DNA from: an uncultured virus (IMG/VR IMGVR_UViG_3300007523_000006)
Taxonomy: Duplodnaviria; Heunggongvirae; Uroviricota; Caudoviricetes
Reading direction: 5' to 3' (one strand)
IMG/VR virus record: IMGVR_UViG_3300007523_000006
Coordinates: 62,001 to 117,344 of that record
DNA: 55,344 nucleotides
Shown: in pieces, positions 1 through 55,344 of the stretch
Layout of the letters: the number at the start of each line of letters is the position of its first letter
How positions within the stretch are numbered: position 1 is the stretch's first letter
Made by a program: the position numbers and the translations under genes
Notes under the pieces: model-generated
Seen by the model: only the letters and a program-made list of their open reading frames with translations
What the model was told of the DNA's origin: nothing
Database searches by the model: none

Positions 1-129
1 ACTGATGGATACGGCACTAACGTAAAGCCTGAAAAGCCTGACAACTGGTATTGGTTCATCACGGAAGGTGGCGTTAAATCTCACATCGACCGGGGATGTA
101 ACTTCTATAAACTGGGTGATTTTGAATAA
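1..129 (+). CDS. 3' end of a CDS cut by the window edge, possibly a VWA-like domain
   Basis: Frame 1 is open: TDGYGTNVKPEKPDNWYWFIT...DFE*. TDGYG followed by a W-rich strand resembles the end of VWA-like domains. Confidence 0.4.
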   Translation, partial: TDGYGTNVKPEKPDNWYWFITEGGVKSHIDRGCNFYKLGDFE

Positions 130-138
130 GAGGGCAAA

Positions 139-1563
139 ATGGACTTCACAGTATTCGACCATCGTGAGCATATGACGGCGCTCACATGGTTGGGTCGTAA
201 AGACTGGATGCTCTATCGAGACATTCCAGCCCAACGAGCCATCAGCGCTAAACCCCGCAAATTGGTACTCAAGCCCAAACAGCTTCTCGCTCCTGGGCCT
301 GAGTCACCTATTACTGTGGGCGAAAAAGAATTCAACCGCTACCCCGCAGAAATGTGGAAGGTATTACGGGAGATCATGAACGTCCTTGAATTCGACGTAG
401 TGGGAACCCTATGGTACAACACCTTGGCTAAAGCATTGGCTGGTGGACCAAAGATTTTTCGACCGTCGCCGCTCCAATGTGAAGCATTGGAACACGCTGA
501 AGCACGATATGCCTTCAAGGACTACAAGCAACCATTTCCGGTCATCACACTGGAGATACCGGAAGAATATCGTCAGCAACTTCAGCAAAAATATGGCATT
601 GATGAATCGCCTCGATATGTTCTTGTCAACCATGATGACAAAAACCGATTCATTACTGTGAGTGCTTTTTACAACAAAGGAAATATCATTACGCATATTA
701 CGCCTGATCGGGCTGAATATGCAACAATTGAAGAAAGTCTCGTTCGCAATCGAGATCGTCGTCAAGATGACGTACAAGAAGTATCGGCGGGCAAATTTTT
801 AATGCCCGGCAATCCAGCTATTCAAGGTAGCACCGAGGGTGAATTCGATGCTGCTGAGAATGTACAACGACTCGGCATTAACTTCGCCATGATGATGTCG
901 CTATACACAGTAAAAGTAGCCGGACCCTTGGATGCTAACAACTACAAGATTTGGCAACAAGAAGCAAGGGCAAAGCGAGGCGGTAGCGTTCCAACTCGGA
1001 GAGCAATGGAATCGCAGCAAAAGCTGGCGGCTACTATGCAACTCATTCAGTTCGACCAGAAAGTCGAATTCTATGACGAAGTTGAAGAACAAATCGAAGT
1101 GGCACAGGGAGTAGATATTGAAAGTTTGCACAAGTCTCCTAGATCTCACTGGAGACGTGGGCATTTTGCAATGCAACCTTTTGGCCTTGGTCGTCGTGAA
1201 CGAAGAATGATTTTTCGTAAGCCGCTATTGGTTAGAGCCAAATACTTCCTGGGAGATATTAAGGACGCAAGCGTCACTTACACAATTCATCCAGGACGAC
1301 CGGCTGCGCCATTGCCAGCACCGCCACCAGAAATGATGGTCAACACTCCAACTCAACTCCCTCCACCGGAGCCTGGGTTGAAGACTGGACAACGAATTGA
1401 AATCATTCAGGCAGAAGAATGTTCTGTCGGTCCTGGAACTCAGGGCAAGATCGTCAAGGTAGTTGATCTTGGATCGAACATGGTACAAATTGACGCATTG
1501 ACCGACGATGGGCAAAAATTCTCGCTAATTACCCCGCCAGATGAGTTCAAAATATCAGGATGA
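139..1563 (+). CDS. Hypothetical phage protein with Pro-rich linker and small C-terminal SH3-like domain
   Basis: 474-aa ORF with GAGGG Shine-Dalgarno (SD). Contains SPRSHWRRGHF, a motif common in uncharacterised phage proteins. Confidence 0.7.
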   Translation: MDFTVFDHREHMTALTWLGRKDWMLYRDIPAQRAISAKPRKLVLKPKQLLAPGPESPITVGEKEFNRYPAEMWKVLREIMNVLEFDVVGTLWYNTLAKALAGGPKIFRPSPLQCEALEHAEARYAFKDYKQPFPVITLEIPEEYRQQLQQKYGIDESPRYVLVNHDDKNRFITVSAFYNKGNIITHITPDRAEYATIEESLVRNRDRRQDDVQEVSAGKFLMPGNPAIQGSTEGEFDAAENVQRLGINFAMMMSLYTVKVAGPLDANNYKIWQQEARAKRGGSVPTRRAMESQQKLAATMQLIQFDQKVEFYDEVEEQIEVAQGVDIESLHKSPRSHWRRGHFAMQPFGLGRRERRMIFRKPLLVRAKYFLGDIKDASVTYTIHPGRPAAPLPAPPPEMMVNTPTQLPPPEPGLKTGQRIEIIQAEECSVGPGTQGKIVKVVDLGSNMVQIDALTDDGQKFSLITPPDEFKISG

Positions 1564-1569
1564 TCGATC

Positions 1570-2067
1570 ATGTGGAAATGGCCATTAAAAGAATTTTGTG
1601 ATGTTCCTATTGAGAAACATCCTGGTGCGTTCGGTGCCATAAGAACACATGATATTCATACTGGTGTTGATTTATATTGCAAAAACAAAGACCTTGTATT
1701 TGCTGTAGAAGATGGCACTGTCGTACTTGTGGATGACTTTACAGGAAAAATAACGAATACTCCTTGGTGGAACGACACAAAAGCTGTAATGATAGAAGGT
1801 GCGACAGGAGTTGTAAACTACGGCGAAATTGAGCCTTATTGTAAATTGAATCAAATTATAAAAAAAGGTGATTTAATTGGTTATGTCGTTCCTGTCTTGA
1901 AGTCAAAAAAAGAAAACATCCCAGGACATTCAGTTGCAATGCTTCATGTAGAACTATACAAACATGGCGTTCGCAATTTCGTTGACAAATGGGAACATGG
2001 ACAAAATTGTCCTGTTGATTTGTTAAATCCGACTCAATACTTGACAAATTGCTCCATGAATCTTTAA
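1570..2067 (+). CDS. M23 family metallopeptidase
   Basis: HTGVDL (HxxxD) and MLHVEL (HxH variant) motifs. Confidence 0.8.
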   Translation: MWKWPLKEFCDVPIEKHPGAFGAIRTHDIHTGVDLYCKNKDLVFAVEDGTVVLVDDFTGKITNTPWWNDTKAVMIEGATGVVNYGEIEPYCKLNQIIKKGDLIGYVVPVLKSKKENIPGHSVAMLHVELYKHGVRNFVDKWEHGQNCPVDLLNPTQYLTNCSMNL

Positions 2068-2073
2068 TTTTGC

Positions 2074-2102
2074 TGTACAACTCTAAATCTCCGTGGTATA
2101 CT
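2074..2102 (+). promoter_or_regulatory. Sigma70-like promoter with extended -10
   Basis: TGTACA-17 bp ending in CGTGG-TATACT. The same pattern recurs at 17363, 22337, 27822 and 36445. Confidence 0.55.
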
Positions 2103-2142
2103 CTACCACGGAGATTTTTTCAATTGCAGGCAAAGGTGATAT

Positions 2143-3324
2143 GTGTCAAACGAAAAACAACAAATCGGGATTTTGCCCCCTGAATTCGTAGACATGATGA
2201 CTCGGCAAGAAGAGTTACATCCTGATCTAGCTTCTTGCATCTTTGAAGAAGGCACATTAGGTAAATGCCTTAAACATCCACTCATTATTGGCTTGTTCTA
2301 CCATCCCGGTATGAATGCCATGTACAACTCACAATACCAAGCCAAACTCAAATACATCGCAGAAGCCGAAGAGAAGAAAAACTGGTCCAGCTATATCTGG
2401 ATGCACGAGCGTCCTTATCGGTTAGAAAAATTCTCTGAAATTGAGAGTGAACTATCGGACCAAGAATATTGGGAATTACTGGGTAGCATTTGGTCTGATA
2501 GTGAAAACCTTTGGCAATACGGCAGCATATTGGGCTGGCTTATCAACAAGAATCGTTCTGGTCGTGAATCCATGATGGATGAACACGAGAAGAAGCTCTT
2601 GGCAAAACTTCCTGATGAATTCACAATTTATCGTGGGCATCAAACCAAGAATCGTCTGGGTTATTCTTGGACCTTGAGCTATTGGCGAGCTAAATGGTTC
2701 GCCAATCGTTTTCAACAAAAAGGACAAGGCGTAGTAAAGGCCACTGTCAAGAAAGAACACGTTATTGCTGTATTGTTGGGACGAAATGAATTTGAAATCG
2801 TTGCATTGCCAAAACATCTAAAAATCGACACAGTTCGGAAAACAATGAAGCGACTACGTTGGCTCGAAGCCGCAAAAGAAGAATTTGATGCAACCTTCAT
2901 GGCAGGGCTAGGAAAACGCAATGCAAGTTTGTCTGTGCATGGCCCGTGGCATTGGGAAAAGGTCGAAAAGAACGCATTGATCTTGGCAAAAAATACGCCT
3001 GGCGCTGATAAGGTCGTGGCTCAATTATTTGCTCTGATTCATGATACAAAACGTCAAAATGAAGATGAAGACCCGGAACACGGTCATCGCTCGGCAGCAT
3101 ACGCCGAAGAACTATTCAAACAGGGAAAGTTGGATATTACTGAAGACCAACTTGCTGTATTGATGGAAGCGTGTAAGCATCACAACGATGGGCAAATCAC
3201 AAACAACCCTACTATTGGCGTTTGTTGGGATGCAGATCGTTTAGACCTTACCAGAGTTGGCATTATCCCAAACCCGGAATTGCTGTCCACAAAGGCCGGT
3301 AAAGAACTTCTTTGGAGCATTTGA
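2143..3324 (+). CDS. Two-domain protein with C-terminal HD phosphohydrolase domain
   Basis: HGPWHW...LIHD...HG...HN...WDADRLDL pattern typical of HD domains. Confidence 0.75.
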   Translation: MSNEKQQIGILPPEFVDMMTRQEELHPDLASCIFEEGTLGKCLKHPLIIGLFYHPGMNAMYNSQYQAKLKYIAEAEEKKNWSSYIWMHERPYRLEKFSEIESELSDQEYWELLGSIWSDSENLWQYGSILGWLINKNRSGRESMMDEHEKKLLAKLPDEFTIYRGHQTKNRLGYSWTLSYWRAKWFANRFQQKGQGVVKATVKKEHVIAVLLGRNEFEIVALPKHLKIDTVRKTMKRLRWLEAAKEEFDATFMAGLGKRNASLSVHGPWHWEKVEKNALILAKNTPGADKVVAQLFALIHDTKRQNEDEDPEHGHRSAAYAEELFKQGKLDITEDQLAVLMEACKHHNDGQITNNPTIGVCWDADRLDLTRVGIIPNPELLSTKAGKELLWSI

Positions 3325-3325
3325 G

Positions 3326-3628
3326 ATGCAAACAGTAGGTGATGCAACAAAATCCATCATGAGTTCCCCGCATTGCAAGGCAGTTATTCCTTGTCCAGTA
3401 GTATGTCTACAGGTCTTCAAAACAACGGAGTGCGATTCTCGGTCGCTTGAAGAACTCGTCCTGAAGCGAAACGAAGTTCAAAAACTGTTGCAAGATAACA
3501 ACAAACTTAAAAGAAAAGTTCACGCTGCCCAAGAATTCTTGGACAGACTTCAAAATAGTCTGCCCAAGAATTCTTGGACAGACTTCAAAATAGTCTGCCC
3601 AAGTATTCTTGGACAGACTTCAAAATAG
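3326..3628 (+). CDS. 5' part of a gene interrupted by a 35-bp tandem repeat expansion
   Basis: ATG at 3326 after GGAG. Same frame as 3644..4177, and the stop codon lies inside repeat copy 3. Confidence 0.55.
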   Translation: MQTVGDATKSIMSSPHCKAVIPCPVVCLQVFKTTECDSRSLEELVLKRNEVQKLLQDNNKLKRKVHAAQEFLDRLQNSLPKNSWTDFKIVCPSILGQTSK

Positions 3629-3663
3629 TCTGCCCAAGTATTCTTGGACAGACTTCAAAATAG
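3525..3663. repeat. About 4 tandem copies of a 35-bp palindrome-containing unit
   Basis: Unit CTGCCCAAG(A/T)ATTCTTGGACAGACTTCAAAATAGT, with no spacers. Contains CCAAGAATTCTTGG and an AGACT-N7-AGTCT hairpin. Confidence 0.95.
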
Positions 3664-4177
3664 GTTTACTATGTCGTCGAAACCAGCACTAATCGGACAA
3701 GTGGCGAGCCAAATGATGAAAAGCGGTCGTCCAGGACGGCTTATTGCTACAGATAAACAGAAAGAAAACTTTCAGTTGCGACACAAAAAGCATATTGCTT
3801 GGGCGATTGACAGCCTTCCTCGAAGTAGTACTGCTGTCCCTGCCGTTGTTGTCAAGTGCCTTATTAAGTACGACAACAATAGGGTGGTGGAATTTTGCAA
3901 GGCTTTACGAAGTGGGCTATTTCAAGGGCAAGACGATCCTGCGCTTCAACTGTGGAAGTTTTTGCAAAAACACCGTGGACATGATACCGTTTCTGTGTAC
4001 CAACGGGCGGTCGGTGCTGCAAAGGCTTATATGGAAGGTAGAACACTCAGTTCTCTCAGGCCGTTGAAAGAAGATGTATTTGCCTGGGACGAAGGATGGA
4101 CGGTCCCGGACGATCTTCTTGGCAACTGGACCCCGGATAATCTTCCGAAAGCAGATTCGGATCGACCAATCTCTTGA
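3644..4177 (+). CDS. 3' part of the interrupted gene; helical domain resembling the C-terminal half of 4285..5937
   Basis: 177-aa ORF. AVVVKCL...ALQLWKFL...VYQRAVGAAKAYMEG compares with AVFLRAY...SLRSLRRYL...LYKRVERMLSAYLKE. Confidence 0.55.
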   Translation: MDRLQNRFTMSSKPALIGQVASQMMKSGRPGRLIATDKQKENFQLRHKKHIAWAIDSLPRSSTAVPAVVVKCLIKYDNNRVVEFCKALRSGLFQGQDDPALQLWKFLQKHRGHDTVSVYQRAVGAAKAYMEGRTLSSLRPLKEDVFAWDEGWTVPDDLLGNWTPDNLPKADSDRPIS

Positions 4178-4228
4178 GTAAAGGCGTTCACCCTAAAAGG
4201 TGGGAACATATCAAGAGTGTACTGAAAG

Positions 4229-4259
4229 AAAAAAGCACCGGGTTGTCCGGTGCTTTTTT
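4229..4259. terminator. Bidirectional intrinsic terminator
   Basis: AAAAAAGCACCGG-N5-CCGGTGCTTTTTT between convergent genes. Confidence 0.85.
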
Positions 4260-4284
4260 GTTTGTTCTTTGACTTCTGGAGATA

Positions 4285-5937
4285 TTACTTAGGCTTAACC
4301 AGCGTATATCGCACAACTCGTACTTGTCCAAGTTTGATAATCGGCTGAATCATAGTTTCGCCGACCTGAAGTGAACCTTTGGTGCGAATAAAATCAGCCA
4401 TCCGGTCTTTGACCAACCGCATATCTTCACCAGGACAGATCATTTTGAACATATCCCTCAGCGTAAATACATAACCATCATCATTTAGATCAGCCCATTT
4501 TGTGATAGAATCCAAAATTTCTGTTCCAATCGTTCGACCTGCAATAGATTGGGCCGAATTCCTCGCCGCCTTAATGAAATTAAGGGCTGAAATTGGAAAT
4601 TGTTCTTCATTGACCGAATGGCATCGCTCAAGTTCTTCTTCTTTAAGATATGCCGAGAGCATTCTCTCCACTCGCTTATAAAGCAGAGCCACAGCATCAG
4701 CACTTGTTGGAGCGCTTGTCATCGTTTCCTTGAGGTATCTTCGCAAAGAACGCAGGGACGTGGTTCCTGGCTGTCTCGAAATGGTCTGCCTCTCGACCTT
4801 TTCACCATCGGTCAGAAGATAATCATAGGCATATTCCAACTTTTCTTTGCTGATGCCATAAACGTATGCCCTAAGAAACACGGCCTTGACAATGCCCATT
4901 CCAACTCTGCGTTTTTGTCCATCCGTGTAACGAGACAACAGGTCATTGAGCCAAGTCAACGGTTCTTGGAAATGGTCAATCATCTTCCTAAGAGTCTTGA
5001 AGCTGAATTGAGTATTCTCTTGCTTTCCTCTGCTATAAGCGACCCTTATTACAGTTGCATTTTTGTTGTTGTACAATGATTCATTAGGATTGTTGCCAGC
5101 CATTGTTTCTGCGTCGTCCATAGTTCGACCGGCTCCGGTATCAATTACCGGCACTTCTTCGTCGGAAATACGACGACGAGTCATAACTCGAATCGACTTG
5201 CCAGATAATAGGCAAGCCAAAGAGCGATGACAACCATTTCTGATGCCGTCATGATTGAACAGGAACATTGAATCACCGATGTAGTAATTTTTTTGTTCAA
5301 TGTCTTGAATAAGGCCAAACACTTTGCCTTCTCGCACTTTGCGATTCGTGGCATTCATCACGATCAACCAAGCGATTTCCGGCGTAATTGTCTCTTCAGA
5401 GTAATCACGAGGATCGCTTTCGCTAATCCTTTTGTATTCAGCCCAATCCTTTTCTGTGGGGGTCAGCTTTGGAAAGGACATCCTAATTGATTTGGGAATC
5501 CAATTAGGAATATTGAAGTTAAATCCTGCGGACGACGACAGTAAATCAAGCTGAACCTTTGGTTCGCTCATTTTTAGTTCCTTGAAAATAACACTCGAAC
5601 AAAAACCTGAGTCGGTAAGACATTCAGGTAACTCCACATCAATTAGGCGATGGTACTCAATTCCAAATTTTCGATCAATCCAATTTTGGCGCATTTCGAC
5701 AATCAGAGAAATTAGCTCTTGGTCCAAGTAAAACCATTCTTTATGGCTGTTGATGTAATGAAAATATGTATGAAGGTAATCTTCATCGGACAATGTTCCC
5801 GGATAAATAGCCAACAAAACCTGCTTTTCATCGGGCGACATGCCGCTTAACGTAAAAATACGATCAGGCAAACTATTGCTATGACCGATTTTAACCTTTT
5901 TAAGCTGTGGCGAATAAAGAAAATAAACATATCCCAT
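4285..5937 (-). CDS. GIY-YIG (T5orf172-like) domain fused to a ParB-like domain protein
   Basis: N-terminal GYVYFL..VKIGHS..R...E..LH..F...KEWF. Central NRKV...NGCHRSLAC...IDTGAGRT. An internal ATG at 5571 has an AAGGA SD. Confidence 0.65.
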   Translation of the reverse strand: MGYVYFLYSPQLKKVKIGHSNSLPDRIFTLSGMSPDEKQVLLAIYPGTLSDEDYLHTYFHYINSHKEWFYLDQELISLIVEMRQNWIDRKFGIEYHRLIDVELPECLTDSGFCSSVIFKELKMSEPKVQLDLLSSSAGFNFNIPNWIPKSIRMSFPKLTPTEKDWAEYKRISESDPRDYSEETITPEIAWLIVMNATNRKVREGKVFGLIQDIEQKNYYIGDSMFLFNHDGIRNGCHRSLACLLSGKSIRVMTRRRISDEEVPVIDTGAGRTMDDAETMAGNNPNESLYNNKNATVIRVAYSRGKQENTQFSFKTLRKMIDHFQEPLTWLNDLLSRYTDGQKRRVGMGIVKAVFLRAYVYGISKEKLEYAYDYLLTDGEKVERQTISRQPGTTSLRSLRRYLKETMTSAPTSADAVALLYKRVERMLSAYLKEEELERCHSVNEEQFPISALNFIKAARNSAQSIAGRTIGTEILDSITKWADLNDDGYVFTLRDMFKMICPGEDMRLVKDRMADFIRTKGSLQVGETMIQPIIKLGQVRVVRYTLVKPK

Positions 5938-5998
5938 GAAAGATTATATGGGCCAAGCGACAAATAAGTGGCTCGTTGTGTTTATTTGCGAATTTTTT

Positions 5999-6568
5999 TC
6001 AAGATATTTCAGGTGCATTTGATGATTCGATAAAGAAGTCATCCTCAAGTTTCAATAAATGTTCCAAAGCAACAACTGACCATTTCCCATATTGTAACTT
6101 GTATTTGAAAGTATGTCCGACCAAATCTTTGGTGTGAACAAAAGCCAACCACGGCTTTCGGGTTTTCTTCCAGCAAAGAAGCGGCTTTCTTCCGCAACGC
6201 TTGCTGTCTTGGGTGACTTGATCTAAGAACGCATCAAGCTCGCTGTTCCCCCGCACAAAGACAGAACTCATGTCGATGCCGTCATAGCCGCCTTTGCTCT
6301 CTATGACGAAGCGGAAGCCTTGGGGAACGATTAGATCGCCGGAGAAGACCTCTCGTGCGTGCTTGGGAAGATGATTGACTTGTCCCCAACGATTGCCGGA
6401 GCCAACAGAGCGACTAAAGCCGTCACCAAATCTAGTGTTCAGGACTTTGGTAAGGTCAAGTTCAGTGCGATTGCCCTTCTTCTTGCCATCAACTTTTTTG
6501 GTAGTCTTTTTTTTGCTAAGAATATCGTCAGTGACGAAATCCTCCATATCCTCAAAATCATGTTTCAT
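5999..6568 (-). CDS. Holliday junction resolvase, PD-(D/E)xK (Hjc-like)
   Basis: KKGNRTE...GDLI...VIESKGG...KPLLCWK motifs. Confidence 0.75.
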   Translation of the reverse strand: MKHDFEDMEDFVTDDILSKKKTTKKVDGKKKGNRTELDLTKVLNTRFGDGFSRSVGSGNRWGQVNHLPKHAREVFSGDLIVPQGFRFVIESKGGYDGIDMSSVFVRGNSELDAFLDQVTQDSKRCGRKPLLCWKKTRKPWLAFVHTKDLVGHTFKYKLQYGKWSVVALEHLLKLEDDFFIESSNAPEIS

Positions 6569-6596
6569 GTTGTAACCTCTAACAATTATATAGAGA

Positions 6597-7775
6597 TTAC
6601 CGAGATATAATGCCGCTCAATCCTTCCAGGTCTTGACGTTGCTGTTCCAGGTCTTGCAATAATTGATCGAAATCATGTCGCTGTATTGACTGCTCTTGGA
6701 CCAATTGCTCTGTATAAGTGCGGATATTGTTAATCAAATCAATCATCTCGTCGCACTTCTTCTCCACTTCAGATAAAGGGAACTCTTCCCACTCAACAAT
6801 CTTAGGCAACGGTCGCTCTTTTGGAGGTTTCTGCACTTGCAGGATGCGATCTTTTTCATCGAGACTGGTAATGACTTCAAAAGAAGCATTACGTTGAATT
6901 GGGTCGTGCTTCTTGCCGTCAAATTGCCACGGCGTCGAGCCTTCTTTACAAACCTCAAATCGCTGGACGTTTTTGGGAGTTGTCTCTTCAAGAGTGATTT
7001 TGAATTCCCAAATTTCTTCAGTGGGTAATTCAATTAGTTTTTGTGTACGAGCTAGACTTTTAATGCCAGAACATTCATGAACAGCGTCTTCCCATATCGT
7101 CGGTTCAGACACAAAGAAAACTTGACCAAGAGGCTCTCGCATATCGACAATCCACAATGGACGGTGACGATTACGAAACAACCATAACATGCGACTGCCA
7201 TTTTCTCTTCGTTCACCTACGGCGACCGCCATGTGTCCTTCGTTGATGAGACTAAAAATATCTCGAATGCCTGCTAATCTTTGCGGCAATTCGGCATCGC
7301 CAAAATCTTTCTTTAACTCTTTGGCTGAATAACTCTCACCAGATTCAAATATCCTAAGAAGGATTTCTGAATCGCATTGAGTTTGCAAACCGTATTTTTG
7401 TTTCAGAGAATGATATTCACAATCATCAACACGACCATTGTGAATCAAACCTATTGATTTGTCCTGGCTGGTAAATGGGTGATTGTTTTGATTTGCACTT
7501 GGCTCACCAACACCTTTTGAAGCACCACGAGCATGAATCAACAAGAGATTGGGATTGTGTTTGGATACTAATTTCCAAACATCCTTCTTGATGAAATGGC
7601 TAGATTTGCCCGGTTCTTTGTGATAGAGAACATTGCCGTTAACGCCGCTCTCCGTACCCCAATAACCAGCAGCATCGACGCCCCGACATTCGCTCTTCTC
7701 AAATAATTTGGTTATCAGTTGATAGGTAAGAACTGGCTTCTTTGATTCGCCTATGTAACCGGCAATTCCACACAT
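6597..7775 (-). CDS. Class II (Ntn) glutamine amidotransferase domain protein
   Basis: MCGIAG start, RGVDAAG, HARGAS, NNHPF, HNG and DSE motifs. Confidence 0.85.
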   Translation of the reverse strand: MCGIAGYIGESKKPVLTYQLITKLFEKSECRGVDAAGYWGTESGVNGNVLYHKEPGKSSHFIKKDVWKLVSKHNPNLLLIHARGASKGVGEPSANQNNHPFTSQDKSIGLIHNGRVDDCEYHSLKQKYGLQTQCDSEILLRIFESGESYSAKELKKDFGDAELPQRLAGIRDIFSLINEGHMAVAVGERRENGSRMLWLFRNRHRPLWIVDMREPLGQVFFVSEPTIWEDAVHECSGIKSLARTQKLIELPTEEIWEFKITLEETTPKNVQRFEVCKEGSTPWQFDGKKHDPIQRNASFEVITSLDEKDRILQVQKPPKERPLPKIVEWEEFPLSEVEKKCDEMIDLINNIRTYTEQLVQEQSIQRHDFDQLLQDLEQQRQDLEGLSGIISR

Positions 7776-7789
7776 TAGCATCCTCGTTC

Positions 7790-8308
7790 TTAGAAACCAT
7801 CCATAGGGCCAGGATTGCCCGCCAATGGCGGCGTAGCCAAACTTCCTGTACCTCCTGGTGGAGCTACAGGGCCAGCCTTATCAATTGTAGCTGATTGTGG
7901 CGGCGGGGCAGATTGATCTGGTTTGTCTGTGCCTTTATCATCTTCTTCTGGTGCCGTGTCTGTTGTGGCCAACTTATGAATTGGCACTCCCAGATTAGCG
8001 ACAAGTTTTTCAAGAGATGTAGCACATCCAGCAATAGTTCCAGGTAGATCATCTTTTTCCTCGATTGATTTCATCAAGGCAACGCCAACTTTTTGTAGCG
8101 TTAAAAGATGTTTTTTTTCTTCCCTGGGCCAATTACTGTGTAAAATCCGGCGAATTTGATTGACGATACGCTCTGAGAACCGAGTTAAATCTCTAGTTCC
8201 CATATTATTGGCGTCATCACGCAGTTCTTGCGCAGCGGTCAATATATCGCCGACTTTTTGGCCGAGATAGGCTTGGGACTCGTTAAGTAAAAATTGTTTG
8301 AACCTCAT
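7790..8308 (-). CDS. Hypothetical protein, putative internal head protein
   Basis: N-terminus MRFKQFLLNE resembles the T4 capsid-targeting sequence. Start is TAAATA-N4-ATG. Confidence 0.6.
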   Translation of the reverse strand: MRFKQFLLNESQAYLGQKVGDILTAAQELRDDANNMGTRDLTRFSERIVNQIRRILHSNWPREEKKHLLTLQKVGVALMKSIEEKDDLPGTIAGCATSLEKLVANLGVPIHKLATTDTAPEEDDKGTDKPDQSAPPPQSATIDKAGPVAPPGGTGSLATPPLAGNPGPMDGF

Positions 8309-8346
8309 GCTCTATTTAGAGAACGTATTCACATAATTTCTCCAAT

Positions 8347-9999
8347 TCACTGAGACTCTACAGGATTCTCTGGTTGAAGTTTCAATCCTCTGTGCTGAAT
8401 TGCCGCTGTAATCAGCCCTTTGAACAAAGGAGCGGCGTTCATCAACCTGCTTTTGAATTCAGGGTGAGCCTGAGTTCCAATGAAATAAGGGTGAATATTA
8501 CGATCCAACTCCATAACTTCAATAAGTCCAGTTTCCGGGTTTCGCCCACTAATTCTAAATCCCCGTTTAGCATATTGTTCAGAAAATTCCGGGTTTACCT
8601 CATATCGGTGGCGATGTCGTTCGCTAATCAATGGCTTGCCATAGACTTCGGACGCAATGCTATCCTTGGTCAATTCACACTCATACGAACCCAATCGCAT
8701 ATTGGCTGATTTCTTATTCAGCTTTTCTTGCCCCTCAACAAAGTGAATGACCGGATATGGAGTTTCCTTATTGAATTCAAGGCTATTAGCTCCATCTAAA
8801 TCACATTCATTCCGAGCAAATTCAATTACAGCACACTGTAGTCCCAGGCAAATGCCCAAAAATGGAATCTTCTTCTCACGAACGTACTGAATGGCTTTGA
8901 TTTTACCTTCAGTACCTCGATTATCGAATCCACCAGGAACAATAATGCCATCCAAGCCCTCAAAATGCTTGTGGATGCCTCGCAAGTCTTTGTATTTCTC
9001 CAATTCATCAGCTTTGATCCACTTGATGTTAACACGAACATCATTGGCAATACCAGCATGAAGAAGGGATTCCTTCAAAGACATATACGCTTCATCACAA
9101 TTGTCGTATTTGCCAAATACGCCGATCTCAATGGCGGGCATGTGGTTGGAGACGTATTTTTCTACAACTTCACGATATTTGTGAATTCTACAAGCACTCC
9201 GATTCAATCGGAAAAGGTCAACGAAAAGATCGTCAACGTGCCGGTCGTAGAATTCAAGTGGAACCTGATAAATGCTCTGTACGTCTGGAGCATCAAATAT
9301 ACACTCCCGTTTGACGTTGGTGAGCATCGAGACTTTGGCCAACAGCTTCTCAGGGATCGCACGATCTACACGACAGAAAATCACGTCGGGTTGCAGGCCA
9401 TGCCGCTGAAGCTCTTTAACGCTGTTCTGGAGGGGCTTTGTTTTGAATTCTTTTATCGTATTCACCCACAGAATAGGTGCGACCATAGCGATCAACACAT
9501 CGTCTTTGAACTTCTGCTTGAATTGTCGCATAGCTTCAAAGAAGGCAAAGCTCTCACTATCGCCAACGGTGCCGCCAATCTCAACAATAACAACGTCTTT
9601 ATCTTTGCCCAAATCCACGAGGCGTTGCTGGATTTTATCTGTCAAATGCGGAATAAGCTGGATGGTTTGACCAAGATATTTGCCAGCTTCTTGTTCCTCG
9701 ATCAATTCCTTGTGCAAAGTCCCTGACGTGCAAATGTTCATCTTGTTGACATTGATGCCAGCAATTCGCTCATAGTGTCCGAGATCAAGGTCGGTTTCCG
9801 TGCCATCATCGCAAAGGAAACACTCCCCGTGTTCACGGGGAGCCAAAATTCCCGCATTTGTGTTCAAATACGGGTCGAATTTGACGAGGGTGATGTTGTG
9901 ACCACGGAACTTCAGCAAAAGCCCGACGCTCGCTGCCGAGACGCCCTTGCCAGTACCAGAAATCACACCACCGACCACTATAAGGTACTTAGCTGACAT
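8347..9999 (-). CDS. pyrG: CTP synthase
   Basis: GGVISGTGKG, KFDPYLN, ETDLDLGHYER, KTKPLQ, GICLGLQ, ERHRHRYE and QAHPEF. Start MSAKY follows an AAGGAG SD. Confidence 0.97.
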   Translation of the reverse strand: MSAKYLIVVGGVISGTGKGVSAASVGLLLKFRGHNITLVKFDPYLNTNAGILAPREHGECFLCDDGTETDLDLGHYERIAGINVNKMNICTSGTLHKELIEEQEAGKYLGQTIQLIPHLTDKIQQRLVDLGKDKDVVIVEIGGTVGDSESFAFFEAMRQFKQKFKDDVLIAMVAPILWVNTIKEFKTKPLQNSVKELQRHGLQPDVIFCRVDRAIPEKLLAKVSMLTNVKRECIFDAPDVQSIYQVPLEFYDRHVDDLFVDLFRLNRSACRIHKYREVVEKYVSNHMPAIEIGVFGKYDNCDEAYMSLKESLLHAGIANDVRVNIKWIKADELEKYKDLRGIHKHFEGLDGIIVPGGFDNRGTEGKIKAIQYVREKKIPFLGICLGLQCAVIEFARNECDLDGANSLEFNKETPYPVIHFVEGQEKLNKKSANMRLGSYECELTKDSIASEVYGKPLISERHRHRYEVNPEFSEQYAKRGFRISGRNPETGLIEVMELDRNIHPYFIGTQAHPEFKSRLMNAAPLFKGLITAAIQHRGLKLQPENPVESQ

Positions 10000-10037
10000 T
10001 GACTCTCCTTTGGTAATTCCAAACAATATTTTCAAGC

Positions 10038-10102
10038 AAGCCCTGCTTTCACCTAAGAGCGAGCACCCGACCTCTTTAGGATCGGGGTAGTTGACAGGGC
10101 TT
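10038..10102 (-). mobile_element. Short IS200/IS605-type (IscB/HEARO-like) end-hairpin remnant
   Basis: Minus strand reads GTCAACTACCCCGATCCTAAAGAGGTCGGG, nested in an AAGCCCTG/CAGGGCTT inverted repeat. No transposase or IscB gene nearby. Confidence 0.45.
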
Positions 10103-10174
10103 ATTCTTTATGCACTCTGGAGTGTTCGTCGTAGTGGGTCGATCAGGACCGGAACTTTATCCGATCTCACAAAA

Positions 10175-12448
10175 TCATATTGAGCAAGCTCCACCGGCAC
10201 AAGCAATTGTGTCCATCGGCTTGGTTTCGTCGGTTTCTTCGATCATCAAAGAATAATCTACGTCTTTGTATTCTCTCTGCAAATCTTGCCAGAGCTTCCA
10301 ATTGTGGACTTCTTTGAGGCAATATGTCATATGACGTGAATCACCCTCGAAATATCGGTTGGCAAACTGCACTGCACGACGAACAAAATCCTTCTTTGCC
10401 TCCCAAGAAGCATGAGCAATTTTGTGGGCATGATGTTCTTGCATATGTTCATAATTGATGACATCACCCACCAATTCGGCTTCTGGAGACTTGGGTTCAA
10501 CCAAGGGATCGCCATAACCTAATACGGTTTCGCAAGCTACCCAGAGGTTATCATCAAATGCACGCAATCCATGAACAATTAAACCACTGGCAAACAAACT
10601 GCCTTCGCCATACATCTGAACGATTTCACGGGCAGTATGAACGGTAGTGAAGGGGGCTTGGGGATAATCCAAATCGCCTGATTGCGGAAGCAATGCGATG
10701 CCTGCAAAGAATCTACGATTGTCGAAAATATAATCAGTGACAGCATCCCATTCATCGGGACGTACATTGATCGTATTGGATACGTTATGAGTGAGCCACG
10801 GTTGAGTACAAAGTTCAGGACGTGTGCCAGCCATAACCCAATTTGCCTGTGTACTCTTGACGTGTTCCAGGAGCTTCAAAGCAGACAATTGGTTCTTGGT
10901 CTTTGCACCATCAGGAACTTCTACACAGAACGTAATGACCTCATCGGTCTTATTGGCGCTCCATACAGATTTCTCAACAGCAATCCCATTTCGCTCTTTG
11001 AAGAACTGCAAAGGAGCTTCCATATAGTTGCCCTGAATACGACGAAAATAACGCTTGGCATGATGCGGGTGAATACCGCTGGCACTGCCAAGAATACAGC
11101 TAGTCGTTCCGGCTGGCTTTACGCATGTTGCACGGGCGGCTGGGTTGATTCCAATCTGCTTGGCCATCCACTCATTCGTATCAAGAATGAGCTTTGCCAT
11201 TTCCTGTTGATTTTCCTCATCGAAAATAATATCAGGATTATCCATCATACCCGTAATGCTGACGCCCAATAGAGCTTCTCGTTCCACAATCTCCTTGGAT
11301 GTTTGTCCAAGATATTCAAAGTTTGTATACGATGCTTGAAGAGTGCCAATAATGGCTGCGGCTTTGGCCGCAATAGCAAAATCTTCTTTGCTCTTGATCT
11401 TGCGACCATTGATTTCGCAAAGATTGCACATCTGCCAACCTGAAATGCCAGTCTTCCAATGAACCGGCCACATGCCAATTTCAACACATGGGTTCACAAC
11501 AAGGTCGGGATGATCGGCAAATACGAATCCAGGTTCTCCGAATTCTTTTACATCCTTCATTGCCTCTTCAAATTGCTCTTTAGTGGTTTCGCCACGAATG
11601 AGCAACATAGAGTTGTTGGACCTTGCTCTCTGAGGATTTTCCGTAAACCAATTACCAGTCTTGGCTTTACGCATATCCATATCGTCTACCGAGAACAAAC
11701 AAATGGTAGCCGACCGTCGAACGCCACCACTCAAAACGGCATCGCTGATGTGCATAACAATATCGTATGCGTCAATAGACCGCAGGCGTTTGAACCTCTT
11801 GCAGCGATCATCCATGAGCTTACAAATAATCTCTAGTGAACGACGTAATGGTTCTGGTCCTGGGGCCTTGCCAACTCCCGATGCCAATACAGCACCGGCT
11901 GGGCGAATGTGTGAAAAATCAAAGGTCACATCACAGCCATACCATTCCGAAAATTCTTCATGGGGCATGTATGTTGCCAACAAGATACCCAAAGCATCAG
12001 ACCATCCCTCAATTGAGTCAGGAATGATATACTTTCGCTTTTTGTGAACCTGTCCGCTTGTACGACTTTCATGGAAATCAGGTAGCTTTCCAATATGGTG
12101 ATGTTGCACAGAAAAACCTGTGCCGCAACCGCATAATAAAAGCCAGAATGTTTCTTGGAAAAAACGCACTCGGTCGCAATATGAGACACAGCAGTTGTAC
12201 ATGCGGGCATTTTTTTGTTCAATTGACTTGCCGCCAAATTGGAGCGCCCGTTGTGAGCCTAGCACTAATTTTTGCTTAACTTTATCGAATGCCCATTCAA
12301 TGTCCGAAATCATGTGCGGGAACTTACGAATGTGCATTTGCATCACTCGATCAACCGCCTCATTCCAAATCTCTCTTCTTTTTTCTTTCTGATTAAATCG
12401 AGCATATCTGCTGACGTAAGTGTATTCCTGTAAAGCCTTTATAGACAT
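10175..12448 (-). CDS. nrdJ: Class II (B12-dependent) ribonucleotide reductase
   Basis: YNCC, GGVRRSATI, RARSNNS, GEPG, NPCVEI, CNLCEIN, TCVKPAGTTS and C-terminal CAGGAC. Confidence 0.92.
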   Translation of the reverse strand: MSIKALQEYTYVSRYARFNQKEKRREIWNEAVDRVMQMHIRKFPHMISDIEWAFDKVKQKLVLGSQRALQFGGKSIEQKNARMYNCCVSYCDRVRFFQETFWLLLCGCGTGFSVQHHHIGKLPDFHESRTSGQVHKKRKYIIPDSIEGWSDALGILLATYMPHEEFSEWYGCDVTFDFSHIRPAGAVLASGVGKAPGPEPLRRSLEIICKLMDDRCKRFKRLRSIDAYDIVMHISDAVLSGGVRRSATICLFSVDDMDMRKAKTGNWFTENPQRARSNNSMLLIRGETTKEQFEEAMKDVKEFGEPGFVFADHPDLVVNPCVEIGMWPVHWKTGISGWQMCNLCEINGRKIKSKEDFAIAAKAAAIIGTLQASYTNFEYLGQTSKEIVEREALLGVSITGMMDNPDIIFDEENQQEMAKLILDTNEWMAKQIGINPAARATCVKPAGTTSCILGSASGIHPHHAKRYFRRIQGNYMEAPLQFFKERNGIAVEKSVWSANKTDEVITFCVEVPDGAKTKNQLSALKLLEHVKSTQANWVMAGTRPELCTQPWLTHNVSNTINVRPDEWDAVTDYIFDNRRFFAGIALLPQSGDLDYPQAPFTTVHTAREIVQMYGEGSLFASGLIVHGLRAFDDNLWVACETVLGYGDPLVEPKSPEAELVGDVINYEHMQEHHAHKIAHASWEAKKDFVRRAVQFANRYFEGDSRHMTYCLKEVHNWKLWQDLQREYKDVDYSLMIEETDETKPMDTIACAGGACSI

Positions 12449-12660
12449 TTTTCCTCTTTTCCTTCTGCCAAATATTGTTTGGTCTTGTTTGCTGGGAAGG
12501 TAGCTAGTTGTTATGAGCTGAATTTTTTGACTATTATTGTCGGGGGTTACAATAATAGCTTTTAAGGCATTTTATGGCAAGCCATAAGTCGCTCTGAAAG
12601 TAACTTATATCGTGCAAAAACGTGCAAAAACCTTTCGCACGAACACATAAATGGTCTTCT

Positions 12661-14697
12661 TCATTCTTGAGACAATTTAGTATATCCACCTTCATGAACC
12701 ATTCTGATAACGTCTGATCCTTCGAGCATTCGCATAAGGTCTGGATCATGAGTCGTGACAAACACTTGCTTGTCTTCGGCCAACTCACAGATCATATTGT
12801 AAATGCCTTGGACACCCAAAGGATCGACATTGGTGCTGACTTCATCTAAGAAGACAATAGACGGGATGGAACCGGAGCTAACGGTCATGACGTGTGCGAA
12901 AGATTGGCTCACAGCAAGATTGAGACGCCGACGTTGCCCTGTAGACATAGCATGATATACATAAGGATCGCCATCCACTGGATTACGTTCAATTTTTTCG
13001 TTCAACTCATTATCGAACTTGAGCGTGATCTTATTGTCGATAAGGAACTGAAGCCAATAATTGATACGGCTGTTAAGCTCTGGAATAATCCCATCCACAA
13101 CCCATTTGCGAATACCATGTTCGCCGAGGCCAGCAATCCAATAATCAAAATATGGCAATTCAGCTTCGAGAGCTTTTACCTCGACTTCTTTATTGGCCAC
13201 ATTGAGAGTGACGTTATCAAGTTCCACTTTATCGTTGTCGATAAAGTCTTGATATGGCGAGCGACCTGCCAACTCTGTTTTTTTGCTTTCAACCGAATTC
13301 TTGATTTGAGAAATCTCTTGTTCCAAAAGAGCTTCAGCACTATCCGCTTTTGGTTCACGCACCTTAGAGGCGGCAACCAGATCATTTCTCAATGTTCTGA
13401 GTTGGGAATCAATTGAACCAATCTTTGTCACAACCTGACCGATCATGGTTGTGACTTTTCCCTGTCGCAGCTTCAGATCATCAGTTTTAACGGCAATCTC
13501 TTTGCCTCCCGTCATGGCCGTCTGAATATCAAGATTGATCTCATTGATTTCTAATTTAAGACCATTCACATATTCAAGGATATTTTCCTCTTCAACAACA
13601 CTGCGGCATTTTCCGCAGCGGGTGCCGGGCTTATTGGATTCCAAATCAGCAATCTCAAATTCTTTTTTCTTCCGATCAGCCAACTTAACTCTCGCAGTCG
13701 CAGAAAACTCTTCATACTGCTTGGTAAGTCCCTGAGCCTCTAATTTCAATTCCGCTTCTTTGTCTTTCACCAACTGAAGTTTCTTCTCCAGATCAGCCTT
13801 AGAAACCTCCAAAGGAGGAATCGAATCATTGATAGAGGTAATCTTGACCTGAGCCTCTTGGTATGCCAGGAGTGCAGCGCCAGTATCAGTAGAGGCTAAT
13901 TCTTGTCTCTTGGTTAGAATGGATTTCTCAAGAACAACGATCTCATTTTTCTTCGTGAGTTGCCAATCAACATGCTTCTTTTCAGTCAACAAAAGACGAC
14001 GATTGGCATCATCCTTAATGGACAATAGAAGGTTGTATTCTTTTGCTTTCGAGTCGATATTCTGTTTAATCACCTTCCGCAACTCTTTGGCGTTTTCATG
14101 CCACTCTCGATAGTCGCCCAATGAAAGCAGATTTTCTACGATCTCTTTCTTTTGAGGATTATCACACTCCAAGAAGCACAATCGCTGATCGTCTGTGAAT
14201 ATGCACATATTCACAAAAGCGTCATAAGACAAACCGATGACACTTTCAATCTTCTTTTGAGTAGTCTGCATTGTGCCTTGAGTAATCTCTGTGGTCTTGT
14301 CCCAGATGGCATCTGGGCTTTCCCACAATCTCAAGCTGTTTCCGTCTTTGCGATCCAACCGTGTACGAACAACACGGTAATCGCCAAAGATAAGTTCAAC
14401 TTTGCAGTCTTTACCTACAAGGTTGTGAACGACATCATTGACTTTCAATTTTTGTTTTACGGTTTTGCCAAAAAGACCATAAACAATAATCTCTTGCAAT
14501 GAGCTTTTGCCTGTTCCATTACTGGAAATCTTGGTTTCATCAGATTGTTCACTTGATGAATCAATTGCCTTAGCATCTCGATTCTCGCCACGAATCAAAA
14601 TGATATTGCCGTATTTCTCCAATGGAAGTTGGATACCTACGGGACCGAAGGGCAAAAAGTTCCACGCCGCAATGTGTTTGAAGGTTAGATTTATCAT
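12661..14697 (-). CDS. T4 gp46-like / SbcC recombination ATPase
   Basis: Walker A NGTGKSS, coiled coil with CGKC zinc hook, MSTGQ signature, FLDE and TTH. Confidence 0.93.
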   Translation of the reverse strand: MINLTFKHIAAWNFLPFGPVGIQLPLEKYGNIILIRGENRDAKAIDSSSEQSDETKISSNGTGKSSLQEIIVYGLFGKTVKQKLKVNDVVHNLVGKDCKVELIFGDYRVVRTRLDRKDGNSLRLWESPDAIWDKTTEITQGTMQTTQKKIESVIGLSYDAFVNMCIFTDDQRLCFLECDNPQKKEIVENLLSLGDYREWHENAKELRKVIKQNIDSKAKEYNLLLSIKDDANRRLLLTEKKHVDWQLTKKNEIVVLEKSILTKRQELASTDTGAALLAYQEAQVKITSINDSIPPLEVSKADLEKKLQLVKDKEAELKLEAQGLTKQYEEFSATARVKLADRKKKEFEIADLESNKPGTRCGKCRSVVEEENILEYVNGLKLEINEINLDIQTAMTGGKEIAVKTDDLKLRQGKVTTMIGQVVTKIGSIDSQLRTLRNDLVAASKVREPKADSAEALLEQEISQIKNSVESKKTELAGRSPYQDFIDNDKVELDNVTLNVANKEVEVKALEAELPYFDYWIAGLGEHGIRKWVVDGIIPELNSRINYWLQFLIDNKITLKFDNELNEKIERNPVDGDPYVYHAMSTGQRRRLNLAVSQSFAHVMTVSSGSIPSIVFLDEVSTNVDPLGVQGIYNMICELAEDKQVFVTTHDPDLMRMLEGSDVIRMVHEGGYTKLSQE

Positions 14698-14740
14698 GCG
14701 GGCAGTATAGAACTTCTCGCAATGTGCTGCAATACGATTG

Positions 14741-15475
14741 TTATTTATTGTTATTTATATTGCTGTCAAGCACAGTCTTTGGCATCAACTTACGAAGAAC
14801 GGCACTCTTTTTTCGATCAAGAGTTTGATATAGCTCTTTGTGCCGTTCCCAGAAGAAAATGTTTCTATTGTTAAGCATTCTCTTGATCTGTCCGGTAGGG
14901 TGAACCGTCTTTTGAATTTGACCCTTATAGGTCAACTTGCCATCCACGTCTTTCAAATGCGGAATGTCAGTAAAGTTCCAAGTGTTGTCGGTCTTCACAA
15001 GAAACTTACCAAAGTGGTTAATCAAGCACTCATGAAAACTGCCTTTGTCATTCATGAAAGACATGATATTCAAAATATCCTGCACGCACATCCATTGATA
15101 AGACGGACCAACCAAAAAACCGTGACTACGATTAGAAGATACAACCAGATCATCTTTAGCTATCTTGAATATTTCGCTAATGTCATCCTGAAAGGAAACA
15201 TCGGCATCCCAATAAGCAAATACAGCAGATTCTTTTTTGGCGAAGTTGGCAATTGCTCGCAATGTATCGGAACGTATATCTCCAAAAGAAATGCCAGTAA
15301 ACAGCATCGCTCCGGTTTCAAGAATTTTACTTTTGGTGTTGGTCGAAAGACCAAACCCAACAATGACTATGCGTTCTGGATCGTGTTTGGCAATTTCTCG
15401 CAAGGAAACTAACCAAGATACACCCCACAAGTGCCAATACGCTTCGTCAAAACCAGTTACAACATAGTTTTTCAT
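14741..15475 (-). CDS. Hypothetical protein, possible GT-A fold glycosyltransferase
   Basis: VVTGFDEAY...LVSL...YWDADV (DxD). Start moved to MKNYV, just after the gp47-like stop. Confidence 0.5.
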   Translation of the reverse strand: MKNYVVTGFDEAYWHLWGVSWLVSLREIAKHDPERIVIVGFGLSTNTKSKILETGAMLFTGISFGDIRSDTLRAIANFAKKESAVFAYWDADVSFQDDISEIFKIAKDDLVVSSNRSHGFLVGPSYQWMCVQDILNIMSFMNDKGSFHECLINHFGKFLVKTDNTWNFTDIPHLKDVDGKLTYKGQIQKTVHPTGQIKRMLNNRNIFFWERHKELYQTLDRKKSAVLRKLMPKTVLDSNINNNK

Positions 15476-15476
15476 A

Positions 15477-16535
15477 TCACTCCACTTTTTGACAAATTTT
15501 GCGACCGATACGCAGAAGCTCATCTCGATCAAGATTTTTGGGGCCAATCTCATCAACATACTTACCAAGCATTTCATCGCCCCTGTATAAGATAGCTTTG
15601 GCATCTTGGATTACATGCTGATCCATAATCTTTTTTTGCTGCTTGATCTCCAAGCTGCCCATATTATTGGATTCCAGCATCTCTTTTCGCAGGGCAACCA
15701 AATCGGTTGCTCCAATATCGTCAACTTTAATACGAATGAAATTTTTGTTCAAATCGTATTTGTCTTTATCCTTGATGCTGATGACCAAGTGAACGGGACT
15801 GAAATCATTTGGGATATATGTCTTCTTGCCAGTTTTACCATTGAAAGCAATGATGTGCTTCTTCTGGAATGCTTCACCGAAAGAAAGCTCCAAAGGAGAA
15901 CCAACATATTCGACCTTCTCATTAACCCGTTGTTCGGCATAGTAGTGACCAAGGAACGTGTGTTTATAATGATCGAATAAACTAACGCCCACACTCACCA
16001 TATCGCCGTCATGTTCGATGGAAATATCAGACTGATGGGTGCCATGCAGGATAGCTCCGTCAATAGCAATATGTCCTAACGCATATTCTGGGCTTCCTGG
16101 TTTTTCCTTGAGTTCTTCCAACGTGGTAATCGGATTGTGTGTGAACGGAATAAAGTCCCAATTCGATCCAGCGATATTGATACGCTCAGGACGAGCGATA
16201 ATCTGAACGCCGGGCAGTGCCGATAAAGGAATGACGCTGCTGACCGAGGTTTTATCGTTGTACCAAAGATCGTGATTTCCCAGCAGCAAATATAGTTTGA
16301 ATTTGCCGCCCCTCAGTCGCTTCTCCAAAGTCTCGAAAGCTCTTTGGTAGGTGTAGACCTCGATTTTTTGACGGTCGTGATATAGATCGCCACCAAATAG
16401 AATATTGGTTATTCCTCGTTGTTCAGCAACGTCAAATACCCAATCAAGTGCCTTTAGGCAATCTTCCAATCGACCATTGGATCGCTTGTGCGGGTGAACG
16501 TGAATATCGCTAAAGATCAAAACTTCATCATTCAT
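15477..16535 (-). CDS. T4 gp47-like / SbcD (Mre11) nuclease
   Basis: SDIH, GGDLYH, GNHD, LGH and YVGSP metallophosphoesterase motifs. Lies near the gp46-like gene. Confidence 0.92.
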   Translation of the reverse strand: MNDEVLIFSDIHVHPHKRSNGRLEDCLKALDWVFDVAEQRGITNILFGGDLYHDRQKIEVYTYQRAFETLEKRLRGGKFKLYLLLGNHDLWYNDKTSVSSVIPLSALPGVQIIARPERINIAGSNWDFIPFTHNPITTLEELKEKPGSPEYALGHIAIDGAILHGTHQSDISIEHDGDMVSVGVSLFDHYKHTFLGHYYAEQRVNEKVEYVGSPLELSFGEAFQKKHIIAFNGKTGKKTYIPNDFSPVHLVISIKDKDKYDLNKNFIRIKVDDIGATDLVALRKEMLESNNMGSLEIKQQKKIMDQHVIQDAKAILYRGDEMLGKYVDEIGPKNLDRDELLRIGRKICQKVE

Positions 16536-16819
16536 ACCGATTCTCCGAGCAGTTCGAGAAGGACATCGCCATGACAGAGTTTGGGACGACACCAGCAACC
16601 CAGACGTTTTCCACGAAGGTCTTCAAGCGATGCCATTAAATCAGGTTGGGTCTTTATCCATTCCCGATATTTGTCAATGGCTTCATAACGGGTCGCAACT
16701 TTTGTCTCGGCCAAGCAACTTGGTTTATGACTGAAAGGGTTGCCCCAGATTGAAGGTCGTCCGATATAAACGTCGTACTCATCACGACCGCAGTGTACGA
16801 TACTGGTTTTCATGTTCAT
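16532..16819 (-). CDS. DUF4326-family protein
   Basis: VYIGRPSIWGNPF...LRGKRLGCWC.P..CHGDVL. Confidence 0.85.
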   Translation of the reverse strand: MNMKTSIVHCGRDEYDVYIGRPSIWGNPFSHKPSCLAETKVATRYEAIDKYREWIKTQPDLMASLEDLRGKRLGCWCRPKLCHGDVLLELLGESV

Positions 16820-16862
16820 GGGCGTATTGTGCCTAAACCAGTGCGTTCAATCAAGACAAGAT

Positions 16863-16895
16863 AAAAAAATAGACGACTCGTAAATAGTCGTCTAT
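16863..16895 (-). terminator. Intrinsic terminator
   Basis: ATAGACGACT-N7-AGTCGTCTAT stem followed by a T-run on the minus strand. Confidence 0.7.
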
Positions 16896-16904
16896 AAAGC
16901 AGAT

Positions 16905-17222
16905 TTATTGATTTTGCATATCGGGCTTATCGGGCTTTTCCTGTCCGTCTCCACTGAGAACTCTTTCCAAAACGTCCCAGACGTTGTATGCTTTGAGCTT
17001 CTGAGGAGCGGTGCCACCAGCCGGTGCGCCAGGCATCCCTCCCATCGGTGGAGCGCCCATGCCCATTCCACCACCCATCGGTGGCATTCCACCCATTGGG
17101 GGAGCGCCGCCAGCAGGCAGTAATGCCCCAGGACCACTGATTCCACCAGCCCCGCCCGGTGGAGGCGGTGGTGGTGCAGCTTCGTTCAGTTTGAATTCGA
17201 GAAATTTCTTGAAGGTATTCAT
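16905..17222 (-). CDS. Pro/Gly/Met-rich small protein, putative internal head protein
   Basis: N-terminus MNTFKKFLEFKLNE, with TACATA-N5-ATG. Confidence 0.65.
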   Translation of the reverse strand: MNTFKKFLEFKLNEAAPPPPPPGGAGGISGPGALLPAGGAPPMGGMPPMGGGMGMGAPPMGGMPGAPAGGTAPQKLKAYNVWDVLERVLSGDGQEKPDKPDMQNQ

Positions 17223-17362
17223 CACCTTATGTAGTGACGAAAATCGGAAATTTCCCAAAAGGATCGAACCTGAATCGTTTTTGACTCTCTAAGGTATCTG
17301 AAGCCAAGTCGCTGGAAGTCTCGGAACCGACAAGTGCGTTTTCAACTTTGTCGAGAAGTAAC

Positions 17363-17391
17363 TTTACAAGTGACAAAAGCCGTGGTATGAT
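17363..17391 (+). promoter_or_regulatory. Sigma70-like promoter
   Basis: TTTACA-17 bp (...CGTGG)-TATGAT. Confidence 0.65.
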
Positions 17392-17397
17392 ACCAAC

Positions 17398-17675
17398 GTC
17401 CTGATCGGACAACGCTTCTTGTGAGTCTGGGCGTGTGGGGCTTGCCTCATTATCAGACGAGGGTGGGAGTCAACCTAATGACCGGGTTTTAATGTTTGCA
17501 CCAAAGCATAAGCAAGCGTCGGCTTCTATGGGTTGTCTGTGCCGTAATCAGACCACCCGGCTTCTATGGGTTGTCTGTGCCGTAATCAGACCACCCGGCT
17601 TCTATGGGTTGTCTGTGCCGTAATCAGACCACCCGGCTTCTATGGGTTGTCTGTGCCTCAATCAGACCACCCGCC
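17398..17675 (+). ncRNA. Candidate structured RNA of unknown class
   Basis: Begins about 7 nt after the promoter and has no convincing ORF. Pairings GTCC/GGAC, ACGCTT../..AAGCGT and four hairpin repeats. Confidence 0.35.
17521..17672. repeat. 4 tandem copies of a 38-bp hairpin unit
   Basis: Unit GGCTTCTATGGGTTGTCTGTGCCGTAATCAGACCACCC, last copy with a loop variant. Stem GGGTTGTCTG/CAGACCACCC, no spacers. Confidence 0.95.
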
Positions 17676-17705
17676 TGCGAGTTGAATAAAATTTCAGATT
17701 CCGTC

Positions 17706-17734
17706 TTGAAATTTTGTTTCGAGACGACTACTAT
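17706..17734 (+). promoter_or_regulatory. Promoter of the attenuated tRNA/EF-Tu region, overlapped by an inverted repeat (possible operator)
   Basis: TTGAAA-17 bp-TACTAT. The dyad CGTCTTGAAA-N5-TTTCGAGACG covers the -35 box. Confidence 0.6.
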
Positions 17735-17782
17735 AACAGACACAAGCGAACAAAACGTCCGCACAATCAATTGGAGTTCATC

Positions 17783-17863
17783 GTGAACACTTTATCCCTC
17801 AGTCTATCGCTCTCTTATTCCTTGCTATCATTTAGCAACGGAGAAGGCTGCGTCCTGACTTAA
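17783..17863 (+). CDS. Attenuator leader peptide MNTLSLSLSLSYSLLSFSNGEGCVLT
   Basis: GGAG SD 6 nt before GTG. Codons 4-18 are all Leu/Ser/Tyr/Phe and use varied synonymous codons. Confidence 0.8.
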   Translation: MNTLSLSLSLSYSLLSFSNGEGCVLT

Positions 17864-17936
17864 AGGGACAATTGTGGGGAAGAATAAACCCCCGGCAGCT
17901 TTCTCCAGAAATGGAAAAGCTGCCGGGGGTTTTTTT
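17840..17936 (+). terminator. Attenuator: antiterminator strand plus intrinsic terminator
   Basis: Terminator AAACCCCCGGCAGCTTT../..AAAGCTGCCGGGGGTTTTTTT at 17886-17936. GGAGAAGGCTGC (17840-51) can pair with GCAGCTTTCTCC (17895-906) in the terminator 5' arm. Confidence 0.85.
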
Positions 17937-17941
17937 AGTTT

Positions 17942-18031
17942 GGGAGTAAGGCGACTGCTGGTTGTGTCGCACCTGCCTGTAAAGCAGGGCCTACAAGGTA
18001 AACATCGCAGGTTCAATTCCTGCTGCTCCCA
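17942..18031 (+). tRNA. tRNA-Tyr(GTA), long variable arm, no encoded CCA
   Basis: Acceptor GGGAGTA/TGCTCCC, anticodon arm CCTGC-CTGTAAA-GCAGG, T arm GCAGG-TTCAATT-CCTGC. Confidence 0.85.
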
Positions 18032-18103
18032 CTGTGTACGTCAGATTTATTGTTGCGTCCTCACTCTTGTAGTGCGGAGGCAACTAATGAAAGAATAACA
18101 AAC

Positions 18104-18175
18104 GGATCGGTAGCTGAGATGGAGTATCGCTGGCCTGAAAAGCCGGAGACGAGGATTCGAGCGACTCCCGATCCA
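18104..18175 (+). tRNA. tRNA-Phe(GAA)-like with degenerate T arm (possible pseudo-tRNA)
   Basis: Acceptor GGATCGG/CCGATCC and anticodon arm CTGGC-CTGAAAA-GCCGG. T stem GAGGA/GACTC is imperfect. Confidence 0.6.
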
Positions 18176-18187
18176 CTGAAAGGAACA

Positions 18188-18748
18188 ATGATGGAACCGA
18201 TTTATTTGCCATCTGCTGGCAACGATATGAGCAGAGTGGTTAACTCTATTTTCGATGAAACGAAGGGTCTTGAATGGCTGACCGAGAGGTCTGCCCGGAA
18301 AGAATACTTCATGTCCACGAAAGACAGAGAGTATAGCTACGGGAACAGACATCAAGGCGACGTAATGTACAGAAGCAAGCCATTCAGTTTTTTAGTGGGA
18401 CAGTTTATGGAGTACATAAACGAAACACAGAAATCTGAATTCAATGTTTGTTTTCTGAACCGCTACGAAAACGAACAACAGCACCTTGGATGGCACGCTG
18501 ATGATTTTCCGGGAATGAGAGCCGATCAGTCAATCGCCGTGTTGTCGTTGGGAGCAGAACGGGAAATATGGTGGAAGGAAAAATCCTTCAAAGGAATTAT
18601 TCCACCAGAAAATAAACAACTGTTGGAACACGGCAGCATATGGATTATGCCTGTTGGATTTCAAGATGTTTATCTTCACAAAATTCCAAAACATGGAAAG
18701 CCTTGTGGAGAAAGGATCAGTTTGACATTCAGAAGTTTTGTTGATTGA
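18188..18748 (+). CDS. alkB: AlkB-family 2OG-Fe(II) dioxygenase
   Basis: LNRY, LGWHADD (HxD), SLGAER, HKIPK and RISLTFR. Start follows an AAGGA SD downstream of the Phe-like tRNA. Confidence 0.88.
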   Translation: MMEPIYLPSAGNDMSRVVNSIFDETKGLEWLTERSARKEYFMSTKDREYSYGNRHQGDVMYRSKPFSFLVGQFMEYINETQKSEFNVCFLNRYENEQQHLGWHADDFPGMRADQSIAVLSLGAEREIWWKEKSFKGIIPPENKQLLEHGSIWIMPVGFQDVYLHKIPKHGKPCGERISLTFRSFVD

Positions 18749-18845
18749 CGGTAGAAGTCTGTATGTTGTCCACCGGCTTGCCGAGTTCAACGGGACTCTG
18801 AGCTAATGACTCAGACGAAAGATTGATGCTCCGATCAACAAAAAT

Positions 18846-18920
18846 GGCACGGTGATGCAATTTGGCAGACATCTCACGCTTAGAACGTGGGTTCTGTGGG
18901 TTCGAGTCCCACCCGTGTCA
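18846..18920 (+). tRNA. tRNA-Leu(TAG) with short variable loop
   Basis: Acceptor GGCACGG/CCGTGTC, A73, TCACG-CTTAGAA-CGTGG, 5-nt variable loop, GTGGG-TTCGAGT-CCCAC. Confidence 0.85.
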
Positions 18921-18936
18921 CTTTCCTGGAAAACAA

Positions 18937-19022
18937 GGGTTCTGTTCCTCATGCCTGACTGTAAATCAGGTGACAAAAAATTTTGAGGCGGCTGTCGAGG
19001 GGTTCAACTCCCTCAGAACCCA
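18937..19022 (+). tRNA. tRNA-Tyr(GTA)-like RNA lacking a D arm, with enlarged variable region
   Basis: Acceptor GGGTTCT/AGAACCC. Only 10 nt precede CCTGA-CTGTAAA-TCAGG. T loop TTCAACT. Confidence 0.6.
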
Positions 19023-19061
19023 CTTCGGCTTTACAGCCGAATTTGATGGTGATAGAATCAT

Positions 19062-19138
19062 GCCCAGGTGATGCAACCTTCGGTAGACATCCGATACTCA
19101 AAATATCGGTTTTACGGGTTCGAGTCCCGTCCTGGGTA
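19062..19138 (+). tRNA. tRNA-Leu(CAA) with short variable loop
   Basis: Acceptor GCCCAGG/CCTGGGT, CGATA-CTCAAAA-TATCG, 5-nt variable loop, ACGGG-TTCGAGT-CCCGT. Confidence 0.85.
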
Positions 19139-19154
19139 CTTTGCGGAGAATGTG

Positions 19155-19685
19155 ATGGAAGAGAAATGCACGGAGTTGACTCTCGAACAATGTGAATTTG
19201 CTTGCAAGATGGTTTGCCAGTGGATGAATATTTGCGAGGACAATAAGCGTGGATCAAGTTCGGCTGATGTCGATCATTCTGCCCTTTTGCGAAGGATGTT
19301 GATGGGTGGGACGGTTCATAAAAATCCTCCACCAAAAAGATTCAGTTATCCTTGTTGGGGATTGGTTGAACAAGAAGAGATCGAAATCCAAGACATGCAC
19401 GAATATGACATAGACATTGAAGGCATGAAAGGAACTGTGGTTGTCGATCAACATCGTGAATACGAATGGGTGGATAAAGAAAATAAAATCATCAAACACA
19501 CACGATTGGGCATTGAGTATCAATATTCCGAACGTGAAGTAACACCAGATGCCAGACGTTTACGAAAGGGTTTGAACCCCGAAGACCATAAATACACTGG
19601 TAAATTTTTGAAGAGATTGAATGATCCACCAACAGGAAAAGAAGAAGTGTGGAAAATGCAAGTGAGTGGCTTTTGTTCAGGATGA
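19155..19685 (+). CDS. Hypothetical protein
   Basis: GGAG SD after the tRNA. The ORF-track 5' extension overlaps the tRNA and was trimmed. Confidence 0.65.
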   Translation: MEEKCTELTLEQCEFACKMVCQWMNICEDNKRGSSSADVDHSALLRRMLMGGTVHKNPPPKRFSYPCWGLVEQEEIEIQDMHEYDIDIEGMKGTVVVDQHREYEWVDKENKIIKHTRLGIEYQYSEREVTPDARRLRKGLNPEDHKYTGKFLKRLNDPPTGKEEVWKMQVSGFCSG

Positions 19686-19839
19686 ACATCAGGCTGACCC
19701 CGGTAGCGTAACTCGCCAATGATCGGTAAGTAACATCATCAAGGAAGATGAAACCACTAAGGAATAAAATGATGAAAAATAATCACGAAAGTTTGGGTAG
19801 CGTCTTTTAAGTGCATTCCGCACTTAGGAGAATCGCTAC

Positions 19840-20292
19840 ATGGCAAAAAAAAGATGGTTCTCGGCATTCCTTCGGTATCCGAGAACAACACAAGAACTAA
19901 GAGCAAACCAAGACCGCAATGATCCCTATGTCCGTGGAAAGAGACGAAACCTTCCCACGGCATGGGACGATCGGTTTGTTCGCAAGCAAAAATCATGGAA
20001 ATATCTCGGTCGAGATCATCAATACCGAGAACAAGGTCATGGTTACGAGTGGCATGAATTCCAATACTCGTGGCGTGATACTGAACGGAGAATGATCGCC
20101 AGAACCATCATGGACTGGCTGGAACGACTTGGATGCTTCTACGAAACGATTCGTGGCGGCTTCCGTTGGTTTGGACCAGCATGGTGGATCAAAGGTCATT
20201 GTCGCTGTTGTTATACACAATTGATTTCTGACACCCAATCCGAAGAGTTCGGAGATTGGTGTCCAAACCCGGACTGTTGCTTCCTTAACTAA
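19840..20292 (+). CDS. Hypothetical basic protein with C-terminal Cys cluster
   Basis: AGGAG SD. R.PRTTQE...RGKRRNLPTAWDD...KSWK motif. Confidence 0.65.
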   Translation: MAKKRWFSAFLRYPRTTQELRANQDRNDPYVRGKRRNLPTAWDDRFVRKQKSWKYLGRDHQYREQGHGYEWHEFQYSWRDTERRMIARTIMDWLERLGCFYETIRGGFRWFGPAWWIKGHCRCCYTQLISDTQSEEFGDWCPNPDCCFLN

Positions 20293-20369
20293 GAGAAAAA
20301 CCATGAACAAATTCACTCAAATCCTTGGACTCATCAAACCTATTACCCAAACCCATTATGGAGGGAACG

Positions 20370-20669
20370 ATGAGAAGGTGGAACGAGGATTACAAGATCA
20401 CTCTGCGTGAGTGGAAAAAGCACCGTCGCTCTCATGTTGAGAGTAACAAAAGCTGGATAAATCGCATCGGAGTCAGCGCCTATGTCGTTGATTGTGAGCG
20501 TGATGAACAAAAAGGTCGATTCCGTAAGAAAGACGCTTTCGATTGTGGCAATACGCAGTGCAGAATTTGTCACAGCGACAAGTATCCCAAGCGGGAAAAA
20601 CACGAACACGAATTGAAGTCCGATGTGGACTTCAAAGAACAACTCAAAGAGTTGCGTGGTGAAGAGTAA
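20370..20669 (+). CDS. Hypothetical basic protein with CGNTQCRICH zinc motif
   Basis: GGAGGG SD and open reading frame. Confidence 0.6.
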   Translation: MRRWNEDYKITLREWKKHRRSHVESNKSWINRIGVSAYVVDCERDEQKGRFRKKDAFDCGNTQCRICHSDKYPKREKHEHELKSDVDFKEQLKELRGEE

Positions 20670-20703
20670 AAGAAGACGAAGGTTTGAAAAAGCCTTCGTT
20701 TGA

Positions 20704-20780
20704 GTCCAAGTAGGCAAACCTCCGGCAAAGCCGCCAGATCGAGAGTCTGGTGTTTGTGGGTTCGACTCCCACCTTGGACA
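20704..20780 (+). tRNA. tRNA-Leu(GAG) with short variable loop and C at position 33
   Basis: Acceptor GTCCAAG/CTTGGAC, CCAGA-TCGAGAG-TCTGG, GTGGG-TTCGACT-CCCAC. Confidence 0.8.
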
Positions 20781-20857
20781 TTTTCTAAATCCTGTTCAAC
20801 AATCAACGAGAATTGGGAGTGTCAGACAATGCAGTTAGAAAACGGCAGTTAGAAAAC

Positions 20858-20931
20858 GGCTCAGTAGGCAATCGGCAGACCACCCAGGCTTAAACCCAGG
20901 GATGCTGTGAGTTCAAATCTCACCTGAGCCA
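20858..20931 (+). tRNA. tRNA-Leu(TAA) with short variable loop
   Basis: Acceptor GGCTCAG/CTGAGCC, CCAGG-CTTAAAC-CCAGG with one A-A mismatch, GTGAG-TTCAAAT-CTCAC. Confidence 0.8.
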
Positions 20932-20946
20932 CTTGATTTTTAATAC

Positions 20947-21028
20947 GGCTTTGTGGTGAAATTGGCAAACGCACAGCACTCAAAATGCTGCGTCGAAAGA
21001 CTTGTGGGTTCGAGTCCCACCAAAGCCA
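20947..21028 (+). tRNA. tRNA-Leu(CAA), canonical long variable arm
   Basis: Acceptor GGCTTTG/CAAAGCC, CAGCA-CTCAAAA-TGCTG, variable arm GTC-GAAA-GAC. Confidence 0.92.
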
Positions 21029-21146
21029 CTGTTTCGATTTCTGGATCTGGCTCTTACTCGTTGTGAGTAGAAACACCTTTTTTTGGTGGGGTTATAGAAG
21101 TCAAACCTCCAACGGTGATCTCGTAAAGATCACAGGAGAAAGTAAA

Positions 21147-22319
21147 GTGAAGAAAGTCCACATCAATGTCGGAACGATTGGTCACATTGACCACGGGAAG
21201 ACGACTCTGACAGCAGCAATTCTCGCTGTTCAGTCCGAGAAGGGTTACGCAAAAAAGAAAGCATACGGCGACATCGCCAAGGGCGGCACCGTTCGTGACG
21301 TTACCAAAACGGTAACGATCACCACGTCGCACGTTGAGTATGAGACGGATACCCGTCACTATGCTCACATTGACTGCCCCGGTCACGCCGACTATGTAAA
21401 AAATATGATTACCGGGGCTGCTCAAATGGACGGCGCTGTATTGCTCGTCAATGCAGCAGACGGTCCTATGCCTCAGACGAAAGAGCATATTCTGCTCGCT
21501 CGTCAGGTGGGCGTGCCGGATATTGTAGTATTCCTCAATAAGTGCGATCTTGTCAAAGACGAAGAATTGCTGGAACTGGTCGAGATGGAAACAAGAGACT
21601 TGCTGACGAAGTATGGCTTCGACGGCGAGAAGACTCCGTTTATCCGTGGAGCAGCAAAACCTGCCTTGGATAATCCTGCTGATCCCGCAGCAAGCAAGTG
21701 TATTGTAGAATTGTTGGCGGCTCTGGATTCTTATATTCCTGACCCCAGCCGTTCTATCGACCGTCCCTTCTTGATGCCCGTCGAAGGTGTTCACAATATC
21801 GAAGGTCGTGGCTGCGTAGTCACGGGCAAGATCGAGCAAGGAACCATCACGGTCGGAACCAAAGTTGAAATCCTTGGGTTGACTGATATTCTGGAGTCAG
21901 TTGTCACCAGCGTCGAGGCTTTCAATAAGCAACTGGAATATGGAGAAGCTGGACAGAATGTCGGTTTGCTGCTGAGAGGCATCAAGGCCGATCAAGTTCA
22001 GCGTGGACAGGTTGTGGCACAACCACGAAGCATCAAGCCTCACACCAAGTTCAAGAGCGAAATTTACGTCTTGGGCAAGGATGAGGGCGGGCGTCACACC
22101 CCGATCTTCAATGGTTACAAGCCACAGTTCTTCCTCAGAACTACCAACGTCACCGGCCTTGTCCAAATGCCGGAAGGAATTGAGTTGGTCATGCCGGGCG
22201 AGAACACTTGCCTGTTTATCACCCTGGATAAGCCGATTGCTATCGAAAAAGGTAGTCACTTCGCCATTCGTGAGGGTGGTATGACAGTCGGTTCTGGCGT
22301 CGTGACGGAATTGCTGTAA
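21147..22319 (+). CDS. tuf: Elongation factor Tu, Planctomycetota-type
   Basis: [34 protein letters not shown] and EGGRHTP. GTG start after AGGAG. Effector loop [17 protein letters not shown]. Confidence 0.97.
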
Positions 22320-22336
22320 AACGGCTGTAAAACGGC

Positions 22337-22384
22337 TGTAAAGCAAAGCGAAAGCGTGGTATAATCAAATACCACGCTTTCGCT
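22337..22384 (+). promoter_or_regulatory. 16-bp perfect inverted repeat after tuf, overlapping a sigma70-like promoter
   Basis: AGCGAAAGCGTGGTAT-N6-ATACCACGCTTTCGCT at 22347-84. TGTAAA-17-TATAAT at 22337-65. Preceded by an 11-bp tandem repeat. Confidence 0.6.
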
Positions 22385-22427
22385 GCAACGGTTAAGAAAT
22401 TTCCATTGGCACGCACCAGGCATAAAC

Positions 22428-22709
22428 ATGCGTCGAGAAACAACCATCATCGGCATGATAACAATCATTTTCATGATTGTCGTTTTCTTCATTTCAAGTG
22501 CCACTAATTCCAGCGATCAAGCCAAAATACAAAAATGGGCTAGTGACAACAAATATGTCATAGTCACATCTGAACGGTGTTTTTTCTACTCCGGCCCTTA
22601 TTGGACGACTAAAAACACTCGGATTTACAAAGTCGATTTGGAAAATAACAAAACCCATTGGTTCCGATTCGGACTTTGGGGAACCGACACCGACATCGAG
22701 GAATATTGA
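22428..22709 (+). CDS. Small membrane-anchored protein
   Basis: N-terminal hydrophobic helix. Confidence 0.6.
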   Translation: MRRETTIIGMITIIFMIVVFFISSATNSSDQAKIQKWASDNKYVIVTSERCFFYSGPYWTTKNTRIYKVDLENNKTHWFRFGLWGTDTDIEEY

Positions 22710-23080
22710 TGCGAAGACAAAGACCCACCGCTTGTGAAATCCGAAAACAAATGAACACTGCCGATAGCACCCACCAAAGGTGTGTGTCGGATTATTCATT
22801 TGGTAAATTCAAAATGAAACCGGGAGAAGTAATTCTTACTTGGCACGACAAAGAAAACGACAAGCACAATAGAATGGTATTGACCCACCGTTCAACTGGC
22901 GTCCAAATATTTGGATATATCAAGCCAGGATACAACCCATCCAAAAAAGAGATCAGCGAAATGCGAAAGCATTTTATCAAAAAGAATTTGTCTTTACTTG
23001 AAAGCATGACGAGGCGACACCTTAGAGCGTGCATGGCAAGTCAGTATGGACCCATTCCAAAAGGACAGTTCGATGAGTAG
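22709..23080 (+). CDS. Hypothetical protein
   Basis: TGATG stop/start overlap with the previous gene and a GAGGA SD. Confidence 0.55.
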   Translation: MRRQRPTACEIRKQMNTADSTHQRCVSDYSFGKFKMKPGEVILTWHDKENDKHNRMVLTHRSTGVQIFGYIKPGYNPSKKEISEMRKHFIKKNLSLLESMTRRHLRACMASQYGPIPKGQFDE

Positions 23081-23306
23081 AAATCAAATCAAACGATGTG
23101 CCTGTGGGCTACCGCTTCATTATCGAGACAAAACCAAAGAAGCGGAAGTTCAAGGAGAGATCGACAAGCTCGGAGAATGGATACCATTCAGCATTGGTCA
23201 AAGTCGATATTTGGTGCAAAGACACTACAAAGAACTGCACGGCCTTAATCCAAATGAAGTTCCTGCTTTAATGAAGCAAGGAATTATCAGAATAAACAAG
23301 GATTAA
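23073..23306 (+). CDS. Hypothetical protein
   Basis: AAGGA SD and a CACG motif. Confidence 0.55.
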   Translation: MSRNQIKRCACGLPLHYRDKTKEAEVQGEIDKLGEWIPFSIGQSRYLVQRHYKELHGLNPNEVPALMKQGIIRINKD

Positions 23307-23496
23307 AGTCGATATGAACACCTACTCCAACGAACTCATGCAAAAACTGACAAATCAGTTTTAGGCGACATTTTACAATTGGTGCCAAACATTTGGAAGT
23401 TGCTAGTTTTTCGACCTTTTCATGAATTGGCAATAGCATCAATCACAGACAATGTTGCATCATCAGATATTGTCGCTAGAGCTTTGGGCAATTTTT

Positions 23497-23808
23497 TTAG
23501 CTCCCAAGATTTTCTTTGTTGGTTGGCAATAATTCAGACGCCCAATTATACATTTCAGATAATAAATCTCCAAATTGTTTGGCTCGACTTTGATTACAAA
23601 AATGTAAAGGATAATTGCTATGAGGAAAATGCCAATTAGAACAACCATCCCACTTAATGTGTCCAATTAACAATGGATCTTCATCAGAAACTTCTTGATT
23701 TCCTTGGTAAATAAAAAAATTAACAATATGTCCATTTTTATGCAAGTCAGCCAACACCACATAAGGATCTTCTGATCCTTGAAAGAACTCTCTTAATGTA
23801 TTCGACAT
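23497..23808 (-). CDS. Hypothetical protein
   Basis: 103-aa ORF with IKWDGCSNW...HFC motif. Confidence 0.55.
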   Translation of the reverse strand: MSNTLREFFQGSEDPYVVLADLHKNGHIVNFFIYQGNQEVSDEDPLLIGHIKWDGCSNWHFPHSNYPLHFCNQSRAKQFGDLLSEMYNWASELLPTNKENLGS

Positions 23809-23846
23809 TTCATTGTCTTTCTAAATTTATTTTATTGTCTAATGGC

Positions 23847-24071
23847 TCATACAACAATTCTTACGTTTCCGGGTGGCTTTCTAGGAGCCATCTCTCCCTG
23901 TCCCAAAATCATTACAGAGTGTCCAACTTGTGTTAGGTGAAACTCTAAAGTCACATCCTCAACCATCCAAAGTCCCATGCCAGTTCCATTACAGTGTGGA
24001 CAAGGTCCATCAACCAAACCACTGCAATTACAATTTCCACAAGATTTCTTTACGAAAAAATCCATATCCAT
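23847..24071 (-). CDS. Small DnaJ zinc-finger/C-terminal-like protein or fragment
   Basis: CGNCNCSG, CPHCNGTG and GQGE...PPGNVRIVV. Confidence 0.45.
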   Translation of the reverse strand: MDMDFFVKKSCGNCNCSGLVDGPCPHCNGTGMGLWMVEDVTLEFHLTQVGHSVMILGQGEMAPRKPPGNVRIVV

Positions 24072-24128
24072 CTCCGCCACAAGTGTAACAAAAATCACAT
24101 GGCACAAAATCGCTCAGTGGAAGAAAGA

Positions 24129-24380
24129 ATGAACATTTTGGCTCTTATCCCAATTGGTGGGATTGCCGGTATGCCGCCATATACGCCACATGCAGGATCA
24201 GGAAAAATCGCCTGTGCTGGCTGTGGTATAGCTTGTTGGATCGGTCCTCGTCAAACCGTGATGAAGCTCGAAAAGCCTGAACTCCCGGCATTGTGCATGT
24301 TGTGTGCGTGCAAAGAAATACAAAAACAAAAAGAATCAGACGAAGAAGTAACTGCATCCGTGATTCCATTAGGTGATTGA
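24129..24380 (+). CDS. Small zinc-binding hypothetical protein
   Basis: CAGCG...CW...LCMLC motifs. Confidence 0.55.
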   Translation: MNILALIPIGGIAGMPPYTPHAGSGKIACAGCGIACWIGPRQTVMKLEKPELPALCMLCACKEIQKQKESDEEVTASVIPLGD

Positions 24381-25033
24381 ATATGCAAAGAGATTATAGT
24401 TGGAAGCCATCCTGGAGTCCTATTCACAAAGAATGTGACGTTCACCCTCATGTCCCTGCGGAACGTGCTGATTTATTTGAGGTCGCCGATGGCGGCTCTA
24501 CTGAATATGAAGTCTTAAATTGGCTTCATTCCACAATCCGAGTATTGAAGCCACAACTGGTTCTTGAAACTGGTGCGTGGGAGGGTTTCGGAACAACCGC
24601 CCTAGCTCATGCTTGCAAACTCAATGGATTCGGCAAGGTGCATTCTCTTGAAGTTCTGCCGCCACAATGCGTGCGACTTCAGACGGTTCTTGAAGAAGAA
24701 CACTTGCTTAAATGGGTTGAAGTGCATTGCGTAGATTCGCTTGAATTCTTGCAACAATCTAATATTATCTTCGATATTGGATTCTTTGATAGCCTGACCG
24801 AGATCAGGCCCATCGAATGCGAGATAATGCTCAACAAAGGCACGTTGAGAAACCTTGCTGTCTTCCACGACACATCGCCTCATCGGTCTGAATCCGCTCC
24901 TGATTGGACCAGCACAGAAACTCAAAACACATACAGAGAAAAGGTCTTGGCCTTAGCCAAACATCCCCGATGTACTGGCTACTATGATTCCCCACTATCC
25001 AGAGGATTCATGGCCTTGTTCTTAAAAGGCTAA
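24377..25033 (+). CDS. Class I SAM-dependent methyltransferase (Methyltransf_24-like)
   Basis: [25 protein letters not shown] and VFHD. Confidence 0.8.
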
Positions 25034-25034
25034 C

Positions 25035-25372
25035 ATGAAAAACGTAGTTGTAATGTTCCCATATCCATCGGGTGCCGGTTTACACTTGGGGCATTACTAT
25101 AATTATGCCATTATCGACAGCTATTGTCGATTTCTGCGATATGAGGGCGAAGAAGTCTTTCAGCCTTTTGGATATGACGCATTCGGACTGCCTGCCGAGA
25201 TCAAGGCTTGAAGAATTCAGTACGAAATTATTTGTTCTTTTGGAAAGTGAACAAGGTGGTCAGCACATTCATGACCTTCTATAACGACAACAAAGACAAA
25301 AAAGTCTCGCCCGCCAACGCCAAAGAGATTGTCCAGTTGCTTCAAAATTTTGCACCTGGATTTAATCTTTGA
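25035..25372 (+). pseudogene. leuS: Leucyl-tRNA synthetase remnant with internal deletion and frameshift
   Basis: 25035-25211 encodes [14 protein letters not shown]...[10 protein letters not shown]. Another frame, about 25202-25372, encodes WKVNKVVSTFMTFYN...IVQLLQNFAP, resembling the anticodon-binding-domain helices. Confidence 0.85.
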
Positions 25373-26088
25373 AAATATCGTTCTGCACAACTTGTATGGG
25401 CAGGGTTCATCATCTAATGAGAACCCTGCCCATAAATATTCATGTCGCTCCAGATTGCGAATTTGTGTTGCTTAACTATGGCAGCAAAGATGGAATGCAC
25501 GAGTGGGTCCGAGACAATATGCGTCCTTGGATAAATCGAGGAACCATCAAGTATTATAGAACTCAGCTTCCTGAATACTTCGTGGCGACACATGCCAAAA
25601 ACATTGCACATCGCCAAGCGACCGGCGATATTCTTTGCAATTTAGACGCAGACAATTTCTTGATTGACGGCTTTGTTGAATTGGTTAAAAAGACCATGAG
25701 CGACAAACAAAGCATTATGACTGCTCCTATATTTGATATGTTCAATATGTCGGGCAGTTGCGGAAAGATAGCAGTTCATCGAGAGCATTTCTATAGCGTA
25801 AATGGATACAACGAAGACATCAATTTGGGATGGGGGTGGGATGATATTGATTTTGAATTACGTGCAGCCATGCACAACAAATTGAAATACGCTCAAACTC
25901 CCGTGAAGTTTTGCCGAGTAATAGACCACGACGAATCAGATCGAGTCAAGAACTTTCGCACCAAAAACTTGAAGGATTCCCAACGGACAAATGGGGAACT
26001 GTTGGAAACGGTGAAAAATACTAGAAATTACGTTGTCAACAAAAACAGAGAGTGGGGAGTTGCATTAGATTTATCCAGTGATATATAA
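25369..26088 (+). CDS. GT2-like glycosyltransferase
   Basis: ISFCTTCMGR, AKNIAH, NLDADN and NGYNE...GWGWDD. Confidence 0.85.
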   Translation: MKISFCTTCMGRVHHLMRTLPINIHVAPDCEFVLLNYGSKDGMHEWVRDNMRPWINRGTIKYYRTQLPEYFVATHAKNIAHRQATGDILCNLDADNFLIDGFVELVKKTMSDKQSIMTAPIFDMFNMSGSCGKIAVHREHFYSVNGYNEDINLGWGWDDIDFELRAAMHNKLKYAQTPVKFCRVIDHDESDRVKNFRTKNLKDSQRTNGELLETVKNTRNYVVNKNREWGVALDLSSDI

Positions 26089-26091
26089 GAC

Positions 26092-26316
26092 ATGATTAAA
26101 TTCAAAGACTGGATGCAGACAAGAGAAGCCAAACTCCGAGAAATGGGGAGTGGTCCATATATTGGAAACTGCACTGACACCAGTGATTATCAAGTAATTG
26201 GTGCTTGTAGCGATCAAAATTCCGAAGAAAAGAACAAGGCGTATCGAAAAGGTGGCGTAGACCACAAAAAAGTCCACAAGCATTCCGACAAGATCAGATC
26301 AAAAGTCGGTATATAA
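26092..26316 (+). CDS. Small protein, putative internal head protein
   Basis: N-terminus MIKFKDWMQTRE, with TATATA-N4-ATG. Confidence 0.6.
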   Translation: MIKFKDWMQTREAKLREMGSGPYIGNCTDTSDYQVIGACSDQNSEEKNKAYRKGGVDHKKVHKHSDKIRSKVGI

Positions 26317-26319
26317 GGT

Positions 26320-26739
26320 ATGATGACGTTCAAGGAATTCGTGGGATCGCAAGAAGTACAGCCGCAGGTGCAACAGCCTCAAGCGGCTGGTTCTCAGCAA
26401 TCATCCAAATGGAAGGCCACAAAAGATGAAATTGTGGGCTACTGGAAGAACTTACGTCCCGACACACCCGTCCAAATGCGAGCCATTGATTACACCCATA
26501 AGGGATCAACATATGGCGAAGACGGAATGCGACTAACAGGCAGTCCGCAGTTTATTGCATCAATTTTAGCCAGAATGAAAGAGTTGTTGACTTACGAAAC
26601 TCCAACAACCAAACTCGCCGTTACATATCGACAAACAGAGTCCCCCAGCAAGATGGCAATGGGACAAAGTAAAACTTCCTACGTCTTTTACGTTGCTGCT
26701 CGTCAACGTGGCGGCAAAACTCAAATCGCACCCAACTAG
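26320..26739 (+). CDS. Hypothetical protein, putative internal head protein
   Basis: N-terminus MMTFKEFV..QE, with TATATA-N4-ATG. Confidence 0.65.
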   Translation: MMTFKEFVGSQEVQPQVQQPQAAGSQQSSKWKATKDEIVGYWKNLRPDTPVQMRAIDYTHKGSTYGEDGMRLTGSPQFIASILARMKELLTYETPTTKLAVTYRQTESPSKMAMGQSKTSYVFYVAARQRGGKTQIAPN

Positions 26740-26822
26740 ACTTGATTTTATCTTTCGTGATTGTATACTCATAACTTGTGTTGAGAACCAACCAAGGCCC
26801 CAAAGGAGAGTTTACAGTGAGT

Positions 26823-27269
26823 ATGAAAATTGCGTGGACGATTGCCGGAATTGTCGGAATTTCCGCTCTGTGTGTGGGATCAATGACGTGGCACGCCTGG
26901 AGTGTCCAGAAGGAAAACCAACGACTCTCGCTGGTGAATTACATCTATGTTGCGGAGCATCGTATTCTCAAGGATGAAATCTCTGAACTTGCATCTAAGC
27001 CAACATACGATCAGGGATATAAAGACGCTCTGATCCGCATCGGCGGACCACAAGTCCCTGGTGCATACCAAGATGGCTGGGACGACGCTCAGAAGCTCTG
27101 TGGTGCGGAAAACAATTACGCAGACGGGTATCACGCTGCAATCCAACAGTTTGGATATACTAAGACTACAACAATGGCTCGTTGGTTGGTTCCCGAACCA
27201 AAAGACAAGGCTATTGCTGCGGATAAGTCCAACAAGGAAGGCATCACGCCTGCTAAATTGGAAAAGTAA
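26823..27269 (+). CDS. Membrane-anchored hypothetical protein
   Basis: N-terminal transmembrane segment and repeated YxxGY/W motifs. Confidence 0.6.
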   Translation: MKIAWTIAGIVGISALCVGSMTWHAWSVQKENQRLSLVNYIYVAEHRILKDEISELASKPTYDQGYKDALIRIGGPQVPGAYQDGWDDAQKLCGAENNYADGYHAAIQQFGYTKTTTMARWLVPEPKDKAIAADKSNKEGITPAKLEK

Positions 27270-27286
27270 TCCAAACCGCTATAGAA

Positions 27287-27482
27287 AGCATTGGCTACAG
27301 TAAATCGGGTGATTTAGGGAAAGGTACGTCCTTTCCTTTGGGGAAACAAAGACAGCCAGGATGTTGGCCTAGAAGTAGCCAACATTCAAAGAGTAGGGTT
27401 ACACAGGGACTTCCTGTTAACGGACCCTTTTGGTGTAATAACACACTGGCCGAGCCACCCAACACTCGACACTGGCAATGCT
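27287..27482 (+). ncRNA. Stand-alone RNA mimicking the 23S rRNA GTPase-associated centre (H42-H44)
   Basis: AGACAGCCAGGATGTTGGCCTAGAAGTAGCCAACATTCAAAGAGT [38-nt insert] GTGTAATAACACACTGGCCGAG. Closed by AGCATTG/CAATGCT and followed by a terminator. Confidence 0.85.
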
Positions 27483-27492
27483 GGTGCCTGGA

Positions 27493-27535
27493 GAGCATGT
27501 CGCCGACGAAGGCTTAGGCGACATGCTCATTTTTT
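27493..27535 (+). terminator. Intrinsic terminator
   Basis: GAGCATGTCGCC-N12-GGCGACATGCTC-ATTTTTT. Confidence 0.85.
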
Positions 27536-27550
27536 GAAAAGAAAGATGAA

Positions 27551-27733
27551 ATGATAGCTTGTATTTGCGGTGGATTTTTGGAACTAGGTTACATCCTAGT
27601 GATGGCAATTATTTCTATTTCGGGAGCAATATTTGGCACCAACTGGTACAATACAGCACGATATAAAAAGTACATAAAATACAAAGACAAACACAAAGGC
27701 TGTGGTTGCGACTGTCACAAAGAAGACGAGTAG
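27551..27733 (+). CDS. Small membrane protein
   Basis: Transmembrane segment followed by a CGCDCH tail. Confidence 0.5.
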   Translation: MIACICGGFLELGYILVMAIISISGAIFGTNWYNTARYKKYIKYKDKHKGCGCDCHKEDE

Positions 27734-27736
27734 TGC

Positions 27737-27818
27737 GGCCCTGTGGTGGAATTGGAATACACATGGGACTTAAAATCCCACGCCGAAAGGATTGCGGGTT
27801 CGAGTCCCGCCAGGGCTA
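27737..27818 (+). tRNA. tRNA-Leu(TAA), canonical long variable arm
   Basis: Acceptor GGCCCTG/CAGGGCT, TGGGA-CTTAAAA-TCCCA, GCGGG-TTCGAGT-CCCGC. Confidence 0.92.
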
Positions 27819-27851
27819 CGTTTTACAAGATGCCTAAAACGTGGTAAAACT

Positions 27852-27932
27852 GGCCGAGTGGTGGAATGGCATACACGATGGTTTTAGGAACCATTGCCGC
27901 AAGGCTTGCAGGTTCAAGTCCTGTCTCGGTCA
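27852..27932 (+). tRNA. tRNA-Leu(TAG), canonical long variable arm
   Basis: Acceptor GGCCGAG/CTCGGTC, ATGGT-TTTAGGA-ACCAT, variable arm GCC-GCAA-GGC. Confidence 0.92.
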
Positions 27933-27960
27933 CTAATGAGGAATGAGGAATGAGGATACG

Positions 27961-28455
27961 ATGGAAGTTTCGGTTGGCGATTACGGTCGCATGATGTTCG
28001 AGATGATGGTTGCTGAAAAAGGCAATCTCCCGGAACACTGGCAAAGCATTCAAGTCCTTGCTGAACCTCTAGTTCGTCAGCTTATTGCCCTCAACGGTCA
28101 AATGACTAACGGTGGATATGAAATCCACGGTTATGTTGAACCGGGCAACAAGAAAATATTATCCAAACACGAACTGATCCAAGCCGCTCAAGAAAAAGCC
28201 CTAAAGTTCCCTGCCAATAAATTGAAGATAGGCGACCGTCTTTGGTTGATTGAAGATGGTGAGCTTGACATGAGTTTCGACCAAGACCCTGTGGCAGTAA
28301 GTGATATTGGCAATACAGGCAGCATCTATGTTGAAATGCAAGGCGGATACGTTGCCCAAATCCACCCTTCTAACCTTGTGTTGAAGGCACCAGACGATTG
28401 GGATGAAAACGAAGATCAATATCGTTCTGATGATTACTGGTTAAATGCAAAATGA
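27961..28455 (+). CDS. Hypothetical protein
   Basis: GAGGA SD, tandemly triplicated as AATGAGG x3. Confidence 0.6.
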   Translation: MEVSVGDYGRMMFEMMVAEKGNLPEHWQSIQVLAEPLVRQLIALNGQMTNGGYEIHGYVEPGNKKILSKHELIQAAQEKALKFPANKLKIGDRLWLIEDGELDMSFDQDPVAVSDIGNTGSIYVEMQGGYVAQIHPSNLVLKAPDDWDENEDQYRSDDYWLNAK

Positions 28456-28551
28456 AAATTAAGCCTATTGATTCAACAAAAAAGAAGAAAAGCCTTTGGG
28501 CGTCGAAGTCATCTACTTGAAAAGAGAATCAGACGGCAACTGGAAAACCTT

Positions 28552-29436
28552 ATGAAAGTTTTTTACAACGAAAATCAGTCAGTGGAAAATAATCCAAGCA
28601 TTTCGCCAAGTGCCAAGAAGCCCACGGCAGTATTGAAGTCGTGGCAGGAAATTGTGCCTGTCGAGATCATGCCAGTTGTTCCTGTAACCGTTGCAGACTT
28701 GGAGTTGGTGCATGACAGAGAATACGTTAATGATGTTATCTCTTGTCGCATAGAAAATGGGTTCGGCAACAAACTGAAAACCATTGCTGATTCTTTGCTG
28801 TGGACAAATGGTAGTTTTCTTAGTGCTGCTAAATACGCAGTTGAAAACAAAACAAATACAGTTAGCCCAACAAGTGGTTTTCACCATGCAGGATATTATG
28901 CTGGTAGTGGATTTTGTACATTTAATGGACTTATGTTGGCGGCAATAACGCTCAAAAATGCCATGCTGGTCAATCGAGTTGCCATTGCTGATTTAGATAT
29001 GCACTATGGCAATGGCACGGATTGCATCCTTGAGCAGTTATCCATTCGAGGAATGAAAGATTTCATCTCTCATTATACTTTTGGCGGGCATTTAGACACT
29101 GTTGATCGTGGAGCTAAAAGTCGGCTTGCTTTTGGCCAAGCATACACAAAACTTTTGCCCGACATTATCACTAGGTTGCTTGATGATGCAGATGTTCTGT
29201 TCTATCAGGCTGGGGCTGACCCTCATGTGAATGATCCATATGGCGGCGTTCTCACGACTGAAGAGTTAAAAGAAAGAGATCGCATTGTTTTTACAATTGC
29301 GAAAGAAAGAGGAGTGCCGGTTGTTTGGAATTTAGCAGGCGGGTATCAAACCGACTTTTCTAAAGTCTTGGAAATCCACAACAACACAGCTTTGTTGCAC
29401 GTTGAGATATTCGAGAATGCACCGGAAACCTTGTGA
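28552..29436 (+). CDS. Zinc-dependent histone-deacetylase-family amidohydrolase
   Basis: GFHHA, GFCTFN, DLDMHYGNGT, QAGADPH..D and AGGY. Confidence 0.9.
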   Translation: MKVFYNENQSVENNPSISPSAKKPTAVLKSWQEIVPVEIMPVVPVTVADLELVHDREYVNDVISCRIENGFGNKLKTIADSLLWTNGSFLSAAKYAVENKTNTVSPTSGFHHAGYYAGSGFCTFNGLMLAAITLKNAMLVNRVAIADLDMHYGNGTDCILEQLSIRGMKDFISHYTFGGHLDTVDRGAKSRLAFGQAYTKLLPDIITRLLDDADVLFYQAGADPHVNDPYGGVLTTEELKERDRIVFTIAKERGVPVVWNLAGGYQTDFSKVLEIHNNTALLHVEIFENAPETL

Positions 29437-29795
29437 GGCATTTAATTATGTGGGCTGTTCTTTGCACGGATGGACAATTGAACCTCAACGAAGTTCGCAA
29501 CGAATGTGTGCCCGGCAAATGGGTGCCATTATTCGTTTACAGAACGAACCCTGAAGACAATCCTGTTGTCCCTGTATTCCACGATGGGTTAACTACCAAG
29601 AAATTCGCCAAACGAAACATGCCTAAGAATTGGATGTGTGGCGGGGTAGAGCTTACCGACAGGGATGTTGAGTGGATGAAAGAAAAAGGATGGATCATCA
29701 AAGAAATGACTTATCCTCAAAAAGTTGACAACTTCATCTGTGGCTTTGAGGTTCTTGAGTTTGCCGAAGCCCCTGATTTCAGGACAAGTAGATGA
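29433..29795 (+). CDS. Hypothetical protein
   Basis: GTGA overlap with the previous gene. Confidence 0.6.
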   Translation: MRHLIMWAVLCTDGQLNLNEVRNECVPGKWVPLFVYRTNPEDNPVVPVFHDGLTTKKFAKRNMPKNWMCGGVELTDRDVEWMKEKGWIIKEMTYPQKVDNFICGFEVLEFAEAPDFRTSR

Positions 29796-30415
29796 AACGT
29801 GAAGTTGACGACATTCATGTTGCCGCCAAAAAGTTCGTGTCTCGATATATTCGAGGCCGCAAACCTCGTCGTTTACACACATCCAGCAGCAAGCTGGCTC
29901 TGAAGGATATTCATCTCACACCACAAATCACCGATCACAAACCTAAAGGCATTTGGTACGGAATTGCCGATTCATGGATTGATTGGTGTATTAGCGAACA
30001 TTTTGGAGGCATCCACCAATACATCTACGAAGTCGTATTGGACGAAGGCAATATATTGACCATTGACAATATCCAAGACTTTGAAAAGTTCGAGGACGAA
30101 CACAAGGATATTCCTGAGTGGCGTAAAGAACTTCAGTCCGTCGATGGCTTCCCATTTGATCTGCCATTCGGAAGATCGAGATATTTTGACAGCATGAACT
30201 ACAGGAAGGTTTCTGAAACTTTCGGAGGGATTGAAATTACTCCCTATCAATGGGAAAAAAGACTTGAATCTATGTGGTATCATGGTTGGGACTGTGCCAG
30301 CGGGTGCATTTGGAATCCCAGCGTCATCAAGGATTTAAGGCTTTTTGCCTACTTTGATGCCCGAAAAGGTGAGTTCGTCAAAACGAGTTTACAACCCGAC
30401 AAAACCAAGGTATAA
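29792..30415 (+). CDS. Hypothetical phage protein
   Basis: ATGA overlap. KPKGIWY...W..WC...GIEI...WYHGWDCASGCIW motif. Confidence 0.7.
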   Translation: MKREVDDIHVAAKKFVSRYIRGRKPRRLHTSSSKLALKDIHLTPQITDHKPKGIWYGIADSWIDWCISEHFGGIHQYIYEVVLDEGNILTIDNIQDFEKFEDEHKDIPEWRKELQSVDGFPFDLPFGRSRYFDSMNYRKVSETFGGIEITPYQWEKRLESMWYHGWDCASGCIWNPSVIKDLRLFAYFDARKGEFVKTSLQPDKTKV

Positions 30416-30416
30416 T
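30388..30416 (+). promoter_or_regulatory. Sigma70-like promoter
   Basis: TTTACA-17 bp-TATAAT upstream of the DUF350 cluster. Confidence 0.65.
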
Positions 30417-30476
30417 CCTTTCGTTGCTTCTAAACCTTCAGTTCACAGTTCACAGTACACAAACAGGGGAGTTGAG

Positions 30477-30695
30477 ATGAATTTGCCAGAGAACTTTTGG
30501 ATCGGTGTGTTTGGTTCTTTGATTTTCGGTTTCATGGGCATCGTGTTGTTGCTCGTTGGCTTCAAGATGTTCGACTGGCTTCTGCCCAAGGTCGATTTCC
30601 AGGCTGAAATGAGAGGAAACCCGCTCGCAACGTCCATCATCGTTGCCTCGTTTTTTCTGGCGTTAGCACACATCATCGCCTCGTGCGTACACTAA
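30477..30695 (+). CDS. DUF350-family membrane protein
   Basis: GGGGAG SD, two transmembrane helices and FKMFDWLLPKVDF..E...N. Confidence 0.8.
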   Translation: MNLPENFWIGVFGSLIFGFMGIVLLLVGFKMFDWLLPKVDFQAEMRGNPLATSIIVASFFLALAHIIASCVH

Positions 30696-30785
30696 CGGTA
30701 TTCACGTTGCTCGATCATAAGTCCGGCTAACGGCGAGCAGCAATTGCGGCTTGTCTAGTCGGACTTTTTCTTATGTGAGCGAGTC

Positions 30786-31148
30786 ATGCCAATAAGTCGA
30801 TTCATGAACAACAAGATGACTAAAAAGGTCGGACTTGTTCTGATCTCGTCATCTTTGATCCTCAATGGATGTTCACATCATGTGCCAGAGCAAGACCCTT
30901 CACAAGAGGGTCAACCGCAAATAATTCATGGTGGCGTTCATCCGTTTTGGTATTTCCATCACAGTGGCGGCTACGTTGGCGGAAGTGGATATAGTGGCGG
31001 GGGTTTCCATCCCGGCACTTATACGCATGGTGGCGGCATAGTCTCAAGCGGTGGGATTCGCAGTGGTGGAGGATTCAAAGCATCGCCATCAGTTAGCGCC
31101 CGTGGCGGCTTTGGTGCTTCCAGTCATGCCTTTGGTGGAGGATCATAA
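30786..31148 (+). CDS. Gly/Ser-rich lipoprotein (YgiB/YjfM-like partner)
   Basis: Lipobox LNGC and C-terminal SARGGFG. Lies between DUF350 and the GSP-synthase-like gene. Confidence 0.65.
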   Translation: MPISRFMNNKMTKKVGLVLISSSLILNGCSHHVPEQDPSQEGQPQIIHGGVHPFWYFHHSGGYVGGSGYSGGGFHPGTYTHGGGIVSSGGIRSGGGFKASPSVSARGGFGASSHAFGGGS

Positions 31149-31149
31149 C

Positions 31150-31371
31150 ATGGCAGTTGAAACAGATATTACAAAGCGTTGGGAACAAGGGATAGATCAC
31201 CATCCCAAAAGCATCGCTTTGTTCAAAAAACTAGCAGAAATCGACTTCAAATTCGGTGGAGATTTCTTCGACTGGTCATCAGGTGGCGATGGAGACAATG
31301 GCGAACATTTAATGTACGAAATGGACATTATGTTCGAGAAAGAAGATGCTGAAATAGGAGCTTCATCATGA
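31150..31371 (+). CDS. Small acidic hypothetical protein
   Basis: GGAGG SD and GGDGDNGE motif. Confidence 0.6.
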   Translation: MAVETDITKRWEQGIDHHPKSIALFKKLAEIDFKFGGDFFDWSSGGDGDNGEHLMYEMDIMFEKEDAEIGASS

Positions 31372-32513
31372 AGCGACACACAACCGATCTTAGGCATGAT
31401 TGGAAAAAGACCATTGAAGGTCAGGGAATGTTATTTCATACATTTGATGGCGATATTTATTGGGACGAGTCAGCATACTACGAGTTAAACAGTCCTGAAG
31501 TAGACACCATAGAGGCGGCTACTTACGAACTGAATGATCGTTGTCTTGAAGCTGTTCAACACGTCATCGACAATGATCTGTTAGATGCTTTCTTGATCCC
31601 GCCCGAATTCCATCAGTTTATCCAAGACAGTTGGGAGAGAGACGAACACACCATTTATGGTCGGTTTGACTTTTCCTATGACGGAAAAACCCAACCAAAG
31701 ATGTTGGAGTTCAATGCCGACACGCCTACCGGCCTGATAGAAGCTGCTGTTACCCAATGGTATTGGGCAAAAGACAAGTTTCCAAATCGGAACCAATTCA
31801 ACTCAATACACGAGCGGCTAATTAAGGTTTGGAAAGAACTGAAGTCCGTGACGCCAGGAGTATTGTATTTTACGGCACTCGCTGGCAATCTCGAAGATTA
31901 CATGAACGTCAATTATCTTCGAGACACTGCCATCCAAGCCGGGTGGGATACTGAATATATTGACATTGAAAACATCGGATGGAACGAAGGTCGCCGTACA
32001 TTCACCGACCTGAACGAAAATCCAATACAGACATGCTTCAAGCTGTATCCTTGGGAATGGATGCAGACCGACGAGTTTGGCAGAAAACTATTCCTCAAGA
32101 CCACCAAATGGCTTGAGGCTCCGTGGAAGGCAATCCTTAGCAACAAGGCCATTCTGCCTATATTGTGGGAGTTGTTTCCCGATCATCCAAACTTATTAGA
32201 AGCATCGTTTCAACCAATTCGCACAAAACCTTACGTTCAGAAGCCAATTCTGAGTCGTGAGGGAGCTAATGTGCAAATATTTGAGCATGGCGAATTGCTG
32301 CTTAAAACTGATGGTCCTTACGATGGACCATGTGTATATCAACAACTATGGGAACTTCCCAACTTTGATGGCAATCACGCCTGCATTGGTAGTTGGTTGG
32401 TCAACGGCTGGGCTTGTGGAATAGGCATTCGAGAAGACAAAACCATTGTAACGGGGAACCTGAGTCGGTTCGTACCGCACATTTTCGGTGTTCGACCAAA
32501 ATACGGGAGTTAA
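31368..32513 (+). CDS. Glutathionylspermidine-synthase-family ATP-grasp ligase (YgiC/YjfC-like)
   Basis: YWDES, YGRFDF, LEFNADTPT, FKLYPWEW, SNKAILP, KPILSREGAN and SRFVPH. Confidence 0.92.
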   Translation: MKRHTTDLRHDWKKTIEGQGMLFHTFDGDIYWDESAYYELNSPEVDTIEAATYELNDRCLEAVQHVIDNDLLDAFLIPPEFHQFIQDSWERDEHTIYGRFDFSYDGKTQPKMLEFNADTPTGLIEAAVTQWYWAKDKFPNRNQFNSIHERLIKVWKELKSVTPGVLYFTALAGNLEDYMNVNYLRDTAIQAGWDTEYIDIENIGWNEGRRTFTDLNENPIQTCFKLYPWEWMQTDEFGRKLFLKTTKWLEAPWKAILSNKAILPILWELFPDHPNLLEASFQPIRTKPYVQKPILSREGANVQIFEHGELLLKTDGPYDGPCVYQQLWELPNFDGNHACIGSWLVNGWACGIGIREDKTIVTGNLSRFVPHIFGVRPKYGS

Positions 32514-32517
32514 GATC

Positions 32518-33771
32518 ATGGCTGCAAACAAAAAGATTCACATCATCGGTGGTGGAACGGTCGCACAAATTGGCCCGCACTTGGCTTTGTGCGCCCCAGC
32601 TTATGGTGGCACTGCAAAGAGACTACATCACTTGTGCTGGCAGCAGTGCCACACTCTGGACTCTGAACTCCATCTCACCAAGATGGCTGGCGGAAATGAA
32701 CTGGAAACCAATGCTGATATTGCAAAATTGGTGAACGAAATCGTTGCCGATCCAGCATCAAAGATCGTGTTTTTGAATGCTGCTCTGGTTGATTTTCAAT
32801 ACGATGGTGTTGCCGACAAATACGGCGAGCGAATTAAATCTCGTGAAACTCCACACCTTCAGTTGAACTTTGTTCCAGCGGATAAAGTCGTTGGCAATAT
32901 CCGCAAGAATCGTAAGGATATTTTTGCCGTCGCATTCAAAACGACTTCAGGAGCAACGCCAGAAGAACAATACATCGCTGGCTTAAATCTCCTGAAAGAG
33001 TCCAGCCTGAATTTGGTTTTTGCCAACGATGTGAAAACTCGATTGAACATGGTCATTACGCCTGAAGAGGCTCGTTATCACGAAACCACAGATCGTGATG
33101 AAGCCCTGGAAGGCTTGGTCGAAATGACTTTGCTTCGATCTCATTTGACCTTCACTAGATCAACCGTCGTAGACGGTCAACCTGTGCCTTGGGACTCGGA
33201 ATTGGTGCCTGAAGCACTCCGCACGGTTGTCGATCACTGCATCAGTGCTGGTGCCTACAAGCCATTCCGAGGGGCGACTGTGGGGCATTTTGCTTGTAAG
33301 GTAAACGACACAACTTTCCTTACAAGTATTCGCAAGTCGAACTTCAACGATCTACCCAATACTGGTCTGGTTCGTATTGTGACTGATGGGCCAGACAGCG
33401 TGATCGCTTATGGTGCCAAACCGAGTGTCGGTGGGCAAAGTCAACGTATTGTGTTCCACGATCATCAGGAATACGACTGCATTGTTCACTTCCATTGCCC
33501 GATTAAACCGGGATCAGAAGTACCAGAAGTCTCACAGCGGGAATACGAGTGTGGGTCGCATCAATGTGGAGAGAACACCAGCAAAGGACTGAAGCAGTTC
33601 GGAAACTTGAGCGCCGTTTATCTTCAAGAGCATGGACCCAATATTGTTTTCAATCGCTCGATCAATCCGCAAGAAGTGATCGACTTCATTGATGCCAACT
33701 TCGATCTGAGCGATAAGACTGGCGGTTATGTGAGCTTGGGGCAAATCCTCACGACTCCTCACGACTCCTGA
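32518..33771 (+). CDS. Fusion of a CoaB-like (DFP) domain with a class II aldolase-like domain
   Basis: N-terminal IIGGGT, NAALVDF, AFKTT and LVFANDV. C-terminal G.FA, KPS, IVHFHCP, CGS and L.EHG. Confidence 0.6.
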   Translation: MAANKKIHIIGGGTVAQIGPHLALCAPAYGGTAKRLHHLCWQQCHTLDSELHLTKMAGGNELETNADIAKLVNEIVADPASKIVFLNAALVDFQYDGVADKYGERIKSRETPHLQLNFVPADKVVGNIRKNRKDIFAVAFKTTSGATPEEQYIAGLNLLKESSLNLVFANDVKTRLNMVITPEEARYHETTDRDEALEGLVEMTLLRSHLTFTRSTVVDGQPVPWDSELVPEALRTVVDHCISAGAYKPFRGATVGHFACKVNDTTFLTSIRKSNFNDLPNTGLVRIVTDGPDSVIAYGAKPSVGGQSQRIVFHDHQEYDCIVHFHCPIKPGSEVPEVSQREYECGSHQCGENTSKGLKQFGNLSAVYLQEHGPNIVFNRSINPQEVIDFIDANFDLSDKTGGYVSLGQILTTPHDS

Positions 33772-33807
33772 CACTGTGGATTTTCTACGCTTTTCCTATG
33801 AGGGGCA

Positions 33808-34560
33808 ATGATGAAGAAGGTTGTGCTTTTTGCTTGTTTGTTAATGATTGGATGTAGCAAATCCACCGAAACAGTTGCCGAGGCACAAGTGTCGGTACAG
33901 ACAGAGCCGACAATGCTTCAAAGGTTTTTTGGAGGCCCCACCAAAGAAGAGATTGCCACACAGCAAGAACTATTGGCTCAACAGCAAGAGTTGCACGCTC
34001 AACAACTCAAGGCCAAACAAGAGTTGCAGGCTCAACAGCTTAAAGACGGAGACGCATTGGTTGCTAAGTGGGCTGATAAGATTCAAGAAACAGCAACTAA
34101 AGACAGCTTCGGATATGAGCGAATGGAAGGTTTGACGGAAGCTGATCCCTGGGGTCAGCAAATTAAGGTGAACTATCGCCAAGAATGGTTCAAAGAAATT
34201 GCAACTATTCAATCTGCTGGACCTGATGGTGTTTTTGGAAATACCGATGACTTGATTAGAACAAGATCAGCCAAGAATCCCGCTGGAATCATTGAGGGAA
34301 TTTCTTCATTAGGTTGGGTTGTATTGGCTTGGTTGTTTTGTGGTGGATTGGCATTGGCATTCTCGTCGGGAATTGGTCATCGCCGAGTCACTAAAGGCAA
34401 ATCAAAAAATCATCGTCGTCCACTTGTGTTCGGCGTGACAACTGTATTATTTGCTCCTGTGGCGGTGTTGATTTACGGATTGCAATTCATTGGCGGGGCT
34501 TTGGGTGCAAACGGTGAATTCTTCGATGGATTTGACTTCGACTTCGACATTGACCTATGA
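33808..34560 (+). CDS. Lipoprotein/membrane protein with GspG-like C-terminal motif
   Basis: Lipobox MIGC, DPWGQ...QSAGPDGVFGNTDD and two transmembrane helices. Confidence 0.6.
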   Translation: MMKKVVLFACLLMIGCSKSTETVAEAQVSVQTEPTMLQRFFGGPTKEEIATQQELLAQQQELHAQQLKAKQELQAQQLKDGDALVAKWADKIQETATKDSFGYERMEGLTEADPWGQQIKVNYRQEWFKEIATIQSAGPDGVFGNTDDLIRTRSAKNPAGIIEGISSLGWVVLAWLFCGGLALAFSSGIGHRRVTKGKSKNHRRPLVFGVTTVLFAPVAVLIYGLQFIGGALGANGEFFDGFDFDFDIDL

Positions 34561-34726
34561 GGATGAATATGAGCAACTGTCCACAAGAAGAACGTTACCA
34601 GGATATTTTACAAAAGAATACCTCCACGATGAACTTGCTCAATAACATTGAGCGGTCACAAAGGCGACGAAGATTCAACGCCTGGGTCAAACGATGGTGG
34701 TATAAACTAACCTTCCGAGGTTAAAA

Positions 34727-35269
34727 ATGAGCGAAAAAAAGTCAACAAGGGATGATTTTCGTAATGCCGTATTCAAACGGGATGGCTATGCCTGCGCTAT
34801 GTGCGGGCATAAACCAGAAAACGTCAATGAATTAGACGCCCACCACATTACAGATAGAACCTACATGCCATTCGGTGGATATTGTGCCGCCAATGGCATT
34901 TCGCTTTGTACAGATCGCTGCAAGAAGGAATCTTGGCTGGGTTCTTCGCTCGATTGTCACCAGAAGGCAGAACACCTTCACGCTACCGGAATTGAATTTC
35001 CGGGATATGCTCCAGTGAACCTTTATGCTAGAATCAAGTCTTCCTATAAACAGGCTTATTCGCACAGTCTCAAGCTAGAGATCACAGCCAATAGAGCCGA
35101 CGCAATGATGGCCGTCATTGACGTAATCTCCAAAAAAGAATTGGAGGTATGTCTTCGCTTGTGTGAAAACACCAGCCCGGAGACATGGGAGTTAACTTGT
35201 GACGAACTAAGTGAGTGGGAACCCCTCAATAGAACTTACGGAAAAGGTCGCTATGTCCCTGACAAATGA
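34727..35269 (+). CDS. HNH endonuclease
   Basis: VFKRDGYACAMCG...LDAHHI...NGISLC...CH. Confidence 0.8.
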   Translation: MSEKKSTRDDFRNAVFKRDGYACAMCGHKPENVNELDAHHITDRTYMPFGGYCAANGISLCTDRCKKESWLGSSLDCHQKAEHLHATGIEFPGYAPVNLYARIKSSYKQAYSHSLKLEITANRADAMMAVIDVISKKELEVCLRLCENTSPETWELTCDELSEWEPLNRTYGKGRYVPDK

Positions 35270-36344
35270 ACAGAAAGATGTCCTGAAGCTCTTAGTGGGC
35301 AATATGGACAACCACCAGCAGCAAACTCTTGGTGGATATGCGGGGACAGGAAAATCAACAATTATTCGAGTGATGCTCGACGCCCTTCAACGAAAAGGGC
35401 GATATTTTTGCGCAGCCGCATTTACCGGCAAAGCCACGAACGTATTGCGCAAAAAGGGAATGAATGCCAATACGATTCACAGCACGATATACCAGCCGTA
35501 CAAAGACGAGCATGGCGAAACCGTGTGGTTCTTGGCTGACAAAACTGACTTAGTGTCCAAGGGCATTGACGGCTTCATTATTGATGAAGCGTCTATGGTG
35601 AGCAAGGAAATACACGACGATCTTATGTCGTTTGGCCTGCCAATTATCTATGTTGGCGATCACGGTCAACTTGAGCCTATTGGCACCAAATTCAACCTTA
35701 TGCAAAAGCCAATGTATAAGCTGGAGACGGTTCATCGAAATGCTGGTGAGATTGCATATTTTGCCGAGCATCTTCGCAAGGGCAATTCTGCCAATTCCTT
35801 CATGGGAGCAACGAAGGTTCAGATTGTTCAAGAAAAAGCAATTGAGGATCGACACCTTGCTGCCGTCGATCAAATCATCTGCGCCTTCAATAAGACTCGT
35901 GTGCAACTCAACGAGCGTGTGCGTATCGAGAAAAAGATTCAATATACATTCATTGCCAAAGGCGAGAAGGTCATTTGTTTAAGGAACAATAAGAAGCAGG
36001 GTTTGTTTAATGGGATGCAAGGCGTTGTCCAGAAAATCCACAAGAACGACCGCTTTGACTTTATATCGGATGGCAACTTCTTCGAGAAGGTCCATTACGA
36101 TCCTGACCAGTTTGGAAAAGACTCAAATAAGTTTGAGTTTTCCCAGGCAGCAAATCCATTCGATTACGCATACGCCATCACTTGCCATAAGGCTCAAGGC
36201 GACGAATGGGGCAATGTGATCGTATACGAACAGCGATGCGATAAATGGGATAACGTGCGATGGTCTTATACAGCAGCCAGTCGTGCAAAAAACGGACTGA
36301 TCTGGATCGCTGTAGAAGAGTTCCGACCCAACTATCTAGGGTAA
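35253..36344 (+). CDS. SF1B helicase (Dda/RecD-like)
   Basis: GYAGTGKS, AFTGKA, TIHS, IDEASMV, GDHGQL, YAITCHKAQG and YTAASRA. Confidence 0.9.
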   Translation: MSLTNEQKDVLKLLVGNMDNHQQQTLGGYAGTGKSTIIRVMLDALQRKGRYFCAAAFTGKATNVLRKKGMNANTIHSTIYQPYKDEHGETVWFLADKTDLVSKGIDGFIIDEASMVSKEIHDDLMSFGLPIIYVGDHGQLEPIGTKFNLMQKPMYKLETVHRNAGEIAYFAEHLRKGNSANSFMGATKVQIVQEKAIEDRHLAAVDQIICAFNKTRVQLNERVRIEKKIQYTFIAKGEKVICLRNNKKQGLFNGMQGVVQKIHKNDRFDFISDGNFFEKVHYDPDQFGKDSNKFEFSQAANPFDYAYAITCHKAQGDEWGNVIVYEQRCDKWDNVRWSYTAASRAKNGLIWIAVEEFRPNYLG

Positions 36345-36444
36345 TGTTAAAAGAACCAATCAGTAAATGTGCATCGCATTGGGCTGTGGGCGTACTCGAC
36401 ACCAATCGTGCCGAATATTTCAAAGCCAAGAATTTGGAGATTAG

Positions 36445-36473
36445 TTTACAGATCGCCGAAATCGTGGTATCAT
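36445..36473 (+). promoter_or_regulatory. Sigma70-like promoter upstream of the RNase P RNA
   Basis: TTTACA-17 bp (...CGTGG)-TATCAT. Confidence 0.6.
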
Positions 36474-36507
36474 CTATCGCAAAAATCAAGCTCCACGAGT
36501 ATGATAT

Positions 36508-36792
36508 AAGGGGATGCAACTTGTCGAGTCGTCGCTGTAATCCCCTCAAGGGGTTGTAGAGGAAGTTCTGGACACTACTGCTTTTAAGGTAGGAGCGAAA
36601 ACCTCGAAAGGGGCTAATAGTGTTTGAACTACCGAGGGTGCAAGCCATACAGACCAAAATCTCGTAAGAGGTACGCCGGTGAGCAGGGCGTCATCATGGT
36701 CGGGTCGGTGCAGTCCGCAAGGACCGGGGGCAACTCCGAGATAAATGACGACATAGAACAGAATCCAGGCTATGGATAAGTTGCATCTCCTT
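36508..36792 (+). ncRNA. rnpB: RNase P RNA, compact
   Basis: P1 GGGGATGCAACTTGTC/GATAAGTTGCATCTCC and P2 GTCGTCG/TGACGAC. CR-I GAGGAAGTTCTGGAC, CR-V AGAACAGAATCCAGGCTA and GCAAG before P15. Confidence 0.88.
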
Positions 36793-36814
36793 TTCAAGTC
36801 AAAAAGGAGATGTC

Positions 36815-37606
36815 ATGCGTGCCGAAATTGTCCACGTTACGGACCACGCTTTGTTGCGATGGAAAGAACGTGCGTCGAAAACAGGTGAAGTCAACGTAGA
36901 AGAAATCGTTCAGGCTGTAAAAGAATCCAAGGTCATCAAAAAAAACGAACCTTTGCCTTACCCGATGCCTCGTTTAGATGGATCAGTTTACAGCTTCAAT
37001 GCCGGAGTGTTGTTCATTCTCGAATCAGTAACCATTGATGAATATCGACTCGTCACAGTTATCGCCGACGAGCCGACCTATCAACGGATTGCTCGACCGC
37101 CGAAGAAACAACTTAATCCTCGAAAGAGACAGAAATACGAGGAAGTTCAAAAGGTGCAAATCGACATTCCTTGCTTTGAAAGTTTCATCGAAGAACGTCA
37201 ATGGTTGACCGACGAGAAACGAAAACTCGAAAGTGAACTGGCAACAACAGCGAAGAAATCTTCCACTCGCAAAGAAATATTGAAGGTGTGGGGCGAGATT
37301 GAAGCCCGACTCACCGAGAACAAACCTCAATATCTCGAAGAGCGGAAAAAATCAGGAGACGGATATGTTGACTATGGTTCTCTTCTTTTGCAAATTATCA
37401 GAGAGTTAAAAGAAATACGCTCTGAACAACAGGAATTACGTAACCTAATCGAAGGCTCCAATGGACAACAACCGAGATCACCGAGCAATCGGAAAAAAGC
37501 TAGACCTCTTCATGTTCAGCCCTCTATCGCCGGGTTGTCCGATCTGGCTCCCGAAGGGAGTTGTGCTTTATCAGTCTTTGCTGAACCGCATTCGTCAACT
37601 CAATGA
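36815..37606 (+). CDS. Hypothetical protein (N-terminal VTDHALLRW motif plus coiled coil)
   Basis: AAGGAG SD. The 3' end overlaps thrS by about 146 nt. Confidence 0.6.
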   Translation: MRAEIVHVTDHALLRWKERASKTGEVNVEEIVQAVKESKVIKKNEPLPYPMPRLDGSVYSFNAGVLFILESVTIDEYRLVTVIADEPTYQRIARPPKKQLNPRKRQKYEEVQKVQIDIPCFESFIEERQWLTDEKRKLESELATTAKKSSTRKEILKVWGEIEARLTENKPQYLEERKKSGDGYVDYGSLLLQIIRELKEIRSEQQELRNLIEGSNGQQPRSPSNRKKARPLHVQPSIAGLSDLAPEGSCALSVFAEPHSSTQ

Positions 37607-38684
37607 AGCCAATGGTTGCCAAGAAGTTCGGACCCCACTTATATGGAAGTCCGAACTTTATGCAACCAGCGGACACCTGGATCACTATGCAAAAAATATG
37701 TTCTTCGTCAGTGATAAGCCTGCTGGCGAGTCCCACGAAGAAGGACATGAAGATCAGTGCTTAAAACCAATGAATTGTCCTGGGCATATGGAGATATTCC
37801 GCTCGAAACAGTGGAGCTATCGAGACTTGCCTGTTCGATTCGCTGAATATGGTCCTTTACACCGCAATGAAGTTTCTGGTGCCTTGGGTGGGCTAACTCG
37901 CTGTCGTGCATTCTGCCAGGATGACGCCCACATTTTCGTTTCGCCGGACAACCTACAAAGCGAAATCAAACGAATCCTTGTCATGATCGAAAGAGTTTAC
38001 GGATGGTTTGGAATGAAGTTCCGATCCGTACTCAGCACTCGTCCTTATAACTTCATGGGCGAGAAGTTGGTTTGGGATAATGCTGAGGCGAACCTCGAAG
38101 ATGCTTTATGCGAAAATGGATTGAAGTTCGAGATTGCCCATAAAGACGGTGCGTTTTATGGTCCAAAAATAGACTTCATTGTGACTGATTCCCTTGGACG
38201 TGATTGGCAAACAGCAACAATCCAATTGGACTTCCAGTTGCCTCAAAGATTCGGTTGTACCTATACCGACAAGGACGACAAAGAGCAAACTCCAATTGTC
38301 ATTCACAGAGCAATATACGGCAGCTTTGAAAGATTCATTGGTGTATTGTTGGAACATACTGACGGGCATCTACCATTATGGTTGGCTCCTGTTGGTGTAA
38401 CCATTGCACCAATCAGCGACAAAGTTGCTGAATACGCTGATGAGATCAAAGAGGTTTTGCTTGCTCATGGAATTCGGTGTGAATGCGATCACTCGAATCG
38501 AACTCTGCAACAGAAGATTGCCATCGGGTACGATAAAAAAGTACCCTACATGGTCATCTTGGGAGAGAAAGAAAAATCCGCAAGAACCGTTACCCTCAAA
38601 CAAATGAGATCAACTGCTGTCGCACAGGAAACCTTATCTTTGGAAGTATTCCTTCCTCAGATGGTCGCACTGGCGAAAGAGTAA
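37461..38684 (+). CDS. thrS: Threonyl-tRNA synthetase lacking N-terminal TGS/editing domains
   Basis: DHRAIGK, SGHLDHY, KPMNCPGH, HRNE.SG.L.GLTR, QDDAH, GAFYGPKID, TIQLDF and IHRAIYGSFERF. Length is 407 aa. Confidence 0.95.
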   Translation: MDNNRDHRAIGKKLDLFMFSPLSPGCPIWLPKGVVLYQSLLNRIRQLNEANGCQEVRTPLIWKSELYATSGHLDHYAKNMFFVSDKPAGESHEEGHEDQCLKPMNCPGHMEIFRSKQWSYRDLPVRFAEYGPLHRNEVSGALGGLTRCRAFCQDDAHIFVSPDNLQSEIKRILVMIERVYGWFGMKFRSVLSTRPYNFMGEKLVWDNAEANLEDALCENGLKFEIAHKDGAFYGPKIDFIVTDSLGRDWQTATIQLDFQLPQRFGCTYTDKDDKEQTPIVIHRAIYGSFERFIGVLLEHTDGHLPLWLAPVGVTIAPISDKVAEYADEIKEVLLAHGIRCECDHSNRTLQQKIAIGYDKKVPYMVILGEKEKSARTVTLKQMRSTAVAQETLSLEVFLPQMVALAKE

Positions 38685-38767
38685 GCCAAGGATGAGTGAT
38701 ACATAATGTTGTATGAGGTACGACATTATTCAAAATTTACCCTTCCGAATATATTTGTTGGAAGTAG

Positions 38768-38983
38768 ATGGAACTACACAATATTGGATACATCGATGAC
38801 GATTTCCGAACGGACCTGCGTACATTCAGTGCCACGTCCAAAAATTCAAGCCCTGATTCAATCATCAAGGGCTTGAACGCTTTCCTGGAAAGTGAAGGAT
38901 ACATCAACGTCGCCGAGTTGGTTTCCGAAGAATACAAAGCTGGCGTCGTCAGCATTCGATCACGACTCATAGAAAGAGACTAA
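38768..38983 (+). CDS. Hypothetical protein
   Basis: Short ORF abutting the next gene. Confidence 0.4.
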   Translation: MELHNIGYIDDDFRTDLRTFSATSKNSSPDSIIKGLNAFLESEGYINVAELVSEEYKAGVVSIRSRLIERD

Positions 38984-38985
38984 TC

Positions 38986-39942
38986 ATGTCAGAGCATATT
39001 GAGTTCACGCCCAATGGACTCGTGCTTCATAAGTGGAACGGCAACAAGCGTAAGTTTGTTCGCAAGCGTCCCAAGAAACTGAGCATCATTACTCATCTTA
39101 GATCTCGCTGCGAGATTGCCGAAGGCACTACCCTGAAGCAAATCTTCGAGACGGTTGACAAATACAAGTTTCTGAAATTGGTGATTTCCCAATATTCATG
39201 GTGCCGTCAATTGGACGCATTCCACGCACAGGCTCAAGAACCTATGCGTGACGATCCAGATGATACTGATCCGCTTGAATATCTGGAACTCTATCATCAT
39301 CCCGAAGTTTACAAGTTAACGGAAAAGAAGAAACACCCTGGTGGTATGCGTGAACGCACCATTACCGTTGACTTCGACACGTCAGTTGGGTTCCACGGCA
39401 TTGGTCCCACCAAAGAAGAAGACGGTTTAGCCAACCGTACAGACGGGAAGACCAATTATTCCGTGTCTTATAGTCCCATGTGGAAGTTGGCTGATTTGCC
39501 GGTCAAACTCAACAAGACATTTGACGTATATGAACCTTTCGATACCAACAACCCTCGCAAAAAACCCGAAAAGCTGCTGACTGCTACTCGTGAATATACT
39601 CTCCTGGAAGTCCTCGATGCCATCTATTGGGACATTTCCTTTATGGGCGGTCCCGAAGATAACGCTAATTTTCTGGATAACATGAAAGAAACGGTGGATC
39701 AAATCAAAAACGGCGAAGTGCCGATGATCCCCATTGAACAAGTTTTCACCGACATGAAAGAAGACATGTCGGAAGAAGGCGAACCCAAACCGATGAAAAT
39801 TTTGATGCACCCGGATGTTGCCAGATTCTTCGGCTGCGACCCCGATAGCATCCCGTTGGATGACAAAGAAATCATTCGCAACGAAATCATTCGCAACGAA
39901 ATCATTCGCAACGAAATCATTCGCAACGACGATGAGTCTTGA
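38986..39942 (+). CDS. Hypothetical protein with C-terminal (EIIRN)x4
   Basis: 318-aa ORF. Confidence 0.7.
   Translation: MSEHIEFTPNGLVLHKWNGNKRKFVRKRPKKLSIITHLRSRCEIAEGTTLKQIFETVDKYKFLKLVISQYSWCRQLDAFHAQAQEPMRDDPDDTDPLEYLELYHHPEVYKLTEKKKHPGGMRERTITVDFDTSVGFHGIGPTKEEDGLANRTDGKTNYSVSYSPMWKLADLPVKLNKTFDVYEPFDTNNPRKKPEKLLTATREYTLLEVLDAIYWDISFMGGPEDNANFLDNMKETVDQIKNGEVPMIPIEQVFTDMKEDMSEEGEPKPMKILMHPDVARFFGCDPDSIPLDDKEIIRNEIIRNEIIRNEIIRNDDES
39868..39927. repeat. 4 perfect copies of a 15-bp tandem repeat
   Basis: GAAATCATTCGCAAC x4, in frame. Confidence 0.95.
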
Positions 39943-39987
39943 CACTTCTTTTTGTTTGCTGTACAGTGACTTCAAGAAAGGAAGCGT

Positions 39988-40359
39988 GTCATCGTAGTCA
40001 AAGAAATTCTAAATGCTGGCGGCGTTTGTCCTTTCTAGGTCGAAGGAAAAACAGATAAAGGTGAAGAGATATACGCCCGTTATCGCTGGGGTCGATTAAG
40101 AGTCGAGGTTACTCATGGTGACGGTGAACGTGAAGTCATTTTCACCAAGCAGGTTGGCGAAGACCAAGACGACGAAGAAATAAACAAAATGCGAGCAGCC
40201 GGAATGAGCGAGGAGCGTCTCACTCAAATGGCTGAAACTTTCAAAAACGTACGTGCCTATTCCGAAGGTGAGCCTCTTTGTTTCGACGGATATATGGACA
40301 TGGACAAACTCCGTGTTGCTACCGAAGGCGAAATAGAGTGGCCAGATTTTGAGGAATAA
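39988..40359 (+). pseudogene. Hypothetical phage gene with an in-frame TAG and no canonical start
   Basis: Reads IVVKEILNAGGVCPF*VEGKTDKGEEIYARYRWGRLRV...WPDFEE*. TAG at 40036, AAAGGA SD upstream. Confidence 0.55.
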
Positions 40360-40388
40360 CTAATGTGGCCTTTCACCAGGAGAAAAAA

Positions 40389-40898
40389 ATGGGTGGTATT
40401 AACGAGTCTGTTCTTGAGTCCGACGATAAGGGTGGAAAGAAGAAAAAAGATGCTGGTGCTGCTAGTCCCAGCATGGACGGAACAATCCTTGCACCTGACC
40501 ACGTTCAACCGCCTACGAACGTGGTCCCGCCGTTGTTGAGGCGGAAACCGCCGTCCTGGCCAAGGCGGAAACCGCCGTTAAACTTGCATGACGAGCAAGA
40601 AACTGGCGTTCCAATGCAGACTCAGGCTATTCGACAACATATGAATAATGGACAAGTCCATTTGCATGTAGATTTGCCACAGCCTCTCAAAGCTGCTGTG
40701 CCAGTTGCCGAATGGTTCGTCATCATGCGACATCTGCGTTCCTTGAACCCATTCACCTTTGTCGATGCAGAAAACAAGTGCGTGGCGTATTTACGCCCTT
40801 ACGTTCATGGCGGTCTATTCGAGGTCGTCATTGAATTGGCTCCAATTGAAATTGGGCCTCGTTTCAACGATATGAATGCCGTCACTGGCAAGAGATAA
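40389..40898 (+). CDS. Hypothetical protein
   Basis: AGGAG SD. Contains a duplicated GGCGG-AAA-CCGCC hairpin near 40540-40578. Confidence 0.55.
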   Translation: MGGINESVLESDDKGGKKKKDAGAASPSMDGTILAPDHVQPPTNVVPPLLRRKPPSWPRRKPPLNLHDEQETGVPMQTQAIRQHMNNGQVHLHVDLPQPLKAAVPVAEWFVIMRHLRSLNPFTFVDAENKCVAYLRPYVHGGLFEVVIELAPIEIGPRFNDMNAVTGKR

Positions 40899-40906
40899 GG
40901 TGACTA

Positions 40907-41284
40907 ATGGACAACAAAATATGGCAGGAATTTTACTGCGGCGAGTGTTCGGGCTATTTCCGTGTCAGATTGAACATGGCCCTGACTATCGGCGTAGAAA
41001 TCGTTTGCCCCAAGTGCAAACATAAACACCATCGCTTCATTAAGGATGGAACGATATACGAAAATGGTCGCAGAGAAAATGGGGCCAAGGAAGAAATCTG
41101 CCCGCCTTTGTCGGCTTACAGCAAAGAACCACTGACGGCCAAGATGAGATCGGCCACGGGGTATAGTGGTCGCAGGGACGGAGTGAAGATTGAGAAAGAA
41201 GAAGACCTCAACGAACGCAGTCCCATTGCCGATGCAATGATTAAAGAACGATGGTTCGAGTTATATGGAGGTAACATCAATTGA
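40907..41284 (+). CDS. Zinc-ribbon protein
   Basis: CGEC...CPKC motifs. Confidence 0.65.
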   Translation: MDNKIWQEFYCGECSGYFRVRLNMALTIGVEIVCPKCKHKHHRFIKDGTIYENGRRENGAKEEICPPLSAYSKEPLTAKMRSATGYSGRRDGVKIEKEEDLNERSPIADAMIKERWFELYGGNIN

Positions 41285-41559
41285 AAAAGTTCTACGACCC
41301 TCATCCTGGTGCGAGCATAGCATTGCCAGAAATTATTTCCCTTGTAGCCAAGGGAATCAGCGGCAAAGAAATGGAAATTGCCGATGTTGTCAGAATCATT
41401 CAAGATGCTGCCGATACTTTGGTGGCAGACGGTTCTTTTGGTGACGCCAAAGTCGAAGACCAAAAAGACTACATCAGTCTTACCCTGGTTGAAGGAGAAG
41501 GTGGTGCCGAGGACTTTCCGAGGCACTCATTCAGAGTCATTCGATATAAGGAAAAGTAA
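41281..41559 (+). CDS. Hypothetical protein
   Basis: GGAGG SD and overlapping TTG start. Confidence 0.6.
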   Translation: MKKFYDPHPGASIALPEIISLVAKGISGKEMEIADVVRIIQDAADTLVADGSFGDAKVEDQKDYISLTLVEGEGGAEDFPRHSFRVIRYKEK

Positions 41560-41934
41560 ATGACCGCCACAGTAGATCGTGAAATCGACGCTGCAATGCT
41601 TCGAGTAGGCAATAAACCCGGCAATCTGTCGGCCAAGATCAGGATTCCCGACATTTTGGGAATCATGGATGATCCATCACAAAAGGCACCCGAAGGGTTC
41701 GGTTGTTTCCGCATCATGACGCCAAAAGACGGCGACAAGCGTGTGGTGTGGGATAGCCGAGACTTCGCTCAAATCAGTGAAGCAAAAACAATGTTCGACG
41801 AACTGGTCGTCCAAGGACTTGTTCCATATTGTGTGGGAGTAAACGGTCGAGCTTCATCAGAAGTCATGGCTGAGTTCGATCCTTACGCCGAAGAGATCAT
41901 CTTTCTCCCCGTAGCAATGGTTGCAGGAGGTTAA
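41560..41934 (+). CDS. Small protein ending in Gly-Gly (possibly ubiquitin-like)
   Basis: C-terminus EEIIFLPVAMVAGG*. Confidence 0.65.
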   Translation: MTATVDREIDAAMLRVGNKPGNLSAKIRIPDILGIMDDPSQKAPEGFGCFRIMTPKDGDKRVVWDSRDFAQISEAKTMFDELVVQGLVPYCVGVNGRASSEVMAEFDPYAEEIIFLPVAMVAGG

Positions 41935-41935
41935 T

Positions 41936-42769
41936 ATGGCCACAAGTGGATACTTGATACTCGGTAACAACAAATACACTGTAGGTAGTTGTGAAATCAC
42001 CTACGATTGTAATCCTGCTGCAACCTCCAGTTGTAATTCTTGGGTCAATTACGATTATGGCACCGGAACAGCCAGCCCTCGCATCAAAGTGAAGGCATAC
42101 CGTGCTGACCCTTGGTCTACTGGAAATGTCTATCGTGTTGCTTCGACAGCTACTACGGCGTGTACCATTCAATTGAATAATTGGGGCTGGAGCGATAACG
42201 ATTGCTCTGTTGAATACGAATACGAATGGTATGGAGTTGCCGCCAAGCCGATGTCGGCTGAAGAAAAGAAAGCCTATGAGGAAAAACGGCTCAAAGAACG
42301 GTTTTCTCAAATCATCCAAGGTCGGTGTGCGCCGAATATCGCTATTCGGCAAAATACAAAACGGCAACCCTTGCCGTTGCCTGCGGATATTCGAGAACAA
42401 CGAGCGAGAGAAACGCTGCGAAGGGTTATTGGAGATCAGAAGTACGTCAACTTCATCAAGCACGGGTTTATCTCAGTGAAGGGTAGAAGTGGATTGGTCT
42501 ACCAAATCTTCACTGGACAAGGTATAACCCATGTGTTCGACCAGGGCAACTTGGTTGAACGATTGTGCGTCGTACTTCAGGGCAGCTTCCCACCCACTGA
42601 CTCGCTTATTATGAGATATCTACTCATCCTAAATAATGAGCAGCAGTTCCGATCCCTCGCCATCAAGCACTCGATCTCTGGATACGAGCGCTCCCGCCAA
42701 GTTAATGGCCCTGCGGAAATTAAGCCGCTTGCGGAACTCTTCAAGGAATTGAAGTCCAAAGTTGCATAA
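41936..42769 (+). CDS. Hypothetical protein; C-terminal domain with LC...P..D motif
   Basis: AGGAGG SD. RARETL...V.G.SG..Y.I...ERLCVV....PPTDSL. Confidence 0.7.
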   Translation: MATSGYLILGNNKYTVGSCEITYDCNPAATSSCNSWVNYDYGTGTASPRIKVKAYRADPWSTGNVYRVASTATTACTIQLNNWGWSDNDCSVEYEYEWYGVAAKPMSAEEKKAYEEKRLKERFSQIIQGRCAPNIAIRQNTKRQPLPLPADIREQRARETLRRVIGDQKYVNFIKHGFISVKGRSGLVYQIFTGQGITHVFDQGNLVERLCVVLQGSFPPTDSLIMRYLLILNNEQQFRSLAIKHSISGYERSRQVNGPAEIKPLAELFKELKSKVA

Positions 42770-42787
42770 CTCTGAAGATGAAACACG

Positions 42788-42819
42788 AAATAGCCAGGGA
42801 TAAAACCCTGGCTATTTTT
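42788..42819 (+). terminator. Intrinsic terminator
   Basis: AAATAGCCAGGG-N6-CCCTGGCTATTTTT. Confidence 0.85.
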
Positions 42820-42830
42820 ATATATAAGGC

Positions 42831-43289
42831 ATGAATTTTAAGAAATGGCTCCTCATAGAGCATGAACAAAATGTCAATCTACAGCAAGCAATCCAAATTG
42901 CTACGGCTCATAATGGACCTATTTCTGCAAAAGAAATGCGTATAGACACATTGCAGAATGCCGCTCGTTTAGAGAAGTCGATATCATTTGATTCAGAATT
43001 CGCCGTAGCTAATATCGGCAGAAGAATTCAAGGATATGACATGCAACGAGTAATGCAGATGATTGGGGTCATGTTTCAAGCATTGAACCTACCTGCTCCC
43101 CAAGACCCACGACAGATCGACAAGCAAGTGGTTCAACAGCATGTTCCTAAAATCAAAGAGATGTTGCCACCGATCATTGTTAGCGTAATGCCAGATGAAT
43201 CCTATGATCTGGATGACGGCAACCACAGATTAGGCTGTGCGAGAGTTTTGGGGCTTCTAACCATGAAAGCCTTTGTAATCCGTGATTAG
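42831..43289 (+). CDS. ParB/Srx-like domain protein, putative internal head protein
   Basis: LPPIIV...YDLDDGNHRL. N-terminus MNFKKWLLIE, with TATATA-N4-ATG. Confidence 0.7.
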   Translation: MNFKKWLLIEHEQNVNLQQAIQIATAHNGPISAKEMRIDTLQNAARLEKSISFDSEFAVANIGRRIQGYDMQRVMQMIGVMFQALNLPAPQDPRQIDKQVVQQHVPKIKEMLPPIIVSVMPDESYDLDDGNHRLGCARVLGLLTMKAFVIRD

Positions 43290-43304
43290 AAACATTAAAG
43301 CACG

Positions 43305-43336
43305 AAAAAGTCAGGGATGTATCCCTGACTTTTTTT
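43305..43336 (+). terminator. Intrinsic terminator
   Basis: AAAAAGTCAGGGA-N4-TCCCTGACTTTTTTT. Confidence 0.85.
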
Positions 43337-43419
43337 ATTGGTCGTCCAAACTAATTTAGTCAGCATATAAATTAGAAGCCCAATTACGGATCAAAATCGA
43401 GGAAAATATGGCAACCGGC

Positions 43420-43474
43420 TATTGTTATTGTTATTGTTATTGTTATTGATCTTGATCTTGATCTTGATCTTGAT
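43420..43474. repeat. Compound hexamer microsatellite (TATTGT)n-(TGATCT)n
   Basis: Directly visible. Overlaps the mini-ORF at 43408-43449. Confidence 0.9.
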
Positions 43475-43496
43475 TTTATATTTTTGATCCGATAAG

Positions 43497-43916
43497 ATGG
43501 GATTTTTCGCCACCATCGCAATTTTCAATGAGACCGACATGCCAACCAAATACTCAGAACGACTGATTCTCCCCTCTGATGGCTCCGAAGAAATTGTATT
43601 CAAAACAAAAAATGGCTTGACAATCGCCACTGGCTACAGAAAAGTGAATTTTAGCGAAAAAAAGCCACTTATCGAGTTTGTAGACTCAATGATTGAAAAA
43701 GAAAATATCTTCATGCCGCTGAACCAGCAGTGGAAAGAGAAAAACCCATCTATCCAATATGCTGAATATCGCAGCCGGGATTATTGCAATATCAGGATTT
43801 TGAGAGATAAAACAAATGGCAGGTTTTACATCTCGCCCTTTGATCTCATTTCTGATGAAATCCCCGTATTGATCTCACCACTGCGGCGTAAAAAAACCAT
43901 TCTCGCCATAGCCTAA
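43497..43916 (+). CDS. Hypothetical protein
   Basis: 139-aa ORF; an alternative start is at 43539. Confidence 0.6.
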   Translation: MGFFATIAIFNETDMPTKYSERLILPSDGSEEIVFKTKNGLTIATGYRKVNFSEKKPLIEFVDSMIEKENIFMPLNQQWKEKNPSIQYAEYRSRDYCNIRILRDKTNGRFYISPFDLISDEIPVLISPLRRKKTILAIA

Positions 43917-43971
43917 CCAGCATGATTTACGATGCCAGAAAGAAAACTGATGTTGGAATCATAAATACAGC

Positions 43972-44310
43972 ATGGCAGACTTTGAATATATCGGAAGTGG
44001 TGGCGCTGAAACACTTGGCTGTGCCGAATACAGTATGCAGGTGTACTACACCTACGCATTTGAAGTAGGTTCTATCGTATATCTTAAACATAAAGCAAAA
44101 AAAGGAATTTTGGAACGTGTTGCCATCAAACGAATATTCATTCGTCAAAACAAGGCAACTTGGGGACAACCAATATTCATTTATCAAGACACCTTAAACT
44201 CGTTGTATAACGAAGCAGACCTAGTGACTCATCAGCAGGCCGTCGATTTGACATTGATCTACCATGAAAATATTCAACTCAACACCCTGGCCGCTCTAAG
44301 ATTGTGCTAG
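43972..44310 (+). CDS. Hypothetical protein, probably late-expressed
   Basis: TAAATA-N4-ATG start. Confidence 0.6.
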   Translation: MADFEYIGSGGAETLGCAEYSMQVYYTYAFEVGSIVYLKHKAKKGILERVAIKRIFIRQNKATWGQPIFIYQDTLNSLYNEADLVTHQQAVDLTLIYHENIQLNTLAALRLC

Positions 44311-44364
44311 ACCGACATCCATCTTCAAGTTACAATACAATATCCATTTTGACAACTTCAGGAG

Positions 44365-44976
44365 ATGAACATGCTTTATTGCTCAATCGACATTGAAACA
44401 ACAGGACTCAATCCAAAAACTTGCGATATTGTGCAGTTTGCGGCAATAATTGATGATCTGTCTAATCCGCAGCCACTCGAAAAGCTGCCGAAGTTTCAAA
44501 CTCATTTCGCACAGCCAACATATACTGGCGAGCCATACGCCTTGGGGATGCACCCTCAAATATTCAAGAAAATCGCCGATGCTCAAAAGAAGCGAATTGA
44601 AGAGAATGAATTCGGCGACCGATTCATGAATATTCTCGACCTGCCTTCTGCATTCAAGAACTTCTTAACACAGAATGGCGTCCCAGAAGACCCAAAGAGC
44701 GGTCGGGTCAGAATTACTATGGCAGGCAAGAATGTAGCTATGTTCGATCTTCCATTTTTGAACAAGAAGCTCAAAAAGCATTGGGGCGACATCACGATTT
44801 TACATCGTGTGATTGACCCGGCAATCCTTTATTATCAACCTGGAGATAAAAACCTGCCTGACTCGGCAACATGCCTGGAGCGAGCAGGATACGCTGGAGA
44901 AGTGGCTCACACGGCTCTGGAAGACGCCTTAATGGTCGTCAAGCTGGTACGACACAAGTTGCTGCCAAAGACTTAA
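44365..44976 (+). CDS. DEDDh 3'-5' exonuclease
   Basis: IDIETTGL, GKNVAMFDLPFL and HTALEDA. Confidence 0.88.
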   Translation: MNMLYCSIDIETTGLNPKTCDIVQFAAIIDDLSNPQPLEKLPKFQTHFAQPTYTGEPYALGMHPQIFKKIADAQKKRIEENEFGDRFMNILDLPSAFKNFLTQNGVPEDPKSGRVRITMAGKNVAMFDLPFLNKKLKKHWGDITILHRVIDPAILYYQPGDKNLPDSATCLERAGYAGEVAHTALEDALMVVKLVRHKLLPKT

Positions 44977-45395
44977 TCGAACCGTGAAACCTCCCATTCT
45001 GCGTCGATGGGTCTTGGAACAATCCTCTTTTTTCGGTTTTTGAATCGCACCTCGGCTTCGGCAGAAATTCTGAACGAATCAGTTGAACCATTACGAGCTA
45101 GGTCTTCAAGGATTTCCTTGTCGATCTCGCTCGCAATTTCTTGCGCTATAATATCAGCCAATGATTTTGCTGCATCTATGTTGTACAAATCTTGTGCGGC
45201 TTCCATGCTCCATACGGCTTTTAGCTTGCGTTGGACTGGAACAATTTCCTGGGACTCTATGCCCAACACGATTTCAGGGGCATACATACTTGTTGACATA
45301 TTTTTTAATTGAGGAAATGCCATGTGTTGTGGTTCAAAACGGAGTGGTACAAGAGGCAGTAAATCTGGTAGAATAACCCGTGCCAGGAAGATCAT
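44973..45395 (-). CDS. Small protein consisting of a T4 gp23-like major capsid protein fragment
   Basis: RKLKAVWSMEAAQDL..IDA...LA.IIAQEIASEIDKEILEDL. Start is uncertain (45395 or 45323). Confidence 0.7.
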   Translation of the reverse strand: MIFLARVILPDLLPLVPLRFEPQHMAFPQLKNMSTSMYAPEIVLGIESQEIVPVQRKLKAVWSMEAAQDLYNIDAAKSLADIIAQEIASEIDKEILEDLARNGSTDSFRISAEAEVRFKNRKKRIVPRPIDAEWEVSRFD

Positions 45396-45421
45396 ACAAA
45401 CTCAGGCAATAGATACAAACA

Positions 45422-46864
45422 ATGAGCAACCTACTGAGAATAGAGAACGATTACTCGTACTTCCTGTCGGAAGACCTACAGACGAAACACGAGATTTGGG
45501 ATCGTCTGAGATTCAGGGACAAGAACTACTTCCATAACCGTGCATACAAAATGCGGAAGTGGGATGGTTATATCCAATTCTTCGCTATGGAAACAGGCAA
45601 ATTTCTCACAGGGTTGCTTCCTGAAGTCACGGCTGTTCTACGACATTTCAAAATTGATTTTGTTGTAGAAGACAACCGGAAGAAAACCTCTTTTATTTAT
45701 GAAGAAGTAGATCAAAATTTCTTAAATCAATGGCTTCCAGCTAAAACATTGGGCGGCGATCCAATGAAGCCGGTTACACTACATGATTATCAAGTTGAAC
45801 TCATCAATCAAGTCCTGAAGCATCGAAGGGGCGTTATTTATGCTCCCACCAGTGCCGGTAAAACTTTCATCATGTTGGGAATCCTGAAGTCGATCCCACC
45901 AGGAACTCCCACTCTTGTTCTTCAAAACAGAGTAACGCTCGCCCAACAGAATTATGATGAAATCAACAATTGGGGTTTCAATAATGTAGGCACTCTTTGG
46001 GGTGGTGCGGTAAAACCAAATGTTATCACTGTTGCCAGCGTCCAAAGTGTTGCAAAAATTGAAAAACTTTTGCCTAAAATAAAAGTCCTCATCGTCGATG
46101 AAATCCACGATATGATGAGTGCTTTACCAAAAGCTGTATATCGTCGCTTGAAGGCTTGTGATATACGAGTTGCAGTCAGTGCTACACCATTCAAATTTGG
46201 CGGCACAGACAACGTACAGAAGTTCCACGTTCGAGGATTCTTTGGTCCTATCCTCAAAGTGAAGAGTGCAGCAACCGGCGTATTGACGACTGCCGAGCTT
46301 CAAGGGCGAGGCATTCTATCATCCAGCAAGTGTACATTCTATCCTATTTATGAACCGATGATCCCGCACGACATCTATATCGATGCCGTGACCAGAGGAA
46401 TTGCGGAGTCCTATCATTTCCATAGAATTGTAACCAGACTGGCAAAGTTACAAACCGGACGAACTTTAATTTTGGTAGATCGAGTAGCACATGGAGATGC
46501 TTTACATAATTTACTACCAGGAAGTTTATGGGTGCAAGGAAAAGACACCCAAGCCACTCGCAAGGGAGTAATTAAACAACTACAAAAAGATGAACATTGT
46601 ATTGCTATTGCGACACAACAGATATTCAACACAGGAGTGAATTGTCACATCCACAATCTTATCAACTGCGCAGGAGGTTCTGCCGAACATATGATAATTC
46701 AAAGAATGGGTAGAGGACTACGAACCGCTGCTGATAAAGCAGTTTTGAACTATTACGATTTTCTTTTCAAGATCAACGATTATCTTGAAAAACACAGCAA
46801 TGATCGTATAGCCATATTAAAAAGAGAAGGTCATGAAATTATCGTAAAAGAAATTGATTTCTAG
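45422..46864 (+). CDS. uvsW: UvsW-like SF2 DNA helicase
   Basis: WDG.I.F, DYQ, APTSAGKT, IVDEIH, SATP and IQRMGRGLR. Confidence 0.9.
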   Translation: MSNLLRIENDYSYFLSEDLQTKHEIWDRLRFRDKNYFHNRAYKMRKWDGYIQFFAMETGKFLTGLLPEVTAVLRHFKIDFVVEDNRKKTSFIYEEVDQNFLNQWLPAKTLGGDPMKPVTLHDYQVELINQVLKHRRGVIYAPTSAGKTFIMLGILKSIPPGTPTLVLQNRVTLAQQNYDEINNWGFNNVGTLWGGAVKPNVITVASVQSVAKIEKLLPKIKVLIVDEIHDMMSALPKAVYRRLKACDIRVAVSATPFKFGGTDNVQKFHVRGFFGPILKVKSAATGVLTTAELQGRGILSSSKCTFYPIYEPMIPHDIYIDAVTRGIAESYHFHRIVTRLAKLQTGRTLILVDRVAHGDALHNLLPGSLWVQGKDTQATRKGVIKQLQKDEHCIAIATQQIFNTGVNCHIHNLINCAGGSAEHMIIQRMGRGLRTAADKAVLNYYDFLFKINDYLEKHSNDRIAILKREGHEIIVKEIDF

Positions 46865-46869
46865 TCAAC

Positions 46870-47217
46870 TCAAGCATACGGGCTACAACAAAATATTGCT
46901 CAAGGAAATGCAAAGGCATAGACAAACGAAAAATCAAAAATGAAGGAATTAGACAGTGCAACAAATGCAAAGAAATATTGCCTATGTCAAACTTTGGAAA
47001 CAAAAAATGTCATTATTGCTTTGATGATCTCAATCCAACTGGAACAGGACTTGATAGAAAAGATAATGACAAAGGATACTTAATCGATAATGTGGTTTCT
47101 TGTTGTTGTACTTGCAACAGAATGAGATCGGATAAATTCAGCTACGAAGAAATGCTTGTGCTGTCTGTGACAATTAGAGCAATCAAGGAAAAAAGAGTTT
47201 CTAATGGACACTCCTGA
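46870..47217 (+). pseudogene. Degenerate HNH homing-endonuclease-like fragment
   Basis: YCSRKC...CNKCKE...CHYC...GLDRKDNDKGY..DNVVSCC..CN. No start codon for the 5' part. Confidence 0.55.
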
Positions 47218-47509
47218 TTACGAACCAGAATTCTATGAGAAACAGATCAAGATGATGGAGGACAGATACTCCAAATTGTTCAAGAAATGGAATCTCAGTT
47301 GGGATGCGTATCACAACCATGTTATCGAAAAACTCAGAAACAAACGATATTGGGTGTGGTGCTACCTGTGCGGCTTCGAGAAGTTTGTACAGGAACAAGG
47401 TGATACAAAACGGGGTCGCTGTGATCGCCTTTACAAAGATGCCGACGAACGTATCAGACGTATCGTTGGCGATTACTTCAAAATACAATATTATGTGAAA
47501 TCATTATGA
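47204..47509 (+). CDS. Hypothetical protein
   Basis: 101-aa ORF overlapping its neighbours. Confidence 0.55.
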   Translation: MDTPDYEPEFYEKQIKMMEDRYSKLFKKWNLSWDAYHNHVIEKLRNKRYWVWCYLCGFEKFVQEQGDTKRGRCDRLYKDADERIRRIVGDYFKIQYYVKSL

Positions 47510-47712
47510 TTGCATTCATTAAAAAAATACCTTCGGTGCTGTTGTTCCTTCTCCTTGCCCTTGTGTACATCACTTGTGGTTACGTGATTGGCTATCACCA
47601 AGGATATAAAGCCGGACAAGAAGATTACATCGTTTACATCAACAAGGTATTAGAAAATGCCGATGTGGGTAAAATTGATAACGCACCAGTTGATGTCAAA
47701 AAACAACCTTAA
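47506..47712 (+). CDS. Small membrane protein
   Basis: N-terminal transmembrane segment and ATGA overlap. Confidence 0.55.
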   Translation: MIAFIKKIPSVLLFLLLALVYITCGYVIGYHQGYKAGQEDYIVYINKVLENADVGKIDNAPVDVKKQP

Positions 47713-47786
47713 ACAATAGTAAAAATGTCCCCTTGGAATCCTTGCAAGCCCCGACTGTTTTGAGCGCCTTGAGGGCCTTGGAATCC

Positions 47787-49661
47787 CTAGAATCCAATCG
47801 TCGCCACTCCCAAACTAACAACCTGACCATTGGAAAATAAAGTTCCGATGTCAGATAAGTAGCCAACGGAAAAGTTATAGTCGCCTGCGTTTTTTACAAC
47901 ACTATTTGCCTCGAAAAACACATATTGAACTGCCGATCCCTCAGATGTTATGTACAACAGCGTTCCTATGCCTAAGCGATCAAGAACTCCTTGTTGTCCA
48001 ACTCCATTTCTATCTGTTCTTGAAATATCCACATTAGTCACCGAAGACTTAGTGGCATGGTTGAATCTAATTTCACCTGAAGCCGCTGCCATTGTTGTGC
48101 TAGTGTTAAATGTATATGGAACGACAAATCCAACCATGACGGTGCCTTGGAAGCCTTGTGTTCCCTGACTGCCTTTCGTTGCTTGATTACCCTGAAATCC
48201 TTGGTTACCCTGCGGTCCTTGATGTCCTTGACGACCTTGGCTCCCAATAAACCCTTGTAATCCTTGTGATCCCGCTAGACCCTGATTGCCTTGGCTTCCT
48301 TGGCTTCCTTGATTACCTTGCCGACCTTGGTTGCCTTGAGAGCCTTGCGACCCTTGAGGACTACTGCCCTGGTTCCCCTGGTTCCCCTGGTTTCCTTGAC
48401 GACCTTGGTTGCCTTGAGAGCCTGTGGCTCCGATAACGCCTTGGTTGCCTTGAGAGCCTTGCGACCCTTGAGGACTGCTGCCCTGGTTTCCTTGTGAACC
48501 TTGATTTCCCTGAGTTCCCTGGTTGCCTTGAAAGCCACGGTTGCCTTGATTTCCCTGAAAACCTTGGTTTCCCTGAGAATCTACTCCTTGGTTTCCTACA
48601 AAACCTTGATTGCCTTGGTTGCCCTGATTGCCAATGTTACCCGCACTACCAACTGCTCCCTGCAATCCTGTCGGGCCATTGATCCATTCGAGTTGGGTAG
48701 TATCGGAATTCGTCTGCATATAGATATCGCCGCTATCGACACAAGCATAAACATTACCGTTTGCAGTGGCAGTCATACCAATCCAATTTCTCGAAGTTTG
48801 GCTTAGTGCAACGAAGTTCCCTGCTCCATTTGTCTGCATATAGATATCGCCAACCCAAACAGCAGCGTAAACATTGCCGTTTGGAGCGGTAGTCATGCCG
48901 TCCCAACCTCTAGTAGTCTGGCTTAGCGTAACGAAGCTACCTACTCCACCAGTCTGCATATAAATATCGCCGTTAAAGACACAAGCATAAACATTACCGT
49001 TTGAAGCGGTAGTCATGGCATACCAATTTCTAGTAGTCTGGCTTAGTGCAACGAAGTTCCCTGCTCCACCAGTCTGCATAAAAATATCACCGCCCCAGAC
49101 ACAAGCATAAACATTACCGTTTGGAGCCGTAGTCATGCCGAACCAAGCTCTCGCAGTCTGGCTTAGAGCAACGAAGTTCCCTACTCCGCCAGTCTGCATA
49201 TAGATATCGCCGTTGTTGACACCAGCATAAACATTGCCGTTTGGAGCGGCAGTCAGAACAGTCCACTGCCTAGTAGTCTGGCTTAGCGTAACGAAGTTGC
49301 CTGCTCCACCAGTCTGCATAAAGATATCGTCATTATAGACGCAAGCATAAACATTACCGTTTGGAGCGGTAGTCATGCCATACCACCGCCTAGTAGTCTG
49401 GCTTAGTCCATCGAAAACAATGCTTCCGGGATAGCCCATAACTTGGCCAGGACTACCAACTGTGTTTGCAAATTGATATTGACTCTGAACCCCTAAAGTC
49501 ACTGCTTGGAAATTGCCCATAGAGACAATATTGCCAAATCTAACAGCCACATTAGACGGACTTGGAGAATCAACACTTAGGTCCGGGTCATACCAATACT
49601 GCACCTTATATTGATTGATTAAACTGGCTTCGGAATCAAATATAGATACAGATAATGTCAT
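47787..49661 (-). CDS. Collagen-like fibre protein with six 40-aa beta-propeller-like repeats
   Basis: (G-x-Q)n tract. Six repeats of LSQTTR.W..MT.APNGNVYA.V..GDI.MQT.G.G.F at about 48700-49410. Confidence 0.8.
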   Translation of the reverse strand: MTLSVSIFDSEASLINQYKVQYWYDPDLSVDSPSPSNVAVRFGNIVSMGNFQAVTLGVQSQYQFANTVGSPGQVMGYPGSIVFDGLSQTTRRWYGMTTAPNGNVYACVYNDDIFMQTGGAGNFVTLSQTTRQWTVLTAAPNGNVYAGVNNGDIYMQTGGVGNFVALSQTARAWFGMTTAPNGNVYACVWGGDIFMQTGGAGNFVALSQTTRNWYAMTTASNGNVYACVFNGDIYMQTGGVGSFVTLSQTTRGWDGMTTAPNGNVYAAVWVGDIYMQTNGAGNFVALSQTSRNWIGMTATANGNVYACVDSGDIYMQTNSDTTQLEWINGPTGLQGAVGSAGNIGNQGNQGNQGFVGNQGVDSQGNQGFQGNQGNRGFQGNQGTQGNQGSQGNQGSSPQGSQGSQGNQGVIGATGSQGNQGRQGNQGNQGNQGSSPQGSQGSQGNQGRQGNQGSQGSQGNQGLAGSQGLQGFIGSQGRQGHQGPQGNQGFQGNQATKGSQGTQGFQGTVMVGFVVPYTFNTSTTMAAASGEIRFNHATKSSVTNVDISRTDRNGVGQQGVLDRLGIGTLLYITSEGSAVQYVFFEANSVVKNAGDYNFSVGYLSDIGTLFSNGQVVSLGVATIGF

Positions 49662-50617
49662 GCGTTGTTGTTATCCAGCAACAATAAAGGAAAGCCGCCC
49701 ACCCATGCTGCTTGCGCCGCAATTGTTGCTGCTGGGTTGGTCAAAGCACCGGCAGACACGGCGAATTGGGCATATCCACCATCCATGAAGCCATTATCAA
49801 TGTTAATCGAACCGGGCCATGCTTTGGGCAATACTACTATTTGTCCCGTGGTTGCAGCAAGGCTCGGTCCACAACACAACATGCCTGCTGTTGTGCTTGT
49901 TGTGCTGGCCGACACGGCCATAAAATACAATTGGTCCTTGGACAGCGTTAGAGCAAGATCATCGCCAACTTTGCCCCATGTGCTCGCCGTTGTGGTAATC
50001 GACATTTGCCCCGTCAATCTTTCCAACGTATCGCCGTTGTAGATCGCAGTTTGGTAAATTCCTGTGACATTACCAACGCCATAGAATCGAATCGTGTTTA
50101 CTATAATATTTTTTGGCGGTCTAAAATAGCTAATTCGGGCAATGGTGTTTGTTATATTGGTGGGTGTTGCTGCGATAGTGCCAGACATCTGAGCCATGCG
50201 CATGCCTTGCTGTGGATCGCTCCTGCCATAAGTCCAATGCAATTGTCCTTGCCAAGAATCGACAACGGATAAACCAGTATCAGATAAGTTGAAACCACTC
50301 TCAGCAAAATAGGTTATTGTGCCACTGGGTCCAATAGATATTTCTTTATACAGATTTTTTGAATTTGTCCCGTCATGGTGTAGGATTGTGACCACCACCG
50401 ATGTCGTGTCGTCATTTGATATAATCAAACTTTTGACATTTCTTGTGCCTGATGATGGGCTGCTAACAACTGTTGTTGTTGTAGCACTTGAAATCGTTGT
50501 TGTTTGTCGTCCTGGAACAACCGTAGTATCATAATCCATGTAGCTTGAGTAAACACTCAAGCTAGTGGTGGTTGCCGTAGTGATCCGAATAGTATCAGTA
50601 GTTGCTAGGATAATCAT
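49658..50617 (-). CDS. Thr/Ser-rich putative virion structural protein
   Basis: Beta-rich composition, position between the fibre genes, and TAGATA-N4-ATG start. Confidence 0.65.
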   Translation of the reverse strand: MIILATTDTIRITTATTTSLSVYSSYMDYDTTVVPGRQTTTISSATTTTVVSSPSSGTRNVKSLIISNDDTTSVVVTILHHDGTNSKNLYKEISIGPSGTITYFAESGFNLSDTGLSVVDSWQGQLHWTYGRSDPQQGMRMAQMSGTIAATPTNITNTIARISYFRPPKNIIVNTIRFYGVGNVTGIYQTAIYNGDTLERLTGQMSITTTASTWGKVGDDLALTLSKDQLYFMAVSASTTSTTAGMLCCGPSLAATTGQIVVLPKAWPGSINIDNGFMDGGYAQFAVSAGALTNPAATIAAQAAWVGGFPLLLLDNNNA

Positions 50618-50661
50618 GCTGTATCTATATGCCCTTCAAAATTTTGTGAAATACAATCTTA

Positions 50662-51969
50662 TTATGGTCCGCACCATTCGCCTTGGTGTCCTTGGTAGCC
50701 CTTATCGCCCTGGAAGCCTTGGTAACCTTGGTAGCCCTGATGACCTTGGTATCCAATAATTGCGACACCTAATCCAATATTGGCCGAGTTTGAAAACAAC
50801 GAGCCTCCATTTGATAGGTATCCAACAGAAAAGTTATATTCTGTTGCGTTTTTCGTAACACTATTCGCCTGGAAAAAAGCGTGCTGCGTTGCAGTGATTT
50901 CAGAAGAAAATCTCATTAAAGTCCCAGACGCCATTCTATCGAGAATAGATTGATGACCAATTCCATTGCGGTCAGTTCTGGATACGTCGATATTAGTGAC
51001 AGCGGCTACTGTGGAATTATTGAATCGAATTTCACCTGTTGCCGATGACATCGCTGTGTTAGTGTTAAAGGTGTATGGCAAGCCAAAACCCAATCCAGAT
51101 ATACCTTGGTTGCCCTGATTTCCGGTTAACCCTTGATTGCCTTGGAATCCTTGATTGCCTTGTAATCCTTGACTGCCTTGATTCCCCTGGTTGCCTTGTA
51201 ACCCTTGATTTCCGGTCAACCCTTGGTTTCCTTGATTTCCTTGATTGCCTTGGTTTCCTTGATTTCCTTGATTGCCTTGATTGCCTTGAAAACCCTGTGA
51301 ACCAGTTACACCAGCCGTGCCTTGATTGCCTTGTGAACCTTGATTTCCTTGGTTTCCTTGATTTCCTTGATTGCCTTGGTTTCCTTGATTTCCTTGATTG
51401 CCTTGATTACCCTGAAAGCCAATTGTTCCTGACGCTCCTTGATTTCCCTGAAAGCCTTGATTGCCCTGATTTCCTTGCGTTCCTTGATTTCCCTGATTTC
51501 CTTGTAAACCTTGTAAACCTTGATTACCCTGAAAGCCAACTGTTCCTGACGCTCCCTGAAAGCCTTGATTGCCCTGATCTCCTTGCGTTCCTTGATTTTT
51601 TCCTTGTAAACCTTGTGCGCCAATGCTGGTATCGACCCAAGCTAATTGACTGACGCCTTGATAACCAATGGCTTGTCCTGCGGTGCCTACAGTTGTAGGA
51701 AATTGATACTGGCTCTGTACGCCAATTGATGCTGCTTGAACATTGCCCAAAGAAATCATCGCACCAGTGCGCATCAACATATGCACTTCGGTAGTGGTTA
51801 GTTCAAGGCTGTCTTTAGCCATCACTAAGTCACTGAGAGCTTGTATAAAGCCATCAGCGTCTACTGAATCAATCTCTATGTTCTGGGGGTGAGTCGAAAC
51901 GACGGTGCCATTCTCGTCAACCACCAAGTAGGTTGCTGTTAGCACTGGTTTAGTTATTACAATTGGCAT
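50662..51969 (-). CDS. Collagen-like fibre protein, paralogue of 47787..49661
   Basis: (GNQ)n tract. Shares GVQSQYQF and PYTFNT...GEIRFN...SRTDRNG segments with the paralogue. Confidence 0.8.
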   Translation of the reverse strand: MPIVITKPVLTATYLVVDENGTVVSTHPQNIEIDSVDADGFIQALSDLVMAKDSLELTTTEVHMLMRTGAMISLGNVQAASIGVQSQYQFPTTVGTAGQAIGYQGVSQLAWVDTSIGAQGLQGKNQGTQGDQGNQGFQGASGTVGFQGNQGLQGLQGNQGNQGTQGNQGNQGFQGNQGASGTIGFQGNQGNQGNQGNQGNQGNQGNQGNQGSQGNQGTAGVTGSQGFQGNQGNQGNQGNQGNQGNQGNQGLTGNQGLQGNQGNQGSQGLQGNQGFQGNQGLTGNQGNQGISGLGFGLPYTFNTNTAMSSATGEIRFNNSTVAAVTNIDVSRTDRNGIGHQSILDRMASGTLMRFSSEITATQHAFFQANSVTKNATEYNFSVGYLSNGGSLFSNSANIGLGVAIIGYQGHQGYQGYQGFQGDKGYQGHQGEWCGP

Positions 51970-52036
51970 TCTATGATTTCTCCACTCTCTTAAAGCAGCG
52001 TCAAGCAGTCGTTTTATATAGTGGAGTTCGGAAAAA

Positions 52037-52933
52037 ATGATGCCAAATTACGATCCTGAACATTTATGGTGGGAACCATACAAGCAGCACCCGAAAAAAA
52101 GCAGGATAATCCCGAAAATTATTCATCAGATGTGGATTGGAGAAAATCCACCAATGAATCTTATAAACACCTGGAAAGAGCAAAATCCTGAGTGGCGGCA
52201 CATATTGTGGACGGACAAAACACTCAAAGAGTGGAAATTTCGTAATCAAGACAAACTTGACCATATGTCCGAACCTAACGGCAAATGTGATATTATGCGA
52301 TATGAAATACTTTATCGCATGGGTGGTTTTTTCGTGGACGCCGACACAATTTGTATTAGGCCGTTAGAGGAAAAGCTGTTCGAGTACGATTGTGTGTCGG
52401 TATATGAAGGCGAAAAACAACGTGGTGGCTTGATCGCTTGCGGTTTCATGGCTTGTCAGCCTCGATGCGAACTAATGAAACTCTGCATTGAAGGAATCGA
52501 AAAAGTCGCAAGTCCGGCGTGGTGGCATGTGGGTCCAGCTTATTTCACCCACATTGTAAAAATCCACAAATATCCAATCAGAATCTATCCATCTCATTAT
52601 TTCATACCAAAACACTACGCTGGTCCAATGTACAAAGGCCCTGGACCTGTTTTTTGCGATCACCTTTGGGGAGTAACCTATGAAGGAGGATATGAGCGAT
52701 TTGTTGGTCTTATGCCAAAGAATCGGACAATCCAAGTTCAGCAGCCAAAAGTTCAGCAGCGTCAGCCAAGGCTTCAAATGGCTGGTATTTGCCGTCGTAT
52801 GGGTATTTTATGTCAATCCCGATACATGATACAGGATCATACATCAAATCAATCTCTTGAGCATGATGGTCAACCGTGTAGCCGAGTGCCAAACTCTGCA
52901 ACTCAGGTAATGAAGGTGCGATCCCCTTCTTAG
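52037..52933 (+). CDS. GT32 (OCH1-like) glycosyltransferase
   Basis: IPKIIHQMWIG, DIMRYEILY..GGFFVDAD and GP. The 3' tail overlaps the convergent gene by about 224 nt. Confidence 0.85.
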   Translation: MMPNYDPEHLWWEPYKQHPKKSRIIPKIIHQMWIGENPPMNLINTWKEQNPEWRHILWTDKTLKEWKFRNQDKLDHMSEPNGKCDIMRYEILYRMGGFFVDADTICIRPLEEKLFEYDCVSVYEGEKQRGGLIACGFMACQPRCELMKLCIEGIEKVASPAWWHVGPAYFTHIVKIHKYPIRIYPSHYFIPKHYAGPMYKGPGPVFCDHLWGVTYEGGYERFVGLMPKNRTIQVQQPKVQQRQPRLQMAGICRRMGILCQSRYMIQDHTSNQSLEHDGQPCSRVPNSATQVMKVRSPS

Positions 52934-53627
52934 CACGATCAAAGAACATTTTCCAATGCGACCAATCTGGTCGTAGCCCTCTATTTGCTGGATTGGCTAA
53001 TTTTGCTGTCCATCCAACGAGGGCTTTTTTCATGAATTGGTCTGCTGACCGAATGGGAAAATGAGCCAGATGCAGATGTGGTGAAATCACCATTCGCAAT
53101 ACGCCGTCTCCCAAATAAACCTCGTGACACCCCTCTCGCATATGTGTATTCATGTCCAATATTGGACCTGGAATCATTGTTTTGTGCTGATTAGGATTGA
53201 TGTGTTTATTGCGATAGCAGATGTCCCTCAAAATATGAAAATTATCCTCTTTGGTCGGAGCATAGTTCCACCACAATGCCGAAAGAGTGCATGGATAGTT
53301 TTTTGGCAAATCATGAGCAGCCTGTCGAATGTCTCCCACAACGAACTCATCAGCGTCTATTGCCATCAACACAGAAGGCTTGTGTTTCTCTCGAACCTCT
53401 TTAAGAAGACTTGTCATGGCCTCGCCCTGAGCGTGGTAAAAAGAAGTTGACTGAGTCACCGTCAGTGGCAGTCCCTCTTTAACCAAGGCGGCAAGGATGT
53501 CTGAAGTGCCGTCTTTGCTTAGATGGTCGATGATAAACACATGATCGAAAATTATAGCATGATACCTGACAAACAATTCAATGATGTCAGCTTCGTTGCG
53601 AACAATACTTATAACAGCACTTTTCAT
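52710..53627 (-). CDS. GT2-family glycosyltransferase
   Basis: VRNEADII, IIDHLSKDGT, IDADEF and HFPIRS. Confidence 0.85.
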   Translation of the reverse strand: MKSAVISIVRNEADIIELFVRYHAIIFDHVFIIDHLSKDGTSDILAALVKEGLPLTVTQSTSFYHAQGEAMTSLLKEVREKHKPSVLMAIDADEFVVGDIRQAAHDLPKNYPCTLSALWWNYAPTKEDNFHILRDICYRNKHINPNQHKTMIPGPILDMNTHMREGCHEVYLGDGVLRMVISPHLHLAHFPIRSADQFMKKALVGWTAKLANPANRGLRPDWSHWKMFFDRAKKGIAPSLPELQSLALGYTVDHHAQEIDLMYDPVSCIGIDIKYPYDGKYQPFEALADAAELLAAELGLSDSLA

Positions 53628-54691
53628 GGTAGCTTAATGCCCTTCTTTTTCAACAATGATTGTTGAATGAAATGACCCCAATGCTGGGACATAAACTTAT
53701 CATGCCACGGCAATATTTCTTTGCTAATTCCCCGTGACATATTAAAAAGAATCTCTGGATTATCTTTTAAGAAAAGAATCTTCTCTGCACAGGCTTCGGC
53801 ATTGCGATCAATGATGAATAAATTTTTGAAGTAATCGCAATAACCAACCTTAGTCATAATAGGAACACACCCACATGCGGCAGCTTCGTGTAGAGTGCAT
53901 GGACCACCTTCAGAAATAGACAAGCAAACGAACACCTGACATTCATTGTACAATGAATTCATTTCTTCTGGAGTCCGCTTGTTGTTGAATGAATCGGTAA
54001 GAATCTCAACAAATTCAATGTCGGTTCGATGGGCGAGTAATTCTTTAACCCGTTGCCAGATCGGATAACCCTTGTGATCCAATCGAACAATGCTCGACGA
54101 AAAGAAAACCTTGAACTTTCTTTTCTGAATTGGCATGTCAGGACCAAATACATGCAAATCTACACCATCAAATGTTGTGTAGATATTGCTGAATCCTGCT
54201 TTGGAAAAATTTTCGTATGCCCAAGGATTGTTGACAGACAAGGCATTGAATACAGCATATCTTCTCAGATCGTTTTGAATCAACTCCAAAGGAGTAACCT
54301 CGTTCTGAGTCAGAATAAACTGCGTGCCTTTTTTGTTTTGGTCGGCAACAAAAGCAAACCAACGATCATAACCAGGGACGTTATAGCCGTGAAGATGCCA
54401 AATCACATCGTACTTTTTTTGTCTCATCATATCTTCCCAATAACCAAATTCAGGGGCGAGATCACAACGAGCGTAGCCGATGTCTATTTCAAATTGTGGC
54501 AGATACTTTCTGTATTGATGTCCTTTAATGTCGAAGCTCCAGTTGGGAACATCAGCAACATAAAGCACTTTTGGCTTAATGGAATATTCAAATAAATGAG
54601 GCGGATTTAGATTGAATAAAGTGGTTTCTTGACTCATTAGGTTCAAAGCCCTTTTTCTTTGGCGCAGAAGCCAGTGCTGGCGGTAATTCAA
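53624..54691 (-). CDS. GT-B (GT4-like) glycosyltransferase
   Basis: GVDL..F, HKG and S.SEGGP.TLHEAAACG..PIMT.VG. Start is uncertain (possibly 54637). Confidence 0.8.
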   Translation of the reverse strand: MNYRQHWLLRQRKRALNLMSQETTLFNLNPPHLFEYSIKPKVLYVADVPNWSFDIKGHQYRKYLPQFEIDIGYARCDLAPEFGYWEDMMRQKKYDVIWHLHGYNVPGYDRWFAFVADQNKKGTQFILTQNEVTPLELIQNDLRRYAVFNALSVNNPWAYENFSKAGFSNIYTTFDGVDLHVFGPDMPIQKRKFKVFFSSSIVRLDHKGYPIWQRVKELLAHRTDIEFVEILTDSFNNKRTPEEMNSLYNECQVFVCLSISEGGPCTLHEAAACGCVPIMTKVGYCDYFKNLFIIDRNAEACAEKILFLKDNPEILFNMSRGISKEILPWHDKFMSQHWGHFIQQSLLKKKGIKLP

Positions 54692-55064
54692 ACGGATATT
54701 CTACATCCGGCATGTGATTGTACCCCTTCATGTCTTTCAAGAAGGAATCAACTTGCTGGTCTGTGTAACCGAGTAGTTCTCCAATTCTTTTGTGAATTGG
54801 TTTACAATTCATACCGCCATAGCCTCGTTTACAAAACACATCGCACCTACCATGCAGCATTTGATTGACACGGCCTATGATTTCTGGAGCGACATTGCCG
54901 TGATCGGCAGAAGTGAGGAAATCCAAATAATATTGACATTGATAGACCTTCCACAATTCTTCGGCGGCTGCACGTCCTCCAACTATGATATTTGTTCTTG
55001 AATATCCTGGCAAATTCATGTGAATAATATGAAAATCAGGCCGCACTTTAATGCCATGCGTCAA
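54588..55064 (-). CDS. Hypothetical protein
   Basis: H.RIGELLGY motif; start uncertain. Confidence 0.5.
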   Translation of the reverse strand: MTHGIKVRPDFHIIHMNLPGYSRTNIIVGGRAAAEELWKVYQCQYYLDFLTSADHGNVAPEIIGRVNQMLHGRCDVFCKRGYGGMNCKPIHKRIGELLGYTDQQVDSFLKDMKGYNHMPDVEYPFELPPALASAPKKKGFEPNESRNHFIQSKSASFI

Positions 55065-55067
55065 TAA

Positions 55068-55343
55068 TTATGCCTGAATGCGACCAAGGTTGCCAAAATC
55101 CTTCTTGATCGCATCAGCGACAACGGATGAGGCGGGACTTTCGGGATGATAGTCATAACGCACAATAGCGGCTGGTTTAAGCCCCAATATGGCAGCGATT
55201 AGATGATCGCCAGAATGCGGCCCAGGCTTGTAGGTTGCCTGAGTATGGTAAATGCGTGCCTGAGCCTCTGGAGAAAGTTCCAGGGCTTCTGCAAAGGTTA
55301 CGACATGACCCTGATCGAGTCTGAAGACCTCGCTGACAACCAA
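55068..55343 (-). CDS. 3' end of a CDS cut by the window edge
   Basis: Reading frame is open to the window end. Confidence 0.5.
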   Translation of the reverse strand: MVVSEVFRLDQGHVVTFAEALELSPEAQARIYHTQATYKPGPHSGDHLIAAILGLKPAAIVRYDYHPESPASSVVADAIKKDFGNLGRIQA

Positions 55344-55344
55344 C

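Follow-up and report, generated by a model that had tools for sequence, protein, structure and literature searches.

The window, meaning the whole 55,344-nucleotide stretch of DNA analyzed here (positions 62,001 to 117,344 of IMG/VR record IMGVR_UViG_3300007523_000006, an uncultured virus of the Caudoviricetes), contains a tRNA array preceded by a predicted short open reading frame (ORF) and an intrinsic terminator. The features, in window coordinates, are as follows.

17363-17391, plus strand: best sigma-70-like promoter match upstream (10/12, TG extension; a consensus match only), an alternative start for the leader transcript
17520-17673, no strand assigned: four tandem 38-bp repeats, each with a 5-bp inverted repeat at 9-bp spacing
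17706-17734, plus strand: promoter-like site (9/12 consensus match)
17774-17777, plus strand: Shine-Dalgarno match of four bases, 5 nt upstream of the GTG start
17783-17863, plus strand: predicted leader ORF of 26 codons, GTG start at 17783, stop codon at 17861-17863
17792-17836, plus strand: control block (codons 4-18), Leu, Ser, Tyr, and Phe codons only
17813-17847, plus strand: 1:2 hairpin, 14 bp (17813-17827 with 17833-17847), −16.2 kcal/mol for 17808-17852, overlapping the control codons
17840-17879, plus strand: region 2, the antiterminator strand (17840-17851 with 17895-17906; 17875-17879 with 17890-17894)
17882-17936, plus strand: intrinsic terminator, 24-bp helix (17882-17907 with 17912-17936), T-run of 7 T at 17930-17936
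17942-18031, plus strand: tRNA-Tyr (GTA), 90 nt, long variable arm
18104-18175, plus strand: tRNA with anticodon GAA (Phe), 36.5 bits, missed by ARAGORN
18191-18748, plus strand: AlkB-like 2OG-Fe(II) oxygenase (PF13532, E 8e-18), inside the array
18846-18920, plus strand: tRNA with anticodon TAG (Leu), short variable arm
18937-19022, plus strand: weak tRNA-like element, 24 bits (below threshold), anticodon loop GTA by eye
19062-19138, plus strand: tRNA with anticodon CAA (Leu), short variable arm
20704-20780, plus strand: tRNA with anticodon GAG (Leu), short variable arm
20858-20931, plus strand: tRNA with anticodon TAA (Leu), short variable arm
20947-21028, plus strand: tRNA-Leu (CAA), long variable arm
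21144-22319, plus strand: EF-Tu homologue with a weak hairpin upstream, a candidate member of the attenuated unit
27737-27932, plus strand: two further tRNA-Leu (TAA, TAG), long variable arm, behind another gene and a terminator-like hairpin

Nine tRNAs scored above the Rfam threshold (in order GTA, GAA, TAG, CAA, GAG, TAA, CAA, TAA, and TAG), with the anticodons GAA, CAA (at 19062), and GAG taken from the cmscan alignments by reading. Directly behind the terminator lie tRNA-Tyr, tRNA-Phe, AlkB, and tRNA(TAG). Because another gene and a terminator-like hairpin intervene, the tRNA-Leu pair at 27737-27932 probably falls outside the attenuated unit. The tRNA(CAA) at 19062 has a strong promoter-like site 3 nt upstream (19030-19058), from which the distal tRNAs could be transcribed independently. 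EF-Tu proteins from many phyla share 57-65% identity with the phage homologue, which gives no pointer for or against a planctomycete host.

Upstream of the leader, promoter assignment is the weakest part of the picture. The site at 17706-17734, proposed as the promoter in the initial annotation, does exist as a 9/12 match; a better match lies at 17363-17391, and promoter-like sites are not enriched in the region (10 found versus 6.1 ± 2.2 expected). The tandem repeats between these two sites, a pattern matched 4 times in the window versus 0.01 expected, may represent a binding array for a regulator or hairpins in a 5′-UTR.

Leader codons and competing pairings

Every translational element described earlier for the leader is present: the Shine-Dalgarno match, the start codon, the 26-codon frame, and codons 4-18 as they had been listed. 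Motifs resembling a Shine-Dalgarno sequence precede 45 of 104 long ORFs in the phage, and the GTG of the leader aligns at the DNA level with the ATG of a homologous leader in another jumbo phage, G006. A codon count of the control block bore out the earlier composition: Ser codons occur seven times and include all six types, Leu codons occur six times in four types, and Tyr (TAT) and Phe (TTT) have one codon each. Across six frames of the 117-kb record, this 15-codon run of Leu, Ser, Tyr, and Phe codons is the longest of its kind, and only four such runs reach 10 codons.

The match between the block and the array was examined codon by codon. The anticodons TAA, GAG, TAG, CAA, GTA, and GAA had been proposed to read the non-Ser control codons, and all eight of these codons indeed have a cognate tRNA in the array; for each of the four Leu anticodon species, the Watson-Crick codon is present in the block. 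CTT and CTG, which make up 34% of Leu codons in the long ORFs of the phage, are absent from it. Over the whole leader ORF, 9 of 25 residues match array tRNAs. Ser accounts for 7 of the 15 control codons, and the caveat raised at the outset stands, as searches of the window, of the full 117-kb record (G000), and of another record of this phage, 98 kb long, turned up no tRNA-Ser (a count of zero in ~142 kb of phage examined).

All three competing pairings that had been outlined were recovered computationally. A 14-bp helix includes the 1:2 pairing, the 2:3 pairing comprises 12 bp including one G-U plus a 5-bp extension, and the 3:4 pairing forms the terminator, with an energy of −38 kcal/mol for 17885-17936. 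Region 2 extends from −22 to +19 relative to the stop codon, and 5 nt separate the end of the terminator T-run from tRNA-Tyr. The leader RNA (17741-17940) folds with a z-score of −7.5, none of 200 shuffles being as low, and the duplex between the 5′ arm of the terminator and the leader reaches −28.7 kcal/mol versus −15.2 ± 3.0 for shuffled sequences (0/300 as stable).

Folding with and without a ribosome, suggested as a check, gave a divided answer. In the nascent RNA lacking the 3′ arm (17741-17912), the 2:3 state is the minimum-energy fold by 8 kcal/mol (−50.3 versus −42.3 kcal/mol for 1:2), in line with the proposal. The full-length minimum-energy fold, by contrast, retains the terminator at every simulated ribosome position, and the switch would therefore have to be kinetic. 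Among known RNA families, the CopA-like, ErsA-like, and His leader candidates (the last at 22 bits versus a threshold of 49) were rejected as sub-threshold and terminator-driven, and T-box (RF00230) yielded no match at E up to 10 in 17200-21200.

Related and matched leaders in other phages

Three copies of the phage leader were found (G000, G001/L003, and L052, the latter a 462-kb metagenome contig containing the whole phage). They are identical and thus without covariation in the lineage, so they supply none of the 2:3 covariation that had been suggested as a check; the only homologue is distant, and its terminator cannot be aligned by column. The searches for further relatives returned little else. 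Only short tRNA matches in unrelated phages were obtained with blastn against phage records, an exact search with the terminator gave one identical copy, and an AlkB protein search alone gave the same contig only. Closer AlkB homologues (P0001-P0011) have 68-83% identity. AlkB alignment searches gave 48 viral and 80 metagenome loci, among which DNA similarity to 17260-18190 occurred only in identical copies. A search with aligned Leu/Ser leaders produced 137 pattern matches, the single confirmed one being an identical copy, and a search with the G002-type leader alignment found two known loci only.

A true homologue is the leader of G006, a jumbo phage of 62% GC, at locus L156 (minus strand, ORF 4769-4846, hairpin 4695-4746). 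Like the window leader, it begins with Met-Asn-Thr, carries a Leu/Ser/Tyr block, and finishes in a Gly-rich stretch. Over ~25 residues, identity to the window leader is 50% for G006 and 59% for the L136 leader of a further phage, G002; both values come from short, low-complexity sequences, and the DNA alignment of the start region weighs more. Behind the G006 leader lie Leu, Tyr, Ser, Phe, Leu, Trp, Leu, Ser, Ser, and Ser tRNAs, and 14 of its 24 residues, counted by hand, match this array, the Ser codons included. Its single Trp codon answers the tRNA-Trp, a tRNA that the window lacks. Since the array behind this homologue holds four tRNA-Ser genes, the Ser codons of the window leader are probably control codons whose tRNAs sit elsewhere or were lost.

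In G006, region 2 also falls within the Gly codons, at the corresponding position, and its partner is the phage's own terminator, which differs from that of the window and shows no column-by-column alignment to it. The own pairings amount to −23.5 and −28.7 kcal/mol for G006 and the window, respectively, versus −16.1 kcal/mol for both cross pairings.

Analogous leaders matched to their arrays came from two AT-rich jumbo phages. In G002, a complete genome, a short ORF and a terminator stand at the head of six of the nine tRNA regions examined, and in G003 four such units precede tRNAs. Comparison of leader residues with the phage's own arrays gave a diagonal sum of 69 versus a mean of 29.7 in G002 (1 of 720 permutations) and 73 versus 33.8 in G003 (1 of 24 permutations), under an ORF rule that was fixed after the pattern had been seen (stop nearest the hairpin, most upstream ATG, up to 50 codons) and with arrays from ARAGORN calls only (54 of 62 Rfam tRNA matches in G002). 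A codon-level test agreed with the residue-level test in both phages. Two other ORF rules, one taking the longest ORF and one the first ATG downstream of the −7 box, were discarded as each failed at some loci. Homologous leaders in G002, L015, and G003 keep their C-terminus, and the block shifts from Pro/Phe/Val to Pro/His/Gln as the array shifts.

The antiterminator pairing likewise favours the leader of the same locus. When terminator arms were compared with 11 leaders, the own leader ranked first in five cases and within the top three in eight, and the sum of own-leader pairings was matched by 0 of 100,000 random assignments with the window included and by 11 of 100,000 with it excluded. 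In two of the ten G002/G003 leaders the antiterminator was no better than ~18% of shuffles. The gap between hairpin and first tRNA is 10 nt in the window versus 13-276 nt in the other ten leaders, all on the same strand.

The leader system is not universal among phage tRNA arrays, because a pooled leader/array test on 32 other array heads, taken at the remaining loci, was null (136 versus 135.4 ± 5.9; 9836 of 20,000 permutations at least as high). Terminator-based scans of three further phages (G004, G005, and G007) gave no convincing leader. One additional locus, L126, has a candidate Arg/Pro/Leu-rich leader before a Pro/Arg/Thr/Leu array, with a hairpin lacking a clean T-run. In the tRNA region of phage T5, 12 small ORFs were translated, and by eye none tracks its neighbouring tRNAs. 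The phages with the design span 35-62% GC and use promoters of either Bacteroidota type (G002 and G003) or sigma-70 type (the window and G006). This recurrence across base compositions and two promoter types suggests that the design is old and widespread in jumbo phages, though not universal.

Proposed attenuation and competing explanations

The element is best read as a ribosome-mediated (leader-peptide) transcription attenuator gating the phage tRNA array, a reading to which we assign a probability of roughly three in four. The trp/his-type layout with control codons matching the downstream tRNAs, put forward in the initial annotation, is supported by the anatomy of the window, where every part stands in the classical order, by the G006 homologue, and by the ten G002/G003 leaders matched to their own arrays. 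It rests on sequence anatomy, competing pairings, codon-anticodon match, and recurrence, whereas leader translation, switch kinetics, and the trigger are inferred.

Under this reading, transcription would start upstream, at 17706-17734 or 17363-17391, and a ribosome would load at the Shine-Dalgarno sequence and GTG to read the 15-codon Leu/Ser/Tyr/Phe block as a test track. If decoding is fast, the ribosome would reach the stop codon and cover both pairing segments of region 2, allowing the 24-bp terminator to form and halting RNA polymerase 5 nt before tRNA-Tyr. Termination would likewise be expected if no ribosome is loaded, with the 1:2 hairpin holding region 2. When charged tRNA runs short, be it through the host tRNase defences suggested in the initial annotation or through some other deficit (the observations favour neither cause), the ribosome would stall in the test track and melt the 1:2 hairpin, leaving region 2 free to pair with the 5′ arm of the terminator and permitting read-through into tRNA-Tyr, tRNA-Phe, AlkB, and the Leu-anticodon tRNAs. 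The new tRNAs would then decode the test track and close a negative feedback loop in which supply follows demand. Demand-driven feedback on tRNA transcription is thus the most likely function of the predicted attenuator.

The alternative that survives best, though unlikely, is an independent small gene, for a protein or a small RNA, that ends at a strong terminator of its own, with the tRNAs transcribed by constitutive leak-through or from other promoters and the codon match arising as a by-product of a pyrimidine-rich, low-complexity stretch. In other phages (L106/L108 and L109), T-run hairpins directly before tRNAs do follow ordinary protein genes, so that a hairpin before a tRNA proves nothing by itself. 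The Ser codons unmatched by any phage tRNA, the promoter-like site at 19030-19058, and a second Ser-rich run, of 14 codons in a non-coding frame elsewhere in the record, would also fit such a gene. Against it, two AGY codons in the block break the pyrimidine pattern yet keep Ser, and the 5-nt gap between the T-run and tRNA-Tyr is too short for any promoter. The antiterminator complementarity lies far beyond that of shuffled sequences and is kept in a homologue with a different terminator, and leader composition tracks array identity in G002 and G003.

It is very improbable that the peptide itself is the product, that is, an amphipathic strand-turn-strand micropeptide of ~25 residues, in which Leu and Ser alternate ahead of a Gly-rich turn and which is conserved at array heads because it has a role of its own. 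Both the alternation and the Gly-rich end do recur in the window, G006, and the L136 leader of G002, and the L015 and G002 leaders differ at synonymous positions, a hint that the encoded residues are under selection. Leaders at other arrays of the same genomes, however, differ widely in residues, following their own tRNAs, and the Gly codons coincide with the antiterminator strand, which accounts for the Gly conservation.

Equally improbable is the same hardware with the opposite logic, whereby leader translation is needed for read-through, a ribosome trailing the polymerase blocks the terminator, and the array is switched on when translation is healthy. Coupling of transcription and translation can suppress terminators in general, but in the window 23 nt separate the stop codon from the hairpin (21-42 nt in nine of the ten other leaders), so a terminating ribosome cannot cover the terminator and would cover region 2 instead, favouring termination.

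Least likely of all is that the ORF is incidental and that the leader acts in the manner of a riboswitch by binding a protein or an RNA, for instance as a T-box-like sensor of uncharged tRNA or a phage-protein switch: 17758-17880 does fold as a closed domain whose closing-helix 3′ strand overlaps the antiterminator, a typical riboswitch layout, and four tandem repeats with inverted repeats lie upstream, but no T-box or other cis-regulatory family came near threshold (best non-tRNA match 22-26 bits versus 49-60, terminator-driven), and the match between leader residues and array would be left without explanation.

Comparison with known systems and significance

Leader-peptide transcription attenuators are well known from the enterobacterial amino-acid operons trp, his, leu, thr, pheA, and the multivalent ilvGMEDA. 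The predicted switch resembles them in its short ORF with control codons, its 1:2, 2:3, and 3:4 pairings, and a terminator placed before the regulated genes, and, like the ilv leader, it samples several amino acids with one leader. It differs in being viral, in interleaving control codons of several types and thereby sampling several isoacceptors, and in the nature of the downstream genes, which are tRNAs and AlkB instead of biosynthetic enzymes. The loop is closed by the decoder itself, and tRNA supply, not amino-acid supply, would for that reason be the sensible signal.

The phenylalanyl-tRNA synthetase operon of E. coli, pheST, is another relevant precedent, in which leader-peptide attenuation responds to the decoding of cognate codons and controls a gene of the translation apparatus. 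That system, however, is cellular, controls a synthetase, and senses one amino acid, whereas the element in the window would gate phage tRNA genes. T-box leaders (RF00230) likewise use a terminator/antiterminator switch to report on a specific tRNA pool and control translation-related genes, but they bind the tRNA directly and need no ORF.

Phage tRNA genes have usually been viewed as constitutive codon-usage helpers or, more recently, as spares against host tRNA-cleaving defences, and to our knowledge little has been reported on how they are controlled. No description of a leader-peptide attenuator before phage tRNA genes was found in the literature searched. If the reading is correct, it would represent a new use of a classical switch, with decoding capacity as the sensed quantity and the decoder as the output, so that during infection the tRNA pool would be kept in self-limiting homeostasis. 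Each leader would then label, through its codons, the purpose of its array, and the model would predict which host tRNAs become limiting. Such leaders could also provide compact, portable synthetic-biology parts reporting the availability of chosen tRNAs.

The initial annotation had further proposed that loss of mostly the long-variable-arm class of tRNAs (Leu, Ser, and Tyr) is sensed. This idea fits poorly, since four of the seven Leu-anticodon tRNAs in the window have no long variable arm and the matched G002/G003 arrays cover all kinds of tRNA. A broader and distinctly tentative proposal is that the tRNA genes of giant phages are organized as codon-barcoded regulons, in which the leader of each array samples the anticodons that it controls, so that the phage would gauge the cell's remaining decoding ability for one codon set after another and replace exactly those tRNAs that fail. 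Here, Leu, Tyr, and Phe decoding together with host tRNA-Ser might be watched, with co-induction of AlkB, which would act on RNA, and of unusual short-armed Leu tRNAs that a nuclease aimed at long arms would miss. Decoding failure of this kind could stem from host anticodon nucleases, host shut-off, or the codon demand of the phage itself.

Anatomy of the leader unit

Every element that the initial annotation had described for a ribosome-stalling attenuator, in which the leader codons match the tRNAs that it would gate, was found in the window sequence. The parts of the unit, with a second candidate promoter and the adjoining repeats, are as follows.

17363-17391, plus strand, candidate leader promoter
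17520-17673, four tandem 38-bp repeats
17706-17734, plus strand, candidate leader promoter
17783-17863, plus strand, GTG-started leader ORF of 26 codons
17792-17836, plus strand, Leu/Ser/Tyr/Phe track (codons 4-18)
17813-17847, plus strand, 1:2 hairpin
17840-17851 and 17875-17879, plus strand, region 2 (antiterminator strand)
17882-17936, plus strand, terminator, followed by tRNA-Tyr

The 15-codon track is the longest run restricted to Leu, Ser, Tyr and Phe in the six frames of the 117-kb record, and it is more than a pyrimidine-rich stretch, as AGY codons stand at two of its Ser positions. Given the codon usage of the phage, the probability of finding all six Ser codons within seven draws is 0.05, and that of all six Leu codons falling among the four Watson-Crick-matched types is 0.08, both being suggestive values for features chosen post hoc.

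Folding of the leader RNA gave a structure score of z = -7.5 relative to shuffles. The duplex formed by the terminator 5′ arm with the 3′ portion of the ORF reaches -28.7 kcal/mol versus -15.2 ± 3.0 kcal/mol for shuffled sequences (0/300 attained it), and in a nascent transcript extending to 17912 the minimum-energy structure is the antiterminated fold, by 8 kcal/mol. In the full-length RNA the terminator wins under any ribosome mask, so that, as with the classical attenuators, kinetics would have to decide between the two folds.

The least secure part of the unit is its promoter. The 38-bp repeats, which lie between the two candidate promoters and occur nowhere else in the window, each carry a 5-bp inverted repeat with 9-bp spacing and resemble either a set of binding sites for a dimeric regulator or successive RNA hairpins. 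Four further tandem repeats, of 35 bp and unrelated in sequence, occupy 3525-3663 and include a 14-bp perfect palindrome just 5′ of a plus-strand ORF.

The putatively gated tRNAs and their surroundings

A viral record of 117 kb (G000), with a CheckV completeness of 24%, ends with the 55 kb of the window. An identical copy of the region is carried by a 462,616-base metagenome contig (L052), which indicates a jumbo phage. Transcription diverges at about position 17300: the minus strand to the left carries genes with Pfam hits to SMC/AAA ATPase, metallophosphatase, ribonucleotide reductase and CTP synthase domains, while the plus strand to the right carries tRNAs, an AlkB-like oxygenase gene (18191-18748), further tRNAs and a homologue of EF-Tu. 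Nine tRNAs exceed the Rfam threshold, six of which are detected by ARAGORN.

Table. tRNA genes and a tRNA-like element of the window (position; identity; build or score)
17942; tRNA-Tyr, anticodon GTA
18104; tRNA-Phe, anticodon GAA
18846-18920; tRNA with Leu anticodon TAG; short build
18937-19022; tRNA-like element, GTA-type (Tyr) anticodon loop by eye; 24 bits, sub-threshold
19062-19138; tRNA with Leu anticodon CAA; short build
20704-20780; tRNA with Leu anticodon GAG; short build
20858-20931; tRNA with Leu anticodon TAA; short build
20947-21028; tRNA-Leu CAA; long variable arm
27737-27818; tRNA-Leu TAA; long variable arm
27852-27932; tRNA-Leu TAG; long variable arm

The element at 18937-19022 may represent a second tRNA-Tyr, degenerate or unconventional in form; its acceptor and T arms are good, its D arm is poor and its variable region is long. 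The Leu-anticodon tRNAs come in two builds, four short (74-77 nt, variable loop of 4-5 nt) and three normal with a long variable arm (81-83 nt); TAA, TAG and CAA each occur in both, and the discriminator position is A throughout. No tRNA-Ser was found either in G000 or in another record of this phage, 98 kb long and extending 25 kb beyond it, and the earlier caveat on its absence holds across both records.

Leader-headed arrays in other phages

The 120 nt preceding each of 158 tRNAs in the retrieved loci were surveyed for hairpins with T-runs. At two loci, L015 and L016, a conserved short ORF with a Pro/Gln/Phe/Val core precedes a Pro, Phe, Pro, Phe, Val, Val array. L016 belongs to a complete record (G002, 482 kb) that has 62 Rfam tRNA matches, arranged in blocks by amino acid, and six of its nine fetched tRNA regions start with an ORF of 23-31 codons, a terminator and, 14-276 nt on, the first tRNA. 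Each of these ORFs contains many of the residues that correspond to the block it heads; the three leaderless regions hold one or two tRNAs apiece.

Table. Leader ORFs of G002 (locus; tRNA block; leader residues matching the block)
L136; Leu/Ser; 12/22
L139; Asn/Gln/Tyr; 13/28
L134; Met/Thr/Lys/Gly/Asn; 19/30
L141; Trp/His/Ile/Arg; 9/26
L140; Pro/Phe/Val; 10/29
L135; Asp/Cys/Glu/Ala; 6/28

Four leader units were found in a second phage, G003 (371 kb), with 37/43, 8/28, 21/37 and 7/17 matching residues. With ORFs chosen by a simple rule fixed after the pattern had been seen, and arrays defined from ARAGORN calls only, within-genome swaps of leaders and arrays reached the observed total in 1/720 (G002) and 1/24 (G003) arrangements, at residue and codon level alike. 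The G003 leader ahead of Pro/His/Gln tRNAs and the G002 and L015 leader ahead of Pro/Phe/Val tRNAs are homologous at the C-terminus; between them the control block differs with the array, and the arm-pairing stretch with the terminator. The stretch that pairs best with the terminator arm is located 1 to 41 nt 5′ of the stop codon in the ten G002 and G003 leaders; in the window it spans the stop, reaching from 22 nt on the 5′ side to 19 nt on the 3′ side. When all eleven leaders were offered to each arm, its own leader ranked first in five cases and among the top three in eight; random assignments reached the observed sum in 0/100000 trials, or 11/100000 without the window. Residues lacking a tRNA in the array are commonly interleaved in these blocks (Gln in L140, Asn and Lys in L141, Ser and Thr in one G003 leader), so the unmatched Ser of the window leader is not out of character.

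Near-identical promoter regions of Bacteroidota type (-7 box) lie roughly 50-215 nt 5′ of each leader ORF in G002 (L134-L141). A conserved A-rich element precedes the ORF, and some leaders have an extra repeated hairpin element of about 100 nt between promoter and leader. At L134, L135, L139 and L141, tRNAs of 84-92 nt with Asn, Lys, Met, Glu, Trp, His or Gln anticodons adjoin normal ones of about 73-77 nt, the reverse of the oddity in the window; one of them, an 88-nt Asn(GTT) tRNA (L139:1306-1393), has a 4-bp variable-arm stem.

An identical leader sequence is present in three records, and a homologous one surfaced in the pooled scan of other arrays, in G006, a 288-kb IMG/VR record of 62% GC. 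Sequence comparison identifies the latter as a true homologue: the 25-codon ORF (L156, 4769-4846, minus strand) starts with Met-Asn-Thr as in the window, continues with a Leu/Ser/Tyr/Trp/Phe block and a Gly-rich end containing Cys, and is 50% identical to the window leader. The start regions agree in the DNA alignment, where the window GTG is replaced by ATG, which supports GTG as a real start. A hairpin of -39.7 kcal/mol with a T-rich tail follows, and behind it tRNAs for Leu, Tyr, Ser, Phe, Leu, Trp, Leu, Ser, Ser and Ser. By manual count, 14/24 leader residues match this array, including the single Trp, an amino acid absent from both leader and array of the window. The Gly codons are complementary to the leader's own terminator arm, whose sequence is unlike that of the window; own antiterminator pairings amount to -23.5 and -28.7 kcal/mol, versus -16.1 for the cross pairings in both directions. 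Given the four tRNA-Ser genes of this array, the Ser codons of such leaders are probably control codons, and tRNA-Ser genes have either been lost from the window phage or reside in the approximately 320 kb outside the sequence examined. G006 has at least one further unit, in which an ORF of mixed composition is followed by a strong hairpin 26 nt 5′ of the head of its large mixed array.

The leader-headed design is not universal among phage tRNA arrays. Scans found no leaders in G004, G005 and G007, where tRNAs are single and scattered among genes, and a pooled permutation test of the leader/array match was flat for 32 array heads from all remaining loci. Ordinary genes, too, can end in hairpins directly 5′ of tRNAs. 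One candidate member of the class, with a non-canonical terminator, comes from a metagenome contig of high GC content. There an ORF of 38 codons in which Arg, Pro and Leu are abundant (L126:2730-2846) precedes a strong GC hairpin that has no clean T-run. The unit lies some 45 nt ahead of a Pro, Arg, Thr, Arg, Arg, Pro, Pro array, beyond which there is a Leu array.

Proposed mode of action and reach

The trp, his, leu, thr and ilv leaders use the same hardware as the window leader, ilv being closest to its multivalent test track; it departs from this family, as usually described, in one defining feature, the kind of gene controlled. Nor is it a T-box. No report of leader-peptide or attenuator control of tRNA genes was found in full-text searches of a library with few subscription journals, so an older one may exist; the portions consulted of one review (PMC4810235) contain no mention of it.

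Anatomy and comparison with other phages give good support to the predicted attenuator. Its most likely working mode is classical ribosome-mediated attenuation with a changed target. Briefly, a fast ribosome would reach the stop codon and mask region 2, allowing the terminator to form, whereas one stalled in the test track would melt the 1:2 hairpin and free region 2 for the antiterminator, letting polymerase enter the tRNA genes. The quantity sensed would be charged cognate tRNA at the A site and the output more of the same tRNA, giving negative feedback. Host tRNA-cleaving defences, the trigger proposed initially, are one candidate alongside host shut-off and the phage's own codon demand, and the sequence does not tell them apart.

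The proposed reach to EF-Tu is likewise a candidate: the distal tRNAs and EF-Tu may or may not belong to the read-through transcript, given the promoter-like site at 19030-19058 and, at 21048-21069, a weak hairpin. The former, a strong match (10/12, with a TG extension), is of the same type as 17363-17391 and ends 3 nt before the tRNA(CAA) at 19062, its -35 element sitting in the loop of a 7-bp hairpin.

The AlkB gene lies between the second and third tRNA, an interval with no hairpin, and AlkB is likewise found inside leader-headed arrays of G002, G003 and G006. Among 47 viral loci with AlkB-like oxygenases, 11 have tRNAs within 4 kb. This placement hints that the enzyme serves to repair or demodify tRNA rather than to repair DNA. 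AlkB-like genes were seen inside tRNA arrays of many jumbo phages (window 18191-18748; L140, L144, L030, L109, L124, L126). Several jumbo phages (L137, L138, L018, L048, L091, L118) also encode CTA-anticodon tRNAs, labelled 'Pyl' by ARAGORN, which are candidate amber suppressors, and TAG may be a sense codon in some of these phages.

Follow-up and report, generated by a model that had tools for sequence, protein, structure and literature searches.

A putative demand-gated Leu/Ser/Tyr/Phe tRNA block behind a codon-matched leader in a planctomycete-type giant phage

Introduction

Multivalent leader-peptide transcription attenuators are known from the ilvGMEDA, thrL and pheM-pheST loci of E. coli. 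The phage locus described here resembles them in its apparent promoter, its short leader ORF rich in sensed codons, a terminator approximately 20 nt past the leader stop codon and a predicted competing fold. However, it is encoded by a phage, its targets are tRNA genes rather than biosynthetic enzymes or synthetases, and its leader spans 11 anticodon classes for four amino acids. Our literature search found no paper on leader-peptide attenuator control of tRNA genes, nor any on a phage attenuator, a 23S mimic or a phage RNase P RNA.

Spare tRNA arrays that are induced upon impaired translation are represented by the Anabaena trn operon and related L-arrays, where, according to the available portions of the reports, a single mixed array is under the repressor protein TrcR (PMC8421152; PMC10272220). 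The phage block would be comparable in this respect, but appears to use a codon-matched attenuator instead of TrcR and serves four amino acids instead of a mixture. The string 'attenuat' is absent from the available text of PMC8421152. Phage tRNAs can also counter host defences, such as T5 tRNA-Tyr acting against retron-Eco7 and tRNA-Lys against PrrC (PMC11555353, PMC10264068, available sections), and the present array could likewise replace depleted host tRNAs. Those anti-defence tRNAs rely on a strong promoter or on anticodon-loop changes, with no feedback sensor described in the same sections, and no host nuclease is known for the present block. Finally, according to the accessible text of PMC7162821, huge phages can encode tRNAs by the dozen, along with synthetases, elongation factors and CCA-adding enzymes. 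The available main text of that paper contains neither 'EF-Tu' nor 'RNase P' and does not describe a partition into gated blocks.

Whether phage tRNAs compensate for codon usage or replace destroyed host tRNAs has been debated for decades. A leader written in the codons of its own array would be a built-in readout of the tRNA species that become scarce during infection, and therefore would make this debate testable.

Results

The window (the whole stretch analysed) comprises 55,344 nucleotides of an uncultured virus genome (IMGVR_UViG_3300007523_000006:62001-117344). The original prediction, made from the sequence alone, had combined the parts found within about 21 kb of the window into an integrated, Leu-centred toolkit directed against attack on class II tRNAs. 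Rfam, Pfam/NCBIfam and sequence checks recovered every listed part where it had been placed, including all seven tRNA-Leu genes, and the Pfam/NCBIfam profiles upheld the identities of the AlkB-family, EF-Tu, deacetylase and ThrRS proteins (Table 1).

Table 1. Features of the window (positions counted from its first nucleotide).
Feature	Position	Strand	Basis or remark
Promoter-like site of leader, TTGAAA-17-TACTAT	17706..17734	+	pattern match
Leader ORF, 26 codons	17783..17863	+	homologous leaders in 11 other records
Intrinsic terminator, 17-bp hairpin and U run	17883..17939	+	22 nt 3′ of leader stop
tRNA-Tyr(GUA), long arm	17942..18032	+	
tRNA-Phe(GAA)-like gene, T arm irregular	18104..18175	+	Rfam 36.5 bits
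AlkB-family 2OG-Fe(II) oxygenase	18188..18748	+	PF13532
tRNA-Leu(UAG), short variable region	18846..18920	+	
Degenerate tRNA-Tyr-like element, GUA loop, without normal D arm	18937..19022	+	fold
Internal promoter-like site, TTTACA-17-TAGAAT, 3′ of attenuator	19030..19058	+	conserved in L003, L004, L090
tRNA-Leu(CAA), short variable region	19062..19138	+	Rfam 40.1 bits
tRNA-Leu(GAG), short variable region, C33	20704..20780	+	Rfam 51.2 bits
tRNA-Leu(UAA), short variable region	20858..20931	+	
tRNA-Leu(CAA), long arm	20947..21028	+	
EF-Tu, planctomycete-type subfamily	21147..22319	+	TIGR00485 601.7 bits, cut-off 522.4
Promoter-like site 3′ of EF-Tu, overlapping a 16-bp inverted repeat	22337..22365	+	conserved in L003, L004
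LeuRS remnant, 58-aa N-terminal piece	25035..25211	+	TIGR00396 71.5 bits, cut-off 548.4
Promoter-like site 5′ of ORF preceding 23S mimic	26742..26769	+	9/12 consensus matches, weak alone
Free-standing copy of 23S rRNA GTPase-associated centre (H43-H44), hairpin inserted	27341..27465	+	23S match 27341-27460, E 3e-8
Terminator-like hairpin and U run 3′ of mimic	27493..27535	+	-24 kcal/mol, z -5.8, 0/200 shuffles
tRNA-Leu(UAA) at 27737 and tRNA-Leu(UAG) at 27852, both long arm	27737..27932	+	
Histone-deacetylase-family protein	28552..29436	+	PF00850; 1/22 records
Promoter-like site	30388		pattern match
Promoter-like site 5′ of RNase P RNA	36445..36473	+	
Compact RNase P RNA, class A-like	36516..36788	+	53.7 bits, E 1e-13
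ThrRS without N-terminal (editing) part	37461..38684	+	TIGR00418 463.5 bits, profile positions 170-558

A leader and terminator precede the tRNA array

The leader ORF contains a run of 15 consecutive Leu, Ser, Tyr or Phe codons, against a background of 0.219, and represents each of their 11 anticodon classes. Comparable promoter-like sites, spotted by eye, lie 5′ of 11 of the 12 leaders in our collection; sigma-70-like sites were not commoner than in shuffled sequences (23 versus 18.2 and 11 versus 15.8). The spacing between the leader stop codon and the terminator is 18-27 nt in all 10 leaders compared. When terminators were aligned on a structure taken from the window's own hairpin, 99.3% of cells were paired and 12 of 14 pairs carried changes on both sides (0/500 shuffles).

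The 5′ arm of the terminator is predicted to pair alternatively with the leader's 3′ portion, forming an antiterminator duplex. For the window, this duplex has a predicted energy of -19.0 kcal/mol, a value matched by 2 of 300 shuffles. Modelling a ribosome on the sensor codons ties up 13 of the 17 nt of the terminator arm, compared to 6 of 17 with the ribosome at the stop codon, and the arm is likewise more occupied in the former state in 8 of the 10 leaders. The same fold modelling revealed no such switch in L008 or L011, and the duplex is clearly better than shuffles (p < 0.05) in only 3 of the 10. Isoacceptor spread across these 10 leaders is 75, versus 64 and 66 for two null models (p 1e-4 and 1.6e-3). 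Because the leaders are related, the p values are optimistic. Thus, the candidate exhibits what is typical of an attenuator, namely an ORF of sensed codons behind a promoter-like site, a match between codons and array, and a terminator close to the leader stop codon.

The leader follows array content among related phages

There are 12 distinct phage records that carry both the leader and a tRNA array, although most records used for co-occurrence are fragments. Behind these leaders, 139 of 140 tRNA calls are Leu, Ser, Tyr or Phe. A leader with a terminator was present at each of the 10 Leu/Ser/Tyr/Phe loci scanned and at none of eight other EF-Tu loci. A search anchored on SbcD, made without reference to EF-Tu, yielded two more leader loci among 13, with three others belonging to the window's clade and eight having no tRNA. 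In L106, the leader includes a single Leu codon and the array has no tRNA-Leu. In the complete genome G003, the four amino acids account for 13 of 14 tRNAs inside the block but for only one of the 42 elsewhere (Fisher p 1e-10).

This four-amino-acid set argues against the Leu-centred reading. The Ser block is missing in the window's lineage, and comparison with relatives suggests a recent loss, which would explain both the Leu bias of the window and the seven Ser codons that its leader has kept with no Ser tRNA in the 117 kb available. Nor is tRNA-Leu in marked excess in the complete relative G003, whose 56 tRNA calls include Leu 7, Pro 6, Arg 6 and Ser 4, an outcome that the original prediction had itself named as counting against it. 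Its remark that Leu codons are not dominant holds, as they make up 8.1% of codons in G000.

Two additional matched leaders are located on the two other tRNA blocks of G002, with 16 of 27 (p 0.002) and 27 of 35 (p 2e-4) matching codons. This pair emerged under a looser scan, whereas the strict scan of other arrays gave 0. The 16-amino-acid arrays of G003 and G006 showed no matched leader, the G003 record beginning 145 nt 5′ of its array. Because the other two blocks of G002 also have matched leaders, attenuator control does not appear to be specific to class II tRNAs. A grouping by i6A37 modification of tRNAs reading UNN codons may also be considered; it fits Phe but not 61 of 158 leader codons (CUN or AGY), nor the placement of Cys and Trp in the other array of G006.

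tRNA genes and EF-Tu

As predicted, none of the 10 tRNA genes in the window encodes CCA. The long variable arm is present in three of the seven tRNA-Leu and in the intact tRNA-Tyr, and is absent from the other four tRNA-Leu and the Phe-like gene, the latter being 82-84% identical to the Phe gene of three close relatives. Of nine relatives, eight carry tRNA-Leu genes of both kinds (26 short-arm and 41 long-arm). The short-arm genes of the relatives have A73 (23/26), A15 (23/26), U48 (26/26) and a GGNA D-loop (25/26), and, like the four in the window, retain the leucine identity elements of the E. coli set, which comprises A73, A15-U48, G18G19 and A20a (PMC9976931). According to the same source, the long arm of tRNA-Leu is retained everywhere except in animal mitochondria, and arm-less bacterial-type tRNA-Leu run counter to this general rule. 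They could hint at a host nuclease yet to be found, or serve as orthogonal tRNAs.

The EF-Tu of the window scores above the curated TIGR00485 cut-off and has three domains and H84, consistent with membership of this family, and its aminoacyl pocket is changed (G216, H218, A260 and N262 in E. coli numbering). Searches of plasmid and phage records listed no full-length EF-Tu match above 62%. The EF-Tu sites of the toxins Lit and Doc are G59-I60 and T382, respectively. The window protein retains T382, its T59-V60 is common to named planctomycete proteins, and the RGITI motif is lacking in it and in all 102 other close matches. Therefore, the protein does not look like a toxin-resistant variant, as its Lit and Doc sites correspond to those of cellular planctomycete relatives. 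Although EF-Tu usually lies within the Leu/Ser/Tyr/Phe array, both arrays found independently of it lack the gene, and in G006 it is located in the complementary 16-amino-acid array.

Recurrent neighbours and passengers

Co-occurrence supports some of the proposed partners and not others. EF-Tu, the 23S mimic and the RNase P RNA lie near the array in many relatives. The mimic occurs in 6 of 22 records (6 of the 12 distinct array-bearing ones) and the RNase P RNA in 8 of 22 (7 of the 12), and neither was found in nine other records. In contrast, AlkB is found in 1 of 22 records and is missing from the same site in L003, L004 and L090; on this distribution, it is a lineage-specific insertion outside the conserved unit. 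The deacetylase is equally rare, and ThrRS is sporadic (3/22), with a score above its cut-off of 383.65 bits and the first 169 profile positions absent. The LeuRS remnant, far from full length and followed by a second short ORF (25205-25372), is also missing in L003, L004 and L090. Scarcity or absence in relatives thus rules out these four as members of the unit, and AlkB, the deacetylase and ThrRS are, judged by distribution, passengers of the variable region between sbcD and recD. The same 21 kb holds approximately 20 unrelated ORFs, including those for a methyltransferase, a glycosyltransferase, GSP synthase and a RecD-like helicase, and ORFs 19840 and 20364 match unnamed clusters only.

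A single operon across the 21 kb was likewise rejected, given the promoter-like sites at 19030, 22337, 26742, 30388 and 36445 and the hairpin at 27493, all of which are pattern matches. The site at 19030 could allow most Leu genes and EF-Tu to bypass the attenuator in the window's clade. Hence the proposed integrated toolkit does not survive as one unit, whereas its sensor-plus-effector core, a leader with its tRNA array, does.

Function of the tRNA block

We consider the real unit to be a tRNA block that a planctomycete-type giant phage gates by demand, with a probability of about 0.7. Its parts, as read from sequence, are a promoter, a Leu/Ser/Tyr/Phe leader that covers almost all isoacceptors, a terminator for which an alternative fold competes, and the four-amino-acid array, in most cases enclosing EF-Tu. 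Scarcity of any of the charged tRNAs would cause a ribosome to pause on the leader, which would permit the antiterminator to form and the array to be transcribed. Because the leader is written in the array's own codons, the array is probably made when ribosomes stall for those tRNAs. Shortage might arise from attack by host tRNases, from breakdown of host RNA in general during infection, or from starvation. The block would be one part of a set in which tRNA genes are sorted by amino acid and other blocks can have matched leaders of their own, and therefore the system would act as a homeostat of tRNA supply, not as a device for Leu alone. In the window's lineage the block seems eroded, with Ser genes lost and LeuRS broken, and the 23S mimic and RNase P RNA are best viewed as recurrent neighbours with separate promoter-like sites.

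The original proposal of an integrated counter-defence, in which AlkB, the deacetylase, RNase P RNA, ThrRS and the mimic act together against host attack on class II tRNAs and EF-Tu, is unlikely. It draws on the fact that the long arm in bacteria marks the tRNAs for Leu, Ser and Tyr, and is consistent with the short-arm tRNA-Leu beside long-arm ones, the sampling of isoacceptors by the leader, the confinement of the mimic and RNase P RNA to array-bearing records, and the rescue that phage tRNAs give from retron-Eco7 and PrrC (PMC11555353, available sections). However, three of its parts are rare in relatives, two arrays lack EF-Tu and a third record carries it in the complementary array, EF-Tu retains the Doc site, and the absence of RGITI is common to its close matches. 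Moreover, Phe, which is always included, is not a class II tRNA, the long arm is missing from many tRNA-Leu, leaders likewise precede the other blocks of G002, and two bacterial Schlafens are not class-II-specific in the available accounts of them. Human SLFN11 does prefer type II tRNAs. A more pointed version, which we regard as doubtful, is that a planctomycete antiviral tRNase recognises the long variable arm, and that the phage detects the loss through a leader serving as a checklist of isoacceptors and supplies arm-less tRNA-Leu that the enzyme misses, while the pocket-changed EF-Tu and a decoy of the uL11 site sustain translation and blunt the stringent response.

It is quite improbable that the leader reads host limitation for the four amino acids, with extra tRNA as a nutritional response and no tRNA damage. 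The architecture is that of the trp, his, leu and ilv attenuators, and ribosomes stall on uncharged tRNA too, but additional tRNA would not be expected to relieve a lack of amino acids, the leader codons are spread over isoacceptors rather than repeating one codon, and none of 119 array-region proteins scanned is a biosynthetic enzyme for Leu, Ser, Tyr or Phe. We give least credence to the absence of a real switch. In that case, the hairpin would either hold expression at a constant level, as a leaky terminator or a signal for processing, or react whenever translation slows for any reason, and the match between codons and array would be a relic of history. The antiterminator is weak or missing in some relatives, the window has its Ser mismatch, and promoter-like sites occur inside the block. 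However, the codon match is held over 12 divergent leaders, shifts with array content in L106, and recurs in the independent leaders of G002.

Other structured RNAs of the window

The phage RNase P RNA keeps the catalytic-half motifs of bacterial class A (RF00010) in seven aligned copies, but the phage-encoded copies are compact (238-294 nt) and score 41-67 bits, all below the gathering score of 100 that the window copy also fails. Such scores weaken class A membership, not the likeness to the catalytic half.

The GTPase-associated centre of 23S rRNA comprises H42-H44 with base triples 1071/1091/1100 and 1072/1092/1099 (PMC2952862, PMC8614978, available portions). The mimics share the H43 and H44 sequences and both inter-helix triples, but are free-standing and phage-borne, with a gap between H43 and G1091 of 51-130 nt rather than 13. 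The first triple is G/G/C in all eight mimics, and the second is U/U/A in the window versus C/C/G in the seven others. This swap shows that the predicted three-dimensional fold is maintained outside the ribosome. The idea that the mimic is the leader of a phage uL11 gene was rejected, as PF00298 was found in none of five carriers searched; bL12 was found in one of five, distant from the mimic. The sole match to the mimic pattern in bacterial genomes lies inside a genuine 23S gene.

Spacers 18749-18845 and 19690-19800 were searched for ribozymes and gave no Rfam match, and their folds are no better than shuffles. Of the two Tyr-type tRNAs originally proposed, the gene at 17942 stands and the second is degenerate; in G008, an identical record, it scores 24.3 bits, which falls short of the Rfam cut-off. 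Counterparts of this degenerate element are present in L007, L034 and L003.

Conservation of the leader and tRNA array

Searches with EF-Tu yielded 38 viral loci, and tRNA scans were run on 20 of these. Where EF-Tu is at least 66% identical (12 loci), 11 loci carry tRNA arrays for Leu, Ser, Tyr and Phe, and the array at the remaining one, L006, is of another kind. At all 10 Leu/Ser/Tyr/Phe loci scanned, a homologous leader precedes a strong hairpin and a run of U nucleotides, a combination absent from the eight other EF-Tu loci scanned. To avoid selection on EF-Tu, a second sampling route was anchored on the flanking sbcD gene. Its 13 loci comprise three from the window's clade, two new leader-plus-array units (L106 and L115) and eight without tRNA genes, six of which have recD adjoining sbcD. 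Of the 140 tRNA calls downstream of the 12 leaders, 139 are for Leu, Ser, Tyr or Phe. In a 533-kb relative rated complete (G003), these four amino acids account for 13 of 14 tRNAs in the block and 1 of 42 elsewhere, and the array of another relative (G006) serves the remaining 16 amino acids with no Leu/Ser/Tyr/Phe tRNA.

The original prediction treated the 21-kb region as a possible sensor-plus-effector system. Every part that it listed is present at the locus, and these comparisons support the prediction in part: such a design stands for the leader with its tRNA array, an arrangement absent from the searchable papers, and does not extend to the region as a whole.

Coordinates of features in the window and in related records
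Feature	Record	Position	Remark
38-nt unit, four copies	window	17520-17671	just 5ˊ of leader promoter; single copy in L003 and L004
Leader ORF	window	17783-17863	26 codons
Terminator hairpin and U run	window	17883-17939	
AlkB	window	18188-18748	
Small uncharacterised proteins	window	19840-20292; 20364-20669	recur in 5/11 and 6/11 array regions, respectively; atlas matches are unnamed viral clusters only
EF-Tu 5ˊ region	window	21040-21146	structured; motifs common to 8/9 aligned phages, including L006 (different array); tRNA gene 80-140 nt 5ˊ in 9/9
EF-Tu	window	21147-22319	
LeuRS remnant	window	25035-25211	
23S rRNA mimic	window	27341-27465	
Deacetylase	window	28552-29436	
RNase P RNA	window	36516-36788	
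ThrRS	window	37461-38684	
Promoter-like sites	window	17363; 19030; 30388; 36445	TTTACA-17-TANNNT with extended -10; variants at 22337 and 39939
Two collagen-repeat proteins, three glycosyltransferases	window	47787-54691	cluster
Nucleotidyltransferase-like ORF	L003	17027-17632	small; replaces deacetylase; weak sub-cut-off matches to HalB and MntA
ClpS	L007; L034	7447-7845; 7888-8217	within Leu/Ser/Tyr/Phe array; ClpS recognises N-terminal Leu, Phe, Tyr and Trp
Single-chain PheRS (catalytic and FDX-ACB domains) and CysRS	L007	17675-20105	within array
EF-Tu split over three frames	L034	9947-11155	frameshifted gene or sequencing error
Further leader-terminator units	G002	C1 165335-165520; 184850-185065	before other tRNA blocks
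bL12-like gene	G003	C1 186003-186209	distant from 23S mimic

Architecture of the probable attenuator

The window leader is preceded, at a distance of about 50 nt, by a promoter-like site, and a similar site is visible at 11 of the 12 leaders. The distance from the leader stop codon to the terminator stem is 18-27 nt in all 10 leaders compared. The stem is 99.3% paired with changes on both sides in 12 of 14 pairs, in a test that is biased towards the window hairpin from which its structure was taken. For the window, a duplex between the terminator 5ˊ arm and the leader 3ˊ end is predicted at -19.0 kcal/mol, a value matched by 2 of 300 shuffles. When a ribosome was masked on the sensor codons in the window model, 13 of 17 arm bases were occupied; placing it at the stop codon instead gave 6 of 17. 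The effect of ribosome position has the same direction in eight of 10 leaders, but not in L008 or L011.

Such a leader might sense either amino acids or individual tRNA species. Summed over 10 related leaders (L003 and L004 being excluded as near copies), 75 Leu/Ser codon classes are observed versus 64 and 66 expected by chance, indicating a more even spread over isoacceptors. This checklist-type spread would fit tRNA-species sensing better than amino-acid sensing. In L106, the leader has a single Leu codon and the array has no Leu tRNA.

Leucine bias and other putatively gated blocks

The apparent focus on leucine in the original prediction is not sustained among relatives. In relatives whose EF-Tu is 96% identical, the interval from the terminator to the Phe gene contains four Ser tRNAs, Leu(CAG) and an extra Phe tRNA. 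This stretch of 1.4-2.1 kb is missing in the window, where AlkB is inserted directly after the gap site, yet the window leader retains seven Ser codons. Across the whole of G003, tRNA counts are Leu 7, Pro 6 and Arg 6, and thus there is no special Leu excess.

Nor is the proposed gating specific to class II tRNAs. A scan at looser settings found two additional leader-terminator units in the relative G002, one ahead of an Asn/Lys/Ile/His/Gln/Arg/Cys block (16 of 27 codons matching, p 0.002) and the second ahead of a Met/Pro/Gly/Asp/Thr/Glu/Val/Ala block (27 of 35 codons, p 2e-4). These units indicate that the gating principle can extend to the entire tRNA set. The same scan found no such units for G003 or G006. 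The block consistently gated, in 12 of 12 cases, is the one for Leu/Ser/Tyr/Phe.

Membership of the neighbouring genes

Each part was searched for in one set of 22 records, which are mostly fragments and include the window's own phage (G008). The AlkB family and the deacetylase each occur in one record and ThrRS in three, and a 96% relative (L091) has no ThrRS at the corresponding position. No LeuRS above the cut-off was found among 15 records, and weak matches occurred in G002, G003 and G005. EF-Tu is present in 13 records, all sampled via EF-Tu, and is absent from both sbcD-found arrays. The 23S mimic (six records) and RNase P RNA (eight records, seven distinct phages) always accompany the array and EF-Tu, and neither is found in the nine records in which no Leu/Ser/Tyr/Phe array was seen. 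A pattern search for the mimic returned six viral contigs, all with the array, and six metagenome contigs, two of which are too short to judge. Shared ancestry could explain this co-occurrence.

About 20 ORFs within the 21 kb have no link to translation. The promoter-like sites, those at 19030 and 22337 being kept in close relatives, together with a hairpin and U run that ends the mimic, indicate several transcription units, so the attenuator could not act directly on ThrRS, the deacetylase or RNase P RNA.

The 23S mimic and EF-Tu

Helices H43 and H44 are kept in eight phage mimic copies, with a spacing of 51-130 nt versus 13 in a true 23S gene. Base triples 1071/1091/1100 and 1072/1092/1099 are described for the GTPase-associated centre in the accessible text of PMC2952862 and PMC8614978. 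The latter triple is U/U/A in the window mimic versus C/C/G in the seven others, and this joint change of all three bases suggests that the tertiary fold is under selection. A decoy is the candidate role for the mimic, with uL11 or a ribosome-targeting factor as its target.

The window EF-Tu keeps T382, which we take to be the Doc site, and has T59-V60 instead of G59-I60, presumably the Lit site. Both features recur in the named planctomycete proteins, as in almost all of the 119 aligned database matches. Differences from the E. coli protein (D216G, F218H, M260A and R262N) fall at positions presumably near the aminoacyl pocket. These residues are a subfamily trait, also present in L006 and in cellular proteins (Gemmataceae, Aquisphaera), and the subfamily may differ in aminoacyl-tRNA preference. 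The structured EF-Tu 5ˊ region is a possible autoregulatory leader.

Short-arm tRNA-Leu and counter-defence

In four of the seven window tRNA-Leu genes the variable region measures about 5-6 nt and the shape is not that of class II. Nine relatives together give 67 Leu calls, 26 of them short-arm and 41 long-arm; eight of the nine have both types, and the short-arm forms retain the E. coli leucine identity set. These short-arm tRNAs are the best hint of defence evasion, and we know of no matching host enzyme. The proposal of an integrated, Leu-centred, class-II-specific counter-defence spanning 21 kb does not hold as stated.

According to the accessible text of PMC9976931, animal mitochondria are the sole exception to the presence of a long arm on tRNA-Leu, and this arm is dispensable for E. 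coli LeuRS. SLFN11 is described as favouring type II tRNAs, whereas the bacterial Cash nuclease is broad (PMC13462974, accessible text), and the main cleavage target reported in the corresponding portion of PMC13056530 is tRNA-Lys. Anti-defence precedents appear in the accessible parts of PMC11555353 and PMC10264068, and the system in that of PMC8421152 is the nearest functional precedent for the phage unit. Phage tRNAs and synthetases are covered in the accessible text of PMC7162821 and PMC7824862, where AlkB is termed sporadic. A literature search covering few subscription journals returned nothing relevant on an attenuator controlling phage tRNA genes, a 23S rRNA mimic in phage, short-arm tRNA-Leu or phage RNase P RNA, and otherwise listed only general papers on tRNA; supplements of PMC7162821 and PMC7824862 may list RNase P or EF-Tu.

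Source phage and host

The window comprises the final 55 kb of G000, a virus record of 117 kb. A metagenome contig of 462,616 bp (L087) is 99.7-100% identical to this record in every in-frame gene compared, indicating that G000 covers roughly one quarter of a giant phage genome. A CCA-adding-type gene was not found in the 117 kb of G000, and such genes occur in three of five relatives. The named organisms among the best 120 EF-Tu matches number five, all Planctomycetota with 74-77% identity, and this one gene suggests a planctomycete host.

What the first reader, a model, noticed from the sequence alone, without database searches (positions are those of the whole stretch)
27287..27535. Stand-alone RNA mimic of the 23S rRNA GTPase-associated centre with a co-varied base triple
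Seen: 27355-27394 plus 27433-27450 align with E. coli 23S nt 1051-1108. About 48 of 58 positions are identical by manual alignment to the remembered sequence. The flanking AGACA and CGAG of the H42 kink-turn region are also present. The A1067 (27371) and A1095 (27437) equivalents are kept. Positions 1072/1092/1099 are U/U/A (27376, 27434, 27441) instead of C/C/G. A 38-nt hairpin is inserted before H44. Two extra 5' hairpins and a closing stem (AGCATTG/CAATGCT) form a discrete unit of about 195 nt with its own terminator. No other rRNA sequence is nearby. Established: this domain binds uL11 and uL10-bL12, contacts EF-Tu, EF-G and RelA, and binds thiostrepton. The 1072-(1092-1099) triple is known to co-vary between C-CG and U-UA. 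Inference: the concerted change implies selection on the 3D fold rather than decay of a captured fragment. It may be a decoy for stalk proteins, stringent-response factors or ribotoxins, or a scaffold for the phage EF-Tu.
Basis: partly seen in the sequence, partly recalled or inferred. Interest (0 to 1): 0.9.

Follow-up and report, generated by a model that had tools for sequence, protein, structure and literature searches.

The report
Phage RNA copying ribosome's GTPase-associated centre
A large uncultured freshwater phage encodes, next to its tRNA genes and downstream of its own EF-Tu gene, a small non-coding RNA that rebuilds the piece of 23S ribosomal RNA which binds protein uL11 and meets the translation GTPases; it belongs to a big phage RNA family that I could not find described, and its purpose is still open.

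Summary
Window 27355-27394 plus 27433-27450 matches E. coli K-12 23S nt 1051-1108 at 48 of 58 positions. Rfam's bacterial LSU model aligns 27341-27460 (32.9 bits, E 2.4e-8), and no other rRNA is in the window.

It is neither a relic nor a chimera. All members share derived traits that 30 real 23S genes lack:
- a variable insert (18-369 nt) between nt 1090 and 1091
- a UUUG linker
- A at 1101

Across the family, H42, H43 and the 1082-1086 pair co-vary. The 1072/1092/1099 triple is C/C/G in 84, U/U/A in 14 and mixed in 3 of 101 cores. The window is U/U/A and its nearest relatives are C/C/G.

The factor-contacting loop bases are looser than in real rRNA. This favours a fold-reading partner, most likely host uL11.

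The window's clade also keeps the H42 kink-turn region. It lies 4-6 kb downstream of a phage EF-Tu gene in 5 of 5 such records, against 0 of 6 short-form carriers.

Function, binding and expression are untested. Rfam and seven literature searches found no description.

The parts
27287..27535 (+). Whole candidate RNA unit. It runs from just after the stop of ORF 26778-27269 to the T-run of its own terminator. It is intergenic.
   Evidence: Indels of 20, 7 and 5 nt among close relatives rule out coding.
27305..27311 (+). 5' strand of the conserved outer helix (pairs with 27463-27469).
   Evidence: 7 pairs are kept in 4 of 4 clade members, with one A-U/G-U change.
27317..27336 (+). 5' hairpin specific to this clade.
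   Evidence: two pairs change on both sides (G-C to A-U).
27338..27354 (+). H42-like distal stem (27338-27342, pairs with 27458-27462) and the 5' side of the kink-turn-type internal loop, including AGACA (27350-27354).
   Evidence: (the loop letters match the LSU consensus). Only 8 of 101 family cores keep this signature.
27355..27359 (+). H42 proximal stem, 5' strand (= 23S 1051-1055). It pairs with 27446-27450 (= 1104-1108).
   Evidence: these pairs show all four Watson-Crick types across the family.
27361..27385 (+). H43 equivalent (1057-1081). The loop is 27369-27377, with A1067 = 27371 and U1072 = 27376.
27386..27394 (+). The 1082-1086 turn and the H44 5' strand (G1087-U1090).
   Evidence: 1082-1086 is U-A in 50, C-G in 25 and A-U in 17 of 101.
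27395..27432 (+). Family-specific insert inside H44: a 34-nt hairpin (27395-27428) plus a UUUG linker (27429-27432).
   Evidence: The insert is 18-369 nt in the family. The linker is TTTG in 101 of 101 cores, partly forced by the search pattern. In the H43-anchored set it is T71/T71/T68/G63 of 72.
27433..27445 (+). H44 tip and 3' strand (1091-1103). U1092 = 27434, A1095 = 27437, A1099 = 27441, and A at 1101 = 27443.
27446..27462 (+). H42 3' strand (1104-1108), the CGAG side of the kink-turn-type loop (27451-27454), and the distal stem 27458-27462.
27463..27469 (+). 3' strand of the conserved outer helix.
27470..27486 (+). 3' hairpin.
27493..27535 (+). Intrinsic terminator: a 12-bp stem (27493-27504 / 27517-27528) followed by a T-run (27530-27535).
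   Evidence: (two compensatory pairs). It is not listed because of the loop-length limit.
20985..22319 (+). Phage EF-Tu gene, same strand, about 5 kb upstream (context).
   Evidence: GTP_EFTU E 2e-56, D2, D3. Synteny.
27737..27933 (+). Two tRNA-Leu genes directly downstream (context).

Best explanation
The element is a stand-alone, terminator-ended RNA gene of a large phage. It belongs to a large phage RNA family whose two conserved halves fold into a self-closed copy of the GTPase-associated centre (GAC) of 23S rRNA: the top of H42, H43, H44 and their tertiary contacts. A variable stem-loop is spliced into the 5' strand of H44.

Shown:
- homology to the rRNA domain
- the family
- the covariation that preserves the helices, the 1082-1086 pair and the 1072-(1092-1099) triple
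- the non-rRNA genomic setting among tRNA genes

Inferred:
- The RNA works away from the ribosome as an imitation of that site and is read by something that recognises the folded domain.
- The most likely partner is host uL11, whose binding requires the tertiary fold.
- In the window's long form, which also keeps the H42 kink-turn region, the host uL10-(bL12)n stalk base may bind as well.
- The likely effect is sequestration or re-routing of free stalk proteins during infection: a sponge that alters stalk composition, or relieves uL10-(bL12)n autorepression. It is unlikely to act in catalysis or in cis regulation.
For: - Rfam LSU match at 27341-27460, E 2.4e-8. 48 of 58 positions are identical to E. 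coli 1051-1108.
148 of 168 loci were kept as members, giving 101 distinct cores.
- Covariation on 39 aligned members: 88.9% of cells are paired against 67.4% in shuffles. The covariation score is 0.542 against 0.147 (0 of 500 shuffles reach it) and 0.056-0.172 for slid partners. 14 of 21 pairs change on both sides.
- Triple 1072/1092/1099: C/C/G 84, U/U/A 14, C/C/A 2 and U/U/G 1 of 101. The 1072-1099 pair is C-G in 32, U-A in 5 and other in 2 of 39. The window is U/U/A; L122, L123 and L153 are C/C/G.
- The non-canonical 1060/1078 pair is kept as U.U or U.C in 94 of 101. U1060, A1077 and G1071 are invariant in 101 of 101.
- Loop bases that are invariant in 29 of 29 distinct real GACs vary in the family: A1067 85 of 101, G1068 77, A1070 75, and A1096 54 of 72. 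PMC6239185 (passages read) states that L11 binding requires the tertiary fold. [quoted passage not shown]
- Carriers encode no uL11 (0 of 5 records) and no uL10 (0 of 5), so any such partner must be the host's.
- Shared derived traits point to one origin, not repeated capture from hosts: the insert at 1090/1091, the UUUG linker and A1101, against U1101 in 29 of 29 real GACs.
- Stable-RNA setting: 44 of 100 family loci hold a tRNA gene within about 0.6 kb, against 2 of 117 control loci.
Against: - No binding, structure-probing or expression data exist. The four RNA runs laid showed only real bacterial 23S and a foreign tRNA.
- Several positions were forced by my search patterns or extraction rules: 1091-1104 in the H44-anchored set, 1062-1090 in the H43-anchored set, and 1084, 1085, 1087, 1088 by a regex. 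Their invariance is not evidence.
- On a tree of the 68 remaining core columns the 1072 state changes 11 times, each mirrored at 1092. Only 2 of these lie on supported branches.
- The family model also scores real 23S GACs at 52-63 bits. The core alone therefore does not separate mimic from rRNA; only the insert, A1101 and the context do.
- A benefit to the phage of soaking up uL11 is not obvious, since the phage needs working ribosomes.
- In the H43-anchored set, 1 of 72 versions combines C1072 with U1092-A1099.
Confidence: 0.5

Rival explanations
1. Decoy for molecules that attack the GAC of host ribosomes. The free copy would soak up a toxin enzyme or a thiopeptide that targets H43/H44, keeping ribosomes working during infection.
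For: There is precedent that the GAC is a toxin target. Tre23 ADP-ribosylates H44 at nt 1095-1098 and recognises a minimal region C1043-C1123. Thiostrepton, nosiheptide and micrococcin bind H43/H44 (PMC8661411, abstract and passages read). The H44 loop bases G1093, U1094, A1095 and A1098 are kept in 69-72 of 72 versions in the H44-unbiased set. The placement among phage tRNA genes recalls tRNA arrays thought to counter tRNA-cutting defences (recalled, no call).
Against: No anti-phage defence system that targets the GAC is known to me. 1096 and 1097, inside the Tre23 target stretch, vary (A54/G17; U43/C22/A6 of 72). A1067, which is central to thiopeptide binding (recalled), is G in 12 of 101 cores. 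The family spans many habitats and base compositions, which argues against one particular antibiotic.
Confidence: 0.15
2. Platform for translation GTPases. With bound stalk proteins, the RNA forms an off-ribosome factor-docking site that holds, activates or regulates the phage's own EF-Tu, or host EF-G, RelA or the release factors.
For: The long form that keeps the H42 kink-turn region lies 4-6 kb downstream of a phage EF-Tu gene on the same strand in 5 of 5 records examined (G000, G001, G002, G006, G007). 0 of 6 short-form carriers have EF-Tu, and 5 of those 6 are rated 98-100% complete. EF-Tu identity to the window's protein falls to 72% (G001) and 65-70% (G006), so the pairing has persisted over some divergence. 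G001 also encodes two bL12-domain proteins.
Against: The five long-form carriers are one phage lineage, so the association is essentially one evolutionary event. The sarcin-ricin loop, needed for GTPase activation (established knowledge), has no counterpart. The bulged-G-type motif in some inserts is a common module and is absent from the window's 34-nt insert. The factor-contacting bases are the relaxed ones: A1070 is G in L134 and L136 of the long-form clade.
Confidence: 0.12
3. A cis-acting regulatory leader or 3'-UTR element of the ribosomal-protein-leader type. It would sense a ribosomal protein and control a neighbouring phage gene.
For: mRNA leaders that imitate rRNA binding sites of uL10-(bL12)n and uL1 are established (recalled). 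The element starts 18 nt after the stop of ORF 26778-27269 and may be co-transcribed with it.
Against: It ends in its own strong terminator before the next ORF. Neighbouring genes differ between lineages, and no flanking protein family recurs across them. A 51%-identical homologue of the upstream ORF has no element behind it (L124). No Rfam leader family matches at E<=10. No ribosomal-protein genes are nearby.
Confidence: 0.04
4. A functionless relic of captured host 23S rRNA, or an assembly artefact.
For: The core is homologous to rRNA, and real GACs score 52-63 bits with the family model.
Against: An identical copy lies in a second contig. Diverged copies sit in the same place in related phages. 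More than 100 distinct cores carry compensatory changes. Derived traits are absent from 30 real 23S genes. The 117-kb record holds a single copy and no other rRNA.
Confidence: 0.02

Closest known systems
GTPase-associated centre of bacterial 23S rRNA (top of H42, H43, H44; E. coli nt 1051-1108; the uL11- and thiostrepton-binding fragment)
   Same: The sequence is homologous: 48 of 58 positions are identical to E. coli and up to 50 of 58 to real genes of another phylum. It has the same helices, the same non-canonical U1060.Y1078, the 1082-1086 pair and the co-varying 1072-(1092-1099) triple. The window clade also keeps the H42 internal-loop letters AGACA/CGA.
   Different: It is not part of an rRNA gene. 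It is closed on itself by its own stem and carries an insert of 18-369 nt between 1090 and 1091 with a UUUG linker. It has A instead of U at 1101, giving a U1090-A1101 pair. Bases 1067-1070 and 1096 are relaxed. It is encoded by phages among tRNA genes and has its own terminator.
Ribosomal-protein autoregulatory mRNA leaders that imitate rRNA (rplJL/L10 leader, Rfam L10_leader; L1-binding leader of the L11 operon)
   Same: An RNA outside the ribosome that imitates an rRNA protein-binding site. The L10 leader imitates the H42 kink-turn region that the window's long form keeps (recalled knowledge).
   Different: Those are cis-acting 5' leaders of cellular r-protein operons and copy only a local motif. 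This one is a terminated, stand-alone phage gene that copies the whole tertiary domain. No Rfam leader matches at E<=10, and no r-protein operon is nearby.
Phage tRNA gene arrays and other phage copies of translation parts (bS21, bL12, EF-Tu, aaRS in large phages)
   Same: The genomic neighbourhood and presumably the same theme of taking over translation. 44 of 100 family loci hold tRNA genes. The window phage encodes EF-Tu and a class II aaRS. Viral bL12 and bS21 are described in PMC6375957 (passages read).
   Different: Those are functional replacements that enter the translation cycle. A 58-nt rRNA domain cannot replace its counterpart inside a 50S subunit.
Mimic RNAs that sequester a cellular machine (6S RNA for RNA polymerase; bacterial Y RNAs with a tRNA-like domain)
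   Same: The concept is the same: a stable non-coding RNA that imitates the natural nucleic-acid ligand of a protein (recalled). Weak YrlA-like matches lie beside two family members (L147, L157; E about 1e-3).
   Different: There is no sequence or structural relation. The partner here is unproven.

Membership tests
23S rRNA GTPase-associated centre (as a homologous, fold-preserving copy) | Sequence and structure match to the LSU rRNA model over H42-H44 | tested here: met
   RF02541 model positions 1078-1159, 32.9 bits, E 2.4e-8.: 48 of 58 positions identical to E. coli 1051-1108.
23S rRNA GTPase-associated centre (as a homologous, fold-preserving copy) | H42 and H43 base pairs maintained by compensatory change | tested here: met
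   14 of 21 pairs change on both sides. The covariation score is 0.542 against 0.147 in shuffles (0 of 500) and 0.056-0.172 for slid partners.
23S rRNA GTPase-associated centre (as a homologous, fold-preserving copy) | Base triple 1072-(1092-1099) co-varying C-CG / U-UA. The rRNA rule is recalled from Conn, Gutell and Draper 1998; only the title was seen, in the reference list of PMC3378556. | tested here: met
   C/C/G 84, U/U/A 14, C/C/A 2 and U/U/G 1 of 101.: 71 of 72 C-G with C1072 and 1 exception.: 11 joint changes on the best tree, 2 on supported branches.
23S rRNA GTPase-associated centre (as a homologous, fold-preserving copy) | Binds uL11 (and thiostrepton) in a Mg2+-dependent tertiary fold | not testable with these tools
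   No RNA-protein modelling or experiment is available. This is inferred only from the preserved fold determinants.
Ribosomal RNA gene (true 23S rRNA or a fragment of an rrn operon) | Embedded in a full-length LSU rRNA, with contiguous H44 | tested here: not met
   no rRNA at gathering score in 55 kb.: the match is limited to model positions 1078-1159, with 49 nt where the model has 11.: 30 of 30 real genes have no insert.
Ribosomal-protein leader (e.g. Rfam L10_leader) | Match to a leader model and position upstream of an r-protein operon | tested here: not met
   no leader family at E<=10.: no uL10 or uL11 genes. A terminator follows the element.
Phage GAC-mimic RNA family (unnamed; defined here and in earlier notes of this scan) | Self-closed H42-type stem around H43 and H44 | tested here: met
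   The window pairs 27355-27359 with 27446-27450.
Phage GAC-mimic RNA family (unnamed; defined here and in earlier notes of this scan) | Insert between 1090 and 1091 followed by a UUUG linker, and A at 1101 | tested here: met
   The window has 27395-27432 and A at 27443. The family shows this in 101 of 101 cores (partly pattern-forced). In the H43-anchored set A1101 is found in 70 of 72. Real 23S has U1101 in 29 of 29.
Phage GAC-mimic RNA family (unnamed; defined here and in earlier notes of this scan) | Encoded in phage DNA, typically beside tRNA genes | tested here: met
   The genome-contig scan found 1 member, in a MAG contig beside tRNAs, and 1 chance hit.
Group I intron, homing element, or other known large phage RNAs (GOLLD, ROOL, tmRNA, Y RNA) | Match to the Rfam model | tested here: not met
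   Only tRNA, LSU, two sub-threshold YrlA hits and one sub-threshold tmRNA hit appear, all beside the elements and not on them.

The most novel reading that the evidence does not exclude
The phage assembles an extraribosomal 'stalk-base particle' from its own RNA and host uL11 plus uL10-(bL12)n. It would use this as a second, phage-controlled docking site for translation GTPases. In the window's lineage that means its own EF-Tu, whose gene has stayed 4-6 kb upstream. Alternatively it strips uL11 from the ribosome pool to blunt RelA-dependent alarm signalling or RF1-dependent termination. Either way, a virus would reprogramme translation with an rRNA-domain gene rather than with proteins or tRNAs.
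Probability: 0.12. Interest if true: 0.95.

Novelty: categorically new. Interest (0 to 1): 0.85.

Why it matters
No virus is known to carry a gene for a folded ribosomal-RNA domain. Phage copies of tRNAs, ribosomal proteins and factors are known, and cellular mRNA leaders copy small rRNA motifs. A stand-alone, widely distributed phage RNA that preserves the full tertiary architecture of the uL11/GTPase-associated centre would be a new class of host-takeover molecule.

It also provides more than 100 natural variants of a classic RNA-folding model. These include intermediates of the C-CG / U-UA triple switch, and two tolerated insertion sites at 1090/1091 and 1077/1078.

The window's long form adds a testable link to a phage EF-Tu.

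If the RNA merely soaks up uL11, it still opens a direct experimental route to the question of what free stalk proteins do during infection.

Tried and rejected
- **Expression.** The look-up of sequencing runs listed 6 RNA runs holding only 4-6% of the sampled words. Four were laid. They covered only 27347-27392 and 27737-27823. Their loose ends continue as ordinary bacterial 23S and as a foreign tRNA-Leu locus. So there is no evidence either way on transcription.
- **First pattern scan.** It was replaced by tighter patterns.
- **Cultured phages.** blastn of the window element (29 records) and of member L182 (18 records) found only short hits to real 23S contamination. One of these was the end of Paenibacillus phage Pd_22F, which searches showed to be genuine 23S. 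No cultured carrier was found at blastn sensitivity.
- **Host 23S.** The MAG that holds a family member (G011) has no detectable 23S. I therefore sampled 81 genomes of its phylum.
- **Recurrent protein partner.** All-against-all BLAST of flank ORFs from 199 loci found no protein family shared across lineages. The largest clusters were spurious translations of the RNA itself.
- **Suppressor-tRNA link (for the RF1 idea).** 3 of 235 neighbouring tRNAs have a CUA anticodon, so there is no enrichment. The two locus sets overlap, so the count includes duplicates.
- **PHROGs and Pfam on neighbours.** Nothing informative beside the RNA.
- **RNAalifold on the four clade members.** It mis-pairs part of the core (CCAG with the UUGG of the linker). 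I used it only for the peripheral helices.
- **The family CM.** It does not separate mimics from real GACs by score, and it under-scores members with very long inserts.
Full report
**What is at the coordinates.**
The window is the last 55 kb of a 117,344-base IMG/VR virus record that CheckV rates 24% complete. The record encodes:
- EF-Tu (20985-22319)
- a class II aminoacyl-tRNA synthetase (37461-38684)
- CTP synthase
- a ribonucleotide reductase
- a Gp23-like capsid fragment
- eight tRNA genes by Rfam, six of them also found by ARAGORN

The stretch 27287-27535 is intergenic. It lies between ORF 26778-27269 and a 60-codon ORF at 27551, and two tRNA-Leu genes follow.

I fetched E. coli K-12 rrlH.

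Rfam's bacterial LSU model aligns 27341-27460 at 32.9 bits, E 2.4e-8 for that search. This is below the family's gathering score of 50, which is why the whole-window scan shows only tRNAs. The region folds far better than shuffles (z -5.2). It is the only such element in the 117-kb record.

**It is conserved in place, so it is not a chimera.**
A second contig carries an identical copy. Searching with the upstream ORF gave four loci. The 99%, 81% and 79% relatives have the element directly downstream. The 51% relative (L124) does not.

The two diverged copies differ from the window by substitutions and by indels of 20, 7 and 5 nt, so nothing here is coding. They carry C/C/G at 1072/1092/1099 where the window has U/U/A.

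**It belongs to a large phage family.**
A pattern taken from the 3' half found 12 real copies among 16 viral loci and 24 among 30 metagenome loci. In 185,579 species genomes it found only 2 loci: one real copy on a MAG contig beside tRNAs, and one chance hit in a coding region.

A pattern from the 5' half, blind to H44, returned 111 loci. None of the 110 usable ones continues as a real 23S, and 104 of the 111 have the 3' half further downstream.

I examined 168 loci (the window plus L127-L293) and kept 148, which gave 101 distinct cores. Twenty were dropped because no H43-like half lay within reach. At least four of those (L231, L257, L264, L290) look like real members cut by short flanks. The rest are coding-region chance hits.

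Many carriers are contigs of 100-530 kb.

**Anatomy shared by all members.**
The order of parts is:
- the 5' strand of an H42-type stem
- H43
- the UAAAGAGU junction
- a variable insert
- a UUUG linker
- the H44 tip
- A at 1101
- the H42 3' strand

The insert between 1090 and 1091 measures 18-369 nt (median 131; 38 in the window). A second insertion site at 1077/1078 is used in 14 of 101 cores. One of these is a 441-nt insert with an HNH endonuclease reading frame in L158.

I sampled thirty real 23S genes from 81 genomes of one bacterial phylum, giving 29 distinct GACs. None has an insert. All have U at 1101 and all have C/C/G. These derived traits argue for a single origin of the family rather than repeated capture from hosts.

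U1090 (94 of 101) opposite A1101 would restore a Watson-Crick pair where real rRNA has A-U or U.U. This is inference, supported weakly by two U.G cases.

**The fold is under selection.**
On a MAFFT alignment of 39 members with short inserts, whose core columns align cleanly, the rRNA-derived structure gives:
- 88.9% of cells paired against 67.4% in shuffles
- a covariation score of 0.542 against 0.147, reached by 0 of 500 shuffles
- scores of 0.056-0.172 for partners slid by 1-3 columns
- 14 of 21 pairs with changes on both sides

Over all 101 cores:
- the four inner H42 pairs show every Watson-Crick type
- 1057-1081 switches between A-U (88) and C-G (10)
- 1058-1080 is U-A (51), G-C (28) or A-U (17)
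- 1064-1074 is C-G (90), A-U (7) or G-C (3)
- the 1082-1086 pair is U-A (50), C-G (25) or A-U (17)
- the rRNA's own mismatch 1060/1078 stays U.U or U.C in 94
- 1061 varies U/A/G, as it does among real rRNAs (PMC6239185, passage read)

The triple is C/C/G in 84, U/U/A in 14, C/C/A in 2 and U/U/G in 1. Position 1072, which no pattern constrained, agrees with 1092 in 101 of 101.

The rule that this triple co-varies in rRNA is recalled from Conn, Gutell and Draper 1998. I saw only its title, in a reference list.

**Caveats on the covariation.**
- On a tree of the other 68 core columns the state changes 11 times, always jointly, but only two changes lie on supported branches.
- One of 72 versions in the H43-anchored set pairs C1072 with U1092-A1099.
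- Positions 1091-1104 in one set, 1062-1090 in the other, and 1084, 1085, 1087 and 1088 throughout were fixed by my patterns. Their constancy means nothing.

**What the conservation pattern suggests about the partner.**
Bases that real GACs never vary in my sample vary in the phage family. In the real sample A1067, G1068, A1069, A1070, A1095 and A1096 are each kept in 29 of 29. In the family the counts are:
- A1067: 85 of 101 (G in 12)
- G1068: 77 of 101
- A1070: 75 of 101
- A1096: 54 of 72

PMC6239185 (passages read) says that L11 binding requires the tertiary fold. It also says that A1070 and A1095 are invariant yet make no tertiary contacts, and that A1095 contacts cofactors.

So the fold determinants are held and the factor-facing loops are loosened. 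This fits a partner that reads the folded domain, of which uL11 is the established example, better than a role in the factor cycle.

Five carrier records, three of them rated complete, encode no uL11 and no uL10. One encodes two bL12-domain proteins. A protein partner would therefore be the host's.

**What is special about this window's member.**
Only 8 of 101 cores (the window, L128, L141, L153, L144, L136, L158 and, slightly altered, L134) keep the rRNA letters of the H42 internal loop (AGACA ... CGAG) and the rRNA-type proximal stem. Elsewhere H42 is a plain stem that co-varies freely.

In this clade the RNA lies 4-6 kb downstream of a phage EF-Tu gene on the same strand in 5 of 5 records that could be examined. 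None of 6 short-form carriers has EF-Tu. The EF-Tu proteins are 96%, 96%, 72% and 65-70% identical to the window's.

This is one phage lineage, so the association counts as one event. Even so, the H42 letters have stayed fixed over that divergence while the insert and the outer helices changed. That suggests a second reader of H42 in this lineage. uL10-(bL12)n is the known binder of that region (recalled).

The window's peripheral parts are clade-specific:
- an outer helix at 27305-27311/27463-27469
- a 5' hairpin at 27317-27336
- a 3' hairpin at 27470-27486
- a terminator at 27493-27535 with two compensatory pairs

**Genomic setting of the family.**
44 of 100 family loci (about 0.6 kb each side) hold at least one tRNA gene, 102 in all. 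Among control loci from the chance hits, 2 of 117 do. In the H43-anchored set the figure is 62 of 111. All anticodon types occur. No flanking protein family recurs across lineages. The element therefore behaves like a stable-RNA gene of phage translation modules.

**Is it known?**
Rfam 15 has no family for it.

Seven full-text searches found nothing on a phage-encoded GAC copy. They covered:
- GTPase-associated center + phage + mimic
- phage-encoded + 23S rRNA + noncoding RNA + L11
- rRNA mimic + phage
- uL11 + phage + decoy
- helix 43 + helix 44 + bacteriophage + noncoding
- huge phages + rRNA + L11 + tRNA
- GTPase center + structured RNA + phage + 23S

The library lacks most subscription journals, so this is not proof.

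After I had found the family, this scan's own notebook showed eight earlier notes on the same family in other genomes, with the same reading. These are AI notes and are not independent evidence.

**Verdict.**
That the element is a fold-preserving, selected, phage-encoded copy of the GAC is well supported; I put it above 0.9.

How it works is inferred. I put 0.5 on an off-ribosome mimic read by host uL11, plus the stalk base in this long form. I put 0.15 on a decoy for GAC-targeting toxins or thiopeptides. The precedent is Tre23, which modifies nt 1095-1098 (PMC8661411, abstract and passages read). I put 0.12 on a factor platform linked to the phage EF-Tu, and little on a cis regulator or a relic.

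Noticed in passing
L158 (metagenome contig Ga0163150_10064024), oriented positions ~92-533: A family member whose H43 3' strand (site 1077/1078) is interrupted by about 441 nt. The insert holds an HNH-type endonuclease reading frame whose stop lies inside the RNA's conserved junction. This suggests that homing elements target the RNA gene.
   Followed up: partly
window 20985-22319; L409-L412: The phage EF-Tu ORF as called has about 57 extra N-terminal residues before the GTP-binding domain, though the start is uncertain. In relative G006 the EF-Tu match is split into two reading frames of 204 and 221 aa.
   Followed up: partly
G001 (532,729-b virus record): L296, L297: This huge phage carries a long-form GAC RNA and EF-Tu. 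It also encodes two proteins with a bL12 C-terminal domain, in open frames of 235 and 150 aa.
   Followed up: no
window 18104-18175 and 20704-20780: Two tRNA matches by Rfam (36.5 and 51.2 bits) that ARAGORN did not report. The second has an enlarged D-loop.
   Followed up: no
L127/L173-type members; also L160, L194, L204, L181: A sub-lineage has a rebuilt H43 loop, with the closing pair C-G changed to A-U and the loop letters altered. L194 and L204 also carry the C/C/A form of the triple and an AAAA-type H44 loop, so the two interacting loops may have been remodelled together.
   Followed up: partly
Inserts of L181, L225, L232, L234, L251, L272, L274, L284 (about 95 nt): One insert sub-family has a conserved internal loop with AGUA opposite GAA, a bulged-G/loop-E-type motif. 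Another sub-family shares an 8-mer-rich motif around GGCACCCCGUAACUGGUAAGGC, whose commonest 8-mers occur in 14 of 101 cores.
   Followed up: no
L147 24-152 and L157 1031-1142: Sub-threshold YrlA (Y RNA-like) matches of about 32 bits (E about 1e-3) lie beside two family members.
   Followed up: no
L294 (E. coli strain NIPH17_0020, one 23S copy): This annotated 23S copy lacks four bases of the H44 5' strand (AAAGCG instead of K-12's AAAGAAAGCG). It may be a real variant or an assembly error in a repeat of AAAG.
   Followed up: no
window 47787-49661 and 50662-51969 (- strand): Two large ORFs contain collagen-like triple-helix repeats. They are probably fibre or decoration proteins.
   Followed up: no
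MZ092003.1 83277-84721 (L443): The 'complete genome' record of Paenibacillus phage Pd_22F carries genuine, unannotated bacterial 23S rRNA sequence near its end. This is probably host contamination or a mis-join.
   Followed up: partly
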